A stretch of DNA of 64,000 nt from a virus. The translations under genes and the position numbers were made by a program. The stretch lies in the IMG/VR virus record IMGVR_UViG_3300027733_000001; one strand, given 5' to 3'. Positions within the stretch are counted from its first letter, which is position 1; each line of letters starts with the position of its first letter. Positions 1 through 64,000 of this stretch are shown here, piece by piece. A model generated the notes under the pieces. The model was not told the DNA's origin and did not search any database. It saw nothing but the letters and a program-made list of their open reading frames with translations.

Positions 1-783
1 TATCTGAACTACTTGCGCCTAGAACTACACAAGCAGGCACAAGAGCTTGGAGAAGACTGCCCATACAGCAAAGAAAGAATCGACGAGATCACCAGCAGTG
101 CCGAGAGCTTCGAGAAGGCTGCACAGGAAGAGGCTCAGTGTGTCTGGGCAGGAATCGAAGACGTCTTGCGCAAAGAGGGAGCAGATCAAGACTTCATTGA
201 CGGATTCAAGAAAGAAGCTTTCGTAGGAGCTATGCTCAGGGGGGCAGGAAAACTAATTCCTGCCGCAGGCAAAGCAATAGGAAGAGGACTAGGTAAGGTA
301 GGCCCTGCACTAGGAAGAGGTCTAGAGCACGGCATGTATGGTTCTATGGTAGGAAGCTTGATTCCAGGAGTAGGAACCACTGTAGGCGGGCTTGCTGGAC
401 TAGCTGGAGGAACTCTAGGATATGGCAAAGCAGGTCTGCTTGCCGGAGGAGCGCTAGCTGGAGGAGCTATGCTAGGAAGAGGAGCTTTTGGAGATTCAGG
501 AAAAGACACTACAGGACTAGAAGCATCCAGAAACAGAGCTCTTCCTTTCGCATCAAACAAAACTACTGGGGCAGTAGGAGGAGCATTGCTGGGTTCGCTG
601 CTTGCCAACGAAATGGGTGTGAGCGGTGCAGGTGCATGGATGATGCCTGTGCTTGGAGGTCTTGCAGGCTATCATCATCTTCCTAACCTGATGGACAAAT
701 GGAAAGATCCATATGGCTATGGTGTGAACGCTATAGGTGCTGGTGCAGCAGGTATGAACAGAGCAATGCCACTAACAGAATAA
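1..783 (+). CDS. Gly-rich putative virion-internal protein with K-x-A motifs (5' truncated by window edge)
   Basis: Frame is open from base 1 (YLNYLRLELHKQAQ). HKQA, EKAA and DFIDGFKKEA motifs are followed by GxxxG-rich hydrophobic stretches. Confidence 0.6.
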   Translation, partial: YLNYLRLELHKQAQELGEDCPYSKERIDEITSSAESFEKAAQEEAQCVWAGIEDVLRKEGADQDFIDGFKKEAFVGAMLRGAGKLIPAAGKAIGRGLGKVGPALGRGLEHGMYGSMVGSLIPGVGTTVGGLAGLAGGTLGYGKAGLLAGGALAGGAMLGRGAFGDSGKDTTGLEASRNRALPFASNKTTGAVGGALLGSLLANEMGVSGAGAWMMPVLGGLAGYHHLPNLMDKWKDPYGYGVNAIGAGAAGMNRAMPLTE

Positions 784-784
784 T

Positions 785-1597
785 ATGACTGAACTATACC
801 TTCCTGCATTCTATCTCGGAGTTTCAGAAGAACTAGCCAAGCAGGCAGGCATGCAGGTTGACAGCATGCCCTTGAACGAGAACATACTTCCTACTATCTC
901 AAAGCAGACCAAGTGGCGGTATGTTCGCACAAAAGACGGACTCAAGCTTACTGACGGAAACCTGGTATACAGCTTCGGAGGACTTCCTGAAGAGTTTCCT
1001 GCTGAAGACGCTAGAATCAGCAGACATGCCGACGACAACATTCTAAACTTCGACAAAGACGCTGTCTCTAAAGGCACAGCACAGATCCACAGGGCCAGCC
1101 CAGATAACATCTATATGACTCTGGCCAACGGCAGTCAAAACCCTACTTTCATGCTTCAGCACGAGGGAGGCAAAAACTGGAGATATTCTCCTGCTAAAAA
1201 GTTTGTGCAAAAATTAAAAGCTCTTCAGGAAAAAACTCCTCTTCCAGAAGAGCCAGTGAGTGTAGATCCTACTGCCCTGATCGAAGGAGCTCAGGACACA
1301 GTCAAGCAGGCCTCTATGCTGAGTCTTCCTGGTCTAGGAGCAGGAATGCTTACAGCAGACACTGCAGCGCTAGGACTCAACAACATCGGTCAAAACCTAC
1401 TGCAGGCAGGTCAATGGATGGGAAAGCATCCTGTAGCTAGCGGGCTAGGTATGTATGGACTGGCTAGAACGGCTGTTCCTAGCTTTAGGAAAAACATACT
1501 CTCTCATCCTGAGCAATATTATAGAACTAGAGATACTCTGCTGCCTATAGCTGCTGCTGCAGTTCCTGCTACTCTAGCGTCTGCAATCATGAAATAA
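785..1597 (+). CDS. hypothetical protein with K-x-A motifs (LAKQA, VKQA), putative virion-internal
   Basis: 270-aa ORF starting 1 nt after the previous stop; hydrophobic Gly/Ala tail after the second KQA. Confidence 0.55.
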   Translation: MTELYLPAFYLGVSEELAKQAGMQVDSMPLNENILPTISKQTKWRYVRTKDGLKLTDGNLVYSFGGLPEEFPAEDARISRHADDNILNFDKDAVSKGTAQIHRASPDNIYMTLANGSQNPTFMLQHEGGKNWRYSPAKKFVQKLKALQEKTPLPEEPVSVDPTALIEGAQDTVKQASMLSLPGLGAGMLTADTAALGLNNIGQNLLQAGQWMGKHPVASGLGMYGLARTAVPSFRKNILSHPEQYYRTRDTLLPIAAAAVPATLASAIMK

Positions 1598-1598
1598 T

Positions 1599-2000
1599 AT
1601 GGATCAAGGAATGCTCACATCTCTACCTATCGCTGCCTATTCGCGCAGAGGTATGAACATGTATGACCCTAGAATAAGTCTGCATGAGCAAAACGTACTA
1701 GATGAGCATACCAACATATTGCATAACCTGGTGCAAAAAGATCATGGGCTGGACAAACATCAAAAGCATCATCTGACCACAATGCTCAACAGTCCAGAGT
1801 ATGTAGAGCATCTTTTGGCTGGAGGCACAGGCACAATGCTCATGCACTCTATCCATCACTATTCAAAGCTTCCCCGCCCAGTACAGACACTATTGAGCTT
1901 GGCTGGTTTTGGAATAGGTAATATAATCTATAATGAATTTCACGAAGACAGATTTTCAGAGCATCATCCTCATTCAGGCAAATCTAGAATAAAGTATTAA
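1599..2000 (+). CDS. hypothetical His-rich protein
   Basis: 133-aa ORF packed with 1-nt gaps on both sides. Confidence 0.6.
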   Translation: MDQGMLTSLPIAAYSRRGMNMYDPRISLHEQNVLDEHTNILHNLVQKDHGLDKHQKHHLTTMLNSPEYVEHLLAGGTGTMLMHSIHHYSKLPRPVQTLLSLAGFGIGNIIYNEFHEDRFSEHHPHSGKSRIKY

Positions 2001-2001
2001 T

Positions 2002-2373
2002 ATGGAACTTTCAAAATGTGCACAAGCTATTAAAGACGAGCTGATCCTCGAGCTGCAAAAAGCCGGATCTTCTCTTCGGGAATTCGAGGAGGGACTAGCC
2101 AACATCAACACTGGAGAAGGAGTATACAAGATTGCCAAAGACGGAGGCAGTATATTGAACTCCTATCTAGACAAAGGAATGGGTATGGCCGGAAGCATAC
2201 CTGAAGTAGCACTCAAAGGTTCTCTGGCTGGCGGGGCACTGGCAGGACTTACACTGGATGAAGCAGACAAATCTGTAGACGTACTCAACAAATCTCTTGA
2301 TAGAGAAAGGGAGAAGGTTAACCTTGTTCGCAGGATTACCAACAACCTAAGAAGAGAACATGGACTTATTTAA
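2002..2373 (+). CDS. hypothetical protein with Gly-rich helix and C-terminal coiled coil
   Basis: 123-aa ORF in the operon; GSLAGGALAG stretch; YKIA motif. Confidence 0.6.
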   Translation: MELSKCAQAIKDELILELQKAGSSLREFEEGLANINTGEGVYKIAKDGGSILNSYLDKGMGMAGSIPEVALKGSLAGGALAGLTLDEADKSVDVLNKSLDREREKVNLVRRITNNLRREHGLI

Positions 2374-2758
2374 TTCAGACAGAGACGTTAAAGCTACCGA
2401 GCACTTTGATTTTGGCGCCAGCGCCAACGATCTTTTGATTACCGGCAGCAAAAAACGCAACGTACGCAGCGAGATCACCAACAAGGGTTTTGATCCTGAA
2501 GTGGTAATCGATGCGTTTGAGCAGGCCAAAGGTATCAAGCGCAGACCCAAAGTCTCAGACCTGTCAGACTACACATTCAAAAACATCGTCCTAGATCCTG
2601 AGAAACAGATGGATCAAGACATGCTGAACGAGCTCATGAACAACAAAAAGTACATGATTGCTCTATGGAAAGATACATGGACACAACACGGCAACTTCAG
2701 AGTGTTTGTGGTCTACGGTACGAAGAAAGAAAAAGAAGAAAGTAATCAACCAAAATAA
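2360..2758 (+). CDS. hypothetical protein
   Basis: 132-aa ORF overlapping the previous stop by 14 nt. Confidence 0.6.
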   Translation: MDLFNSDRDVKATEHFDFGASANDLLITGSKKRNVRSEITNKGFDPEVVIDAFEQAKGIKRRPKVSDLSDYTFKNIVLDPEKQMDQDMLNELMNNKKYMIALWKDTWTQHGNFRVFVVYGTKKEKEESNQPK

Positions 2759-2762
2759 CGCA

Positions 2763-3863
2763 ATGAGCTATAGCCTAACCAAAAAAGCAGCCACCCCTAT
2801 TCCACTGTCTCCAGACGAGCAGTATGAAGCCTCTCAGCTTTTCGGTAAAAGCTTGTTCAGCGCTCTGCAGCTTGTGAGAGAGCAGCAGAGAAGAAAAAAC
2901 ATGTTGATGAGTGGCGCAGAGGGACAGGGAGGAGACGATAAGGTTTTGAGAATTCCTATTCCTGAGCATATGATGCCTAGCAGCAAAACAGCTCAGGACG
3001 AGGATGCTCCTTACACTACTTTGCAGGATCCATATGAACCTGTAAAAAATCCAGGCATACTTGCACACATCAAAAGAAATCTAGGCAAGTACATCGGCAG
3101 TTATGGTGGCGCACTAATCGGCGGAGGACTAGGCGCTAGAAAGGTTATGAAAAATAATCCTGCTGCAGGTGTGATCGAGGCTTTGAAAGGTGCTGGTAGG
3201 TCTGGAGTTAGAGGAGGTGTAGTAGGAACGATAGCCGGATCTATGATGGATGATGCGGTTAAAGACAGCTATCGCGAAGATCTAGTGAATGCGCAGAGAC
3301 AGCATGACATGATGCAGAACATGTACGGCTATAAGCAAGGTAGCGAAACTGACGAACCTGCTCCAGGACTTCTAGGTAGAGCTTTCAAAGCGCAGCAGAA
3401 TCCTATTCGCTTGCTTGTAGGCGGGCAGTCAGGATTCAGAGACGCTAAGCAAGACTATTATATGCGTCAACGTCACCTAATCAATCAAGAGCTAGAGAAT
3501 GCTCAGCGTGAGTATGTAGATCTACTCGGCAAGATCAAGAAGGGCTCGGACGATAGTGAAGAAACACCATATACGGACGCTTTTTGTAACGGTATCGCAT
3601 ATGCTACACTTTTCGGTAAAGAAGCTGAGGCTGAAGATGTGGATATTTCCGACGGTTCCATGAAACGCTTGATGGGTGGTGTGCTTGATCAGGCCAAGAA
3701 ACCCTTTCAGCCTGTGGTAGACACCGCCGCTAGCGGGCTACTAGGTACAGGTACAGGTTCAGCATACCTTACATATCTGTTGAGGAAATCTATGCGCGAG
3801 GAACCAGACAGATACATGCAGGAAGGTCTTCCTACCCGCGTCGAACTTCAACCCTACACCTAG
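2763..3863 (+). CDS. K-x-A-motif, Gly-zipper putative virion-internal protein
   Basis: ATG at 2763 (in frame with the track ORF from 2658) follows the 2758 stop. Contains TKKA, SKTA, YKQG and GKEA motifs and GGALIGGGLG/GGVVGTIAG helices. Confidence 0.65.
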   Translation: MSYSLTKKAATPIPLSPDEQYEASQLFGKSLFSALQLVREQQRRKNMLMSGAEGQGGDDKVLRIPIPEHMMPSSKTAQDEDAPYTTLQDPYEPVKNPGILAHIKRNLGKYIGSYGGALIGGGLGARKVMKNNPAAGVIEALKGAGRSGVRGGVVGTIAGSMMDDAVKDSYREDLVNAQRQHDMMQNMYGYKQGSETDEPAPGLLGRAFKAQQNPIRLLVGGQSGFRDAKQDYYMRQRHLINQELENAQREYVDLLGKIKKGSDDSEETPYTDAFCNGIAYATLFGKEAEAEDVDISDGSMKRLMGGVLDQAKKPFQPVVDTAASGLLGTGTGSAYLTYLLRKSMREEPDRYMQEGLPTRVELQPYT

Positions 3864-3864
3864 C

Positions 3865-4653
3865 ATGAAACTAGATATAGACCAACTTAATAAGGGTATT
3901 GAGGCTGAAATGAGTAAGACATCGATGATGTCTGTAGGTATTCCCGCCGCCGCCAGAGCTGCAGCTCCTTCAATTGCTGGTACAGCTGGTAAAACAGTAG
4001 CCAAGTATGCTCCAGTTGTAGGTGGACTTGTACATGGAGGTCTCGCAGTCAATGATGCTATGAACGGAGACTGGACCGGCGCAGCAATGAATACCGGGTC
4101 AGGTATAGCCTCAGGCCTAGGACTTACACCATTATCTGTCGGCCTGGATGTTGCCAATGCTGGAAGATCGATGGTGGGTAGTGCAGGTAACTGGGCAGGT
4201 AACGCTATAGGTAACACTGTAGGTAAATATGCGCCGTTGGCTATGGCAGGCATAGCCGCTTTGGGCGGCGGCAACAAAGCGCGACAGTCTCCGATGTATG
4301 CTCTACCGTATAATGGTCCCAGACCTCAGTCTATTATAAATCCGTCCTCAGACCCTCACTCTCTCGCAGCACCGCAAATGTTCCAGGAAAGTCTTGCAGG
4401 TACTCCACAACCATATCAAGGAAAGCTGGCTTCTTATGTAGAGAAAACATCCGGGGTCATGGATGCATTTGCCGGCGCGGCTGCCCGTAAAGCTGTCGAT
4501 AATGTTTTCAATGCAGCTGTTACGCCTGAGCAACCTGCTCCAGCAGAGCACAAAGAAAAAGAGCTCGAGATTACTTCACAGTACCCTGAGATTGCAGAGC
4601 TTCTTAAAGACGAGCAGAACAAAGCCTACCTCCAAAAGCTTTTAAACACATAA
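3865..4653 (+). CDS. Gly/Ala-rich putative virion-internal protein
   Basis: 262 aa; SKTS and EKTS motifs; amphipathic APVVGGLVHGG...GDWTGAA segment. Confidence 0.6.
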   Translation: MKLDIDQLNKGIEAEMSKTSMMSVGIPAAARAAAPSIAGTAGKTVAKYAPVVGGLVHGGLAVNDAMNGDWTGAAMNTGSGIASGLGLTPLSVGLDVANAGRSMVGSAGNWAGNAIGNTVGKYAPLAMAGIAALGGGNKARQSPMYALPYNGPRPQSIINPSSDPHSLAAPQMFQESLAGTPQPYQGKLASYVEKTSGVMDAFAGAAARKAVDNVFNAAVTPEQPAPAEHKEKELEITSQYPEIAELLKDEQNKAYLQKLLNT

Positions 4654-4661
4654 ATCTTTGC

Positions 4662-4690
4662 TTGCTTTGCTAGCGGTAGACTATTAGGGT
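4662..4690 (+). promoter_or_regulatory. sigma70-like promoter
   Basis: TTGCTT-N17-TAGGGT in the intergenic gap just before the ATG at 4701. Confidence 0.45.
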
Positions 4691-4700
4691 AGGACTAATT

Positions 4701-4931
4701 ATGTCAGCCGCAAATAAACAAATTTACATCCCTGAGATCAGTATCAAAGGCTCATTCATGGAAGAAATTGGTAGCGTTGAAGATAAAGTTATGTATCCAG
4801 GCCCTACGTTTGACATTTCTTTATCTGCAGACGACTTTGCAAATGCAGAGGAATATCATACCACATGGATCAACATCACTAGAGCCGTAAAAACTAAACT
4901 CAACAAGAATGCATCAGTCCGAGCCTCCTAA
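4701..4931 (+). CDS. small hypothetical protein
   Basis: 76-aa ORF after the promoter, overlapping the next gene. Confidence 0.55.
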   Translation: MSAANKQIYIPEISIKGSFMEEIGSVEDKVMYPGPTFDISLSADDFANAEEYHTTWINITRAVKTKLNKNASVRAS

Positions 4932-5574
4932 AAATACTCGCGCGTTTTTCGATCCTGAAAAACTGCGGCACATGCTATTCAATACGGCTGTCGATTCTTT
5001 CGGTAAGAAGATCAATTCGATCGAGACTCAGGACTATAAACTCAGTGTCAAAAACCTGAAGATGGACATCCCTCATGTCACATCTACAATGCAAAAAAAG
5101 CTGGTGCTTGAGAAGAAGGATTTGACTGCTCCACTGAAAGGTACAGTAGAGCTAATACACAAGGCTTCAGGTAAAGTAGTTGAATCTAAACACACTACGA
5201 TAGCTCACATTCCGTATGTTACTAATCATAATACTGTTATCTATAATGGTTCTGAATATGAGGCAGTAAATCAGCAGCGGCTTTTACCTGGCATCTATTC
5301 AAGAATTCGTCAAGACGGTATACCTGAAGCGCACATCAATCCTGAAGCACGTACAGGGCAGTCGGGCAGAATTCTTTTCTTACCTGACAAGCAACTTTTT
5401 GTACTAATGGTGCGTAACTCTCAGGTTCGATTATATGGCATCCTTAGGGATATGGGTATAACTGATGCCGCATTAAAAGACGCGTGGGGTGAGCAGATAC
5501 TGAACGCTAATCGGACACAATACAAGGGAGACGAGATCGACAAACTTTACACAATCCTAATTGGCGATGAATGA
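4909..5574 (+). CDS. rpoB: DNA-directed RNA polymerase beta subunit, N-terminal fragment
   Basis: IAHIPYVTNHNTVIYNGSEYEAVNQQRLLPGIYSR matches the RpoB motif [33 protein letters not shown]. Only 221 aa, with a clean stop. Confidence 0.75.
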   Translation: MHQSEPPKNTRAFFDPEKLRHMLFNTAVDSFGKKINSIETQDYKLSVKNLKMDIPHVTSTMQKKLVLEKKDLTAPLKGTVELIHKASGKVVESKHTTIAHIPYVTNHNTVIYNGSEYEAVNQQRLLPGIYSRIRQDGIPEAHINPEARTGQSGRILFLPDKQLFVLMVRNSQVRLYGILRDMGITDAALKDAWGEQILNANRTQYKGDEIDKLYTILIGDE

Positions 5575-5971
5575 GATCATTATAGATAACGATGACGCCC
5601 CTCACACATATGTGAAGGAGAGCACAGTTGAGGGCTATGGGCTTTTTGCTGCAAAAGACTTTATCAAGCATGAGCTAGTCATTGACTACAGGCTTTTTCC
5701 TAGAGACTGGAAGAAAAAATTGTTCACAGAACTCTCAGAAGAGCAAATTAGAAAAAACTGGTACGTGATGCTGAGCGATGAGGAATGTATCGCTAGCGAT
5801 AAATGGAGCAAATTCAGCTATATCAATCACTCCAGAGAACCAAACTGTGCTTGGGTGCTGAGCATTCACAAAATTATCGCTAACAGGGACATAAAGAAAG
5901 ATGAAGAGCTATTTATTGACTATCGGCTTGAGCCCAGACCAAACAGAGTATGTTACCCAGAATGGATTTGA
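5567..5971 (+). CDS. SET-domain protein (putative lysine methyltransferase)
   Basis: S-x-x-x-GYGLFA, YINHSREPN and EELFIDY are the canonical SET signatures. The ATG at 5567 overlaps the upstream stop. Confidence 0.85.
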   Translation: MNEIIIDNDDAPHTYVKESTVEGYGLFAAKDFIKHELVIDYRLFPRDWKKKLFTELSEEQIRKNWYVMLSDEECIASDKWSKFSYINHSREPNCAWVLSIHKIIANRDIKKDEELFIDYRLEPRPNRVCYPEWI

Positions 5972-6112
5972 CGCTTGCCTTGTCTGGGACTTTATGCGAT
6001 TATTAGCCTAGCAATGGAGTAGATCAGCGATCCTCTGGAGACTTACTAAAAAGTCTCTGTTGCATCCCAGGCTTTCCTTGTAACTTAGTAAACAACAAAA
6101 CAAAACAAAAGT

Positions 6113-6784
6113 ATGCCTACAGCAGTAACTACAAAATACGTCAAGAAAATGTCCGCATCCTCTTCCGATGTTGCAGGACTCAAAAGCACTCGCTATGAAA
6201 AGCTTCAGGTGAGCTACGGCTCAATCGAAAGAGGCTTTTCGGGAACAGGCTCTATCGCAGGCACCGTTCTCACGGTAGCCACAGTCACATCAGGGTCCAT
6301 CCAGATCGGCACGGTAATCTCCGGCACAAACGTCACACCTACTACCCGTGTCGTTTCTTTTGGAACAGGCACCGGTGGAGCTGGAACCTATAACATCGTG
6401 ACTGCCGATACCCAGACTGCTGCCCTCGGTAATATTTTCGGCACCTCCTATGCTTTCGGAGACACACTTGTGTTTTCTGAAGTGCCCAGCCAAGACATCG
6501 TCAGGGCTACTATCGTCGCCCATGCTGGTGCCGCTGGTCCTGCCGTGCTCGATATCTACCCTGGTTCAGATAACTCTGGAACATTCACATTGGGGCTGAC
6601 TGACGCCACTGGAGCGAACACTACTCCTCCGAAGATCAGCTATATCATTGAATATGTGCGTGGTACAGGTAGAGTAGGTCCCAGTACCTATGAGTCTGGT
6701 GAAGGTGAACTCCTCAAAGTGATCATCGCCAATACTGGCGGCGGCGCTTCAGACGCTATCGCTGAAGAGCAGGTTTCTGCATAA
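6113..6784 (+). CDS. putative structural/decoration protein with Thr/Gly beta module
   Basis: GSIAGTVLTVATVTSGSIQIG...GTGGAGTY module typical of phage fibre proteins; long A/C-rich leader; own terminator. Confidence 0.55.
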   Translation: MPTAVTTKYVKKMSASSSDVAGLKSTRYEKLQVSYGSIERGFSGTGSIAGTVLTVATVTSGSIQIGTVISGTNVTPTTRVVSFGTGTGGAGTYNIVTADTQTAALGNIFGTSYAFGDTLVFSEVPSQDIVRATIVAHAGAAGPAVLDIYPGSDNSGTFTLGLTDATGANTTPPKISYIIEYVRGTGRVGPSTYESGEGELLKVIIANTGGGASDAIAEEQVSA

Positions 6785-6805
6785 TTAGTGGTTAGTTTAA
6801 AAATC

Positions 6806-6840
6806 GAGACGCATCCTTAACCGGGTGCGTCTCTTTTTTT
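6806..6840 (+). terminator. intrinsic terminator
   Basis: GAGACGCATCC-ttaacc-GGGTGCGTCTC stem followed by T7. Confidence 0.85.
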
Positions 6841-6851
6841 GCAAAAATTCG

Positions 6852-6881
6852 TTGCACCTTATCTTGGTTGCAGCGTATATT
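6852..6881 (+). promoter_or_regulatory. sigma70-like promoter
   Basis: TTGCAC-N18-TATATT between the terminator and the ATG at 6922. Confidence 0.5.
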
Positions 6882-6921
6882 GGATACCTGACGCCAACAA
6901 GCGTCTTTAGAAACCCTATAT

Positions 6922-7089
6922 ATGTCTGAGCAAGAACCATCTAAAGAAGAAAAGATCTACAACCTGGTGATCGAACTTGAGATTGCCAAACGCAACAAGC
7001 GTGACGTTGTAAAAGCACACAACGAAGAAGTGAAACGGATTCAAGCCGAGATCAAAGAACTTTTAACCGACAACCAAGAACTAAACTAA
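6922..7089 (+). CDS. small coiled-coil protein (55 aa, below the ORF-track cut-off)
   Basis: ATG at 6922, MSEQEPSKEEKIYNLVIELEIAKRNKRDVVKAHNEEVKRIQAEIKELLTDNQELN, TAA at 7087-7089, 1 nt before the next ATG. Confidence 0.7.
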   Translation: MSEQEPSKEEKIYNLVIELEIAKRNKRDVVKAHNEEVKRIQAEIKELLTDNQELN

Positions 7090-7090
7090 T

Positions 7091-7348
7091 ATGAGTAACC
7101 GAGTAGAACTACCTATTGTGACAGAAACTGCCCCGGAGAATACGCATGTATCTTTGCTGCTCATTGCGGACGGATTGCGTCAGGCTGAGCAAAATCTGAA
7201 AGAGCAGGAAGAGAATGTAAGGAAATTGTCAGAACAGCTCAATCAGCTGCAGCAGCTACGTGTTGCTACTACTGCACAAAGAAACCTATTATCTGATCTT
7301 CAAAACAAAATTATAGAGCTGTCAAACACGCAGCCTCCTACTAAATAG
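7091..7348 (+). CDS. small coiled-coil protein
   Basis: 85 aa; heptad-like L/Q/E pattern. Confidence 0.65.
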   Translation: MSNRVELPIVTETAPENTHVSLLLIADGLRQAEQNLKEQEENVRKLSEQLNQLQQLRVATTAQRNLLSDLQNKIIELSNTQPPTK

Positions 7349-7351
7349 CTT

Positions 7352-7690
7352 ATGTTTACGATTGTCGCTGTAGCTTTCATCGTAGGTTATCTTATGCTCT
7401 TATGGCTCAAGACAGATGCCTTTGCAGAGTATATGAACCTTTTAAGGTTGAATGATTGGTTGCACCTGGATGAGTACAATCAACTTCATCGTGAAGGCTA
7501 CAGCGGCAACTATCCTGATTTTTTGTACGAATACTACAAGGATAAGTTTTTTGTAAGATTGGTTACCTGTCCCATGTGCTTAAGTTTCTGGACAGGCATT
7601 ATCTCAGCACTATACATAGACTCATTCAGTGGGTTGCTGTGCGCTCCTTTGATCTTGTTTTCTTACTTGTTATTTAATAAGATGCTTTAA
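7352..7690 (+). CDS. small membrane protein, DUF1360-like
   Basis: Hydrophobic N- and C-terminal segments with a LVTCPMCLSFW motif. Confidence 0.5.
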   Translation: MFTIVAVAFIVGYLMLLWLKTDAFAEYMNLLRLNDWLHLDEYNQLHREGYSGNYPDFLYEYYKDKFFVRLVTCPMCLSFWTGIISALYIDSFSGLLCAPLILFSYLLFNKML

Positions 7691-10656
7691 TGTCGCTAAA
7701 AATTGATCCTACGTCGGTACATCTAGGTAAGAACGCTGGAGGAGCTATAGACAATGTTTATGTCGCCAGTTACGTTCCCACCGATCCTGCCACGTTACCA
7801 ATTACATGTAATCTTCCGCCTGCATTAAATTACACTCCAGGCAGCGCGACACTGATACCGCTTCAACCATCTTGTACATACAATTTTGCTGATGTGTTGG
7901 GAATTCCCCCAACTCCTCCTCCCCCTAATCCTGTACCATATAAAGCTTGTGAGTCGCTAACAGCTACTTCAAATATTATAACCACAGAGGCTACCAAAAA
8001 TTCTTCATTAAGCCTCGTTGCCAGTGGTCCTATTATATCTGAAACCGGTACAGCCGACTGTACAATAAAGTTGGTGGGTATTTTAGATATTTCCGCCTGT
8101 AGTGACTTTTCAGCCAACTCTATAGTTTCTTTCAGCAATGCAGCTGCAGGTTCTTCTCTAGCAGTAACTGCAGCTAGTGCTCCTCATTGTGGAGTCACTC
8201 TTATAGGTAACATAGATATTAGCGCTTGCGAAAGTTTTACAGCTACCTCAAAAATTACATACGGAGGAGCACTGCAAGGCTCGTATCTGAACTTTGTTTC
8301 TCGAAGTATCCCAGATTGTGGTTTCGACCTGACCGGCGCATTCAATATTGATGCGTGTGAAACGTTTAACGCTCAATCGAATATTGCCATCACTGGGGCA
8401 GCAGTCAAAAGAAGTATTTTTGAAATATCTCCTCAGTCTACACCAAATTGCGGATTTGTGCTGACCGGTGACGTAGTCATTGACGCCTGTACAGACTTTA
8501 CAGCGACAGGAGGAATTAACTTTTTAGGCGCCGCAGTGAAATCTAGTTCGGTTAAAGTTGTTGCTGCAGAACAACCTAACTGCGGACTGGTATTATCTGG
8601 AGATGTAGTCATTGATGCTTGCGCCACGTTCACAGCAGTAAACAACTTTAAAATCACTTCATCTAGTGGTGTAGTGAATACGATTACACCAATATCAATC
8701 GTATCGCAAAGTACTCCAGACTGCGGGTTTACTCTCAACGGTGAAGTCAGTATTGACGCTTGTGCTAGTGCAAACGTAAGCATCATTCCAGACCCTCAAC
8801 AGCTAGGTTTTATAAACTTAAGGATAGGTGTGCCTCAAGGGCAACCAGCTAGTGCCGGATTGATATATTCTTCAGCACCATTGTCTTTACGTAGTAGCAC
8901 AGTCTATCAGGAAGGATGCAATACGACCTTATCCATCTCGATGGACTCTATTGACCTCCAGCTTCCTGGATACCCTGCAGTTATCGACTATACTCCGGGT
9001 GTTCTGGATGGATGTATGTGGGAGGAAAATACGGACGGTATATACCTATATCAAGATCCGTACAGCGAAGCTTTATACATCGCTGGAGCTATACCGAAAC
9101 CTTGTTTTGTATGCGATTCGAGCAGCTATAAGCAGGCAGATGGGCAGGTTCGACCTTTTGTTTATACTGACCTAGAACTGAACACTCTCAGCGTTAATAA
9201 ACTTGTTGCTCCGCAATGCTGCACGATCAATGCAGATAATCTACTAGACCTCTGTAACGGGTATTTTCAATTCCTAGATATTAACGGCGCTCAGGTAAAC
9301 ATAGAGTCCAAATCTATCCAGATATCTTCAGATGCATACAACTATACGCAGATCTATCCATCAGATATTCGTGTAGCTGACGCCTACCGTAATGCTCAGC
9401 TAGAGTCTGGGTCACTCACACTAGACGATACATCTCTGCCCAACTCGTTCATGTATGCTACCGCTCATTCATTGAGCTACTCTGATGCACTTAACGATGA
9501 GTTTAATCTAACTGCGCAGCAGCTCTCGTTCACTGCTCCGGACTTGAGCAATGTCATTGTTAATACGGAAGGTGTGTATGCTAACTCTTGTGCAGGCAAC
9601 TACGCCGCGATGCAGGACAATGCACTCACTATGGCTCCTTTTGTTGGTTCGGCCACCTATATGCAGTTAACCAGCAGTATTCTTAGTCTAGTGTCGAGTG
9701 GTACAACCTACGCAAATCACGCACCCAACTACTCGTACCTCTATACACCCACGTATTACAACTACATGGATAGTTACGGTTTAATGACTAACACCATAGG
9801 TACAGGTCAAATCGCAAAAGTCCGCCCTACAGGGTTTTATGTGGAGACGGATGTAAATCATGGAGCCTGGATGCAACCTGACTATATGGGTATAAAGGCG
9901 TCTAACGAAACTTGGACCAGAGTTGATCCCTACCAGGTGGCTGTATATGGGCTAAATAGTTTAGGTGCAGCATCTGCTGCCAACATAACACCTACTAATG
10001 TATATGTTGGAGGTCACTCTGGAGGCTACCCGTACACATATATGGCAGACAACTATTTTTCTGCCAATGAGTCAGATCTTAAATATTCAAGCATTACGCC
10101 AACCACGCTATATATCCAGGCTGACAACAATACATATTCCTATGTTTCTCCGTACGACATAAAAGCGGTTAAAATTGACGGTAATGGAACACATCAAGCA
10201 TACCACAACCCCTGGGAGTTCAGAGTTACAGCAGCCAATAACATTAGATATGCTAATTTATCTGAAGGCAGCGTATATGTACAACAGGACACTAGCAACT
10301 ATTCCTATCTCGCTTCGGGCGAAATAAAATCTGTCAGTGGTGTATGTTATACGTACCAAAATCCTTGGGAACACAAAGCCTCAAGTACCGACTCTACCGA
10401 TTACGGTTCTCTAGGACGCACGTGGGTGCAAGTAGGGAAGGACAGTACTAAAGGTACCCTAACTAAAGACACACTAAAATTAGAAACCAGTAACATATCG
10501 TATACGCAGATGACCCACGGCACGATAACTATTAACGGTAAAAACGTATATCTTGAGCCCAAAAATGCTAATAACGCCTATTTCAGAGCTCTAACTGTAT
10601 GTACAAACGTATCTACTGGTGCAACCGCCACTATATACGTATTGGCTCACGACTAA
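7690..10656 (+). CDS. fibre/spike-like structural protein with six Cys-pair repeats and a beta-rich C-terminus
   Basis: 988 aa; repeats of (D/S)AC..F.A...P.CG..L.G...I; Tyr/Ser/Thr beta-strand-rich tail. Confidence 0.55.
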   Translation: MSLKIDPTSVHLGKNAGGAIDNVYVASYVPTDPATLPITCNLPPALNYTPGSATLIPLQPSCTYNFADVLGIPPTPPPPNPVPYKACESLTATSNIITTEATKNSSLSLVASGPIISETGTADCTIKLVGILDISACSDFSANSIVSFSNAAAGSSLAVTAASAPHCGVTLIGNIDISACESFTATSKITYGGALQGSYLNFVSRSIPDCGFDLTGAFNIDACETFNAQSNIAITGAAVKRSIFEISPQSTPNCGFVLTGDVVIDACTDFTATGGINFLGAAVKSSSVKVVAAEQPNCGLVLSGDVVIDACATFTAVNNFKITSSSGVVNTITPISIVSQSTPDCGFTLNGEVSIDACASANVSIIPDPQQLGFINLRIGVPQGQPASAGLIYSSAPLSLRSSTVYQEGCNTTLSISMDSIDLQLPGYPAVIDYTPGVLDGCMWEENTDGIYLYQDPYSEALYIAGAIPKPCFVCDSSSYKQADGQVRPFVYTDLELNTLSVNKLVAPQCCTINADNLLDLCNGYFQFLDINGAQVNIESKSIQISSDAYNYTQIYPSDIRVADAYRNAQLESGSLTLDDTSLPNSFMYATAHSLSYSDALNDEFNLTAQQLSFTAPDLSNVIVNTEGVYANSCAGNYAAMQDNALTMAPFVGSATYMQLTSSILSLVSSGTTYANHAPNYSYLYTPTYYNYMDSYGLMTNTIGTGQIAKVRPTGFYVETDVNHGAWMQPDYMGIKASNETWTRVDPYQVAVYGLNSLGAASAANITPTNVYVGGHSGGYPYTYMADNYFSANESDLKYSSITPTTLYIQADNNTYSYVSPYDIKAVKIDGNGTHQAYHNPWEFRVTAANNIRYANLSEGSVYVQQDTSNYSYLASGEIKSVSGVCYTYQNPWEHKASSTDSTDYGSLGRTWVQVGKDSTKGTLTKDTLKLETSNISYTQMTHGTITINGKNVYLEPKNANNAYFRALTVCTNVSTGATATIYVLAHD

Positions 10657-10668
10657 AACAATAAGCTT

Positions 10669-11679
10669 ATGCCTCAGCTACCGGCAGTCGGAAATTCCTG
10701 TAAGTGTGATTGCAAAAAAATAGATCCGCCTGTAATCACTAGCGCAGGAAGTGCATCTGGTGAAGCTAAAAAAGCTTTTTCTTACACCATAACTGCAACA
10801 AACAGTCCGACTTCTTATAATGCTACAGGCTTACCGGCAGGGCTGAACATCAACACATCCAATGGAGTTATTAGCGGAACACCTACAACAGCAGGTACGT
10901 ACACTATAACAATATCTGCAAAAAATGATGGAGGTACAGGAACAAAAACACTTACACTGACTGTAGCTGCTGCCGTAATACCTGCGACTTGGCTACGCAT
11001 CCAGGCTACATTCGACCTCGGCGGCTTATCAGCTATGGCGCGCCTGAGTAGTGTAGCTGGACAATACGCTGGTGCCGAAGCGGTGAGTAACGGCTATCGC
11101 GATTGTATGCAAACTTCTCTTCTAAATAATTCTACATATATTAAATTTACAGGTTACACACCGGCCTGGACAATAACATGGTTAAACGGACGCACTTTTT
11201 ATGACTCAGAGCGTTATTCAGGCAATCTTGCTTTTACTGCTGATGCTGCTCTTTACAAAGAGGTACAATTAGGCGGGTACCCAAATTACAGCTGCTCTTA
11301 TCTATGGGATATAAACGTAGCCTTATGGCGACAATATAACCCAACTGTTCAATTCATGAACGGTACCATACCTGGTATTTGGCGCCACGACGCAGGAAAC
11401 TATGGGAACCCAAGCCTAGGAAATTTTAATATATGGTCTGCTTTTTATACAGCGGCACCATTAACAGGTTATGATAACCCTAATGGAATTAGGCAGCCCA
11501 ATGCTTCCGCCAGTTGGATTAGAGGTACCGAAAAATCTTTCGGTGTACCTTCAGGTTGGTGGTCTGGAAAGGGTAGCTGGTGTTACTATTTTGTATATGC
11601 CAGAAATTTTTCGTTTTCCGGGAACAATACGGCCGCATTTTCAATAGATACCTGGAACAGTACTTACACATTGAGCTAA
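10669..11679 (+). CDS. He_PIG (putative Ig) domain protein
   Basis: FSYTITATNSPTSYNATGLPAGLNINTSNGVISGTPTTAGTYTITISA is a typical putative-Ig repeat. Confidence 0.75.
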   Translation: MPQLPAVGNSCKCDCKKIDPPVITSAGSASGEAKKAFSYTITATNSPTSYNATGLPAGLNINTSNGVISGTPTTAGTYTITISAKNDGGTGTKTLTLTVAAAVIPATWLRIQATFDLGGLSAMARLSSVAGQYAGAEAVSNGYRDCMQTSLLNNSTYIKFTGYTPAWTITWLNGRTFYDSERYSGNLAFTADAALYKEVQLGGYPNYSCSYLWDINVALWRQYNPTVQFMNGTIPGIWRHDAGNYGNPSLGNFNIWSAFYTAAPLTGYDNPNGIRQPNASASWIRGTEKSFGVPSGWWSGKGSWCYYFVYARNFSFSGNNTAAFSIDTWNSTYTLS

Positions 11680-12368
11680 TGCTCTGGTACGTCCACTGTA
11701 GAGCTTAAAAATTCCTGATGATCAATCCATACAGGTTTTCCTGTAGAGTTATCTATCACTTGTCTGTATAACTTACCGTCGTCTCCTTTACGGATGTTAT
11801 TCACAAAGAAATTTACTACACCGATTGTGGTGGCTTCTACAGTTTGAATAGGGTCCAACAAACCAAATTGAGATTCATTAACCTCTCTAGAGCTATCTGG
11901 AATTGCCTCAGTAGATCCTATGCCTCCAGCCCCCATCTTGGTTACTTTGTGGGCTAGCATATATTGCTCCATAGGATTAACCCCTTCGATGTTTTGAGCC
12001 AGTGAGTTTCCTACAAAAACACTCTTTACTTGGGGAGAAAAAAACCCTGCATGTAACCAAGAAAGATTTCTTTTCTGCCTAAGTTTGCTCTTAGCTTTAA
12101 ACTGTACCTTACCTGCATCATGGTCGATATGCTCTTTCAGATAGTCTTCTGCTCCTAGAAATTTAGAAAAAATTACATTGTCTCGATCGTCTGCTTCTAC
12201 ATGACGTCCAAAGACTTTTAATAGCTTTTTTGACGCATCTAGTATCAGTTGAGGAGTTACATAGCTGATACTATTGCCTAGTGTGCGTCCCATGACCCCT
12301 GCATCAAGCTTCATGTTCTTGAAGTAGGTTTTCAACTCATTTATTTTTTCTTGTTTACTTATAGCCAT
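11676..12368 (-). CDS. rpoB: DNA-directed RNA polymerase beta subunit, middle (fork/rifampicin-pocket) fragment
   Basis: NSLAQNIEGVNPMEQYMLAHKVTKMGAGG...REVNESQFGLLDPIQTVEATTIGVVN matches RpoB [29 protein letters not shown]...[26 protein letters not shown]. Confidence 0.8.
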   Translation of the reverse strand: MAISKQEKINELKTYFKNMKLDAGVMGRTLGNSISYVTPQLILDASKKLLKVFGRHVEADDRDNVIFSKFLGAEDYLKEHIDHDAGKVQFKAKSKLRQKRNLSWLHAGFFSPQVKSVFVGNSLAQNIEGVNPMEQYMLAHKVTKMGAGGIGSTEAIPDSSREVNESQFGLLDPIQTVEATTIGVVNFFVNNIRKGDDGKLYRQVIDNSTGKPVWIDHQEFLSSTVDVPEH

Positions 12369-12383
12369 ATTTAGCTATAGTAG

Positions 12384-12599
12384 ATGAAAATTAGTATAAA
12401 CTCAAAACAAATGACGTTCGAATTTGACTACAACCTAGACACCGACGAAATATCGATCGTCTATGAAGGCTCATTCGTTCTTAAGGCAGAGTTTGATGGC
12501 GAGCGTCCAACTTTTCGTAATTTTGAAAAGGTTAAAGACGAAGAGATCGAAGCTATGCTAAAGAACCTTTGCCGTGCTGCGTTCAACGTGCTAGCCTAG
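12384..12599 (+). CDS. small hypothetical protein
   Basis: 71-aa ORF heading the + strand metabolic block. Confidence 0.55.
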   Translation: MKISINSKQMTFEFDYNLDTDEISIVYEGSFVLKAEFDGERPTFRNFEKVKDEEIEAMLKNLCRAAFNVLA

Positions 12600-12605
12600 C
12601 ACCGT

Positions 12606-13049
12606 ATGAATAACACAGAAAGGATTCGTCCCAACTGGGATCAGTACGGTATGGTTTTGGCTTATGCTGCAGCTACTAGATCTCCAGACCCTTACGTGGC
12701 GGTAGGCGCAGCCGCATTTAGAAAAGATAGGTCTACTGTGGCTACAGGCTATAACGGAGCACAAAGCGGGGTGGAAGTAGACTGGAGCGATAGAGATGCT
12801 CGCCGGCCTTTCGTAATACATGCAGAGTGCAACTGTTTGAAGTATTCCAAGCCTGGAGAGATATACTACCTATACGTTACACTTTCTCCCTGCTCGAACT
12901 GCATGGACTTGATAAAAGCTCACGGGGTACAAGAGGTCATATACGACGAACTGTACGAGAGAGATACAGCTGCATTTGAAAAAGCTAAAGAGTATGGCAT
13001 ACTCCTAAGGCATTGCTCCCTACCAGATGATTACGAAAAAACAATATAG
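12606..13049 (+). CDS. dCMP deaminase
   Basis: ATGYNG, HAECN and PCSNC zinc-deaminase motifs. Confidence 0.9.
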   Translation: MNNTERIRPNWDQYGMVLAYAAATRSPDPYVAVGAAAFRKDRSTVATGYNGAQSGVEVDWSDRDARRPFVIHAECNCLKYSKPGEIYYLYVTLSPCSNCMDLIKAHGVQEVIYDELYERDTAAFEKAKEYGILLRHCSLPDDYEKTI

Positions 13050-13686
13050 CCTAGGTCCGAAGGCATATGTCAGTGCTGTTTCGTTAAAAACGAACATAGT
13101 TCTGCATGGCTCTTTTTCTAGAACCAAGTACAGTTACAATTCAGTACAGTCGGCAGAAACTTGCTTGATGGATAAGTGGAACACTACCGCTGATGCTTGC
13201 GGAGGCCACTATGTTATTGGACGAGACGGTACAATATACTCGTGCATTGATCCTCTATATTGGTCGAGTCATGTAGGGGCAGGCAAATATTTTCAGCAAG
13301 TCAACAGACGTACTATAGCTGTATTCCTGGTTAACGAGCTTTTTCTGGAGAAGTCTAACAGTCAGTATTATGCCTTCGGCTTTAAAGACCTGCATAGCAG
13401 CTTATACAAAGGTAAGGTGTTCGAGTCCTCGTTTAAAGGATACACATACTGGGCAGACTATGATGAAGCACAGATACAGTCGCTTGCCCAATTACTCAAA
13501 GAGCTGTCTAGGGAGCACAGCATCCCTCTGACCATGCTGGGTAAATCTGCAGGGTATATGCAAGACGCTGACCTTAAAGCAGGTATAGTCTCGGGTTCAA
13601 ATCTGAACAAATCTTCATATAGTTTGCCGCTACCTTCATGGGCAATTTCAAGCCTTGAAATGGAAGGCATTCAGATATTGAGATAA
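13027..13686 (+). CDS. Amidase_2 (N-acetylmuramoyl-L-alanine amidase)-like protein, probably catalytically degenerate
   Basis: IVLHG, HYVIGRDGTIY, WSSHVG and Y..AQIQSL..LL motifs. The usual catalytic Glu and second His are not seen. Confidence 0.6.
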   Translation: MITKKQYSLGPKAYVSAVSLKTNIVLHGSFSRTKYSYNSVQSAETCLMDKWNTTADACGGHYVIGRDGTIYSCIDPLYWSSHVGAGKYFQQVNRRTIAVFLVNELFLEKSNSQYYAFGFKDLHSSLYKGKVFESSFKGYTYWADYDEAQIQSLAQLLKELSREHSIPLTMLGKSAGYMQDADLKAGIVSGSNLNKSSYSLPLPSWAISSLEMEGIQILR

Positions 13687-13800
13687 AGGCAAGATTTAAA
13701 TTTTCGCACCAGAAATTTAAGTTCTTGTAGGCAAAACCTAATTTTTGTTACTATATTAGGTCTACTAGGTGGCTAGTAGACAACCAAAAATAGTACACAT

Positions 13801-15651
13801 ATGAGCAAAGACTTTTTAAGTAAATTGGTGCATTACAGAACGTACGCAAAGTACCTCCCTGAGGAGATGAGGCGGGAGAGCAAGAACGAAACTATTAAGA
13901 GGAACATGGATATGCACATCCGTAAGTTTCCTCACCTGGCTGAAGCTATCGAAAAAGCCTACGAGCAGGTTTATGCAGGTCGTGTAGTTCCTAGTATGCG
14001 TAGTTTCCAGTTCGCAGGAGAGGCTATCGAGCGTCGTAACAACAGAATGTTTAACTGCAGCTTCATCAACATCACCAAGTTCAGAGATTTTGCAGACTTG
14101 TTCTATATGAGCATGAGTGGTGTAGGTGTGGGTTTCAGTGTTAAAAAAGCTCACATCAAGCAGCTGCCTGCTATTCCTGATGGTGCTGTAGAAGCTCCGT
14201 ATGTAATTGCAGATTCTGCAGAAGGCTGGTGCGACAGCTTGATGGAGCTTTTCCGTAATCCTGACCTACAGTTTGATTATACTGCAATCAGACCTATGGG
14301 TGCCGCTTTGAGTACAGGAGGCACAGCCAGCGGGCCGAAGGCACTGATCAAAATGCACGCCAACGTTCGAGCTATCCTTAGAAAAGCTGTAGGCCGACAA
14401 TTGACACCTTTTGAATGTCATCGTATCTCTTGCCTGATTGCTGATTGCGTTGTTGTGGGTGGTGTACGTAGAGGAGCACTAATCAGTTTGTTTGATGTAG
14501 ATGATGAAGAGTTGTTGAACTGCAAGGCAGGCAATTGGTGGGATAAATATCCTGAACTCGCCAGAGCGAACAACTCGGCGGTTCTACGCAAAGACGATCC
14601 AGCGTTTAAGGAAAAGGCTGGTAAGGTAATCGATGCTTGTTTTGCTGGAGGGCAGGCTGAACCTGGCCTAAGCTTAACTAACGATGATGAGATGGGCTTT
14701 AATCCCTGTCATGAGATCGCACTCAAAAGCATGGGTGTGTGTAATCTTACAGAGATCAATGCTGCTCAGTGCTTTAGCAAAGACGACTGGCTCAAAGCTG
14801 TGGTAAGTGCGACAATCATAGGCACTCTTCAGGCTACCTACACAGATTTTAAATATGTGCAGCCTGAGTGGAAAAAGAATGCGGATGAAGAGGCTTTGCT
14901 GGGTGTGAGTATTACTGGTCAGGCTGAAGCTCAGGCTATCCTTACTCCTGAAAACCTGTCCGAGGGAGCCAAGGCAGCTGTCGAAGTAAACAAACTCTGG
15001 GCATCGAAGCTAGGAATTAATCCAGCCAAGAGAATTACCACAACCAAACCGTCTGGCACCAGCAGTAGTTGGTTGGGTACAACTGCAGGCGTACACGCAG
15101 GTCATGAAATTAGATATATCCGCAGGGTACGCATGGATAAAGGCAGTGCACTAGGTAAAGCATTGAGTAAGCGTTTCCCTGCCTTTGTTGTCGAAGACCC
15201 ATTCAACAACAACGACATGATCATGCAAGTTCCTGTTAAATTGTATGACACAACATTGTTGCGCAATCAGGAAACTGCTGTACAGTGTCTTGAGCGTGTT
15301 AAGTCACTATATGACAACTGGATTGTTCCTGGCCATGTAGAAGGACCTAATACGCATAACATCAGTCTAACGATCAACTATCACGAACATGAAAAAGACG
15401 CCATCAGAAGATGGATGTTGGATAACAGAAATTCTTATTATGGTATTAGTCTTATTCCATATGATGGGGGTGACTATAAGTATTTGCCTTACAGCCAGCC
15501 TCCGCATCCTGAAGTATTTGAGATCCTCGATAAAGCTTTTGCATTGATTACAGAAGACTTCCGTTTCGAAGACATCAAAGAACGTAAAGATAACACCGAT
15601 TTTAAAGGAGAGGCTGCATGTGCCGGTGGAGCTTGTACCCTAGAAATCTAG
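13801..15651 (+). CDS. nrdJ: class II (adenosylcobalamin-dependent) ribonucleotide reductase, monomeric RTPR type
   Basis: VVPSMR, VVVGGVRRGALI, FNPCHE, VCNLTEIN, TTTKPSGT and the C-terminal ACAGGAC redox pair. Confidence 0.92.
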   Translation: MSKDFLSKLVHYRTYAKYLPEEMRRESKNETIKRNMDMHIRKFPHLAEAIEKAYEQVYAGRVVPSMRSFQFAGEAIERRNNRMFNCSFINITKFRDFADLFYMSMSGVGVGFSVKKAHIKQLPAIPDGAVEAPYVIADSAEGWCDSLMELFRNPDLQFDYTAIRPMGAALSTGGTASGPKALIKMHANVRAILRKAVGRQLTPFECHRISCLIADCVVVGGVRRGALISLFDVDDEELLNCKAGNWWDKYPELARANNSAVLRKDDPAFKEKAGKVIDACFAGGQAEPGLSLTNDDEMGFNPCHEIALKSMGVCNLTEINAAQCFSKDDWLKAVVSATIIGTLQATYTDFKYVQPEWKKNADEEALLGVSITGQAEAQAILTPENLSEGAKAAVEVNKLWASKLGINPAKRITTTKPSGTSSSWLGTTAGVHAGHEIRYIRRVRMDKGSALGKALSKRFPAFVVEDPFNNNDMIMQVPVKLYDTTLLRNQETAVQCLERVKSLYDNWIVPGHVEGPNTHNISLTINYHEHEKDAIRRWMLDNRNSYYGISLIPYDGGDYKYLPYSQPPHPEVFEILDKAFALITEDFRFEDIKERKDNTDFKGEAACAGGACTLEI

Positions 15652-15683
15652 CCTGTTTAATTCGACGGGATTAGCTGATAGCT

Positions 15684-15730
15684 AAAAAAAAGAGCCGCTT
15701 GCCCAATACCCTGGGCGGCGGCTCTAGTTT
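15684..15730. terminator. bidirectional terminator between nrdJ and the convergent gene
   Basis: A8-AGAGCCGC...GCGGCTCT-AGTTTT. Confidence 0.75.
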
Positions 15731-15739
15731 TGTTAAGGG

Positions 15740-16612
15740 TTACATTGACGGGTCACACGTGTTCTTGATCACGCCCGGGATTGCGACAAGGCGCTCCAAG
15801 AGCAACGGTGCTTTCGCAGCCATCGCTCTACCTGTCTCTCCCTCGTAAAACGCCGTGATCTCCGCAATTTCCAGCGGTGTGTAGATCTCATGCGCTTCCA
15901 TGATCAATTCCCACGTTTTGAGTTTAACTTGCTCAGGCAGCATGCTGAGCATCGGCTTCAGCATATCCATCATCCCTGTCGCCTCCATCAGCTTTGTTAC
16001 GGCAGAGGCTGAGGCTTTTCCAGTTGCAGGGGCCAGAGCAGGAGCAATGATCACCTTATCCTTCCACTCGTCCCATGACGCCCTGATCATCTCCAACTTC
16101 TCCTCAGCAGTCTTATTTTCAGCCACCAGCGTACCTCCACTACCACCAAACAGGTTGTAGAGTAAGCCGTCTAGCGCCTGAGGCTGATTAGGATCACTTA
16201 ACGCCCTGAACGTGACAATCTCCCACTCTGCCTCCGTAGAAGCATCCTGCTTGAGCTTTTCATGGGTGTACAGGATCACATCTGCAGCCACCACCGGGTC
16301 AGGTGTCAACGAATGGTGCCCCCGGATGTTTTTCCTAGGATCTTCCTGAACCCCTTTCCGGGGCTCAAAAGAAGCCACCAAGGTTTCGCCTCCTTTCAGT
16401 GTTACCAGCTCTCCTTTGACCAAAGCAGGGTTGATTGGGACAATCAATATTCCCGGCTCTTTGCTCACCCCCTTTTCCCAGTTAGACTGCACTTCGGTCA
16501 GGAGGTCGCTCCATGTGCAGTTCAATGCATGTTCACGTTTTTTAGCGTAGTTGTTAATCTCGATCATGTTTGTGGTTGTGGTGGTTGTTGTGGTTGCCGT
16601 CTTCATGTTCAT
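15740..16612 (-). CDS. DUF3228-like domain fused to a DUF2059-like domain
   Basis: ADVILYTHEKL...AEWEIVTFRA...GGSGG recalls DUF3228; IYTPLEIAEITAFYEGETGRAM recalls DUF2059. The N-terminal poly-Thr comes from a (GTT/GTG)n microsatellite. Confidence 0.45.
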   Translation of the reverse strand: MNMKTATTTTTTTTNMIEINNYAKKREHALNCTWSDLLTEVQSNWEKGVSKEPGILIVPINPALVKGELVTLKGGETLVASFEPRKGVQEDPRKNIRGHHSLTPDPVVAADVILYTHEKLKQDASTEAEWEIVTFRALSDPNQPQALDGLLYNLFGGSGGTLVAENKTAEEKLEMIRASWDEWKDKVIIAPALAPATGKASASAVTKLMEATGMMDMLKPMLSMLPEQVKLKTWELIMEAHEIYTPLEIAEITAFYEGETGRAMAAKAPLLLERLVAIPGVIKNTCDPSM

Positions 16613-16711
16613 GTTATTGCTTGGTTGGTTAACAGCTAATTAGCTAGCCAAATTATTATCCCATTTTTCGACTGGTTATTGGGGGAGGGGAGGGGTATCA
16701 TTCTTTTAGAT

Positions 16712-17410
16712 ATGCCGAAGCCGAAGCCTCTGTTTTTAATATATGCAGAGCACCCGATGTGTAGCATAGACTGCGTGGACGGTGTTCGCGATGTGCTCGA
16801 AAGCTCGAGAGAATACTCTGCTTTGCTGGTAGGTCCTCATAGCTTCCCGTACATGGAACTTACGGAAGATATACTTGCTGAAACAGCGTGTTTGGTAATT
16901 CCAGGAGGACTAGGAGATTCAGACCAATACGACACTTCGGAATTGAGACCTCACGCAGCACTAATAAAAAGCTATGTAGCTTCAGGCGGCAGGTATCTGG
17001 GTATATGTATGGGAAGCTATCTAGCGGGATATCACTACCTGGATATTCTCAAGAAGAACACTAGAGCGGTGCAATACGTTCAACGTAAAGGTCGCACAAT
17101 AAACCACGAGAAACCTGATGTGGTTGAATTGATGTGGGGAGATAATATAGAACCGATGTATTTTTTTGATGGGGCTACCTTTGTACCCAGAAAAGGCTAC
17201 GCATCTATCTCTGGAGATATTGTTGCCCGCTATCTTAATGGAGATCCTGCAGCCGTAATTCAAGCCTACAAGAAAGGAAAGGTAGGTGTGATTGGGCCCC
17301 ACCCAGAAGCACACAAATGGTGGTTCTATATAGAGAAAAACATACGTGACAGATGGCAAGATTGCGTAAAACACCATCTTCTACTAGACTTCGTAGAAAA
17401 GCTGCTGTAG
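16712..17410 (+). CDS. class I glutamine amidotransferase-like (BPL_N-like) protein
   Basis: VIPGG, GGRYLGICMG nucleophile elbow and GPHPE give an intact Cys-His-Glu triad. The ATG at 16712 is preferred over 16679. Confidence 0.75.
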   Translation: MPKPKPLFLIYAEHPMCSIDCVDGVRDVLESSREYSALLVGPHSFPYMELTEDILAETACLVIPGGLGDSDQYDTSELRPHAALIKSYVASGGRYLGICMGSYLAGYHYLDILKKNTRAVQYVQRKGRTINHEKPDVVELMWGDNIEPMYFFDGATFVPRKGYASISGDIVARYLNGDPAAVIQAYKKGKVGVIGPHPEAHKWWFYIEKNIRDRWQDCVKHHLLLDFVEKLL

Positions 17411-17419
17411 TTTGTATGC

Positions 17420-17995
17420 ATGAGTATTGCAACAAAAACAGGAGACAAAGGAACAACTGGAATGTTGTTCGGCGCAAGAGTAAGTAAGTGCGATCAACGC
17501 ATTGCAGCTGTGGGAGATATCGATGAATTGAACGCGGCTATAGGTTTAGCTAAACGTCAATTATCTGGTAATGAAAACTATACCTGGACCTGGGCACTTG
17601 ACCGTCTCAATAAGATACAACGGCAACTGACCTGGCTTATGGGTGAAGTAGCTACTGAGCCGGATAAGCGTGCAGAGTATGTGAACAAATATCCTTATGT
17701 AAATCTAGCTCATCTAGAAGAAATGGAGGATGCTCTGCACAATTACGAAAATAGTACTAACACTAAACAGACAGACTGGGTTATGTATGGTAACAGCGAT
17801 ATTGGTGCCTCGCTCGACTACGCTTCTAAAGTTTGCAGAAGAGCCGAAAGAACTTTTCTTGCAGCCAAAGAAGCAGAACAGCTAGAGTCGGTCGATTGTC
17901 AGTATAGACCTTTGCTCACAATGTACTTGAACAGGTTGAGTGATTTGCTATATGTAATGGCTAGGTATTTTGATTTCGTTGTAACAACCAACTAG
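17420..17995 (+). CDS. pduO: PduO-type ATP:cob(I)alamin adenosyltransferase
   Basis: IATKTGDKGTT, GDIDELNAAIG, CRRAER and YLNRLSDLLYVMAR motifs. Confidence 0.92.
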   Translation: MSIATKTGDKGTTGMLFGARVSKCDQRIAAVGDIDELNAAIGLAKRQLSGNENYTWTWALDRLNKIQRQLTWLMGEVATEPDKRAEYVNKYPYVNLAHLEEMEDALHNYENSTNTKQTDWVMYGNSDIGASLDYASKVCRRAERTFLAAKEAEQLESVDCQYRPLLTMYLNRLSDLLYVMARYFDFVVTTN

Positions 17996-18001
17996 TAAAA
18001 T

Positions 18002-18373
18002 ATGCATTCAACAAACAACAAAAAACAAACAGTAGCCAGGCAGTTGCAGCACTTTAAAGAAAGTCTCAACACCATCAAAAAGTTCCTTCAGAAAAAAGAC
18101 GTACAGCAAGAAGGATGCTGCGAATGCGGCAGTCCTGCATGTATCTGGAGCAAATACGATCAGTATGTTAACGAAGATGTGCGATCTGAAAATAGCCCTA
18201 TTTCTGAAGTAAGCAACGTTATGTTTACAGCGGGAGCCACTGTCGAAGACGCGGAGGTTTTTGTCAATAACACTAAAATTACAGGAGTAACTAAAGCCGC
18301 CCTAGAGTACGATCCTGAATTTGGGCTTCCTGTGCTCAAACTCGAGATTGTGTCACCACAAGTTCGCCTCTAG
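18002..18373 (+). CDS. hypothetical protein
   Basis: 123 aa with a CCECGSPAC cluster. Confidence 0.55.
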   Translation: MHSTNNKKQTVARQLQHFKESLNTIKKFLQKKDVQQEGCCECGSPACIWSKYDQYVNEDVRSENSPISEVSNVMFTAGATVEDAEVFVNNTKITGVTKAALEYDPEFGLPVLKLEIVSPQVRL

Positions 18374-18394
18374 TTAAAGCATTCCTCCCAACCC

Positions 18395-18433
18395 AACCAG
18401 CCCATAGTCCTAGTGATTATGGGCTGGTTTTTT
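18395..18433 (+). terminator. intrinsic terminator
   Basis: AACCAGCCCATA-N11-TATGGGCTGGTT followed by a T run. Confidence 0.85.
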
Positions 18434-18459
18434 GTTGCCGTATATAGTATTATAGTTTA

Positions 18460-19641
18460 ATGATATTTACAATACTCGTAGCATTTTCAGCGTTATTTGT
18501 TGCAGGTTGCGCAGCTTTTTTCAGTATTAAGGGCCTAATCGTCCTTTTTTCGGGCAGTGCGCTAGCGATAGGTATAATGGCCAGCTCGCTTGAGATAGGG
18601 AAGCTTGTGGCTGCGTCCTTTCTACACACCCACTGGCACAGAATTAACTATCTGTTAAAAACATATCTGTGTGTGGCTGTATTTGTGTTGATGTGTATTA
18701 CCAGTCTAGGAATATTTGGGTTTTTGACCGGGGCCTACCAAGTACACTCAGCAAAAGTCGGAACTTTTGATACTCAGATCGCAGCTCTGGCTAGTGAAAA
18801 AGCTACCATAGAGGCTGAGATTCTCGAATACGCTAATCGTGTCAAAACACTGACAGATTTACGCACAACTCAAGAAGAACGACTGCAAGCTGCAGGTAAT
18901 CTCAAGGCTCCTAGAGAGCAGGCCTATAAAGCTATTGCTGAAGCCAACCAGGAAATTCAGAAAAAAGAAGCTGAGATGTCTCAAGGAAGACAGCGCAGCA
19001 TAGCTATTGAAAAAGAGCTCTCAACTCTCAAGATTTCATTAAACACTACAACAGATATAGGGTCGTTTAAGTTTATTGCTGATGCTTTACACACCTCAGT
19101 AGATACGGCAGTGCAATATTTCATATTCCTGCTTATATTTGTATTTGATCCATTGGCAGTTACACTCGTCCTTGCATGGAATAACCTAGTGGAATACAGA
19201 AAAGTACTAAAGAGACAGGAAGAAGAGGAATACCTGGCAAATCTACGGAATGTTTCGGTCAGTGCAGTGATAGACTCTGTTGCACCTGCTTCTGTGTCGG
19301 CCCCCATAGTTGTTGCCAGTTCAGCTCCTGTGTCTCCAGCAGTAGAATTGGCTGATATGGCTGTACAAAAAGACGTCCATGTACATGTATTGGCGCAAGA
19401 TGAAGTTGAGTCAGCTGCCGTAAAAATTGAAGAGGTTTTAACTTTACCTAGCATTGCACCAGCCTCTATCGAACCCGCAATAGAGGTTGCGCAACCTATA
19501 TCAGCTACAGCGCCTGTAGTATTTGCTACAGATTTTGAAAACGACCCGAATTTCTTAAAGCTCACTGAAGAGCAAAAGAATATTGAACGTGCCCGCAGAC
19601 GAGTCAAAACAGGCAACAACGACTCGGTAGTTACTGCTTAG
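18460..19641 (+). CDS. conserved phage membrane protein with long coiled coil
   Basis: N-terminal TM helices (LEIGKLVAA, LMCITSLGIFGFL), a coiled coil, a C-terminal TM (FVFDPLAVTL) and a low-complexity tail. Confidence 0.65.
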   Translation: MIFTILVAFSALFVAGCAAFFSIKGLIVLFSGSALAIGIMASSLEIGKLVAASFLHTHWHRINYLLKTYLCVAVFVLMCITSLGIFGFLTGAYQVHSAKVGTFDTQIAALASEKATIEAEILEYANRVKTLTDLRTTQEERLQAAGNLKAPREQAYKAIAEANQEIQKKEAEMSQGRQRSIAIEKELSTLKISLNTTTDIGSFKFIADALHTSVDTAVQYFIFLLIFVFDPLAVTLVLAWNNLVEYRKVLKRQEEEEYLANLRNVSVSAVIDSVAPASVSAPIVVASSAPVSPAVELADMAVQKDVHVHVLAQDEVESAAVKIEEVLTLPSIAPASIEPAIEVAQPISATAPVVFATDFENDPNFLKLTEEQKNIERARRRVKTGNNDSVVTA

Positions 19642-20386
19642 CTGCTGGATGCAACATATTAGCGTTGTCGTCGAACGTTTTGACAATGAACTTACATAGT
19701 TCAGACCTCATAATGTCGTCGTTATTGAACGCTAGGCTGTAGATACCAAATGCTGCTGCTGCGTCGGTATTAAACATGTGTGAGATCTTCTCAAACCCTC
19801 CCTGTTTGGCTTTAGGTAGATCAGACTGAGCATTATCTGCACACAAGATCATTTTAGTAAACTTCCCTATACGAGTAAGCAGCGTTTGAATTTCATTGAT
19901 TGTCAAATTCTGTGCTTCATCCACACAAATGAACCTAGCAGTCCAGCTCGCTCCTCGACAGAAATTGACAGGCTGGTACGTTACTCTATTTTCGCCCTTG
20001 AGTCGCTTTACTTCGCCTACAGGCAGCAGTTCTTCAAGCTTATCCTCAAACGGTCCCATATAGGGTTCGTACTTTCCCGCAATGTCGCCAGGCAAATAAC
20101 CGAGCTTAGAGTCCGCAGACTCTACAGCTGCTCTTACGAATACAAGATCGGAGACTTTCTTCTTATTTAGCAACTCTAGACCTATACGTACAGCTGTGAG
20201 TGTTTTACTACTCCCTGCAGGACCAGACAGAAAAATTATACGACTGTCTTTGTTTGCCCCCAGATCAATCAAGACCTGCTGCTTTTCGGTCCATGGCAGC
20301 TCTCGGATATGTAAATCAAAGTCTATTTTTTCCCTCTGATATACTTTAGGACTGTTATCTGGTTTTGGTGTTTTAGGTTTAGGCAT
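19631..20386 (-). CDS. phoH: PhoH-family ATPase
   Basis: GPAGSSKT Walker A, LGYLPG, RGASW, VDEAQN and LTRIG motifs. Confidence 0.92.
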   Translation of the reverse strand: MPKPKTPKPDNSPKVYQREKIDFDLHIRELPWTEKQQVLIDLGANKDSRIIFLSGPAGSSKTLTAVRIGLELLNKKKVSDLVFVRAAVESADSKLGYLPGDIAGKYEPYMGPFEDKLEELLPVGEVKRLKGENRVTYQPVNFCRGASWTARFICVDEAQNLTINEIQTLLTRIGKFTKMILCADNAQSDLPKAKQGGFEKISHMFNTDAAAAFGIYSLAFNNDDIMRSELCKFIVKTFDDNANMLHPAAKQ

Positions 20387-20392
20387 AAGTTG

Positions 20393-20424
20393 ATTATATG
20401 GTATCTTTGCTTTGTCTGATAGTT
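20393..20424 (-). promoter_or_regulatory. putative promoter AACTATCAG-N17-TATAAT upstream of phoH
   Basis: Perfect -10; the same upstream motif and spacing recur at 63267-63298. Confidence 0.5.
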
Positions 20425-20457
20425 AAAAAAAGGCCTGAGAACCGAAGTTCCCAGACC
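20425..20457 (-). terminator. intrinsic terminator with C(UUCG)G tetraloop
   Basis: Minus strand GGTCTGGGAAC-TTCG-GTTCTCAGGCC-T7. Confidence 0.9.
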
Positions 20458-20464
20458 CATATGA

Positions 20465-20713
20465 TTATTTTTTCTTGCTAGGGTGACCTGCTAGATGTTT
20501 ACCCAACTCTATTCGCAGATCCTCTAAATCGTCCTGAACATGCATCAGTTCTGTGCATGTATTTTCAAGTTGTGTTAGTCTTGTTTGTAGTTCTGTGAGG
20601 TCTTTTAATCTTACGTTTACTTGTACAGATTTGAAGGATCCTATTGCTCCTGCCGTCAAAACAATAATTAAAACAATATTATCAAGAATCTGTTGTTTGA
20701 CTTTTTGTAACAT
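20465..20713 (-). CDS. small membrane-anchored coiled-coil protein
   Basis: One hydrophobic helix followed by heptads. Confidence 0.55.
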   Translation of the reverse strand: MLQKVKQQILDNIVLIIVLTAGAIGSFKSVQVNVRLKDLTELQTRLTQLENTCTELMHVQDDLEDLRIELGKHLAGHPSKKK

Positions 20714-21143
20714 ATTTTGTGTATTTACGGCTTAGATTTTCAGCCAGTATAATGTTCACGTACATGCCTGCTTTTTGTAGAGCCTGTTTAATTTTGTATG
20801 GTCTCCGGAAATTACTTCCGTCGTCTAGATACTCACTTTTAAACTCTAGGTCATATAGAGCAAAAATCTCTAGCCATACTTTTCTACGGTTATAGAACTC
20901 TTGCACAGCCGCCATACACCCCCACAGATAGAAGTCTCTACCTGTGCTTTGATATATCCACATAGCTATCCCGAATATTACTTGCTGCAGCTCCAGATAT
21001 GCTTCAGCTAGTGCTAACCTACTCAAGGCTTCAAGCACCTCAAATATTTCTTTCACACAATGCTTTACGTAATAATCTGCAGTATGCTCTTTTCCGCCAA
21101 GAATATCCCTGTACACAGTGGAAGCTCTGCGAGAAGGAATCAT
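20682..21143 (-). CDS. hypothetical protein, weak MazG/all-alpha NTP-pyrophosphatase resemblance
   Basis: KEIFEVLEAL...YLELQQVIF resembles the MazG EE..E..EA...ELGD pattern; lies next to a Nudix gene. Confidence 0.4.
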   Translation of the reverse strand: MIPSRRASTVYRDILGGKEHTADYYVKHCVKEIFEVLEALSRLALAEAYLELQQVIFGIAMWIYQSTGRDFYLWGCMAAVQEFYNRRKVWLEIFALYDLEFKSEYLDDGSNFRRPYKIKQALQKAGMYVNIILAENLSRKYTKYVTKSQTTDS

Positions 21144-21787
21144 TTGATTAGTTTGTGTGCTGCAGGACCCATATAGTCTGGTCCATGCATCGACGTATGT
21201 TCTAGAGTTATCACTGGGTCAGATCCGAACGTAGATTTATAGCTACCTGGATGTATATCGTGATCAGTAAGCTCTAGATAATGCTGCCCGTCGTGTTTGC
21301 CTAGGTATCTAAAAGCACTGGGATTTACTTTGGCTCCAATCTCCTCATGCAGCTCTCTGGTAGCTGCCTCGATAGGTGTTTCGCCTTTTTCGATTCCTCC
21401 CCCGATATGTCTAACCTTACCAATATTAGTAGGCCATTGAGGATTGTTCAATCTTTCAAGAAGATATTGCCCTTTATAAGGCAATACAACTCTAACTCGT
21501 TCCTGAGCTGCTGTTTTACTACTCATACGTTTTTCAACATCGATAGGTATTAGCATCTTGGGGGCATGTATTTTAAACCCGCTAGGTTTGTGTGTAAGCC
21601 CTACATACTTACCATCAGCTGCAGTGCTGTCCACCTTGAACTGTTGCGGATATTTTTGCATGAGGCTAGCTAAAATCTCATGCTTACCTCCATAATCGTT
21701 TTTATCGGAAAGCTCCTTGGCCTCGATAAGCTTTTTTAATGCATATGACTTAGCCAGCTTTACTAGGTTTAGTGGGAACACTAGCAT
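21140..21787 (-). CDS. Nudix hydrolase with an N-terminal extension ending in KTA
   Basis: GGGIEKGETPIEAATRELHEEIG is a full Nudix box; the domain begins right after SSKTAA. Confidence 0.85.
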   Translation of the reverse strand: MLVFPLNLVKLAKSYALKKLIEAKELSDKNDYGGKHEILASLMQKYPQQFKVDSTAADGKYVGLTHKPSGFKIHAPKMLIPIDVEKRMSSKTAAQERVRVVLPYKGQYLLERLNNPQWPTNIGKVRHIGGGIEKGETPIEAATRELHEEIGAKVNPSAFRYLGKHDGQHYLELTDHDIHPGSYKSTFGSDPVITLEHTSMHGPDYMGPAAHKLIK

Positions 21788-21852
21788 AAGTATTTTACAT
21801 TACCGTAAGATTATACCAATTTATAGTTATAATGTTCTGGAGCGTATGGAGC

Positions 21853-24800
21853 CTATCCTCCACAAGCTGCAACAGCTTCTTCCTGGCTAGAATAAAATGT
21901 GCCGCCGCACGCCCACAGCGAACCATACGTTCCACCGGTCCAAGGATTCTGATTTACTCCGGAGTTATTATTTGCCCAAGTCGAAGATGCTGAATCATAT
22001 GCAAGTCCCTCTGAACCATACCAACCTGTATTACCTATAGCCCACTGTTCTGTATATGTCCCACCATAAGGATTTTTCTCAATTGTGTAGCCATTTTTAC
22101 CGGCTAACCAGTCACTTGCCGCGTTGTCCCTGGCCTCCAATTCAGAACCCATCCAGTTGTTGTTGTAAGCCCACTGACTAGCGTGAATGCCGTAGGACGA
22201 AGGAAACTGGCGTACTCCACCCATAGCATCATTTATCCAACTGTTTGCGTAAGCGTCAGCGGCATCGTTTGCTGTGTCGTACCAGCCATTATTGAACCAG
22301 ACCCATTTATTGTTGTAGCTTCCTCCACCTATCCATTGATTGATGCCTAGATTAGTATCTTTCCAAACGCTTGCCAAACCATCATCGCGATAGTTATTCG
22401 CATCAGTTTCATTCTCGAACCAGCCTTGATTAGAGTACGCCCACTTTCCGTTATGTGTACCTGCTCCAGAATATTGATGCACACCTGTATTTGCAGCTAG
22501 CCAGTAAGCTTCGTTTGCTTCTTCTTCGGTGCTATACCATCCATGATTGTTCCATGCCCACTGCGAACCGTATGTACCCCCGGTCCAAGGGTTCTGATGT
22601 ACTCCTGTATTACTGGTTAACCAGGCCGAAGATGCTGCATCATAAGCCAGTCCCTCGTAATAATACCATCCATGATTGTTCCATGCCCAACCATTCGCAC
22701 CTGCGTAAGCAACACTTCCTGCCCAAGGGGTTTGCGCTACACCTGAATTTGTAGTTAGCCACGCTGCAGATGCAGCATTTCTAGCAGCATCTTCAGAATC
22801 ATACCAGCCGTGAGTATCCCAAGCCCATTTATCTCCATATATTCCTCCTCCAGTAAATTGATGTATACCTGTATTAGCATCTAAAAAAGCCGTAGCTCCT
22901 GCGCTAGCTGCTTCTGTAGCTGCAGCTTGAGAAGCATACCAACCATTATCATTATAGGCCCACTTATTGTTGTTGGTTCCTCCTCCAGTAAATTGATTTA
23001 TCCCTGTGTTTGCTGCTAGCCAAGCCACAGAATACGCATCCTGTGCATCCGTTAAGCTATTATACCAATCGTGATTGTAAGCATACTGGTTGTTGTGAGT
23101 TCCTCCTCCAGTCCACTCATGCACACCTGTATTAGCGGCTAACCATGCCGCAGCATTGGCGTCGTTCCAAGAATTATACCAATCATGCATATATCCCCAT
23201 TTAGTATAATAGGTCCCATTGCCCAAAAATTGATTGACACCGTTATTGCTTCCTATCCAGGCGTCAGCATAAGCGTCTTGTGCCGCTCCTTGACTATCGT
23301 ACCAAGACTGATTAAAGGCCCATTGGTTTTGGTGCGTTCCACTTCCAGTAAATTTATTGACTCCTGTATTTGCCGCTAACCAAGAAGCTGCGGCAGCTTC
23401 TTGGTTAATGTCCCTGTCGTATACAGCATCCCACATATAGCCAAACCATCCATGATTATCCCAAGCCCATTTCTCGCTATTTGTTCCCCCACCATGCCAT
23501 TGGTTAACACCTACATTAGCAGCCAGCCACAACCCAGCGTGATAATCATTATAAGCCAATAATGTATCGGCTTGCTCTGCAAACCATCCATGATTATCCC
23601 ATGCCCATTTATTGTTATTGGTTCCGCCGTAAGGATTCTGATGTACTCCTGTATTAGTGGTTAGCCATGCCTCAGATGCGGCATCTCTAGCCTCTAACTC
23701 TGAGATATATGCTATACTGTTGTAGGCCCATGTAGCATTATAGCCCATATCATTATTCGGATCGTAAGGAAAATGGTTAAGTCCCACATTATACTGTGTC
23801 CAATTACTATAGGCATCGGCCACCGCCATGGCAGCAGCCTGAAACCAGCCGTGAGTGCCCCAGGCCCATTCTTGACTGTGACTTCCTCCTCCCGTCCATT
23901 GATTTACGCCCACATTTGCATTTAACCAGCTATCCTGGGCAAAATTATTTGCTTCTTCCGCACTATTATACCAACCATAATTATCGTATGCCCATTTATT
24001 GTTGTAGTCTCCTCCCCCAGTCCATTGGTTTGTGCCGGTATTAATTGCACGCCATGCCTCAGCTGCGGCGGTCCCTTGAGAGTTATACCACCCATGGGTA
24101 TCCCAAGCCCACAGACCAGCATATGATCCCCCTTGCCAAGGGTTCTGATTTACTCCACTGTTTTGAGATAACCATGAATTTGAATAATCTGAAGCTGAAT
24201 TATTGGCATTAGCTTCGCTATCATACCAACCTGTATTACCTATAGCCCACTGATTGTTGTAGTTTCCTCCACCTGTCCACTGATGTACTCCTGTATTTAC
24301 ATTATATAGCCAGTCGAGTGCAGCTGCATCCGCAGCGAAATTATACGAATTGTAGAAATTTGAATTAAACGCCCACTTATTATTGTCTGGACCTCCACCC
24401 GTCCATTGATTTAACCCTACATTCGACATAAGCCAAAGGGCAGGAACGCCATTATTTGGGTCGTTCTCAGGAGAATACCATTCATTGTTATACGCCCATC
24501 TATTAGCGTATATCCCTACAGAATAAATATTTTTGTGTACTCCTGTATTGCTGGCAAGCCAAGAGAGTGATGCGTAGTCATATGCATTTGACTCAGAAGC
24601 CGTCCACGTATTGTTGTAGGCCCACTGCCCGTTATGTGTACCTGCTCCAGAATATTGATGCACGCCTGTATTTGCAGCTAGCCATTCGGCAGCATTAGCT
24701 TCTGCATCAGAAGACATCCAGGCATTATTATAAGCATACTGGTTGTTGTGTGTTCCTCCTCCAGTCCATTGGTTTGTGCCGGTATTAGTCGCCAGCCAAG

Positions 24801-25716
24801 CTGCTGCAGCTGCATCTTGCGCAGCCGTCTGACTAGTGTACCAGCTTGTGCCGTAGGCCCACTTATTGTTGTTGGTTCCTCCTCCAGTAAATTGATTTAT
24901 CCCTGTGTTTGCTGCTAGCCAAGCCACAGAATACGCATCTAACGCCAGTGTTTCTGTCGCATACCAGACCTGATTATACGCCCACTGATTGTCGTGTGTT
25001 CCTCCTTCAGTAAATTGATGTATTCCTGTGTTTGATGCTAACCAAACAGCTGCATTAGCGTCGGCTTCTGAGTCATACCAAGTGGTACCATATGCCCATT
25101 GATTTGCATGAGTGCCACCATAGGGATTTTGATGCACATTTATGTTGGCCGCCAACCAAACAGCCGTAGCGGCGTCCCTGGCTGCGAGTTCTGATGAGTA
25201 CCACGTTGCGTTATACGCCCACTTATTGTTGTTGGGTCCGCCGCCTGTCCATTGATTTACACCCGTATTTGCTAATAGCCACCATTCTGTAATGGTTACT
25301 TCTCCGGCACTGTTAGTATCAATATCTCGCTCATACTCTCTGAATGACTTTGAAGCGGCTACTGTAGGACCAGAGGACGTAGTATATAGTATCGAATTAT
25401 TCACCAAAATTTCAACAGCCGCAAAATAGTTATTGTGTGGATATGGGTATGTCGAAACTGTGCCAGAAGTTCCAGAAACCGTAGCAGCTACCCAAGCAGT
25501 CCCGTTCCATTGAAGTAACTGTCCAGCTGTAGGTGTAATAGACGCGATTGGGTTGCCTCGTAGATAGTATGCATTCGCATTAGTGTTGGGATGCACGTGA
25601 TCTTCTCGTGCATACTTGACAGAGGTTCCTACTGCAGCTGTTCCTGCCTCTGAAGGCGTCGCAGTACCTGCAGCATCAAGCATATATCCTGTTGGTTTAT
25701 TTAGAGAGTTTGACAT
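21853..25716 (-). CDS. fibre-like protein with 27 Trp/Asn/Gly-rich repeats
   Basis: N-terminal GTAAVGTSVKYAREDHVHP tail-fibre motif, then 27 units of WLAANTGxNQxTGGGTxNNxWAYxxxWYxS..A. Confidence 0.75.
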   Translation of the reverse strand: MSNSLNKPTGYMLDAAGTATPSEAGTAAVGTSVKYAREDHVHPNTNANAYYLRGNPIASITPTAGQLLQWNGTAWVAATVSGTSGTVSTYPYPHNNYFAAVEILVNNSILYTTSSGPTVAASKSFREYERDIDTNSAGEVTITEWWLLANTGVNQWTGGGPNNNKWAYNATWYSSELAARDAATAVWLAANINVHQNPYGGTHANQWAYGTTWYDSEADANAAVWLASNTGIHQFTEGGTHDNQWAYNQVWYATETLALDAYSVAWLAANTGINQFTGGGTNNNKWAYGTSWYTSQTAAQDAAAAAWLATNTGTNQWTGGGTHNNQYAYNNAWMSSDAEANAAEWLAANTGVHQYSGAGTHNGQWAYNNTWTASESNAYDYASLSWLASNTGVHKNIYSVGIYANRWAYNNEWYSPENDPNNGVPALWLMSNVGLNQWTGGGPDNNKWAFNSNFYNSYNFAADAAALDWLYNVNTGVHQWTGGGNYNNQWAIGNTGWYDSEANANNSASDYSNSWLSQNSGVNQNPWQGGSYAGLWAWDTHGWYNSQGTAAAEAWRAINTGTNQWTGGGDYNNKWAYDNYGWYNSAEEANNFAQDSWLNANVGVNQWTGGGSHSQEWAWGTHGWFQAAAMAVADAYSNWTQYNVGLNHFPYDPNNDMGYNATWAYNSIAYISELEARDAASEAWLTTNTGVHQNPYGGTNNNKWAWDNHGWFAEQADTLLAYNDYHAGLWLAANVGVNQWHGGGTNSEKWAWDNHGWFGYMWDAVYDRDINQEAAAASWLAANTGVNKFTGSGTHQNQWAFNQSWYDSQGAAQDAYADAWIGSNNGVNQFLGNGTYYTKWGYMHDWYNSWNDANAAAWLAANTGVHEWTGGGTHNNQYAYNHDWYNSLTDAQDAYSVAWLAANTGINQFTGGGTNNNKWAYNDNGWYASQAAATEAASAGATAFLDANTGIHQFTGGGIYGDKWAWDTHGWYDSEDAARNAASAAWLTTNSGVAQTPWAGSVAYAGANGWAWNNHGWYYYEGLAYDAASSAWLTSNTGVHQNPWTGGTYGSQWAWNNHGWYSTEEEANEAYWLAANTGVHQYSGAGTHNGKWAYSNQGWFENETDANNYRDDGLASVWKDTNLGINQWIGGGSYNNKWVWFNNGWYDTANDAADAYANSWINDAMGGVRQFPSSYGIHASQWAYNNNWMGSELEARDNAASDWLAGKNGYTIEKNPYGGTYTEQWAIGNTGWYGSEGLAYDSASSTWANNNSGVNQNPWTGGTYGSLWACGGTFYSSQEEAVAACGG
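21856..25285 (-). repeat. 27 degenerate coding repeats of 38-49 aa
   Basis: Counted from the translation. Some non-adjacent units are identical at DNA level (22955-23040 = 24854-24939). Confidence 0.9.
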
Positions 25717-25776
25717 AACTATTTAATATATTCTAGCACACACCTATCTGGATGGAAATGGAAAACTAGCCAGTCT

Positions 25777-28700
25777 CTAGACTACTGCAGGTAAACATAA
25801 GAACCGAAGCTCTTGAAGATTTTCTATTTTACGTCCCTTATATACTGCAGAATACGTTACCTCTTTTTCCTGATTAATTGTTGCAGAGATGATGTTTGTG
25901 GCGAGTACATGCTGCGAGTTATAGTCCGCTTTCATCTGTATGTATTTGACAGGATCCTGGAGATAGTCCACAATTTCGTTCAATTTATGGTAATTTATTT
26001 TTTTACACCTAGCTGCAACATCCATAGGTAGTGGTTCAAGTTTAGCTAGATGTAGCTCAACAGTGTCCAGATCATCTAAAGACAGCTGAGTTAGTATTTT
26101 CTCATAGTTAGAAAGCCTACGTTTTTTGATGATGGACATGTTGCCAGTCATTCTTTTCCGTAAGTCTGTTTTATCTAGATGAAGAATTAATAAATTTGGT
26201 AGTGCCTTTACTCCGGGCACATCTTTACTATGGCAAAGATTTACTCCTGGACCACCAGCACTATTGAATACATTTGCTTTGGAACTGACTACAACTTTAC
26301 CGTGACGCACACACTCGCTTAGATTGTATGGATTTAATTTAAAATGCTTGAACTTCTCGATGCTCGGCTCAAACAGATCCTCTAATCTAGGTGAATTACT
26401 AAGCCACAAACCACTCAACGCAGAATTACCTTCGTGTTTCTGTAATACCTCCAAAAACGAGTTGAAGCTGAAGCTGTTTAGTGCTGGATCAAAATACGCT
26501 ATAAATTCGTCGGTATCTAAAAAGCACAAGAACTTAGCGGTAGCTCGCACCAAGTCATAAAAACTTTGATTGAGTTTGGTGTCGGGGAGTACAATGGGAT
26601 TACCTTCGAAATTAAATAGTGTATATGGCTTGTCTTTGTACTTTTCATACACAGCCAGCGTATATGGGCAGTCGCTACCATTATCTACAACCACTATATT
26701 ATGCCAGCCGACCAAAGCTGCGTGATACTGTAACCAAGCATCAAGTAACGCACCTTCATTTTTTGTTTTGAGTATTATCTTGAGCAATGAACGCTCGTCT
26801 TTTGCTGCAGGTGTACTGTTCACTGTTCTCAACGCCTGCTGAATCGCAGCATCTATATTGCTGTATTCAATATTTTTTATTTTTGATACTTCTGCCAGTA
26901 GTCCACTTAACCTGTTCGTATGTACTCGATCATTTAATTTTGCAGATACAAAAGAATTGAATATCTTCGGAAACGGAGAACTAAAACCTCTCAACTTTGT
27001 AGTGGGAGACCTTCCGTCAATAGTGGCTTGAATGACATCAGTGTATAAGAAAGGTTGATCTTTTGGAGTACTGAGGTTGAGTAGATACTCGGCAGGATTT
27101 TTGTAATACTCTGAAATTTCTCGGTTGTTATGCTTCCAGTTCTCTTTGATAGATTCGTTCTTATCAAAAAACTCTGCGATACTCCATTCAGGATTCTCGG
27201 ACATGACGTGATTTATCTTACTTTTAATTCTATCTTCAATCTGTGTTTTATGGAGGTGTAACATCAATAGTTCCGGACAATAAGTAAGGTCGCGGCTGAT
27301 GCTGTTGTGTGTACGCATACTGTTCTCCGTACTATTCAAGAAAATTGCTTTTCCTTTTACAATATCCCACCAAGGGTTGGTTACAGAAAAGTCAGTTACA
27401 TCCACTATATTCTCGTAGTCTTTCCCGTAGTAGTTATTGAATATCCAGCTTGTAGTCAGTGTGTGATTATTCTTATTCTGTTTTAAGAACGGCACTAATT
27501 TAGAGTTATCTATTACCTCTCTTTCATAGTCATAAAAACAAAGATACTCGTCGGTATCTAGAATTGCATGGAATAGACTGCATTTTTGTATGTCTTCGTA
27601 AAAGTTTAAAAACCTGCGAGAGTTACACAAATGCTCGTGGAAGCCGTCGAACGGATATACAAGTACATTGTATTTTTTATAGATATCCTGCACCTTTTGA
27701 CTAGTGCTGTTGTTGTCTATTACTATGATGTTATGGTTACCCACAAGAGCTATGTGGTACTGTAGCCAAGGCTCTAATAAAAACTCTTCGTCTTTTGTTT
27801 TGAGTACCAGTTTTAAAGCTGTGTGCTTATCTGGAGCATAAAAGCTACCTGTTCTTTTGCCTAGATAAGATAGCCAGTGCTTGTAAGCAGCTCTATCGTC
27901 GTTAAATTTTATGTTTAGGCTCTTGCTGTAAAAAACCGCATCAAACTCAGGGTCTACACAGTCTACATAACCATAACGGTCTACATATAGTTCCTTTAGA
28001 CCTTTAGCTGAAATATTGAATTTTATTAAATCTGGATAAGCTCTAGGACAGTACTCTGGGTCAAATATAAAATCCTGCAAATACGTGTTCGCACCGTCTA
28101 GATTCTTAGTGGATTGCGGTTGTCCGTACGTACCATAAACGTATGTACCGTAACGTGCAGGGTCATCAGGATTTTTACGATTTAATACTCCCTCCATGTA
28201 CGTATACGACGTTTCAACCGAACAGTCAGGGAACACCACAGTATTGTAATACTCTTTAGAGGTTAGATGGTTTTCATCAGACCAGGCCAGTGTTTTACAT
28301 ACCTTGATCCCATCAAATTCTAGTTCTCTAAACGCTGCAAGATATTCTTCTGGTTTGTAGCCTGTCTGTCCTCCATCCCAACCTTTTGGTAAGTTTGGAG
28401 ACCTGTTAAACCTCAGGTGTTTTACTTCTTTGTTGTTGATCATCATCGCCAACAAAGCATATATGTCTATGTTCACTATAAACGGCAAGTCGTGTTGAAT
28501 GAGTAAAACATAGTCTGTAGTTACATGAGAAAATCCTGTCTGTACGGACTTTGTCAAATGTCCCCATTCGTCGCGTTTAACTATCTGTACGTTTTTATAC
28601 TTACACTCACTGACACAATACTCATGCAGGTTCTTAAAGTATTCGGAAAATCTTTGCTCTGCTTTGGTTAATGTAGCTTTAATGTCCGGCTTAATTTCAT

Positions 28701-28845
28701 CATGAGCCAAAACAATCTTGGTATTAAGGTCCAGAGACAATAGATCGAGCGAGTCTATTACGGTCTTAATCAAGCTGATGCTTGGGTGCGAAGGTATCAG
28801 GTTCGCTGTAATTACTACAGTTAGTTTGTCTGCTAAATTGTTCAT
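25777..28845 (-). CDS. multidomain glycosyltransferase (N-terminal GT-A plus two Glyco_tranf_2_4-like domains)
   Basis: YVLLIQHDL, then twice L.LKTK.E..LL..WLQYH.ALVG..NI...DN.S...LDTDE. Confidence 0.8.
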   Translation of the reverse strand: MNNLADKLTVVITANLIPSHPSISLIKTVIDSLDLLSLDLNTKIVLAHDEIKPDIKATLTKAEQRFSEYFKNLHEYCVSECKYKNVQIVKRDEWGHLTKSVQTGFSHVTTDYVLLIQHDLPFIVNIDIYALLAMMINNKEVKHLRFNRSPNLPKGWDGGQTGYKPEEYLAAFRELEFDGIKVCKTLAWSDENHLTSKEYYNTVVFPDCSVETSYTYMEGVLNRKNPDDPARYGTYVYGTYGQPQSTKNLDGANTYLQDFIFDPEYCPRAYPDLIKFNISAKGLKELYVDRYGYVDCVDPEFDAVFYSKSLNIKFNDDRAAYKHWLSYLGKRTGSFYAPDKHTALKLVLKTKDEEFLLEPWLQYHIALVGNHNIIVIDNNSTSQKVQDIYKKYNVLVYPFDGFHEHLCNSRRFLNFYEDIQKCSLFHAILDTDEYLCFYDYEREVIDNSKLVPFLKQNKNNHTLTTSWIFNNYYGKDYENIVDVTDFSVTNPWWDIVKGKAIFLNSTENSMRTHNSISRDLTYCPELLMLHLHKTQIEDRIKSKINHVMSENPEWSIAEFFDKNESIKENWKHNNREISEYYKNPAEYLLNLSTPKDQPFLYTDVIQATIDGRSPTTKLRGFSSPFPKIFNSFVSAKLNDRVHTNRLSGLLAEVSKIKNIEYSNIDAAIQQALRTVNSTPAAKDERSLLKIILKTKNEGALLDAWLQYHAALVGWHNIVVVDNGSDCPYTLAVYEKYKDKPYTLFNFEGNPIVLPDTKLNQSFYDLVRATAKFLCFLDTDEFIAYFDPALNSFSFNSFLEVLQKHEGNSALSGLWLSNSPRLEDLFEPSIEKFKHFKLNPYNLSECVRHGKVVVSSKANVFNSAGGPGVNLCHSKDVPGVKALPNLLILHLDKTDLRKRMTGNMSIIKKRRLSNYEKILTQLSLDDLDTVELHLAKLEPLPMDVAARCKKINYHKLNEIVDYLQDPVKYIQMKADYNSQHVLATNIISATINQEKEVTYSAVYKGRKIENLQELRFLCLPAVV

Positions 28846-28858
28846 TGTGTTAAAGTTC

Positions 28859-30601
28859 TTACAGATTAATTGAACTATTCAAAACATCCGCTATGTACTG
28901 ATTTGTTGGTTTTGTAAAATGCTCCAGTACATATTCTCGTCCTTTTGCATTATACTTATCTTTATGTTTTACACACAGCGACAGTATTGCTTGTTTTGCC
29001 GTTTCAAGGCTGATACTTCCGGGCAGCTCAAAATACATCTCGGAAGATGAGTCTAGGTTATGTGTAGTGTATATGTTTTCTTTAAATACCAACACCGGAA
29101 TATTGTAGTACAACGCCTCCACGACTACATAAGGACAAGGGTCAATTTTGGCGGTTAGCGAGAAATAATCAAAAACTTGAAAATAGCTGTAAGGCTCTGC
29201 AACGTTCTTGACATGATACAGGTTATTTATTTCTTTATTTGTAATTTCATCATACCCTCCAACCCATAAGAAATTGTAATCAGGTAGCTCTTCAGCCAGT
29301 TGCATAAACAAATCAGGATTCTTCCGTTCTGAAAGATTTCCACACATACCTATAGTTAGCTTGGATGTGTCCAACACACCAAATCGATTAGCTACCTCTA
29401 CTGTAAACTGAGGGGCACGCTCGAGCGCCTTTAGTACTGCCTCACTAAAAAATGGTGGTTGTACTTTTGGTGTGCCTGCCCACTGATCAGCTATTCTGTG
29501 TGACACTACATAGTCTGGTGTAACTCCAGGCATAACCACATCAAAATGCTCTTTAACCTCGTGGCTATGGTATATGAGTTTGCCTGGGAAAAACCCAGCA
29601 ATTGCATTAATTGCTGTAGGTGTTGAGTTCACCAGTACTTTAGTTGGGTTCGATTTTTTAATTATATGATACAGTAGTGTGCAGTCATTGAGATAATAAT
29701 ACATGTCTAGCTCATTTAGCTCGTACTTGGCTAGCAGCTCGGCGTTTATGTATTTTTCAGCTATTTTTACTTTTACGTTAGGATAATTTTTCTTAATGTA
29801 TGTGTACAGCGTGTATAAATAATGTGTTGCGCCGTACAGAGATGTTTCGTGGCTTACAAGAAGCAAGTCCAGTTCACACGCTTGAATACTTTCTACTTTT
29901 TCAGCAATACTTGCACTTTTTAACCGCCTTGGGTCGCTCAAATAATCCTTATAGTCCTTTAGCCCTTCTTCGCTATATGTTCTTGAAAAATAATCTCGGT
30001 CAAAATACTCATCTCTATATTGTCTTCCTTCTCTACAGCCGTGCTGCACGTAGTGTTTTTCAGCCTCAGGATCGGTAAAAACCAATAAGTCTGGGTTGAG
30101 ATGTTTGTACTCGGTAACATCAAATCCTGTAGGAAGATCTAGCTTATACACGCGTCCTTCTTTTTCTGCATGCCGGACATAGTGCGCTTTGACATAATCG
30201 TCAGGAAGATCCACTAGATCTTTATTATATTTCTTGTAATCATTTACGCAAAAATCTTCAGGCAGCTCTAGCTTGTATATTCTGTTTTGTAGTCCTGCGG
30301 AATACATGTAGGCTTCTTCTGCATTAATGTCTCCTATAGGGCTACTAAAATAGTTTTGAATCTTAAGCGTATGTAGATCGCTATTCAGTTCAATAAATTT
30401 CGATATACTGAAATCGTCAGGCACAACCAGCTTGTAGCTTAAGTTTTTAGCTTGGCCGTAGTCTAAATAGTGCCGTTTAAGCACAGCGTCCATATCACTA
30501 GAAGAATATACAAACTCATGCTCAATGCTTCCACGATTCAGCCAGTAGTAGTCCTGGCTACTGAAATCTTGAGGTAATTTGTGTTCATCTAGATCGCTCA
30601 T
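28859..30601 (-). CDS. GT-B (GT4-like) glycosyltransferase with four N-terminal LPxxF...HY...GR repeats
   Basis: IGMCGNLSERKNPDLF, FLWVGG and DPCPYVVVEALY; N-terminal repeats such as LPTGFDVTEYKHLNPDL...HYVQHGCREGRQY. Confidence 0.8.
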   Translation of the reverse strand: MSDLDEHKLPQDFSSQDYYWLNRGSIEHEFVYSSSDMDAVLKRHYLDYGQAKNLSYKLVVPDDFSISKFIELNSDLHTLKIQNYFSSPIGDINAEEAYMYSAGLQNRIYKLELPEDFCVNDYKKYNKDLVDLPDDYVKAHYVRHAEKEGRVYKLDLPTGFDVTEYKHLNPDLLVFTDPEAEKHYVQHGCREGRQYRDEYFDRDYFSRTYSEEGLKDYKDYLSDPRRLKSASIAEKVESIQACELDLLLVSHETSLYGATHYLYTLYTYIKKNYPNVKVKIAEKYINAELLAKYELNELDMYYYLNDCTLLYHIIKKSNPTKVLVNSTPTAINAIAGFFPGKLIYHSHEVKEHFDVVMPGVTPDYVVSHRIADQWAGTPKVQPPFFSEAVLKALERAPQFTVEVANRFGVLDTSKLTIGMCGNLSERKNPDLFMQLAEELPDYNFLWVGGYDEITNKEINNLYHVKNVAEPYSYFQVFDYFSLTAKIDPCPYVVVEALYYNIPVLVFKENIYTTHNLDSSSEMYFELPGSISLETAKQAILSLCVKHKDKYNAKGREYVLEHFTKPTNQYIADVLNSSINL

Positions 30602-30605
30602 AAGT

Positions 30606-31667
30606 TTAAAAATGATGTTTGCAGTATAGCCTGCCGTCGCAGTATTGTTCCCATCCTAGTTTACACCAAACCTCCCCTGCTGTACCATCCCAACCTGTCA
30701 TATAATATGCTCCGTTAGGTCTTTTAAATGTAAGTTTATATGGTAAAGCTTCGGCTAGAGCGGTAGTGCTGTATAATGAAAACCCTCCTCCTTGCATCTC
30801 TACGCGAAAAAGCTCCGCAGGCAAGTCTTCTATTCTAGGCGTATCTCCCCACAGTTCAGCACGCAAAGACAGACATGGAATGGCTGGATCTATTTTTTGT
30901 CTATAATAACCGGCCACGCAAGCCACTTTACCTCGCCGCCTCTCCAGATCTTTCATACTTTTATAAAGGCTCAAAAGCCCGTCTTTGGGAGGCTCTATAT
31001 CGTCCTCTACTTTCAATATGTAGTCGTAATATTTAACCGGCTCTCTAAGCAGTTTTGAATATTTTACGGCTATGTGTGCATGCTTGTACATCTCCAGATA
31101 ATGATCTTCTGGCTTAACAAAGTAAGGCGCACCAAGGTCCACAATGTGTATTTTTTGGTATTTTTGAGCAAGCTTCCTGTTTAGTGTGTCGTGCAGTCCT
31201 CTAACTTGCTCGTTGCCGCTATTGTCTCCCAAAATAATATCCACCGTTACCCCTTCAGGGACATCCATAGCTTCCACAAAAGTACTCCAGCTGCTTTTAA
31301 ATGCTTTTGGAGAAAACATTGTCACCAAGGCTATATGTGTCTTGGCTAGACTAGTGAATTCAAAAGCCTTCGAACACTCCGGCGTATTGTAAGTTTTAGA
31401 TTTCACTGTATATCCCGCATCTACAGCGTCCTTGAACAGCTCCTCAAGAGAGGACAGCTGTTTGTTAAAATGTCTTATGGAATTTATATTGATTATGTGC
31501 ACGCCGGTTTCCGCCTCAAGCCACATAATTCTAGGGTCGCTAGGTAACTCAGACTCTCCAGGCTCTCCGCTACCCCACAAAGAAGAATCGACTATTTTTA
31601 CATATTCAGTCGATACATTGTCTATCGCATAAGAAAGAGTACTTAGTAATTTTTCTTCACAGATCAT
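30606..31667 (-). CDS. GT-A (GT2-like) glycosyltransferase
   Basis: IILGDNS, YILKVEDD and QGGGFSLY motifs. Confidence 0.6.
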   Translation of the reverse strand: MICEEKLLSTLSYAIDNVSTEYVKIVDSSLWGSGEPGESELPSDPRIMWLEAETGVHIININSIRHFNKQLSSLEELFKDAVDAGYTVKSKTYNTPECSKAFEFTSLAKTHIALVTMFSPKAFKSSWSTFVEAMDVPEGVTVDIILGDNSGNEQVRGLHDTLNRKLAQKYQKIHIVDLGAPYFVKPEDHYLEMYKHAHIAVKYSKLLREPVKYYDYILKVEDDIEPPKDGLLSLYKSMKDLERRRGKVACVAGYYRQKIDPAIPCLSLRAELWGDTPRIEDLPAELFRVEMQGGGFSLYSTTALAEALPYKLTFKRPNGAYYMTGWDGTAGEVWCKLGWEQYCDGRLYCKHHF

Positions 31668-32479
31668 AACACTATCGTAGTGCTGCCTGCGTTTGTAGAG
31701 TTTGGAAAATTACCTATACTTCTCGAAGTTGATGAACTTGTGTATGTCTCTCGTTCAAGAGCAGCAAGCTGTTCTGGTCCTAGTGCAGCTTTTTGCGCAG
31801 GTGAAAGTGCCGCAATTTGCTCTACTGAAAGTGCACTTAATTGTAGCGGCGATAAAAAAGAGACCTGGCTAGGAGATAAAGCCGCCAAGTTTTCTGGACT
31901 TAGGGCAGCAGACTGCTCGTTAGACATAGCCGCTAGCTGCTCTCTAACGATAGCTGCTATCTGCTGAATTGTTAATCTGGAAGGGAACGTAGCTGGAGGC
32001 ATCCAAGCTATCTGCTCAGGAGTAATGGCCTCGACAGCCTCTACAGACAACAATGACATGTTTGCTGCAAGCATCGACGCCAGAGCAAATGGATCAATTG
32101 CCGCTATCTGTTCTGGTGCAAGGCTAGTGACCTGATTACCACTAAAACTTTGAAGCTGTTCTGGTGTAAAAAACTGCGTCTGTGTTGTCGTGAGCCCTTG
32201 TAGCTGTGCTGCAGTAAAAGCGGCCACCTGTTCAGGGGTAAGCGAATTAATCTGTGATCCCTGAAGAGCAGAGATTTGATCTACAGGAATAGCGGCAATC
32301 TGGTTAGGCGTAAGCTCACTTAACTGTGTTGGCGTGAGAGAAGCCAACCTATTACGCATCAGCCCAAGTATGTGCCTGGCCTTTAGATGACTCTTACTTC
32401 GTACTAGTGTAGATGGTACATAACCATTGCCCGTCTGGCTCCACCGGAGTACGATAAGGTCTGTGTTGTCCTCAGGCAT
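31664..32479 (-). CDS. short-period (about 8-aa) L/I-x-P-x-Q repeat protein
   Basis: LTPTQLSELTPNQIAAIPVDQISAL... runs over about 200 aa. Confidence 0.65.
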   Translation of the reverse strand: MPEDNTDLIVLRWSQTGNGYVPSTLVRSKSHLKARHILGLMRNRLASLTPTQLSELTPNQIAAIPVDQISALQGSQINSLTPEQVAAFTAAQLQGLTTTQTQFFTPEQLQSFSGNQVTSLAPEQIAAIDPFALASMLAANMSLLSVEAVEAITPEQIAWMPPATFPSRLTIQQIAAIVREQLAAMSNEQSAALSPENLAALSPSQVSFLSPLQLSALSVEQIAALSPAQKAALGPEQLAALERETYTSSSTSRSIGNFPNSTNAGSTTIVL

Positions 32480-32480
32480 A

Positions 32481-34310
<1,830 letters not shown>

Positions 34311-34318
34311 TTAAATAT

Positions 34319-36226
<1,908 letters not shown>

Positions 36227-36238
36227 ATATTAAATTAT

Positions 36239-38121
36239 TTAACTTAGTTGATATGTTCCACTGGTTTCAGCGACCACGGCACCACTAATGTAAATTTTAA
36301 AAGGTATTCCAGTCCAGTACCCTTCAGACGAAGACACATTTGCTTGAACAGGTCCCAGAATAAACTGTCCTGGTCCAATAGCGTTCTGGTTTAGAGCTGT
36401 ATTATACCATGCTGTTTTAGTTGAATAGCTGGCTGCATGGGCAAACCAAATATATTCGCTAGATGCGTTAAACACTATGCTCAAGGTCCCTGCAGCCGAA
36501 GCCAAAACCTTTGTAGCTGTTCCTGCAGCTATGGCTGCAGCAATGGTATTTGCTGTAGGTTGCGAAGACGACTTGCCCCAGAAATATGGATATATGCCAG
36601 TGATTGTTGTGCTGCTTGAGTTGAGTGTATTCCCGGCAGCATAGGGATTACCTGTATCTGTTGTACCTTTATTAGTTTTCTTAGGCAGCGCACCAGCCGC
36701 ATATGTTCCAGTACCATTCCAAGAAGCACTGGCTGCAACTGTATAACTGGCAGAATACTGAGCTATTGAATATGTATGATTTGGATTATTGGGATCAGCT
36801 TGACCAAATTGGTCCGCAACATCAGTTGCACTAGCTACTGTTGGAGATGAAGTCTCGCTTACAACAGTTCCGTCCTTTTTAATAGCTAGATAAGTAAACT
36901 CAGCGGCGTCATTCTTCGTAGCACTCAGATTTATTACCTGAGTTACAATAGTGCCTATCTCCTTAACGCCTGACTGAGTTGCAGAAAAGCTCAACGCAGG
37001 TGCCGTGTATGTAGGACGCACTACAGGGAATAAAATAGCATCGAAACATTCCACGAGTGTTCTAGTTTTCCATACAGAAGCCGCCTCGGCAGCAGCACCA
37101 CCAACAGCCACACTAATATCAGTATCTGCAGCTGTAGAAGCATAGGTTGCACTGCCTGCTCCACCATCAGGACCTTTTTCACCTGTTGCTCCTTGTACGC
37201 CGGTAGCGCCAGTAGCACCATCAACACCAGTTGATCCTTGAACTCCGGTAGCTCCATCAATACCTGTTGCTCCTTGAACTCCGGTAGCTCCATCAATACC
37301 TGTTGCTCCTTGTACGCCGGTAGCGCCAGTAGCACCATCAACACCAGTTGATCCTTGAACTCCGGTAGCTCCATCAATACCTGTAGCTCCGTTAACTCCA
37401 GAAGCACCAACTGCACCAGTTGCTCCGGTAGCACCCGCGTCTCCTTGAGCGCCTGTCCATCCAGTATCGCCCATAGGGCCTTGTTCGCCTGGGATACCTG
37501 TAGCTCCCACTGCTCCTGTTGCTCCAGTTAATCCAGTTGCTCCAATTAATCCAGTAGCTCCAGTTAATCCAGTAGCTCCAGTTAATCCAGTTGCTCCAAT
37601 TAATCCAGTAGCTCCATCAACACCAGTTGATCCTGTTAATCCTGTTGCTCCGGTAATACCTGTCGCACCATCTACACCAGTTGCGCCAGTAGCTCCAGTT
37701 AATCCTGTTGCTCCACTAACACCAGTCGATCCTTGAATACCGGTAGCGCCTGTAGCTCCGGTGGCTCCAGCTGCCCCTGCACCAGAAGGACCGCTGAATG
37801 CCACAACTGTCCAGTTAGCTATGCCGTTAGGTAACGCTCCAGTACTTGTAGTTCTAGCTACACCCAATGAAGAATATTTATAATAGGTATCTCCATCTCG
37901 TACAGTGGTTGTATCTGCCTCGGTATAGTTTGTCTTTACATATACAAGCATCCCTTCAGTTAACCTAGAGCCTGGGATATTAACTAGCCTGTCGTTAACG
38001 TCTCCACTAATACTTTGAAGTGTACCTCTGAGCTCTGTATCTAGGGCAATTGGCCAGTTGCCGCCTGGAGACCAAGTTCCAGGCCATTGATTCCTTGTTA
38101 AGCCATTATAGTCCGTACTCA

Positions 38122-38122
<1 letters not shown>
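36239..38122 (-). CDS. collagen-like (Gly-X-Thr) fibre protein
   Basis: The real start is probably ATG 38122, overlapping the upstream TAA as TAATG. GAT-rich triplets; C-terminal domain of similar composition to its neighbours. Confidence 0.85.
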
Positions 38123-40461
<2,339 letters not shown>

Positions 40462-40464
40462 ATA

Positions 40465-41022
40465 TTACGCTTCAAAAGCTACAAACTTTTTAGTTGCGAT
40501 AGTGCATATCACATTGACTGCATTAGTCGGTACAAAAGCATCCCAACCTAAACATCCTCCATTTTTAGGAACTAAAAGGCCGCTAGTTGTGGCTGTTTCT
40601 CCGATACCCAAATACATATCGGTATCTGAAATATTTTGAATCAAAAGATACTTCCTAGCTGTATTGGCTGCAGTAATCTGTTGAGATGTATTACCTACAG
40701 CAATAGCCCCAGACCTTTTAATAAATAATCCGTTGCCTCCGCCACCTCCACCACCACTAACACTGCCGCTGATCTTAAGTCCGCCGGTAGAGTCTAATCT
40801 AATTGGATTGATCGAACCGTCGTCAGAAATACCGCAAATAATCTGAGATTCTGTTTCTGGAGGAAGATCGGTAGTATCGATAGGTTTAGCTACCCACTTT
40901 TCCCCATCAGAATAGTAGTAAGTGCTATTGTCTATGCAAAAATAGTATGTACCGTATATACCGTTTGCATAAGGTAGAGGTCTGTCGGCTAGTGTTCCTC
41001 TAGATGTACTTTTGTTCAGCAT
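40465..41022 (-). CDS. hypothetical structural protein
   Basis: 185 aa; poly-Gly linker; C-terminal NTARKYLLIQNISDTDMYLG beta domain. Confidence 0.55.
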   Translation of the reverse strand: MLNKSTSRGTLADRPLPYANGIYGTYYFCIDNSTYYYSDGEKWVAKPIDTTDLPPETESQIICGISDDGSINPIRLDSTGGLKISGSVSGGGGGGGNGLFIKRSGAIAVGNTSQQITAANTARKYLLIQNISDTDMYLGIGETATTSGLLVPKNGGCLGWDAFVPTNAVNVICTIATKKFVAFEA

Positions 41023-41047
41023 AATAAAAATTAGTTAATCTGAAATA

Positions 41048-41076
41048 ATTATACCAAAGCAGAATCCATTTGTCAC
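41048..41076 (-). promoter_or_regulatory. sigma70-like promoter
   Basis: GTGACA-N17-TATAAT with TG extension. Confidence 0.7.
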
Positions 41077-41078
41077 AC

Positions 41079-41972
41079 TTATCCTATCAGAAGATTTAGC
41101 CACCTGTCGAGCGAGTAATTCCAGTCAAAATGATCTTTAGCGTACTGTTGTGCTTTTTCACAATGTTCTTTATATGTTCTAGGGTCCTGACAAACTGTTA
41201 AAGCTGTGCGTGCATCTTCGATAAACCCAGCTTCGTCCGTTCTACACAATATGCCTGCCTCTCCATTAAAATATCCTACCTCGGTTGAAACTACTAATCT
41301 TCCGCTGGCGGCGGCTTCCATAGATGGTAAGCCAGCAGTCTCGCTAGATGAAGGTACGACGATAGCATCTATGGTTGGATAGTATCCGGCCATGCAGATG
41401 TGGTTATAATATTCGTGAGGTCGAAACTCTAGAGCTATCCCATCCATTACCGGACGAATCAAATGTGTTCGTTTACAGTCTATGTTATGGACGGTTTTAT
41501 GCTCCTGCTCTCCTGCATATCCTACAATCTTTAGACTTTCTCCAACAGGAGCATAGTAGTGATCAAAGTCTATTCCTACCCGTACAACTGTAGGAACTCT
41601 AGCTATTCCTCTGGCTGCAGAAGCCACAGCCAGATCCTTATGAACTACGCCATAACCCTTTAAACTATTGAAAGCTTCAGCACCCATGCTAGCTATGCCG
41701 CCAGCAATATCTTTTTCTGCATGAGCGATGGTCACAATCTTACCTGGAGATATTCCGTAGTTTATTAGAGAATACACTGCCTCTGGTGTAGTGAGAAACG
41801 TGTCATACTTAGAGTTCAACAGCTTAAACTCTTTATGTGAGTATGGCTGAGTCCAATCCAGCAGATGCGCAAAAACTCTATGCTCCCATAGCCTTTTAAT
41901 AAGAGCATGATGTATTTGTCCGAACGCCCATCTATTCTGTGTATAGAACAATACTGAATGTTGTATGCTCAT
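41079..41972 (-). CDS. GT4-family glycosyltransferase
   Basis: IDAIVVPSSSETAGLPSMEAAASGRLVVST (EX7E). ATG 41972 is preferred over 42005, which lies inside the RNA structure. Confidence 0.85.
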   Translation of the reverse strand: MSIQHSVLFYTQNRWAFGQIHHALIKRLWEHRVFAHLLDWTQPYSHKEFKLLNSKYDTFLTTPEAVYSLINYGISPGKIVTIAHAEKDIAGGIASMGAEAFNSLKGYGVVHKDLAVASAARGIARVPTVVRVGIDFDHYYAPVGESLKIVGYAGEQEHKTVHNIDCKRTHLIRPVMDGIALEFRPHEYYNHICMAGYYPTIDAIVVPSSSETAGLPSMEAAASGRLVVSTEVGYFNGEAGILCRTDEAGFIEDARTALTVCQDPRTYKEHCEKAQQYAKDHFDWNYSLDRWLNLLIG

Positions 41973-41986
41973 AATATAAAGTAGAT

Positions 41987-42069
41987 GGGCGGAGAAAGCA
42001 GCCACGCGATGCGTAGCCCTAGGAAGGTGATTCCCGACCGGTGTAACACCAGTCCAACTTTCTCCGCCC
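41987..42069 (-). ncRNA. unidentified four-way-junction structured RNA element
   Basis: 12-bp closing stem GGGCGGAGAAAG/CTTTCTCCGCCC enclosing three hairpins, each with a G-U pair on the minus strand. Confidence 0.5.
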
Positions 42070-42077
42070 GAATTTAC

Positions 42078-43223
42078 CTAGACGTATAATGCCCTGTAGT
42101 TCAGTCCTACTCCAGTAGTCAATGGTCTGTTATGGTCCTCGTACCAGCCTGCCTTATTGAAAACATCCGAGAAGTCAGCAAAGGCTCTTTCAAACTTTGG
42201 ACGGACAGCATCCAGACTAAAGTTCTCTTGTGCAAACGTAATCATCTTTGATCTATCGATGATGTCGACCAGTCGCATAGCTCTTTGAATGTCTCCCATT
42301 GTATTACAGCGGAAACCGTTCATTCCATCTACAATATATTCTGTCATTGCTCCTACATCAGAGCAGATAGGTACGCATCCACTAAGCATCATCTCTACCG
42401 CAGTACCGCCGAACGGTTCCCAATAGGTAGACAATAAGAATCCAAACTTTGCCCTACTCATCAAATCTTTTCTTTTAGCTGTGTCTGCATACCCTAGGTA
42501 TTCTACATGATCAGGCCAGTCTTTCATGTGAATATCTTTAGGAGAACCCTGTCCGCAAACCTTCAGCTTAACACCCATACGGTTGCATGCATCGATGGCA
42601 ATATCCAATCCTTTATTTGTACCAATCCTGCCAATATACAATGCAAAATCATCACGCTCAGCTCTAGACTCAAAGTCGTTTAAATTAAAATAGTTCGGCA
42701 CAACCCTCCAGTACCATTGAGGATGACAGTAAGAAACACCGTTAGTTCCTACAAACGCTGCTCTCAAAGGATACGACTCATAGCATCTAAACTGAGCAAA
42801 CGCCCAGCCGCAACCGATACCAGGTTCAACAATAATAAGATCTCCCTCATTAGCTCCTTCTGCGGCAGCCTGGGTTCCTCCCCAGAAACATAAAACTAGA
42901 TCGCCTCTCTTCTTACGTTTTTTGATTTCCTGTGCAGCTCGAGCGTTAAACGTAACATGTGCATGATCGCTAGAGCTGTGTTTAAAGAAGTTCTTCTTCC
43001 AGTCATAGTCTCCATATGCTTCAGCGAGCACACTATTATCGGTTACGTCGACCTGTTCGTGAGCATCCGTAACAGATTCGTTATGTCCGTAATGGATAGT
43101 GTGGTACTCTTTCGAGTCCTTGAACATTGTCAGAAACTTACGAACTTTCTGAGTAAATGCACAGGCAACGTATTCTTCGTTGGTAATTGTATGAGGTAGG
43201 GCAAGACAGTGAATGTTAGTCAT
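42078..43223 (-). CDS. GT4-family glycosyltransferase
   Basis: LYIGRIGTNKG, EPFGGTAVEMMLSGCVPICSDVGAMTE and NGFRC motifs. Confidence 0.9.
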   Translation of the reverse strand: MTNIHCLALPHTITNEEYVACAFTQKVRKFLTMFKDSKEYHTIHYGHNESVTDAHEQVDVTDNSVLAEAYGDYDWKKNFFKHSSSDHAHVTFNARAAQEIKKRKKRGDLVLCFWGGTQAAAEGANEGDLIIVEPGIGCGWAFAQFRCYESYPLRAAFVGTNGVSYCHPQWYWRVVPNYFNLNDFESRAERDDFALYIGRIGTNKGLDIAIDACNRMGVKLKVCGQGSPKDIHMKDWPDHVEYLGYADTAKRKDLMSRAKFGFLLSTYWEPFGGTAVEMMLSGCVPICSDVGAMTEYIVDGMNGFRCNTMGDIQRAMRLVDIIDRSKMITFAQENFSLDAVRPKFERAFADFSDVFNKAGWYEDHNRPLTTGVGLNYRALYV

Positions 43224-43230
43224 AGAATGT

Positions 43231-43260
43231 ATCCTATAACTAACATTTAAAGTATTGCAA
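43231..43260 (-). promoter_or_regulatory. sigma70-like promoter
   Basis: TTGCAA-N18-TAGGAT. Confidence 0.5.
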
Positions 43261-43270
43261 CTATTTTATA

Positions 43271-50527
<7,257 letters not shown>

Positions 50528-50534
50528 AGTGAAT

Positions 50535-50563
50535 ATACTATAGCACCCTGTATGAATTTACAA
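50535..50563 (-). promoter_or_regulatory. sigma70-like promoter
   Basis: TTGTAA-N17-TAGTAT. Confidence 0.6.
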
Positions 50564-50582
50564 TATCATTCATTCTTGAATC

Positions 50583-50990
50583 CTACTTAAAGGAACCAAG
50601 TTTGGATTTAGCAAGAGCTGTATAATAATCACTTCTTTCGACTAGATGATCTTTAGCTATTTCTTTAGCAGTATCGTTGTCGTCGGTATGCTCATGCTCA
50701 TGCTCTACACCCTTACCGAGTTCATTCTTGTCGAATAGATTGTCAGGCTTGTTGTCGCCTTTACCGCCTTTTAGTTTTTCTGCAGCCTGCTTGATTGCTA
50801 GTACTCTAGCTATAAACGCAGCCTTCTTATCAGGCAAACCATCATGCTTTGTAGCTGCAAAATCATGAAGTTGTTTCTCGCTCATACTATTGGCAAGCTC
50901 TTTAGCTTTACCAGACATATGCCCATTGCCTCTTTTGGCGGCTAGAGCCATGCCAAATAATCGTTGCTGTGCTTCAGATTTAGCAGGCAT
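50583..50990 (-). CDS. DUF3008-like plus DUF5661-like fusion protein
   Basis: MPAKSEAQQRLFGMALAAKRG...MSEKQLHDFAATK and KGVEHEHEHTDD...KEIAKDHLVERSDYY, linked by KKAA/KQAA. Confidence 0.65.
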   Translation of the reverse strand: MPAKSEAQQRLFGMALAAKRGNGHMSGKAKELANSMSEKQLHDFAATKHDGLPDKKAAFIARVLAIKQAAEKLKGGKGDNKPDNLFDKNELGKGVEHEHEHTDDNDTAKEIAKDHLVERSDYYTALAKSKLGSFK

Positions 50991-51002
50991 GCTATTTAAT
51001 TG

Positions 51003-51506
51003 TTAAACCAATTTACCGGCATCGACCAACCGCTGCCTAAAAAGTTTTTTAACCATAGGATCGGCCAGATCTTTTGAAAGTCTTGTGCCCACTCCTAGTC
51101 CTGAGCCCAAACCTATACCGCCTCCTATGCCAGCACCTACAGCAGTACCTTTAAGCCCACCTGTAAGCATAGACATAAGTCTGCTCTTGTCTACAAGCTT
51201 TCCTGTCTCTGGATCAATTTCTTGTCCAGGGTTCATAAGACCATTAGCACCGCCAACAAGTCCTCCTAGTGCTCCTCCAGTAATTCCCCCTGTAGCTGCT
51301 CCCACCGCTCCCATTGCTCTAGTCGGTTTTTTTGCCATACCTGCCAGGAAATTTCTTATTGCCTTAGCCCCCGCAGGTAACGATGCGCTTGGAGGCAGAT
51401 TAACAGCTTCTTTTAAAATTCCCGCAGCCTCCTGTTCACTATAACCATATTCGCTAGCTTTCTTAACGAATCCATTGATGTATGCTTGTTCTTGTTGTGT
51501 TGTCAT
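51003..51506 (-). CDS. leader-family protein with Gly-zipper hairpin cargo
   Basis: Leader QAYINGFVKKASEYGYSEQEAAGILKEA. Confidence 0.7.
   Translation of the reverse strand: MTTQQEQAYINGFVKKASEYGYSEQEAAGILKEAVNLPPSASLPAGAKAIRNFLAGMAKKPTRAMGAVGAATGGITGGALGGLVGGANGLMNPGQEIDPETGKLVDKSRLMSMLTGGLKGTAVGAGIGGGIGLGSGLGVGTRLSKDLADPMVKKLFRQRLVDAGKLV
51435..51493. repeat. 59-bp exact duplicate of 60257-60315 (leader-coding)
   Basis: TTCACTATAACCATATTCGCTAGCTTTCTTAACGAATCCATTGATGTATGCTTGTTCTT at both sites. Confidence 0.92.
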
Positions 51507-51514
51507 ATAGGTAT

Positions 51515-51543
51515 ATTCTACGAAATTCTTTAATTCGATGCAA
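51515..51543 (-). promoter_or_regulatory. sigma70-like promoter
   Basis: TTGCAT-N17-TAGAAT. Confidence 0.65.
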
Positions 51544-51555
51544 AGAGTATTTAAA

Positions 51556-51999
51556 CTAAAGCTTTTTTGTTACTCTACGCTGACCATAGATATAGGCAAG
51601 CTTCTCTAGAACTCTAGGCGCGTCTTCGTTAATTTCTTTTTCCTCGAGACGAAGTACAACATAGCCTCCTTTGACTAGCTGTTTTGTTTTCTCACTATCT
51701 GTGTACTCTTTTTTAGTTCCGCTGTGCCAGTATGTGCCGTCAGCGAATATAGCTACATTAGGGTAGATAAAGATGTCTGCTATTGTCACTCCTAGCAATG
51801 GCTTCTGCGTTACAAACTCTATCCCCATAGCAGCTAGCATCTCCTGCAACTTAAGCTCTATACCAGTTTCTTTGCGATCACCACTCAAGTAGCCCTTGAT
51901 ACTCGCACACTTGGGGTTGCAGGTCTGCTTGTTGATTAACCGCTCAGTTTCCTTATTCCACAGCCTACCACATATACTGCACTCGTATCTAGGTTTCAC
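51556..51999 (-). CDS. DUF559/Vsr-like endonuclease with N-terminal Zn ribbon
   Basis: CSICG...CNPKC; TGIELKL...ADIFI...AIFADGTYWH...GYVVLRL. Confidence 0.8.
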   Translation of the reverse strand: MKPRYECSICGRLWNKETERLINKQTCNPKCASIKGYLSGDRKETGIELKLQEMLAAMGIEFVTQKPLLGVTIADIFIYPNVAIFADGTYWHSGTKKEYTDSEKTKQLVKGGYVVLRLEEKEINEDAPRVLEKLAYIYGQRRVTKKL

Positions 52000-52415
52000 T
52001 ACTGATAGTATCTGTCGTGTACAACCATTTTACGCTTGGGAGCGTTCTTTTTTCTAGGCTGCCTTTTGGGCGGAGTCTTTTTCATTTTTTCGTGATGCTC
52101 TTGCATTTCTTTGAACATCTCCCACTGCCACCAACTCAGCCAAAAAAATGTAATACTCATGCCGCAGTTCAATACAATCTCTGATGTAGCAGGAGTGCTC
52201 AGAGTAAGCACATTAGTAACTGCACCACATACAAGAACAGTCAAACCTGTTTTTGCAAGCCATGCTTTGATCTGGTTGTCCCATACTGAATTCTTTGGAT
52301 CACCAAATATATGTATCAATAGCCCTAGAGCCGAAAAGGCTGTGGTGCAGTTCGCAACTGCGTTGACGATTGCTGATGCAGTCATTTTATTATTTTCTAG
52401 TACGAGTCTTTCCAA
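51999..52415 (-). CDS. three-helix membrane protein with basic tail
   Basis: Three hydrophobic segments followed by a KKTPPKRQPRKK tail. Confidence 0.55.
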   Translation of the reverse strand: MERLVLENNKMTASAIVNAVANCTTAFSALGLLIHIFGDPKNSVWDNQIKAWLAKTGLTVLVCGAVTNVLTLSTPATSEIVLNCGMSITFFWLSWWQWEMFKEMQEHHEKMKKTPPKRQPRKKNAPKRKMVVHDRYYQ

Positions 52416-52954
52416 TCATCACCGAGGTCACTGTCTAGACGTGGACGACTAAACAGGTTGTTCTTGGTTACGTATTTTTGCAGATCTGAAGTATTGTGCT
52501 TTGTTTCTGCCTGTATCAGGTTCGAAAGTCTGTTCAGTGGTGCTTTGGGATCTTTGGCCACCAGCTCTTCAAATCTAGGAATGATTTTATCTTTCATGTA
52601 ATTGTTGAGAAGCTTGCGCTTATGTACCGCTCCTGAAATTCCGCCTGCAGCAAGACCTAACCCACCACCAATCAAAGCTCCCTTTAGGCTGTTAGCAACA
52701 GACTTATCCTCGCGCTCTTCTCCAGCATTTCCGCCAAGTAATCCCAGATATGCCCCACCTACCCCACCGACCGCCAATCTCTGCTTCATATCTGTCTGAA
52801 GCTTTTTATCTTTGAGCAGCTTCATCAAGTTTTTCTTTAATCCTTCAGGCATATCAACTGCGCTTTTAAGCAGCTCATTTGCCTCTGTGCAAGATAGACC
52901 ATATTCACTGGCCTTTTTAACAAACCCTTCAATATACGCTTGTTCTACATTCAT
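52397..52954 (-). CDS. leader-family protein with Gly-zipper hairpin cargo
   Basis: Leader QAYIEGFVKKASEYGLSCTEANELLKSA. Confidence 0.7.
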   Translation of the reverse strand: MNVEQAYIEGFVKKASEYGLSCTEANELLKSAVDMPEGLKKNLMKLLKDKKLQTDMKQRLAVGGVGGAYLGLLGGNAGEEREDKSVANSLKGALIGGGLGLAAGGISGAVHKRKLLNNYMKDKIIPRFEELVAKDPKAPLNRLSNLIQAETKHNTSDLQKYVTKNNLFSRPRLDSDLGDDWKDSY

Positions 52955-53322
52955 ACTGTTTTCTTTCTTTTAGGTCTTCTAGGTCTTCTGTTTTTAACTG
53001 TCGCAGTATTTGTTTCTGGATGGTCAGCTACTATGCTTGCTGGAAGTATTTTATTACTGAAATATTCTATACCTTTTAACCCTAGAAATCCAAGTAAAAA
53101 CGCTATGCCGTAGTGGTAGTGTGTATTGTCGAGCTTTGTCATGTTCACCACAATAGGGGTGATATAATTAGCGCTGGCTGCTCCACCTATAAGACTGCTT
53201 ACAGTCCTAGTCAGGTTCATCGCAGTGTTTTTTGAGGTGAGAAGTATAGCGCCGAACAACCCACTGATGAGCAGGCCTACGTCGATACCATATTCTTTTA
53301 AATCTATATTAGGTCTTTCCAT
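52951..53322 (-). CDS. holin-like membrane protein
   Basis: Three short TM helices (GLLISGLFGAILL, SLIGGAASANYITP, GIAFLLGFLG) and a highly basic C-tail. Confidence 0.55.
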   Translation of the reverse strand: MERPNIDLKEYGIDVGLLISGLFGAILLTSKNTAMNLTRTVSSLIGGAASANYITPIVVNMTKLDNTHYHYGIAFLLGFLGLKGIEYFSNKILPASIVADHPETNTATVKNRRPRRPKRKKTV

Positions 53323-53330
53323 ACTATATG

Positions 53331-54761
53331 CTAGGAATTGTGGCTTTTAATAATGTTGAGAAACTGGTTATTTAGCTTTTCTTTATCGTCAGCCAGCTGT
53401 TGTAGATACTCGTCAGTGCTTGTGCTCTTTTCTCTCATTATCTTCTGCAATAGAGAAGGCTTCACTGCCGATAGATATCGCTGCACCAATACCTTTCTCT
53501 TTTCAGGACTCAAGGCTTCGTGAGATTTATATCTAGCTGCTCTACCTATTACCTGTTTTAGTTTCTCGTTGTTGAAATGGGGCTCGAGCAGCTGCACAAG
53601 CCTTGTACCTTTAAGATCTAGCCCCTCTCCTCCTGCACTACTCACAATCAATGCACGAATCTTGTTATCGTTATAGTCTTTCACCAGCTGGTTTCTGAGG
53701 CTGTCTTTAATAGCTCCAGAGAACTCGCCATATGGAATCTTGTGTTCGTCCAATAGCTTTTTATATGGATTTACGCCGCTGTCGAGATAGTTGGAATATA
53801 TCAAGGCCTTGTACTCCTTGTCTTTCTCCATCTTGTTTTTGAGATACTCGAAAGCTTTTTCAATCTTGGGAGATACTGCTTTTGATGGATCTTTTTCGAA
53901 ACCGTGTGTTCCGTTACTGATCATTCTTGCGCCTGTAAGAAAGTGCACAAGCTTGTCTAGCTCTCTTTTTTCTGGAGCAAGACCCATCTCGACCTTTTTA
54001 CGAAGAACCCACGGAAGCTCTTTCATCATCGTTCCATAGATGGCTTTCTGCTTGTCGTGCATAGGAACATGCACAGTCTCTGTACTCATGCTAGGAAAGC
54101 CTTCGCTATTGCCTGCATGATAGTCTACATACTTGCCAAAAATACCCTTGAGCTCATCTTTGTTCTTAAGGCTTATATGCTCACCAGGACGAAGCCCCAT
54201 GATTCTGTTCATCAAGGTGTTTGGAACCTGTGTTCTTTTGATATAGCGCTCTTCGAAGTTTCTTCTGCTCTCTGGCATCAGTTTCTGTCCAGAGGCCATG
54301 TTTACAAGCTTGGCAATATCTCCAGGATGATTGTATATAGGAGTACCAGACAGTAACACGCGCTTTTCAGGATGAGCTTCAGACAGTGCTTTGTATAGCT
54401 TCGAGCCTTCGTTACGCATTCTGTGCGCTTCGTCTACCACAAGAAGCTTGCCCGCTAGATCGTCTCCCTCTAAGCCTTTTCTAGCTATTTCTTGCTGAGA
54501 ATGAATCTTCAGATTCTTTGGATCTTTGCCTATCCATTTTTTTAGCTCTTTGCGATAGTTCTCTTTTAGTGCTGCAGGGGCTACCACCTCTGCAGGCAAC
54601 CCTAGTGCCTTGTATGCCTCGATGCTGCTTCTAGTCTTACCGCTCCCAAGACCATGCATAAGAATCAGCCCCTCCTGATCCTCTTTCTTAAGCTTGTCCA
54701 CGATCCTCTGCTGATGAGGCATCAACCCTTCAGTGGGAGCAGTAACCTTTTTCTCTTTCAT
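53331..54761 (-). CDS. SF2 (SNF2-related, NPH-I/D6-like) helicase/ATPase
   Basis: HGLGSGKT, VVDEAH, LSGTP and SSAGGEGLDLKG...LEPHFN...QVIGRAARYKSH motifs. Confidence 0.88.
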   Translation of the reverse strand: MKEKKVTAPTEGLMPHQQRIVDKLKKEDQEGLILMHGLGSGKTRSSIEAYKALGLPAEVVAPAALKENYRKELKKWIGKDPKNLKIHSQQEIARKGLEGDDLAGKLLVVDEAHRMRNEGSKLYKALSEAHPEKRVLLSGTPIYNHPGDIAKLVNMASGQKLMPESRRNFEERYIKRTQVPNTLMNRIMGLRPGEHISLKNKDELKGIFGKYVDYHAGNSEGFPSMSTETVHVPMHDKQKAIYGTMMKELPWVLRKKVEMGLAPEKRELDKLVHFLTGARMISNGTHGFEKDPSKAVSPKIEKAFEYLKNKMEKDKEYKALIYSNYLDSGVNPYKKLLDEHKIPYGEFSGAIKDSLRNQLVKDYNDNKIRALIVSSAGGEGLDLKGTRLVQLLEPHFNNEKLKQVIGRAARYKSHEALSPEKRKVLVQRYLSAVKPSLLQKIMREKSTSTDEYLQQLADDKEKLNNQFLNIIKSHNS

Positions 54762-54763
54762 GG

Positions 54764-57700
54764 CTAGCCCTGTATAGGTTGTCCTATACTATTTTTCTTT
54801 TGCTTAGATTCGTTCATAACAGCATCTAACATATTACCAGAACCTGTGATTCTATGCGATATATACTTGTAGGCTCCAGGAATTCCTTCTGTAGCTATAT
54901 GAGAAAGCCCACTGACTACAGCCTCTGGAACTTTTTCAATAGGGGCGTTTCTCAGTGCCATTGTGAGGCTAGGATGCTCGTCCTCATGCATTGTCCAGTG
55001 ATCTCCGTGAGAATGAAGATGAAATAGATTGTTTGGATTTCTATATGAGGCAAACTCGTCTTGCCCTGCCTCAGGAATAGCTATAGCCACAGGCTCGAAA
55101 CCCAATTGCTCTAGATGCTCTTTAGGTAGTCTATGTTTTGGAATAGCTATACGTTTATGATATGTGCCAGCCATAACACCGTGCTCGCGCATTTTTTTAG
55201 CCCAATACTTGAAACGGCGTTTAAGTTTAGCTTCGTCTATAAGGTTTTGTTCTTCAGAAGATTTTGACATGTATCGTTTCATTGCCTCATCCGCGATTTC
55301 CTGCATGGGCTTGTATAATTTATCTATCTGTCCCGGATGAGTGACGGATGGATTTTCTACACTGTATGCAGGTGACCTTTTGGATGCGCTATTCCAGCCC
55401 ATATGTTTTCTGTAAATTCCAAACCCCGGTTTAGCGAAATTTTGTTTATAGTTATCAATCATATGCTCTGGCACAGCGCTTGCACGCATATGATTAATAG
55501 CGTTGTTATTTGCTATTCTTTCTAAAGCCAAGCTTTCAGAAGGAAATAAGTGAGGATTTTGAGTTATTTTTGTATGTAAAGGATGAGGGTCATCAAGATA
55601 ATGCATCGCGTGACCTGCACCCTCATGCATGATAGCATCAGACATTCTGTATTTCTTTTTTAAAATTTGTGTACCTCTTGACTGATTAACTAGTGATTCT
55701 GGAAGCCTTTTAGGAACATACACTACTTTATCTAAAGGATTGAAGCTTGGGGGCATATTCTCAATCTGTGAAGTTAAGTCAGAAATGTTATTAAATACTC
55801 CAGGGTGTTCTTTGCTTAATCTGTTAAAGATTTTTTTTGAATATTCTACAGGATCTTTCGTAACAGTGATTCCTCTTGCTCTAAGAGTGCGTATAATACT
55901 TTTTAAAGCACTTATAGTTGTCGCTTCTTTCTCTAACTCACTTTGCTTACCAAGATATTTGTCAGAATTTAATGCGTAAGAAGGATCGAGATTATGCTTT
56001 AATACTTCGAACTCATGTGAAGCTGCAAACGGAAGCATGCCCTGAGCATTCGCAGCAGGTAGATCAACCGATGAAGCTATCTGTTTAACAGCTGCAGATC
56101 TAGGCGCTCTAGGTCTTCCTACTCTAGACGCACTCATTCTACTTAGACTCGCGCTACTATCTTTACATCCTTTAGCTGCCTGCAGTATAAGCTCTCTTAT
56201 TCTTTCAGGTGTGGCTCCGGCTTCTTTCTTTAGTTTAGGCTTCTTTTTCTCTGTTTTAGGTCTGCAGCTGTCGTTGCTATATGGTTCTTTGCCAGGAACA
56301 GGCTCATAGCCTTCCCAGCATCTGCCTGAAGCTGTTTTATCGCCTAATAGTCTGTTATAGATATCGTTCAGTTTGTTTGAAATCTTATCATCTATAGGAC
56401 GAGGAGGATTGTGATTACGTCCACTGATGAACGTTTTGATATCTTCTGCAGTTTGATTTTTTAATGAGGAATTAATAAACTTTTCTCGAGCTATGTGTCC
56501 TTTTAGGAAACCTAGACCTCCACCTATTCCTGCCCCTACCAATGCTCTGTTCCTAGCAACTTCAAATCTATTATTAACATCGGTTTCTCCAGAGCTAGCA
56601 TCGGTTTTATCGCCTGGAAAAATCAACCCGGACAACCCGCCGACTGTAGCTCCAGCAATTGCGCCAATACCGCCTCTCAAACTACGAGCATGTCGGTTGT
56701 TAGCTCGAACTAGGCTTTTATACAGCAATTGCTCAGGTGTCATAGCAGTCTTTTCACTAGACTCCTTCTCAATAATAGGAGACTGTATAGCAGACTGCTC
56801 TTGCTTCCTTTTATGTAGATGATAAGCAAGTGCAGCTAGCCCTGTCACCCCTGCACCTATCCCTATTGCTTTACGATAAGGTTTGAGGTTTTGGAGAAGC
56901 GAAGTTTTTGGTGCGTTTACAGATTTATGCAGTTTTTTAGCTTCCTCAGTAAAACTGTAATAAGGTCTAATTGGATTAGGGTGTGGAGGAGCATCGACAT
57001 TAGCACCCATCTCTCTAAACCGGTTTTTAATGCCTGCTGTAATACTTTGTTTTACACTTTCGTCAACAGCATCATGAATATTTAAATGTTTTAATCTTCT
57101 AGCCACCCCTGAATCTGGTCCAAGCCGAACAGCTTCTTCAGCCAGTTCTTTTTTAAGTTTTTCAAGTATTTCATCAACATTTCTCCCGCTAGGGTTTAGT
57201 GCTCCTCTCAAAATAGCTTCATGTTTGTCTCGACCAAAAGCATTCACAATTTCTTCTGCAAGATTTTCAGGTAAATTAGGTTTAGGTTTAGTTGGGTCGT
57301 AAAAATATTTAATAGTGTGTTTTGTTCTTCCTGAACCAGGGACGGTTTCAAATATAGTACCATCATGAGTGCTGCTTTGAAAAAATGGAATATTTTCTCC
57401 TTTTGGTCCTTTAGCTGTATAATGTGCTCCTGGAGCATAGGAATCTGCTTGCGCTGATAAAGTGGAACTAAATTGTTTTGGTATATAATACTCATCATAA
57501 TCGATCGTCCGTAGAGGCCCTCTAAAATTCCAAGAAATGCGATCAAGATCGACAGCTTCCCCATTACTCAATCTAAACATATTAGGCGCCAGTGGCTCTT
57601 CAGCCTTCTTCTCAACAGGGTAACACAGATCCCCTTTGATCTCATAACCCTTTGGCACACTGTAACCCATATCCTTTAGAAACGAACCACTGAAAGCTTC

Positions 57701-58753
57701 ACCCTTGTCTACAGCTTTACTCACAGCCTTGGGTACCCCTGCATACTTCTCTATGTACGAGTACAGATCCAAAACCTCACTAGTTTTCTCTAAATTACTA
57801 TAATTTGTAACACTAAACCCCAGCTTACCCAATAACAGAGTATCATCATTATTAACATAGCTGTTGCCGTCCTTGTCCACTATCCCTGTGTATCTAGCTT
57901 CTTTCAAGCTTCCACGAACCTCACGATTACGCAGATTCATCCTATTATTCTTTTCAGCCTGAATGTTGACATTCCTCATGTTGTCTCTAGCCCACTGTAT
58001 AGCGTCTGGTACAACAGGAACTACAGTAGCTGCACCCTCTAGAACTGCACCAGGAATATCTTTGTTGAATGCTCTGTCGGCTATTCCAGCTATATGCGAA
58101 CCAAAATTAACTACGGGCAATTCTTTTTTAGCTATAGCTTTCAATCCTTCCAGATAGTTGCCATGAGCCATATCATACATAGCTCCGGCAGTATTGGCCA
58201 CCCTACCCATAGACTTTAGAGCAAACTGAGTGTTTGGTAGTGAAGGAGTCAATACATTGCTTGATGCTGGAGTCTGTTGATTAAGCTGTAATGGTTGATT
58301 TCCTCTAGTCTGAGAGTTTTGGGTAAAGTCTACTACACCTGCAGCCCCAGGCTGAGTAGGCGCCGCAGCTCTATTGGCTCCGGCACCTATCTCTCCTGTG
58401 GAATATGGAGTAACCCTATTGTCGTTACCTCCACCAGATATTGTTCCTCCCTGTCTAGTTCTAGCGTTGTTAGCTATGGGTGTACTAGCTGCATTGCTAG
58501 ACGCCTGCTGTTTTGGCTGAACTGGACTAGCTGGAACTATCTGTTTGTTTGCTGTAACTGGACCGTTGGTGAGAGGCTTGTTGTCTGGTGCCTCTACCGA
58601 ACCCAGCTGTTGCTGACTATTAGCTAGTGGCTTTTGCTGATTCTGTACAGCTGTTCCAGAAACCTTTAGTAGGATATCAGATAATTTTTCTTTTTTCTGA
58701 TGTGCTGAAGCCTTCTCTAGAAGTTTTTGGAGGTATTGTACAGGGTTATGCAT
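54764..58753 (-). CDS. 1329-aa mosaic polyprotein-like protein punctuated by K-x-A motifs
   Basis: Unrelated-looking segments separated by LKVS, EKKA, EKTA, DKTA, KKEA and EKEA. Includes a Gly zipper, a CWEGYEPVPGKEPYSNDSC module and an HEGAGH motif. Confidence 0.65.
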   Translation of the reverse strand: MHNPVQYLQKLLEKASAHQKKEKLSDILLKVSGTAVQNQQKPLANSQQQLGSVEAPDNKPLTNGPVTANKQIVPASPVQPKQQASSNAASTPIANNARTRQGGTISGGGNDNRVTPYSTGEIGAGANRAAAPTQPGAAGVVDFTQNSQTRGNQPLQLNQQTPASSNVLTPSLPNTQFALKSMGRVANTAGAMYDMAHGNYLEGLKAIAKKELPVVNFGSHIAGIADRAFNKDIPGAVLEGAATVVPVVPDAIQWARDNMRNVNIQAEKNNRMNLRNREVRGSLKEARYTGIVDKDGNSYVNNDDTLLLGKLGFSVTNYSNLEKTSEVLDLYSYIEKYAGVPKAVSKAVDKGEAFSGSFLKDMGYSVPKGYEIKGDLCYPVEKKAEEPLAPNMFRLSNGEAVDLDRISWNFRGPLRTIDYDEYYIPKQFSSTLSAQADSYAPGAHYTAKGPKGENIPFFQSSTHDGTIFETVPGSGRTKHTIKYFYDPTKPKPNLPENLAEEIVNAFGRDKHEAILRGALNPSGRNVDEILEKLKKELAEEAVRLGPDSGVARRLKHLNIHDAVDESVKQSITAGIKNRFREMGANVDAPPHPNPIRPYYSFTEEAKKLHKSVNAPKTSLLQNLKPYRKAIGIGAGVTGLAALAYHLHKRKQEQSAIQSPIIEKESSEKTAMTPEQLLYKSLVRANNRHARSLRGGIGAIAGATVGGLSGLIFPGDKTDASSGETDVNNRFEVARNRALVGAGIGGGLGFLKGHIAREKFINSSLKNQTAEDIKTFISGRNHNPPRPIDDKISNKLNDIYNRLLGDKTASGRCWEGYEPVPGKEPYSNDSCRPKTEKKKPKLKKEAGATPERIRELILQAAKGCKDSSASLSRMSASRVGRPRAPRSAAVKQIASSVDLPAANAQGMLPFAASHEFEVLKHNLDPSYALNSDKYLGKQSELEKEATTISALKSIIRTLRARGITVTKDPVEYSKKIFNRLSKEHPGVFNNISDLTSQIENMPPSFNPLDKVVYVPKRLPESLVNQSRGTQILKKKYRMSDAIMHEGAGHAMHYLDDPHPLHTKITQNPHLFPSESLALERIANNNAINHMRASAVPEHMIDNYKQNFAKPGFGIYRKHMGWNSASKRSPAYSVENPSVTHPGQIDKLYKPMQEIADEAMKRYMSKSSEEQNLIDEAKLKRRFKYWAKKMREHGVMAGTYHKRIAIPKHRLPKEHLEQLGFEPVAIAIPEAGQDEFASYRNPNNLFHLHSHGDHWTMHEDEHPSLTMALRNAPIEKVPEAVVSGLSHIATEGIPGAYKYISHRITGSGNMLDAVMNESKQKKNSIGQPIQG

Positions 58754-58792
58754 AAGTATAGTTAATAGTGTGCCAATTCAGCACACATTCAG

Positions 58793-59191
58793 TTATTCGC
58801 CATTCTTTACTTTGTCGATAGCTGCCTGCAACTTTTCGTTGTATCTATGTGCTCCATATCCGCCACCTGCATGAGCCGCTAGTTGACTAGCTGTTCTGCC
58901 GAGGGTAGGATTTTTAGTTAGCATACCCAGCACACTTCCACTCAGCATTCCGCCTGCAGCAGGAAGTGAGATATTCGCGAGTCTAGATGGTGCTTCACTA
59001 GGACTCATCATATCTCTTGCCCCATGATACAGTGGTAATCCTCCTCCAAATATAGCGTTCAAGGGCACATTAGCTTTTTGACCTTCCAGCTCTTTTAAGA
59101 GCATTGCTTTAGCCATGCTGCTATCTACTCCCTGTTCCGATGCTCTTTTAAAGAAACCTTCAACGAAAGCATTTTCTTGTTCTTCTGTCAT
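58793..59191 (-). CDS. leader-family protein, Gly/Ala helical cargo
   Basis: Leader NAFVEGFFKRASEQGVDSSMAKAMLLKE. Confidence 0.65.
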   Translation of the reverse strand: MTEEQENAFVEGFFKRASEQGVDSSMAKAMLLKELEGQKANVPLNAIFGGGLPLYHGARDMMSPSEAPSRLANISLPAAGGMLSGSVLGMLTKNPTLGRTASQLAAHAGGGYGAHRYNEKLQAAIDKVKNGE

Positions 59192-59237
59192 ATGTTGTTT
59201 TTTGTTTGTTTTTGTTTACTGCGAGATTTAGCCGGCA

Positions 59238-60023
59238 CTAGTGTCTTCTCATTGCCTGCTGATATAAAGGATTATTATACACTTCCTGCGCTTTCATGCC
59301 AGGATGATACATCTGTCGAATAGCTTCGGCTTTCGCTCTATCTAGTCTAGAATTGGCGTTATAGCTTCCCATGATTCTTCTTAGTTCGCTAGCACTAGGT
59401 CCAGGAGCTGCCTGCTGATATCCTACTGCTCCTCCCATAGATCTTGGAGCATTCAGGAATTGAGCGTCGTCCATCTGGGCTGGAACTGCACTAGCTAGTG
59501 GTCTTGCTTGTACTGGCTGCACTGGTCTTGTTTGCTGAACAGGTTGAGCTGGCTGAACAGGTTGAGCTGGCTGAACAGGTTGAGCTGCTTGTCTTGGCCA
59601 GCTTATACCAGAATATGGAGCTGCTCCTCCAGTATTTGTTTGCTGCACTGGTTGTACTGGGCTTGCCTGTTGGACAGGTTGAGCTGCTGGTTGCATAGGG
59701 CTAGGCTGTACAGGACGCTGAGCTGCCTGCTGCTGAGGAGCTACAGGGCTAGCCTGATTTACATGATCTGCTAGGTTTTGATAGTATTCTATCGGTCTTT
59801 TGGGTGCCTGCATCTCTGAAGGCTTTTCAAAAATCAGTTGCTCTGATGCAGGTAATACTGCACTAGACATAGGTCTAGGTTTAAACGAGCTTGTAGGAGC
59901 GGTAGGCATCTGCATATTAGTTACTGCAGATTTGTACAGCTCAAGAGCTCTACTATATTCCACTCCACACTGATCTGCTCGTTTAACAAACCCTTCAAAG
60001 AATGCTTGGTCTTGGTCTGTCAT
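59238..60023 (-). CDS. leader-family protein, Pro/Gln/Ala disordered cargo
   Basis: Leader QAFFEGFVKRADQCGVEYSRALELYKSA; QPAQPV repeats. Confidence 0.7.
   Translation of the reverse strand: MTDQDQAFFEGFVKRADQCGVEYSRALELYKSAVTNMQMPTAPTSSFKPRPMSSAVLPASEQLIFEKPSEMQAPKRPIEYYQNLADHVNQASPVAPQQQAAQRPVQPSPMQPAAQPVQQASPVQPVQQTNTGGAAPYSGISWPRQAAQPVQPAQPVQPAQPVQQTRPVQPVQARPLASAVPAQMDDAQFLNAPRSMGGAVGYQQAAPGPSASELRRIMGSYNANSRLDRAKAEAIRQMYHPGMKAQEVYNNPLYQQAMRRH
59534..59587. repeat. 3 x 18-bp tandem repeat
   Basis: GCTGAACAGGTTGAGCTG x3, encoding QPAQPV on the minus strand. Confidence 0.9.
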
Positions 60024-60034
60024 ATTATGCTAGA

Positions 60035-60322
60035 TTATTTAACTACCAAGTTTGGATTTGTTTGAGGAGGACCTTTGGACACAGGCTGCTTTGGCGCCAG
60101 TGTAGGCTGACCTGTTTTCCATTCATTCCACATTTCTCCAAAAGTTTTAACTCCGTTATATGGAGCTAGCTGAGTTTTACTAGGTAGTGAAATTGCTGCT
60201 GGCTGAACTACACCTGTAGTAGGTCCTGCCTGCTTGAGGATATATAGGGCTTCATCTTCACTATAACCATATTCGCTAGCTTTCTTAACGAATCCATTGA
60301 TGTATGCTTGTTCTTTTGTCAT
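60035..60322 (-). CDS. leader-family protein, short Pro-rich cargo
   Basis: Leader QAYINGFVKKASEYGYSEDEALYILKQA. Confidence 0.7.
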   Translation of the reverse strand: MTKEQAYINGFVKKASEYGYSEDEALYILKQAGPTTGVVQPAAISLPSKTQLAPYNGVKTFGEMWNEWKTGQPTLAPKQPVSKGPPQTNPNLVVK

Positions 60323-60327
60323 ATGTT

Positions 60328-60858
60328 TTATCCCTGAGGTATTGTGTTCTGTTGTTCGAATCTGTTGTTTGCTGCTGCTTGCTGATTGATATGTCTACCT
60401 ACGTCTCTAGCTTTATTCAGATAGCTGAGCCCGGTAGATGGAATGATGCCGGCAGGTCCTCCCATCAAAGCAGCATTGCTGAGTGTATCTATGCCTGCCC
60501 CTATAAAATCTCCTTCGGCTGCTCTTGCTACAGGGCCTGCAACATGTCCTAGAACAGGAACTGCACTAGCGATTGCTCCTCTACTCATAGGTACTGCTGT
60601 ATTGGTAGGAGTATACGGGCTTGTTTTTTGCACAGGCACACCCTTCTGAGGAAAGTCCATGATTGCTGCGCTTCCTGGTGTAGGGTTAGGATTAGCATTC
60701 CTGGTAGCGATTCCTGCATTGATCTGATTGTTGGTTCTGAAACCAGGGCGAACTGGTGCTTGAGCCTGTTTGAATATATTCAGCGCTTCTTCTTCACTAT
60801 ATCCGTACTCATTTGCTCTTTTTACAAAGCCAATTAGAAAACTTCTATCTGTACTCAT
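60328..60858 (-). CDS. leader-family protein, amphipathic Gly/Ala cargo
   Basis: Leader RSFLIGFVKRANEYGYSEEEALNIFKQA. Confidence 0.7.
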   Translation of the reverse strand: MSTDRSFLIGFVKRANEYGYSEEEALNIFKQAQAPVRPGFRTNNQINAGIATRNANPNPTPGSAAIMDFPQKGVPVQKTSPYTPTNTAVPMSRGAIASAVPVLGHVAGPVARAAEGDFIGAGIDTLSNAALMGGPAGIIPSTGLSYLNKARDVGRHINQQAAANNRFEQQNTIPQG

Positions 60859-60859
60859 A

Positions 60860-61204
60860 TTATTTCTGGTTGTTTGTTTTCAGCTTTTCTTTCCAAACAC
60901 CAGCGTCTACTACGACGTTTGGATTTATATTTTTATAGCATCCGTTGTGTCCTATAAGCAAGTGGCAAATAATTCCATAGCTCTTAGATTCACACATAGT
61001 AATAAGATTGCTAGGCTCTAGTTCTAGTTCTGGATGCTCATGAAAAGGTTTGATGTGATGCACCTCGAGCTTGTTCTTGTCTCCGCACACAGCACACTCA
61101 CTGTTCTTTTCCAGATGGTGTTTCCTTACGGTAGGCCAGTGGCTTGATCTTTTTGCTCCGCTAGGAGCCTTGCCCTGCAGTATGTCTTTTACGCGCTTGA
61201 TCAT
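60860..61204 (-). CDS. HNH endonuclease
   Basis: CAVCG...LEVHHIKP...NLITMC...CHLLIGH. Confidence 0.9.
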   Translation of the reverse strand: MIKRVKDILQGKAPSGAKRSSHWPTVRKHHLEKNSECAVCGDKNKLEVHHIKPFHEHPELELEPSNLITMCESKSYGIICHLLIGHNGCYKNINPNVVVDAGVWKEKLKTNNQK

Positions 61205-61208
61205 AGTC

Positions 61209-63257
61209 CTAGCTTTTTAGACGCTCTATAAGCTGATTATTGAAAGCTTCATCCTCGGCAATTTCACTGAGTGTTCTAGAATCTTTTGCAGTGGTAGCCT
61301 CTCGTTTCAGCTGCTTCACCAGATCTTTTGCAGGTTTTCTAGACTCTTTTATTTCTTTTCTTATAGCTTCAGATTTAGCTCTCCAGTGTGTAGGTTGATC
61401 TAGCTGCGTTCTTGTCTGCATGTCTTTTAGATGAAAACGTAACGCATCCCCTGGAGATATAAATTTATTATCGCTCAATTGCTCGTATTTTCGCCCAAAA
61501 TCGCTATCCATTTTATTCAAGTCAGCTTCGCGTTTTTCCAGCCGTCTATATTCAGGACTTGCACGATGTTTACGTATATCTTCAATTTTTCCTCTACCAT
61601 CTGCAATTGCATGATTTATCGTGCGATTATCTGGGTTGTCTGGGAACATTTTTTTGACTTTAGCTCTATAAAAATTATCTGCTTTTCCTGCATCTCTCAT
61701 GTTGGCACACATTAATCGGAGGCGTAGTGCCTCTACCTTTGCATCGTCCATGAAATCAGGCAAAATCCTCTCAACTTCCTTTTTGTGATACTTTTCGAAT
61801 ATTTTTGGCTCTTTGGTCGCATGTAGTGCTTTGCCTCCTGTTCTACCTAAAATACCTCCAGCTGTACCAAAAAGTAATGCGCCTTTGAGACCAGCTTTTA
61901 ATTTTGACTCTGCTGGTTCGCCAGTTTCAGGATCTTTTGCAACATTTGATACCCCACGTATTCCTCCGTATATTCCTCCAATTCCTGCTCCGGCCAGAGT
62001 ACCACCATTTATGTAGTTTTTTTCTACGTCAGCTAATGTTTTACTTAGTCCCTTAGACCTGTAGGCCTGCGTATGCGCTTTACTTAGATATTTCTGCTTT
62101 ATATCTTCAGGCACCCTTATGTTGAAAGCCTGCTTGTCTAGGCTTCCAGCCTTTAACTGAGGTATATTGTCTGAATAGACTCCTGTAATCGGGTCCATGT
62201 TTACAGGCTTTGCAGTCCTTTTCATATGCTCAATTTCTTCTTTTGAGAACTTTGGAGCTGGCGCCTTGTAGCCGTTAACAATGACATCGTTCACACTGTC
62301 TGGTTTAAGCTTAGAAGCATTTCTCGCCAGATCGTTTGCAAGTTGATGTCCTCTTCTTCCTCTAGACGGCCCCATACTCTTTAGATGTACATCCTCAATT
62401 CCACTACTGCGAATTCCGTGTTTTTGGCGATAAGCTTTTCTAAGCTCAAGCACTTCGTCTATTATTTTTTTATCGTGGTTTGAAACACGCATTCCGCTTA
62501 TACCGCCGGCTCTATGGTTCTCTAAGCGTTCCCTAAATTTTCCTTTCGCTGTACTAGCGCCTATAGCTCCCCATGTAGCTGCACCTATACCTCCTGATAT
62601 CAAACCGTTCTTTATTGCGTTTTTCATACTACTATCACCGTCAGGAGATGATCCTTGAAGTGTACTCAATCCGCTAAGTCCTCCATGTACCAACCCTCCG
62701 GCTGTACCGCTAATCAGTGCAGCCTTTAGCCTCTCCTTCAAATAAGCATCTTGTAGAATTTTGCTTGGAGATATGTGAGTGGCCCTTTTATTCAATCTAG
62801 CTAGCATGTTCTCTTTGACTTTGTCGGCTAGATTAATATTTTTTGTGTCTTTGTCTGCTTGTCGATAGATGTATTTGCCTGCTCTGGAAATATTCTCAGG
62901 AGCATTCTCGGCTATTCTACTCAAAGAATTGCCATAGTCTTGCATAGGTCCTCTGACACTCCAACGGCGACCTAATTCGCCAGCACCTGCACCTAATGCT
63001 GCCCCTGCACCCAAACCAACACCTGCATGTCCACCCATAGCTTTGAGATACTCTGTTATTTTAGCTTTAGTATCAAGCTCATCTAGCTCTCCATTACGAT
63101 GCCTGTTTATTGTTTTAGCTAGACCCACAGTTCCGCCCACGCCAGCACCAGTCAATCCTCCAGCTACAGCACCTACAGTTTTATAACCTTTGTGTTTATC
63201 TAGCATCAGCCGCTCTATTGCAGCTGTGTAAAGTTTTCTTTTTTGTTCGGGTGTCAT
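61209..63257 (-). CDS. 682-aa protein with three Gly-zipper hairpin modules separated by K-x-A
   Basis: Modules start at the N-terminus, after LNKRA and after LDKQA. Confidence 0.7.
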   Translation of the reverse strand: MTPEQKRKLYTAAIERLMLDKHKGYKTVGAVAGGLTGAGVGGTVGLAKTINRHRNGELDELDTKAKITEYLKAMGGHAGVGLGAGAALGAGAGELGRRWSVRGPMQDYGNSLSRIAENAPENISRAGKYIYRQADKDTKNINLADKVKENMLARLNKRATHISPSKILQDAYLKERLKAALISGTAGGLVHGGLSGLSTLQGSSPDGDSSMKNAIKNGLISGGIGAATWGAIGASTAKGKFRERLENHRAGGISGMRVSNHDKKIIDEVLELRKAYRQKHGIRSSGIEDVHLKSMGPSRGRRGHQLANDLARNASKLKPDSVNDVIVNGYKAPAPKFSKEEIEHMKRTAKPVNMDPITGVYSDNIPQLKAGSLDKQAFNIRVPEDIKQKYLSKAHTQAYRSKGLSKTLADVEKNYINGGTLAGAGIGGIYGGIRGVSNVAKDPETGEPAESKLKAGLKGALLFGTAGGILGRTGGKALHATKEPKIFEKYHKKEVERILPDFMDDAKVEALRLRLMCANMRDAGKADNFYRAKVKKMFPDNPDNRTINHAIADGRGKIEDIRKHRASPEYRRLEKREADLNKMDSDFGRKYEQLSDNKFISPGDALRFHLKDMQTRTQLDQPTHWRAKSEAIRKEIKESRKPAKDLVKQLKREATTAKDSRTLSEIAEDEAFNNQLIERLKS

Positions 63258-63266
63258 ATCTTTAAT

Positions 63267-63298
63267 ATTATATAAGATCGCTCTAATCTCTGATAGCT
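63267..63298 (-). promoter_or_regulatory. putative promoter AGCTATCAG-N17-TATAAT
   Basis: Same motif and spacing as at 20393-20424. Confidence 0.5.
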
Positions 63299-63350
63299 AA
63301 AAAAAAGAATTCTCCCGCCCTCTACTAGAGAGGGGCGGGAGATCCTTTTT
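63299..63350. terminator. bidirectional intrinsic terminator
   Basis: A8...TCTCCCGCCC-N12-GGGCGGGAGA...T5. Confidence 0.8.
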
Positions 63351-63415
63351 ACCAACCACGGAAAAAGTGTTTGGTTCGTCAGGATCCATTACCCTTATCC
63401 TGACGAACCTTTACC

Positions 63416-64000
63416 CTACCTACGCTGGTGGCGCTTACCGTTATGGCGCTGCCTGTAGGGCTGCTGCTGATTAGGCATTGTTTTCATGGCCTGTTCCAGC
63501 TTAGCTGCAATCTCCTGGTTTATCACAGGAGCAGGTTCGATGCTCACCTTACTCACTGCTTCCTCTGCCATGAGCTCTCTCCCTACATCGTCAACCATTT
63601 TGAGGATGGCGTCAGCTGTAGCCTTCTGAACTTCTTCAGGAGACAGTTTTTCTTCCTCTAGCTGTACTTGCAGCTCTTCCACCTTTGCTTCTGTTTCCGT
63701 GACGATTTCCACCACTGCAGCAGATGCTTCGGGTGACAACTCTTCTCTATCCGCAATCACATCTACAGTGATTTCGTCAAGCTTTGCTTGAGCTATGGAT
63801 ACCTCCGTGGGAGGTATCACTTCTATGACGATCACCTCTGCCACAGGCTCAGGAGTTACCTCAGCTGCAGGAGCAGGAGCTGCCACAGGCTCAGGAGTTA
63901 CCTCAGCTGCAGGAGCAGGAGCTGCCACAGGCTCAGGAGTTACCTCAGCTGCAGGAGCAGGAGCTGCCACAGGCTCAGGAGTTACCTCAGCTGCAGGAGC
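63416..64000 (-). CDS. acidic protein with Pro/Ala/Glu repeats (N-terminus beyond window edge)
   Basis: The frame is open to the window edge; PEPVAAPAPAAEVT repeats, then an acidic helical region and a basic C-tail. Confidence 0.65.
   Translation of the reverse strand, partial: APAAEVTPEPVAAPAPAAEVTPEPVAAPAPAAEVTPEPVAAPAPAAEVTPEPVAEVIVIEVIPPTEVSIAQAKLDEITVDVIADREELSPEASAAVVEIVTETEAKVEELQVQLEEEKLSPEEVQKATADAILKMVDDVGRELMAEEAVSKVSIEPAPVINQEIAAKLEQAMKTMPNQQQPYRQRHNGKRHQRR
63840..64000. repeat. 42-bp tandem repeat, at least 3.8 copies
   Basis: GCCACAGGCTCAGGAGTTACCTCAGCTGCAGGAGCAGGAGCT units running off the edge. Confidence 0.9.

Follow-up and report, generated by a model that had tools for sequence, protein, structure and literature searches.

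The tripeptide Lys-x-Ala (K-x-A; in its fuller form hydrophobic-x-K-x-A/S) is probably the site at which the capsid-maturation serine protease of this phage clade, predicted to have the gp21/assemblin fold, cuts its substrates; we put the likelihood at about 70%. The sequence-only reading of the window, by which we mean the whole 64,000-nucleotide stretch of viral DNA analysed here, had interpreted a recurring K-x-A motif, with Ser or Gly permitted in place of Ala, as a prohead-protease site. That interpretation is supported, by inference, from four independent lines of computation, namely the enrichment of the motif in head modules, a gp21-like fold, the ends of leader peptides and the bracketing of cargo modules. 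Cleavage would most likely occur directly past the Ala or Ser. A Lys-x-Ala specificity has not yet been described for the gp21/assemblin protease family; literature searches for such a prohead-protease site found no report, with a coverage that was incomplete and is not proof of absence.

The protease, scaffold and capsid genes of this virus lie outside the window and three related whole genomes (G002, G003 and G004) were therefore used, with Salmonella phage Arash as a further relative. A nucleotide search of a phage collection with the window gave no match, nor did an exact DNA comparison with viral contigs, and following the genome upstream through exact protein matches ended at a contig of 15 kb. 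In the head modules of all four relatives K-x-A is the most enriched of some 1200-1300 pair motifs, with 86 copies against 45.7 expected in G003, 86 against 44.6 in G002, 76 against 39.0 in G004 and 46 against 21.0 in Arash. Outside the head module it stands at expectation in each of them. The refined motif, defined post hoc, is about 3.5-fold enriched in the head modules. The order of the head-module genes, located at 158-177 kb in G003, is identical in Arash (gp218-226), and in both phages the protease gene lies within the module, near the scaffold and capsid genes. A scaffold-like protein carries 15 K-x-A in 304 residues, nearly all of which are kept across the three genomes. A 750-residue protein of the module has nine copies of the motif, not all of which can be cut if the protein is to remain whole. 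The capsid protein of Arash, 28% identical, retains K-x-A at the corresponding alignment position: EEKKA/AVSAQ and LVKEA/GAAMSAF (the slash marks the putative cut) stand immediately before a conserved F-x-R-x-KLRE. The window's own genome encodes a head-module protein that starts MRKPNLTKYA/ADDQ.

The candidate protease of these relatives is, on the evidence of a predicted structure, a serine protease of the gp21/assemblin fold, to which MEROPS families S77, S21 and S78 belong. The best structural match to the N-terminal domain in an AlphaFold model of the G002 orthologue (pLDDT 71) is T4 gp21 (5jbl_C), with a Z score of 9.2 over 139 of 166 residues and an r.m.s.d. of 3.4 Å, followed by the herpesvirus proteases of VZV, PRV, HSV-1 and HCMV (Z scores of 5.0-6.4). 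The match was computed on a relative's orthologue, the window's own gene lying beyond the window, and it is clear only with a second aligner, Foldseek alone giving an E value of about 0.3. Among the candidates for His-Ser-His catalytic residues, His104 and Ser155 do not vary in an alignment of 42 sequences and His170 and His181 hardly do, and the sequence alignment indicates a His/Ser spacing that resembles that of gp21. The same 42 sequences carry K-x-A sites on either side of the catalytic domain (LTKxA, EKTA, SLKLA/S and ISKKA/S). Pfam returned no protease match, a search of five relatives for the gp21 family (PF03420, S77) found none, as was also the case for the control genomes of the tool, and the protease profile, run against PDB sequences, produced noise only. 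PHROG 18299, annotated as 'head maturation protease', matches weakly (E = 3.3e-4).

A leader of 33 residues, which presumably acts as an address into the capsid, is common to six genes of the window and is present in 626 protein clusters. Its conservation halts exactly at L-L-K-x-A/S and then falls to noise, and in 147 of 150 cluster representatives it terminates exactly at K-x-A/S. The leader end is composed of Lys (96%), any residue and then Ala (83%) or Ser (15%), so that Glu is not the residue at the putative P1. In the window, all on the minus strand, the leaders of the 51003 protein (residues 1-34, 51405..51506), the 52397 protein (residues 1-32, 52859..52954), the 59238 protein (residues 1-33, 59925..60023), the 60035 protein (residues 1-32, 60227..60322) and the 60328 protein (residues 1-32, 60763..60858) end in ILKEA, LLKSA, LYKSA, ILKQA and IFKQA, respectively. 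The sixth, that of the 58793 protein (59090..59191), keeps an internal GFFKRA and has a degenerate end motif (MLLKEL).

The motif had also been said to mark domain boundaries. This is borne out at conserved K-x-A sites by their position, by inserts and by junctions, but it is not supported for the Gly variant or for several of the sites listed. In the cargo operon (1-4653), compared across 12 related phages in alignments with up to 11 relatives, no a-x-b motif is more conserved in position than K-x-A (rank 1 of 49), which again ranks first (of 31) where the surroundings are poorly conserved (Mann-Whitney p = 4.8e-5); these orthologue counts represent events that are not independent, owing to common ancestry. 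Lineage-specific inserts have K-x-A at their left edge in 17 of 60 cases, against 4.3 expected (p = 2.6e-6). The variable inserts start immediately past K-x-A and many of them also finish in K-x-A.

The operon is encoded on the plus strand. ORF1 (1..783), a Gly-zipper cargo protein of 279 residues in full, starts upstream of the window and has candidate sites KQA (31-39), KAA (115-123) and KEA (211-219), the last within a leader-like stretch, DFIDGFKKEA. K-x-A is found within five alignment columns of these sites in 44, 67 and 56% of orthologues, in a family alignment that is poor because the lengths differ widely. In the 270-residue cargo protein that follows (785..1597) the N-terminal signal LPAFYLGVSEELAKQA terminates at KQA (839-847), and VKQA (1304-1312) immediately precedes a variable Gly-rich tail. 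Within poorly conserved surroundings, 70% of orthologues retain Lys19 and 90% retain Lys174, and in four relatives inserts begin directly past the first site and themselves terminate in K-x-A. Lys91 of the same protein (FDKDA) is without conservation and looks like chance. A 123-residue protein (2002..2373) has sites MELSKCA (2014-2022) and GEGVYKIA (2128-2136); the latter, at Lys43, is present in ten of ten orthologues, and past it the sequence varies or holds an insert; Lys5 of the former is kept in 60%.

The N-terminal signals of the 366-residue (2763..3863) and 262-residue (3865..4653) cargo proteins terminate in the motif, as does that of the 785 protein. In the first of these, half of the orthologues (50%) retain LTKKA (2781-2789), 70% retain SSKTA (2985-2993) and 90% retain FGKEA (3618-3626). 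Directly past SSKTA lies a hypervariable region of inserts, which in four relatives has K-x-A at its far end as well. Both K-T-S sites of the 262-residue protein, MSKTS (3916-3924) and VEKTS (4444-4452), line up with K-x-A in about seven of ten orthologues, and the region 3' of the first expands to about 400 residues in one relative. Lys142 of the 2763 protein and Lys47, Lys121 and Lys187 of the 3865 protein lack conservation and find no support as sites.

The most detailed view of module borders comes from a 1329-residue mosaic, polyvalent-type cargo protein (54764..58753, minus strand), for which junctions were defined as clusters of positions where its homology to 15 mosaic relatives stops. 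These 15 homologues share differing segments of it and carry kinase, KTSC and Nudix domains. The sites in question are KEA (57896-57904), KKA (57602-57610), KTA (56744-56752 and 56330-56338), KEA (56219-56227 and 55922-55930) and KSS (55256-55264). Six of the seven K-x-A sites fall on mosaic junctions; conversely, six of 19 junction clusters hold K-x-A, where the null model gives 1.44 on average (P = 2e-4). The five most populated and best supported clusters all do. A mini-module containing CWEGY (56228-56329) is flanked on both sides by such sites. Pfam found no built-in metallopeptidase domain in this protein, which has an HEGAGH string near residue 1045.

Two further proteins with a site at a module border are again on the minus strand. 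In the protein at 21140..21787 an N-terminal domain is fused to a Nudix domain with SSKTA (21509-21517) at the join. G003 encodes these two parts separately, and there the start of the Nudix gene, ...AGFVKSS, directly precedes the same QERVRVV; in G002 only the N-terminal domain is present. In the DUF3008-DUF5661 protein (50583..50990), which also contains IKQA (50784-50792), DKKA (50820-50828) closes the DUF3008 module, and homology to the G003 DUF3008 protein ceases at Ala57. The G003 protein has a copy of the leader directly past EKKA. For a 682-residue Gly-zipper protein (61209..63257, minus strand) a homologue search detected none, the refined motif occurs twice against 1.9 expected, and LNKRA (62781-62789) and LDKQA (62127-62135) are candidates only.

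The frequency of the motif within the window is another matter. All of the tetrapeptides listed in the sequence-only reading are present in the ORFs to which it assigned them, but the expected excess of K-x-[ASG] did not appear: per ORF and pooled, observed counts approximate those predicted from composition, and this applies to every ORF in the window. For the 14 named proteins taken together, composition predicts 37.7 K-x-A and 22.9 K-x-S, and the observed numbers are 45 (p = 0.135; rank 186 of 1276 pair motifs) and 27, respectively. K-x-G is depleted in this set (18 against 35.3 expected) and nearly missing at leader ends, and Gly was therefore rejected as a permitted final residue. The motif hydrophobic-x-K-x-A, which was defined after seeing the data, is found 27 times in the named set against 9.9 expected (18 against 8.2 when leader paralogues are left out) and seven times in the remaining window proteins against 17.5. 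An apparent K-x-A excess at 21853-25716 was dismissed because the ten K-W-A responsible derive from the repeat unit of that protein. The SNF2 helicase (53331..54761, minus strand) has no K-x-A at all, against 3.7 expected, and two K-x-[ASG] against 11.7 (P <= 0.0005), and may avoid the motif. Its homologue in Arash, gp217, is abundant in virions (PMC10585845), according to a proteome study that did not address processing and whose coverage figures are uninformative about it.

Such counts invite the explanation that the motif is a product of chance in proteins rich in Lys and Ala, picked out by eye. The agreement with composition in the window, the lack of conservation at several listed sites and the repeat-derived K-W-A of the 21853 protein are all compatible with it. 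Chance would not, however, place K-x-A first in position conservation, generate junction statistics of P = 2e-4 to 2.6e-6, or bring it to the first rank in four head modules, including that of a phage with only 28% capsid identity. The conservation and junction tests lead us to reject chance as the origin of the conserved sites; it stands for those that are not conserved, and as an explanation of the motif overall we consider it improbable. There is similarly little to recommend the idea that the association with junctions is a DNA-level by-product, in which short conserved codon strings serve as recombination joints and the peptide itself has no role. Modules such as the CWEGY cassette do move among unrelated genes, always bracketed by the motif. 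Nevertheless, the middle residue is free (Thr, Lys, Gln, Glu, Val, Leu or Ser) and Ala has four codons, so that the invariant DNA would be too short to support homologous exchange, and the enrichment in scaffold-like proteins and at leader ends would be left unexplained.

Two other proposals assign the peptide a function without cleavage. Methylation of the Lys by the phage's SET-domain protein (5561..5971, plus strand; Pfam SET, E = 8.8e-16), offered as an alternative in the sequence-only reading, draws on the position of the SET gene next to the cargo operon. The complete, terminally repeated genome of G002 has no SET gene and yet retains the full head-module enrichment given above, and methylation leaves unexplained why inserts and module swaps begin directly past the Ala; we regard it as very unlikely. 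Somewhat more can be said for an uncut docking or linker motif, for example a helix-end signal bound by the scaffold, portal or a chaperone. The motif closes a leader of targeting type, it is frequent in helical scaffold-like proteins, and the 750-residue head-module protein with its nine copies is presumably needed whole. Docking does not, however, call for 15 copies in one scaffold-like protein, for the bracketing of every swapped module or for sites that flank the protease's own catalytic domain, and the three-residue shape mirrors the known sites of proteases with the same fold. We therefore hold docking to be a minor possibility and favour a cleavage site.

If K-x-A is such a site, a model for its use can be suggested. 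Cargo proteins would be made with an N-terminal address, either the 33-residue leader or a shorter signal with the pattern hydrophobic-x-x-G-hydrophobic-x-E-E-hydrophobic-x-K-x-A, that would carry them into the procapsid during its assembly. The address would probably pair with repeats that resemble the leader in a core protein encoded beside the protease. Upon closure of the shell the protease would strip the addresses, cut the scaffold-like protein to short peptides and split the long mosaic proteins into modules, such that each long ORF would be a polyprotein of ejected factors. In its broadest form, in which a single K-x-A code with a herpes-like Ala at P1 both strips a universal 33-residue address and dismantles the mosaic ORFs across the clade of 180-215 kb phages, we judge the proposal to be evenly balanced. 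On that view a pair of flanking K-x-A sites and a leader in front would be enough for any module to be packaged and set free, which would account for the ease with which cassettes are shuffled and suggests a reason for the free movement of enzyme modules in the polyvalent proteins of the clade. This would be a third specificity for the fold and would link the phage and herpesvirus branches at P1. Motif and leader together would provide a sequence-only listing of the packaged, ejected proteome in a large and almost wholly unannotated clade, covering 213 sequences of the protease and 626 clusters that bear the leader. Salmonella phage Arash is a relative in culture for which virion mass-spectrometry data are already available.

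To our knowledge, tailed-phage prohead proteases of known specificity cut after Glu and those of herpesviruses after Ala. T4 gp21 cuts at L/I-x-E sites, and T4 internal proteins bear a capsid targeting sequence. The system proposed here resembles that of T4 in the fold of the protease (Z = 9.2 to 5jbl), in a three-residue site with P3 and P1 defined and any residue at P2, in the abundance of the motif in core and scaffold proteins and in short N-terminal addresses that end in it. It differs in having Ala/Ser rather than Glu at P1 and Lys rather than Leu/Ile at P3, in an address that is a conserved two-helix leader of 33 residues in hundreds of cargo families, and in the absence of a match to the Pfam S77 model. 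The maturation and release sites of herpesvirus assemblin are V/L/I-x-A followed by Ser. Assemblin shares the fold (Z = 5.0-6.4), Ala at P1, often followed by Ser or Ala, and sites within the enzyme chain itself; here, in contrast, P3 is Lys rather than hydrophobic and the putative substrates are many instead of the scaffold alone.

Over-representation restricted to head and scaffold proteins, as in codes of the T4 and phiKZ type, was found in the four head modules. The prohead proteases of phiKZ, 201phi2-1 and SPN3US (gp175, gp245) cut after Glu at S/A/G-x-E, and in these phages a single tripeptide serves as the processing site of many head proteins and propeptides contain several copies of the motif (PMC10052503). 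They too are large, package and eject numerous proteins and have an RNA polymerase in the virion, and their motif has the same layout of defined P3 and P1 and free P2, ending in Glu (PMC10052503). Our phages have a different motif and belong to another clade (Arash-like, approximately 180-215 kb), and in them the motif also parts swapped enzyme modules in long mosaic proteins. Polyvalent proteins are long, packaged and mosaic, with interchangeable enzyme modules, and have been proposed (Iyer et al., 2017; PMC5512222) to be cut into units, with a metallopeptidase domain of their own as the basis of that model. The 54764 protein is similarly a mosaic, multi-module protein among virion genes, with homologues that carry kinase, KTSC and Nudix domains; unlike the polyvalent proteins, it has no built-in metallopeptidase detected by Pfam, and its module borders bear the motif of the putative head protease.

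The window lies within a 196,038-bp contig of a large uncultured tailed phage. Its relatives in IMG/VR are 165-204 kb in size, with RNA polymerases 67-82% identical to that of the window phage, and three of them were read whole (G003, G004 and G002, the last complete with terminal repeats). Among cultured phages the closest are Salmonella phage Arash and three Vibrio phages, whose capsid identities are 26-28%. Pfam searches of the window identified a SET-domain protein (5561-5971), an RNA polymerase beta fragment (11676-12368), a Nudix protein (21140-21787), five collagen-like fibre proteins (32481-50527), a DUF3008/DUF5661 protein (50583-50990) and an SNF2 helicase (53331-54761), together with dCMP deaminase, amidase, class II ribonucleotide reductase, cobalamin adenosyltransferase, PhoH, several glycosyltransferases and an HNH nuclease. 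Pfam gave no family match for most of the 14 window proteins in which a K-x-A(S/G) motif had been noted from sequence alone, at domain boundaries, and read as a prohead-protease site.

The tetrapeptides cited in that sequence-only reading are all present in the ORFs named. The enrichment of K-x-[ASG] that it proposed as a check was not found: counts agree with the composition expectation in each ORF, and in the pooled set of 14 K-x-A occurs 45 times against 37.7 expected (p = 0.135), K-x-S 27 times against 22.9 and K-x-G 18 times against 35.3, which is fewer. The single window protein with an excess of K-x-A is a Trp-rich repeat protein (21853-25716); its ten K-W-A sites all form NNNKWAY within the repeat unit and were rejected as unrelated. 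When the motif was refined by requiring a hydrophobic residue at the second position ahead of the Lys, a definition made after the data had been seen, there were 11 sites in the operon at 1-4653 (2.9 expected), 18 in the named set minus the paralogues that share a leader (8.2 expected) and 7 in the remaining window proteins (17.5 expected). K-x-A is absent from the SNF2 helicase, which has two K-x-[ASG] (11.7 expected), and a 1022-residue protein with three glycosyltransferase regions (25777-28845) has one K-x-[ASG] (13.0 expected), both values being significant by shuffling. This scarcity may represent avoidance of the site; no such depletion was found in the helicase homologue of Arash.

Position is more informative than number. 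Seven operon proteins were aligned with their orthologues in as many as 11 relatives, and K-x-A proved to be the best conserved in position of all a-x-b pairs, ranking first of 49 overall and first of 31 in surroundings with under 40% flank identity (Mann-Whitney p = 4.8e-5). Well kept sites are those at Lys19 and Lys174 of the 785 protein, Lys75 and Lys286 of the 2763 protein and Lys58 and Lys90 of ORF1; that at Lys43 of the 2002 protein is present in ten of ten orthologues. Both K-T-S sites of the 3865 protein align with K-x-A in most orthologues, which indicates that Ser is allowed as the last residue. Lineage-specific inserts start directly after K-x-A, often with a second copy at the end. 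Examples from orthologues of the 785 protein, with a slash marking the position right after the motif, are QKQA/RCWEGY...KKEKKA/ATDL, EKFA/...GNKMA/FDV, QKTA/...EVKLA/VDLE and EKSA/RALTKEA/LDI. In an automated count, 17 of 60 inserts have the motif at the left edge (4.3 expected, p = 2.6e-6) and nine have it at the right (4.3 expected). The assignment of the motif to boundaries holds for the conserved K-x-A/S sites, by the position and insert tests, and is not supported for listed sites that are not conserved. Lys91 of the 785 protein, Lys142 of the 2763 protein and Lys47, Lys121 and Lys187 of the 3865 protein belong to the latter and probably arose by chance.

The 1329-residue protein encoded at 54764-58753 has 15 homologues in the database; each of them shares some segments only, and they carry other modules (AAA_18 kinase, KTSC, PF19846 and Nudix). 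The ends of homology cluster near residues 283, 384, 670, 806, 846, 938-943 and 1163. Of the protein's seven K-x-A sites, six lie on such clusters, so that six of 19 clusters hold one (null mean 1.44, P = 2e-4), and each of the five most populated clusters coincides with a site. The seventh junction has K-S-S here, where homologues have K-Q-A. Between DKTA and KKEA of this protein lies a 34-residue module, RCWEGYEPVPGK..SCRPK (56228-56329), with the Cys-containing consensus RCWEGYEPVPGKxPYSxDSCRPK. It recurs in orthologues of the 785 protein, as the first segment of a 2763 orthologue and behind a leader in a 65-residue protein (copies in the relatives' stretches L005, L011 and L015 and at 60455-60652 of G002), moving between unrelated virion genes and flanked each time by K-x-A/S. 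Near residue 1045 (window approximately 55600-55640) the 54764 protein contains MHEGAGHAMH, which resembles an HExxGH-type metal-binding motif and could be a built-in peptidase of the kind proposed for polyvalent proteins; no Pfam match was found in this region.

Gene fusions follow the same pattern. The Nudix protein is a fusion with SSKTA at the join; in G003 its two parts are separate genes, with K-S-S at the equivalent place in the Nudix gene. The N-terminal domain (87-91 residues) occurs without Nudix in G002 and is joined to a DUF3008-like start in G004. In the 50583 protein the last residue of the DUF3008 module is the Ala of DKKA. This gene's DUF3008 and DUF5661 parts are split over two neighbouring genes in G003, where a full copy of the leader follows the DUF3008 module. 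For the 61209 protein no homologue could be detected, and its two sites therefore remain candidates only.

The leader itself, EQAYIEGFVKKASEYGYSExEAxxILKxA, starts six window genes (51003, 52397, 58793, 59238, 60035 and 60328). A profile built from 16 copies and searched against 1.84 billion proteins matched 626 cluster representatives, almost all from residue 1 to about 34 and on short, otherwise unrelated proteins. Among the best 150 of the 626 the leader ends with Leu (88%), Lys (96%), any residue, then Ala (83%) or Ser (15%), and no amino acid exceeds 19% at any following position. The motif frequency is partly circular, since the search profile contained the motif; this does not apply to the abrupt stop in conservation.

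In G003 we scanned all residue pairs at spacings 0-3 in the head module, defined as the set of genes that separates the RNA polymerase beta-prime-like gene from the capsid gene (158-177.5 kb). Of the 1296 pairs K-x-A ranks at the top, with 86 occurrences against 45.7 expected (p = 6.7e-8), compared with 255 against 261.7 outside the module. The head modules of G002 (86 against 44.6) and G004 (76 against 39.0) behave likewise, as does gp218-226 of Arash (46 against 21.0, first of 1170), and in all three the remaining genome or region is at expectation. In head modules the refined motif exceeds expectation some 3.5-fold. Within the 304 residues of the scaffold-like protein there are 15 K-x-A sites, nearly all kept across three genomes, and the capsid protein has a site at the equivalent aligned position in Arash, where gp226 reads LVKEA/GAAMSAF. 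Arash gp220, gp223 and gp225 contain K-x-A sites as well. In the window's own genome the next head-module protein starts MRKPNLTKYA/ADDQ. Arash (L048, covering 130-165 kb of its genome) keeps the same gene order, namely RNA polymerase, helicase, K-x-A-rich proteins, the protease gp222, the scaffold-like gp223 and the capsid protein gp226.

The protease candidate of the head module has 476-480 residues and 213 database relatives; sequence models of known protease families do not match it. In G003 it has 871 residues (169858-172473, L025:9858-12473) because an intein with Hint and LAGLIDADG endonuclease domains is inserted, ten residues after a conserved Ser-Met-Ala that holds the putative catalytic Ser. 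No intein interrupts the orthologues in G002 (L033:13187-14629), G004 and Arash. An AlphaFold model from 42 sequences (pLDDT 71) has a beta-rich N-terminal domain, for which the best structural match is T4 gp21 (Z 9.2, r.m.s.d. 3.4 Å over 139 residues), followed by the varicella-zoster, pseudorabies, herpes simplex and cytomegalovirus proteases (Z 5.0-6.4). Unrelated MCE-domain proteins also reach Z 5-6, so the gp21 match alone rises above this background. Neither His104 nor Ser155 varies. On either side the catalytic domain is flanked by conserved K-x-A sites, as would be expected of a self-trimming enzyme.

Conservation, junctions, head-module enrichment and the gp21-fold protease of the relatives support the original proposal of a prohead-protease site, and the best explanation is as follows. 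Cargo proteins would enter the procapsid by leaders or short N-terminal signals, and the gp21-fold protease would then cut after hydrophobic-x-K-x-A/S, stripping the addresses from cargo, degrading the scaffold-like protein and separating the modules of mosaic proteins. We infer cutting after Ala because inserts start directly behind this residue, the conserved part of the leader stops at it and the sites read by known gp21-fold enzymes have the form P3-x-P1. In G003, G002 and G004 the gene next after that of the protease encodes a protein with two internal leader-like repeats, to which the leader might dock in the procapsid. Among pair motifs in the named set, GxxxG glycine zippers rank highest (104 against 49.3 expected), suggesting that the cargo is membrane-active and ejected; the GxxxG-rich cargo proteins map to 1-4653 and 51003-63257. 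In Arash, RNA polymerase subunits and the homologue of the SNF2 helicase are abundant in virions (PMC10585845), which makes a packaged, ejected protein set plausible in this clade.

Methylation of the Lys by the SET-domain protein, offered earlier as an alternative, is unlikely since G002 lacks SET yet keeps the head-module signal. A recombination joint acting purely at the DNA level would also place the motif at junctions, but is unlikely because the middle residue is free to vary. Chance accounts for some of the listed sites but leaves the conserved ones unexplained. K-x-A may instead be a docking motif that is never cut.

A prohead-protease site of the Lys-x-Ala type was not found in the literature searched, an incomplete collection. 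In the phiKZ/SPN3US group the motif ends in Glu (PMC10052503), in contrast to the Lys-x-Ala/Ser predicted here, and for polyvalent proteins the model is one of self-processing (PMC5512222). The process that we propose is classical; what is new is the predicted specificity, together with the wide spread of the leader and the polyprotein use.

Follow-up and report, generated by a model that had tools for sequence, protein, structure and literature searches.

What does one and the same leader of about 32 residues do at the start of six small, otherwise unrelated proteins? The question is raised by a 64,000-nt stretch of virus record IMGVR_UViG_3300027733_000001 (the window), in which a two-helix module opens six minus-strand ORFs between positions 51003 and 60858, as found by ORF and HMM analysis. 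The leader is probably a natural capsid-loading tag, its packaging and cutting being what we infer from the evidence below.

Each of the six ORFs opens at the first start codon after a stop. The gene at 51003..51506 encodes 167 aa with a leader of 34 aa (51405-51506; HMM 69.8 bits) and a Gly-zipper cargo (pI 10.5), and 52397..52954 encodes 185 aa with a leader of 32 aa (52859-52954; 66.8 bits) and a Gly-zipper and helical cargo (pI 9.5), the latter product giving weak Pfam matches under the cut-off to Gly-zipper_YMGG and TraT. The most diverged leader belongs to the 132-aa product of 58793..59191 (leader 59090-59191; 62.6 bits, and 33 bits with an independent HMM). The 261-aa product of 59238..60023 (leader 59925-60023; 67 bits) carries a Pro/Gln-rich cargo, whose C-terminal motif also occurs in homologue P0001; in G001, a complete, collinear relative of 204 kb on which the genome-wide comparisons are based, its counterpart lies at 62448-63308. 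The two remaining genes are 60035..60322 (95 aa; leader of 32 aa at 60227-60322; 70.5 bits) and 60328..60858 (176 aa; leader 60763-60858; 64.1 bits).

In a MAFFT alignment, the first 32-34 residues of the six proteins align without internal gaps, with G, F, K, A, G and A as invariant columns, and sequence relatedness ends with the module. A leader HMM matched the six-frame translation of the window exactly six times (62-70 bits, E-values of 1e-18 to 1e-21), the best match beyond these reaching an E-value of only about 1, and a second HMM built solely from metagenomic homologues returned the same six ORFs. Thus, the shared leader described by the sequence-only reading was borne out by ORFs, alignment and both models, as were the cargo types named there (Gly-zipper in 51003 and 52397, Pro/Gln-rich in 59238 and 60035) and the degenerate leader end of 58793 (LLKE). 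The HMM scan proposed at that time also detected further copies in the genomes of relatives. The same reading had added ORF 1-783 with its stretch DFIDGFKKEA; this relationship proved not significant with either HMM (E-values of 1.3 and 5.6), and the ORF was rejected as a seventh member. The coding region (13..783, plus strand) represents the C-terminal part of a large protein with weak leader-like stretches and is not a demonstrable member; its 826-aa homologue in G001 shows weak repeated leader matches (whole-protein E-value of 0.0034).

Synonymous sites look saturated between most pairs of the six leaders, which indicates that the leader peptide is under selection. On the same grounds, recent duplication or gene conversion was rejected as the cause of the likeness for all pairs except 51003/60035. 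All six proteins are basic (pI 9.5-10.5) and the module itself is net acidic; a reading of the hairpin as a DNA-binding, SAP/HeH-like element was set aside because of this acidity.

In none of the six proteins is the leader covered by a curated family of Pfam-A, PHROGs v4 or NCBIfam 20. Likewise, GenBank phages gave no match, neither in megablast with the cluster nor in tblastn with a leader protein and a consensus-like leader at E-values up to 10; 185,579 cellular genomes held no relative of the leader, and a full-text search of papers found no occurrence of its core hexapeptide. The module is present, by contrast, in 521 metagenomic protein clusters. Among the best 150 of these, it starts within residues 1-5 in 139, and a Pfam match was obtained for just five, each time in the cargo. 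Conservation stops abruptly at its end motif L-L-K-x-A/S: in the homologue profile, Lys is conserved to 96% and Ala/Ser to 97%, and the information drops from 2.5 bits at the module end to 0.3 bits one position later. Homologues also feature internal, C-terminal and tandem copies. Immediately before internal modules stands an invariant Lys that is part of a K-x-A/S context, and certain copies are C-terminal or devoid of the final K-x-A, e.g., in P0081, P0100 and the middle module of P0151.

For the product of 60035..60322, AF2 predicted a helix at residues 3-17, a loop and a second helix at residues 22-32 with a pLDDT of 93-98; the cargo was poorly modelled as mostly coil (pLDDT 61-67). A Foldseek comparison of the leader model with the PDB gave no hit at E <= 0.001, a hairpin of 32 residues being too small for such a search to be telling. 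In a single-chain model of a three-module protein, the modules were not packed on each other (pTM 0.25), an observation that speaks against a docking-and-cutting function. Since the terminal K-x-A falls within predicted helix 2, it could be conserved for structural reasons and not as a cut site; this position, together with the copies that are C-terminal or devoid of the motif, also counts against docking and cutting. The module might accordingly be a permanent domain that targets proteins to the virion interior and, uncut, oligomerises or anchors them in the manner of an inner body, its final Lys and Ala being kept for helix packing or partner contacts. The confident helix-loop-helix model with K-x-A inside helix 2, the tandem, internal and C-terminal copies and the missing terminal motifs all agree with this. 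We nevertheless consider it rather unlikely, as conservation breaks off at the Ala, Lys-x-Ala/Ser stands immediately before internal modules and many head proteins without a module, including the capsid protein, show an N-terminal enrichment of the motif.

The link to head genes emerges from the relatives, and what is new here are the module copies next to the head protease and between the protease and the major capsid gene. The protease of G001 is a protein of 480 aa which matches phrog_18299 (head maturation protease, E-value of 2.4e-9) and has neither a Pfam match nor a PDB sequence match; PF03420 (Peptidase_S77, the T4 protease family) found nothing in G001-G003 in a search whose controls were equally silent. 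The following gene encodes an acidic protein of 376 aa with two modules. Such an acidic protein with two to three module copies occurs just downstream of the head maturation protease in G001 and three further lineages. Between this gene and that of the capsid candidate (HK97 fold, Atlas score 0.98), G001 harbors the gene of a 139-aa leader protein, and the extra copies seen in G001 recur in G002 and G003. L011, L023 and L025 retain the order protease, multi-module protein, p299, their proteases being as little as 38% identical, and in L025 one small gene separates the first two; L024 has p299 behind the multi-module protein, and its partial ORF upstream was not matched to the protease. Protein p299 was rejected as capsid protein, since its Atlas model is of low confidence and coiled-coil-like. 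None of the protease, p299 and the capsid candidate had a sequence match in the PDB.

The end motif itself is associated with the same genes. In the head block of G001, whose boundaries were picked after inspection of the data, hydrophobic-x-K-x-A/S occurs 44 times against 12.7 expected (3.5-fold), compared with about 1.1-fold outside. Control motifs with Arg or Glu and those of T4 or phiKZ type were not enriched in the block (0.8-1.1x; [LI]-x-E 1.06x), and variants of the last position reached 1.6x (Gly/Thr) and 2.0x (Leu/Val). Within the first 25 residues, the motif is found in nine of 15 head-block ORFs, compared with 22 of 190 elsewhere (p 4e-5), and many of the head proteins bearing it there, the capsid protein among them, carry no module.

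What was observed is the module with its predicted fold, where it occurs, its association with head genes and the statistics of the motif; from these we infer binding, cutting, packaging and ejection of the leader proteins. The reading we favor, and hold to be somewhat better than an even bet, is that of a prohead-core docking domain that loads its cargo and is then cut off by the protease. The helix-loop-helix module would dock within the prohead core, where the acidic protein encoded next to the protease would contribute two to three copies with disordered linkers in between. Single-copy basic proteins would be recruited to the assembling prohead by contacts shared with this multi-module protein; candidates for the docking partner are the scaffold-like proteins, the inside of the capsid shell and further copies of the module itself. 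Cutting by the head protease would follow, after hydrophobic-x-K-x-A/S at the module end and probably a second time at the motif copy inside helix 1, and the freed cargo would remain in the head and exit with the DNA. A bolder version, which we advance tentatively and with less than even confidence, regards the module as a portable folded tag, i.e., a unit of a core protein copied onto dozens of cargos. Here, the three-module core protein and single-module cargos would form a network inside the prohead, to be dissolved by a protease with a Lys-x-Ala specificity so far undescribed, and basic, Gly-zipper and peptidase-like proteins would be released for ejection.

The surroundings of the leader genes allow other readings to be weighed against docking and cutting. 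About 70 kb separate the main leader cluster from the head block, and in the window and the relatives the collagen-like fibre genes invariably follow it directly, on the same strand; this distance and neighborhood speak against the docking-and-cutting reading. The neighborhood would suit a module that docks proteins on the collagen-like fibre apparatus or the tail instead of the head, as would a diverged G001 copy at 144776-145015, situated downstream of the head block between genes for 941 and 140 aa of unknown function. Still, this explanation appears very improbable in view of the multi-module protein and the leader gene within the protease-to-capsid interval and of a terminal motif that tracks head genes and not the rest of the genome.

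Further genes of the cluster, all on the minus strand, bear on a role outside the virion. A DUF559/Vsr-like endonuclease gene at 51556..51999 (Pfam, synteny), which is interspersed among leader genes in all relatives, and an HNH endonuclease gene at 60860..61204 (Pfam HNH 5e-7, synteny) are passengers. Two small hydrophobic proteins with basic tails, putative membrane proteins as judged from sequence, are encoded at 51999..52415 and 52951..53322 (55-63% and 75-84% identity in relatives, respectively); both contain zero copies of hydrophobic-x-K-x-A/S. The leader proteins could be small intracellular or envelope-directed factors for host takeover, lysis or exclusion, sharing an N-terminal interaction domain that might bind the two hydrophobic proteins or a host factor. 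The conserved putative membrane proteins within the cluster, Gly-zipper cargos resembling membrane-active segments and the hyperplastic character of the cluster with its homing-type nucleases point in this direction. We judge it improbable, as several lineages have module copies in genes lying between protease and capsid gene, the cluster borders on structural fibre genes and runs in their direction, 139 cargos feature no Kyte-Doolittle transmembrane-like segment and the two hydrophobic proteins are free of the motif.

The cargos are short, basic and rich in Ala, Gly and Pro. The 139 cargos fall into 64 BLAST clusters, and Pfam revealed no known enzyme family among those of the best 150 of the 521 homologues. 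The gene at 50583..50990 (minus strand) encodes a DUF3008 and DUF5661 protein (Pfam E-values of 1.2e-15 and 8.7e-8) that passes the gathering scores of both (57.9 bits with a cut-off of 24, and 32.8 with 27); homologues in L004, L005, P0036, P0108 and P0147 carry a leader module directly behind the DUF3008 part. A mosaic, polyprotein-like protein of 1329 aa is encoded at 54764..58753 (minus strand), as judged from motif positions and block homologies. Its N-terminus, with hydrophobic-x-K-x-S at residues 12 and 28 in the register of the leaders, is possibly a degenerate leader. Relatives encode several of its blocks as genes of their own, three of which carry a leader, and blocks correspond to the cargo of leader proteins elsewhere (block 938-1149 was aligned). 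Junction motifs are located at 380, 661, 841, 934/940 and 1162, so that five of about ten block ends have a motif at or within about 10 residues. The protein may thus be a polyprotein version with cut sites at its joints. A Gly-zipper protein of 682 aa from the same cluster (61209..63257, minus strand) resembles, at its N-terminus, a segment located behind a K-T-A junction inside the 1329-aa protein, and its residues 157-333 match leader protein P0142.

If docking and cutting hold true, nature would have a second way of bringing proteins into phage heads, based on a small folded domain borrowed from a core or scaffold-type protein and on a protease code, Lys-x-Ala, different from that of T4. 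The leader would define the head-delivered proteome of a widespread group of uncultured phages of about 190-205 kb, with more than 500 protein clusters, and mosaic giant proteins would be explained as protease-jointed polyproteins. Moreover, the 32-residue module and its matching release protease would provide a compact pair for packaging foreign proteins.

Among known systems, T4 served as the model for the sequence-only reading, which had proposed a capsid-targeting signal. T4 internal proteins enter the core via a cleaved N-terminal capsid targeting sequence (CTS), which is present on IPI-III and Alt and which gp21, the prohead protease, removes (PMC5694885, with reference to Mullaney and Black, 1996). 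The analogy holds circumstantially, since the module is nearly always N-terminal and ends in a motif enriched in head-module proteins, occurs also in genes between head protease and major capsid gene, and precedes small, basic and varied cargos; a simple linear signal, confined to N-termini, does not fit the predicted folded module with its internal, C-terminal and tandem copies. Like the CTS, the leader is an N-terminal peptide common to otherwise unrelated, basic, non-essential-looking proteins, its end motif marks other head proteins too, and its genes are variable and scattered beyond the core head operon. Unlike this linear peptide of 10-20 residues, it comprises 32 residues with a predicted helix-loop-helix fold, is repeated within a core protein adjoining the protease, shows no sequence similarity to the CTS and ends in hydrophobic-x-K-x-A/S (L/I-L-K-x-A/S) instead of the L/I-x-E of gp21.

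Herpesvirus assemblin cuts at Ala-Ser sites with a hydrophobic residue upstream. The similarity consists in an Ala before the cut, often followed by Ser, as in the first leader motif F-V-K-K/R-A-S; the Lys two residues ahead of the Ala is a hallmark of the leader, whose cut is a predicted one. The giant phages SPN3US, phiKZ and 201phi2-1 feature long N-terminal propeptides on ejection and inner-head proteins (PMC5694885; PMC10052503). As proposed here, many head-internal proteins of large phages are involved, and the propeptides are thought to direct them to the prohead and to be cut by its protease, possibly at several sites. Nevertheless, they span 80-160 residues, are mostly unshared (except for the paralogs gp53 and gp54) and are cut at A/S/G-x-E, a motif not enriched in the G001 head block.

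In P22, the helix-turn-helix of the scaffold is the coat-binding domain, and cargo has been fused by engineering to scaffold residues 238-303 or 141-303, with fusions to 238-303 being encapsidated (10.1101/2022.12.13.520362; PMC9962691). On homology to this domain, Foldseek gave no hit in the PDB for the leader model, a small hairpin. The P22 domain is C-terminal and basic, whereas the module is acidic and N-terminal on its cargo and the phage encodes a protease. The P22 scaffold exits intact, without proteolysis. The likeness lies in a two-helix domain of a scaffold-type protein, which in P22 suffices to bring fused cargo into the procapsid; here, a hairpin of two helices, as predicted by AF2, sits on an acidic protein encoded near the capsid genes of several lineages, and a domain of this kind appears to have been joined naturally to many cargos.

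The same 32-34-residue opening is carried by six minus-strand ORFs of the window between 51003 and 60858 (51003..51506, 52397..52954, 58793..59191, 59238..60023, 60035..60322 and 60328..60858). This leader, claimed for the six ORFs by the sequence-only reading, was confirmed by a module HMM which, run against all six frames, retrieved those ORFs only (62-70 bits; next match E ~1), and by an independent HMM made solely of metagenomic homologues, which recovered the same six; the leader-like stretch proposed for ORF 1-783 was not significant. The consensus in relatives is MTTEQAYIEGFVKRASEYGFSENEALELLKQA, and searches of Pfam, PHROG and NCBIfam gave no model over the module. Since synonymous sites look saturated between most leader pairs (e.g., one pair with 71% protein vs 57% DNA identity), selection acts on the leader peptide, and only the pair 51003/60035 has the appearance of a recent copy. 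The window comes from a large uncultured phage and also encodes glycosyltransferases, ribonucleotide reductase and PhoH, besides collagen-like fibre genes at 32-50 kb. The 1022-aa product of 25777-28845 (-) combines two regions of glycosyltransferase family 2 with a stretch weakly resembling a ubiquitin C-terminal hydrolase (E 2.6e-4, under the cut-off).

When 1.84 billion representatives were searched with a profile, 521 clusters scored E <= 1e-3, 127 of them E <= 1e-10. Among the best 150 of these 521 homologues, the module starts at residues 1-5 in 139, occurs in 2-3 copies in nine and, in a few, follows a DUF3008 domain or is C-terminal. Cluster look-ups for ten members gave unannotated metagenomic proteins in every case. 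Leader genes number 3-9 in each of eleven IMG/VR loci, some of which are on 190-204 kb contigs, and three near-complete genomes have 7-11 module copies each. In GenBank phages, neither leader nor cluster found a match; likewise, the leader had no match in 185,579 cellular species genomes. In the distant-lineage locus L025, head-block genes at 1375-2163, 4935-5900 and 7224-7721 show strongly diverged leader-like starts, or the end of the second helix alone followed by a Gly-zipper, so the family may be wider than the HMM detects.

In 139 N-terminal module copies, columns of G, K, A and G are invariant (100%) and F reaches 99%; the module ends on L/I-L-K(96%)-x-A/S(97%), and information falls from 2.5 to 0.3 bits one residue further. 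AlphaFold2, with a 136-row alignment for ORF 60035-60322, predicted a helix (3-17), a loop and a second helix (22-32) at pLDDT 93-98, followed by cargo modelled mainly as coil at pLDDT 61-67; a Foldseek search with the leader model was uninformative, which its small size leads one to expect. The window leaders have a net charge of -1 to -3 and their six cargos a pI of 9.5-10.5. The terminal K-x-A sits inside the predicted helix and is missing from some module copies, and both observations argue against a docking domain removed by proteolysis; a structural domain that stays on the protein is the alternative here, and we regard it as rather unlikely.

The association with head genes was traced in G001, a complete relative of 204,454 bp collinear with the window. 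Its syntenic cluster holds nine module copies, and others lie at 134.7-135.8 kb, 137.3 kb and 144.8 kb. At 133187-134629, G001 has a gene matching phrog_18299 (head maturation protease; E 2.4e-9). Its immediate neighbour encodes an acidic multi-module protein of 376 aa, in which two diverged modules are accompanied by a dockerin/EF-hand-like loop. Further along lie, in this order, genes for p299 (299 aa, acidic and coiled-coil-like), a 130-aa protein, a 139-aa protein whose N-terminus is a leader, a 165-aa protein and an HK97-fold capsid protein (319 aa; Atlas score 0.98). Protease, multi-module protein and p299 keep this order in L011, L023 and L025, the last with a 38% identical protease and one 165-aa gene before the multi-module protein; in L024, p299 follows the multi-module protein and the preceding ORF has no match to the protease. 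In the more distant lineages, one N-terminal and two C-terminal modules flank the acidic core, predicted by AlphaFold2 as three separate hairpins with disordered linkers. Several leader proteins share the loop D-V-D-K-D-G-K-I-E-x-S-D-L with the multi-module core protein (L019:1687-2817, i.e. P0151; P0081; P0001; the DUF5661 part of window 50583-50990); it scores below the Pfam Dockerin_1 and EF-hand cut-offs and may be a calcium-binding unit.

The motif ending the leader, hydrophobic-x-K-x-A/S, is enriched in the G001 head block (44 observed vs 12.7 expected), compared with ratios of 2.0x for the leader cluster and 1.1x for the remaining genome; in the window, the ratio is 2.85x for ORFs at 1-4.7 kb, 1.87x for the cluster and 0.87x elsewhere. 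Control motifs (Arg or Glu replacing Lys, T4-type, phiKZ-type) gave 0.8-1.1x, Gly/Thr at the last position 1.6x and Leu/Val 2.0x. The motif falls within the first 25 residues in 9/15 head-block ORFs vs 22/190 elsewhere (p 4e-5, with block limits chosen post hoc). Each leader carries two copies, one within helix 1 and one at its end; in two lineages, the capsid protein has the motif close to its start, with differing flanking residues, and an invariant Lys in K-x-A/S context directly precedes each internal module of the multi-module family.

The cargos of 139 proteins (median length 118 aa) are Ala-, Gly- and Pro-rich and net basic, and fall into 64 BLAST clusters; G-x3-G-x3-G occurs in ~20% and Pro/Gln-rich stretches in ~15%. 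A Pfam match of any kind was found in only 5/150 best homologues, none of the five to an established enzyme family. The 1329-aa protein 54764-58753 (-) has a mosaic build, with blocks that correspond to separate genes in relatives, three of them with the leader, including a 65-aa gene composed of leader and Cys-Trp module. Five of ~10 block boundaries coincide with, or are no more than ~10 residues from, its motifs at 380, 661, 841, 934/940 and 1162. Near its N-terminus, residues 12 and 28 mark further motifs in the register of the leaders, and a hydrophobic-x-K-x-A site precedes the domain of block 938-1149 in 3/3 architectures. The Cys-Trp module (roughly 35 residues, C-W-E-G-Y ... S-C) is found as a stand-alone leader gene of 65 aa, as an internal block of giant proteins and immediately before internal leaders (residues 806-844 of the 1329-aa protein, G001 60455-60652, P0003, P0004, P0084). 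A cargo block common to two leader proteins (L001:6346-7539, P0136) and present at residues ~1030-1090 of the 1329-aa protein shows a conserved HExxH with a conserved Glu ~30 residues on, as in gluzincins; in the window, one extra residue interrupts the motif, Pfam gave no match, and a putative packaged metallopeptidase is no more than a lead. The opening of the 682-aa protein 61209-63257 (-) (M-T-P-E-Q ... then Gly-zipper) recurs at residues ~671-710 of the 1329-aa protein, directly after a K-T-A junction and with its Met kept, which looks like a gene fusion. The neighbouring 51999-52415 (-) and 52951-53322 (-), each for a small hydrophobic, putative membrane protein whose tail is rich in Lys/Arg/Pro, have no family match and are the best-conserved cluster genes (55-84% identity in relatives). 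The SNF2-family helicase 53331-54761 (-) lies within the cargo cluster in the window phage only, with no homologue at that position in L001, L003-L006 or G001 40-150 kb, and has no motif where 2.3 are expected. In ORF 63416-64000 (-), which runs off the window end and has no family match, tandem ~14-residue Ala/Pro/Glu-rich repeats precede an acidic helical segment and a basic tail.

The main leader cluster adjoins the fibre genes and is remote from the head block, which speaks against docking in the prohead. Among the rival readings, an interaction domain of non-virion proteins is, in our view, improbable and a tail or fibre role very improbable. With moderate confidence, the module is best read as a putative prohead-core docking domain that would be removed by the head protease. 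Internal proteins of T4 enter the core via a capsid targeting sequence, which gp21 removes (PMC5694885). The T4-like targeting proposed by the sequence-only reading is retained as a proposed analogy in mode of action; sequence, length and cut motif all place the module outside the T4 system. In P22, cargo has been fused by engineering to the helix-turn-helix part of the scaffold (PMC9962691; 10.1101/2022.12.13.520362), and the module is proposed to act likewise.
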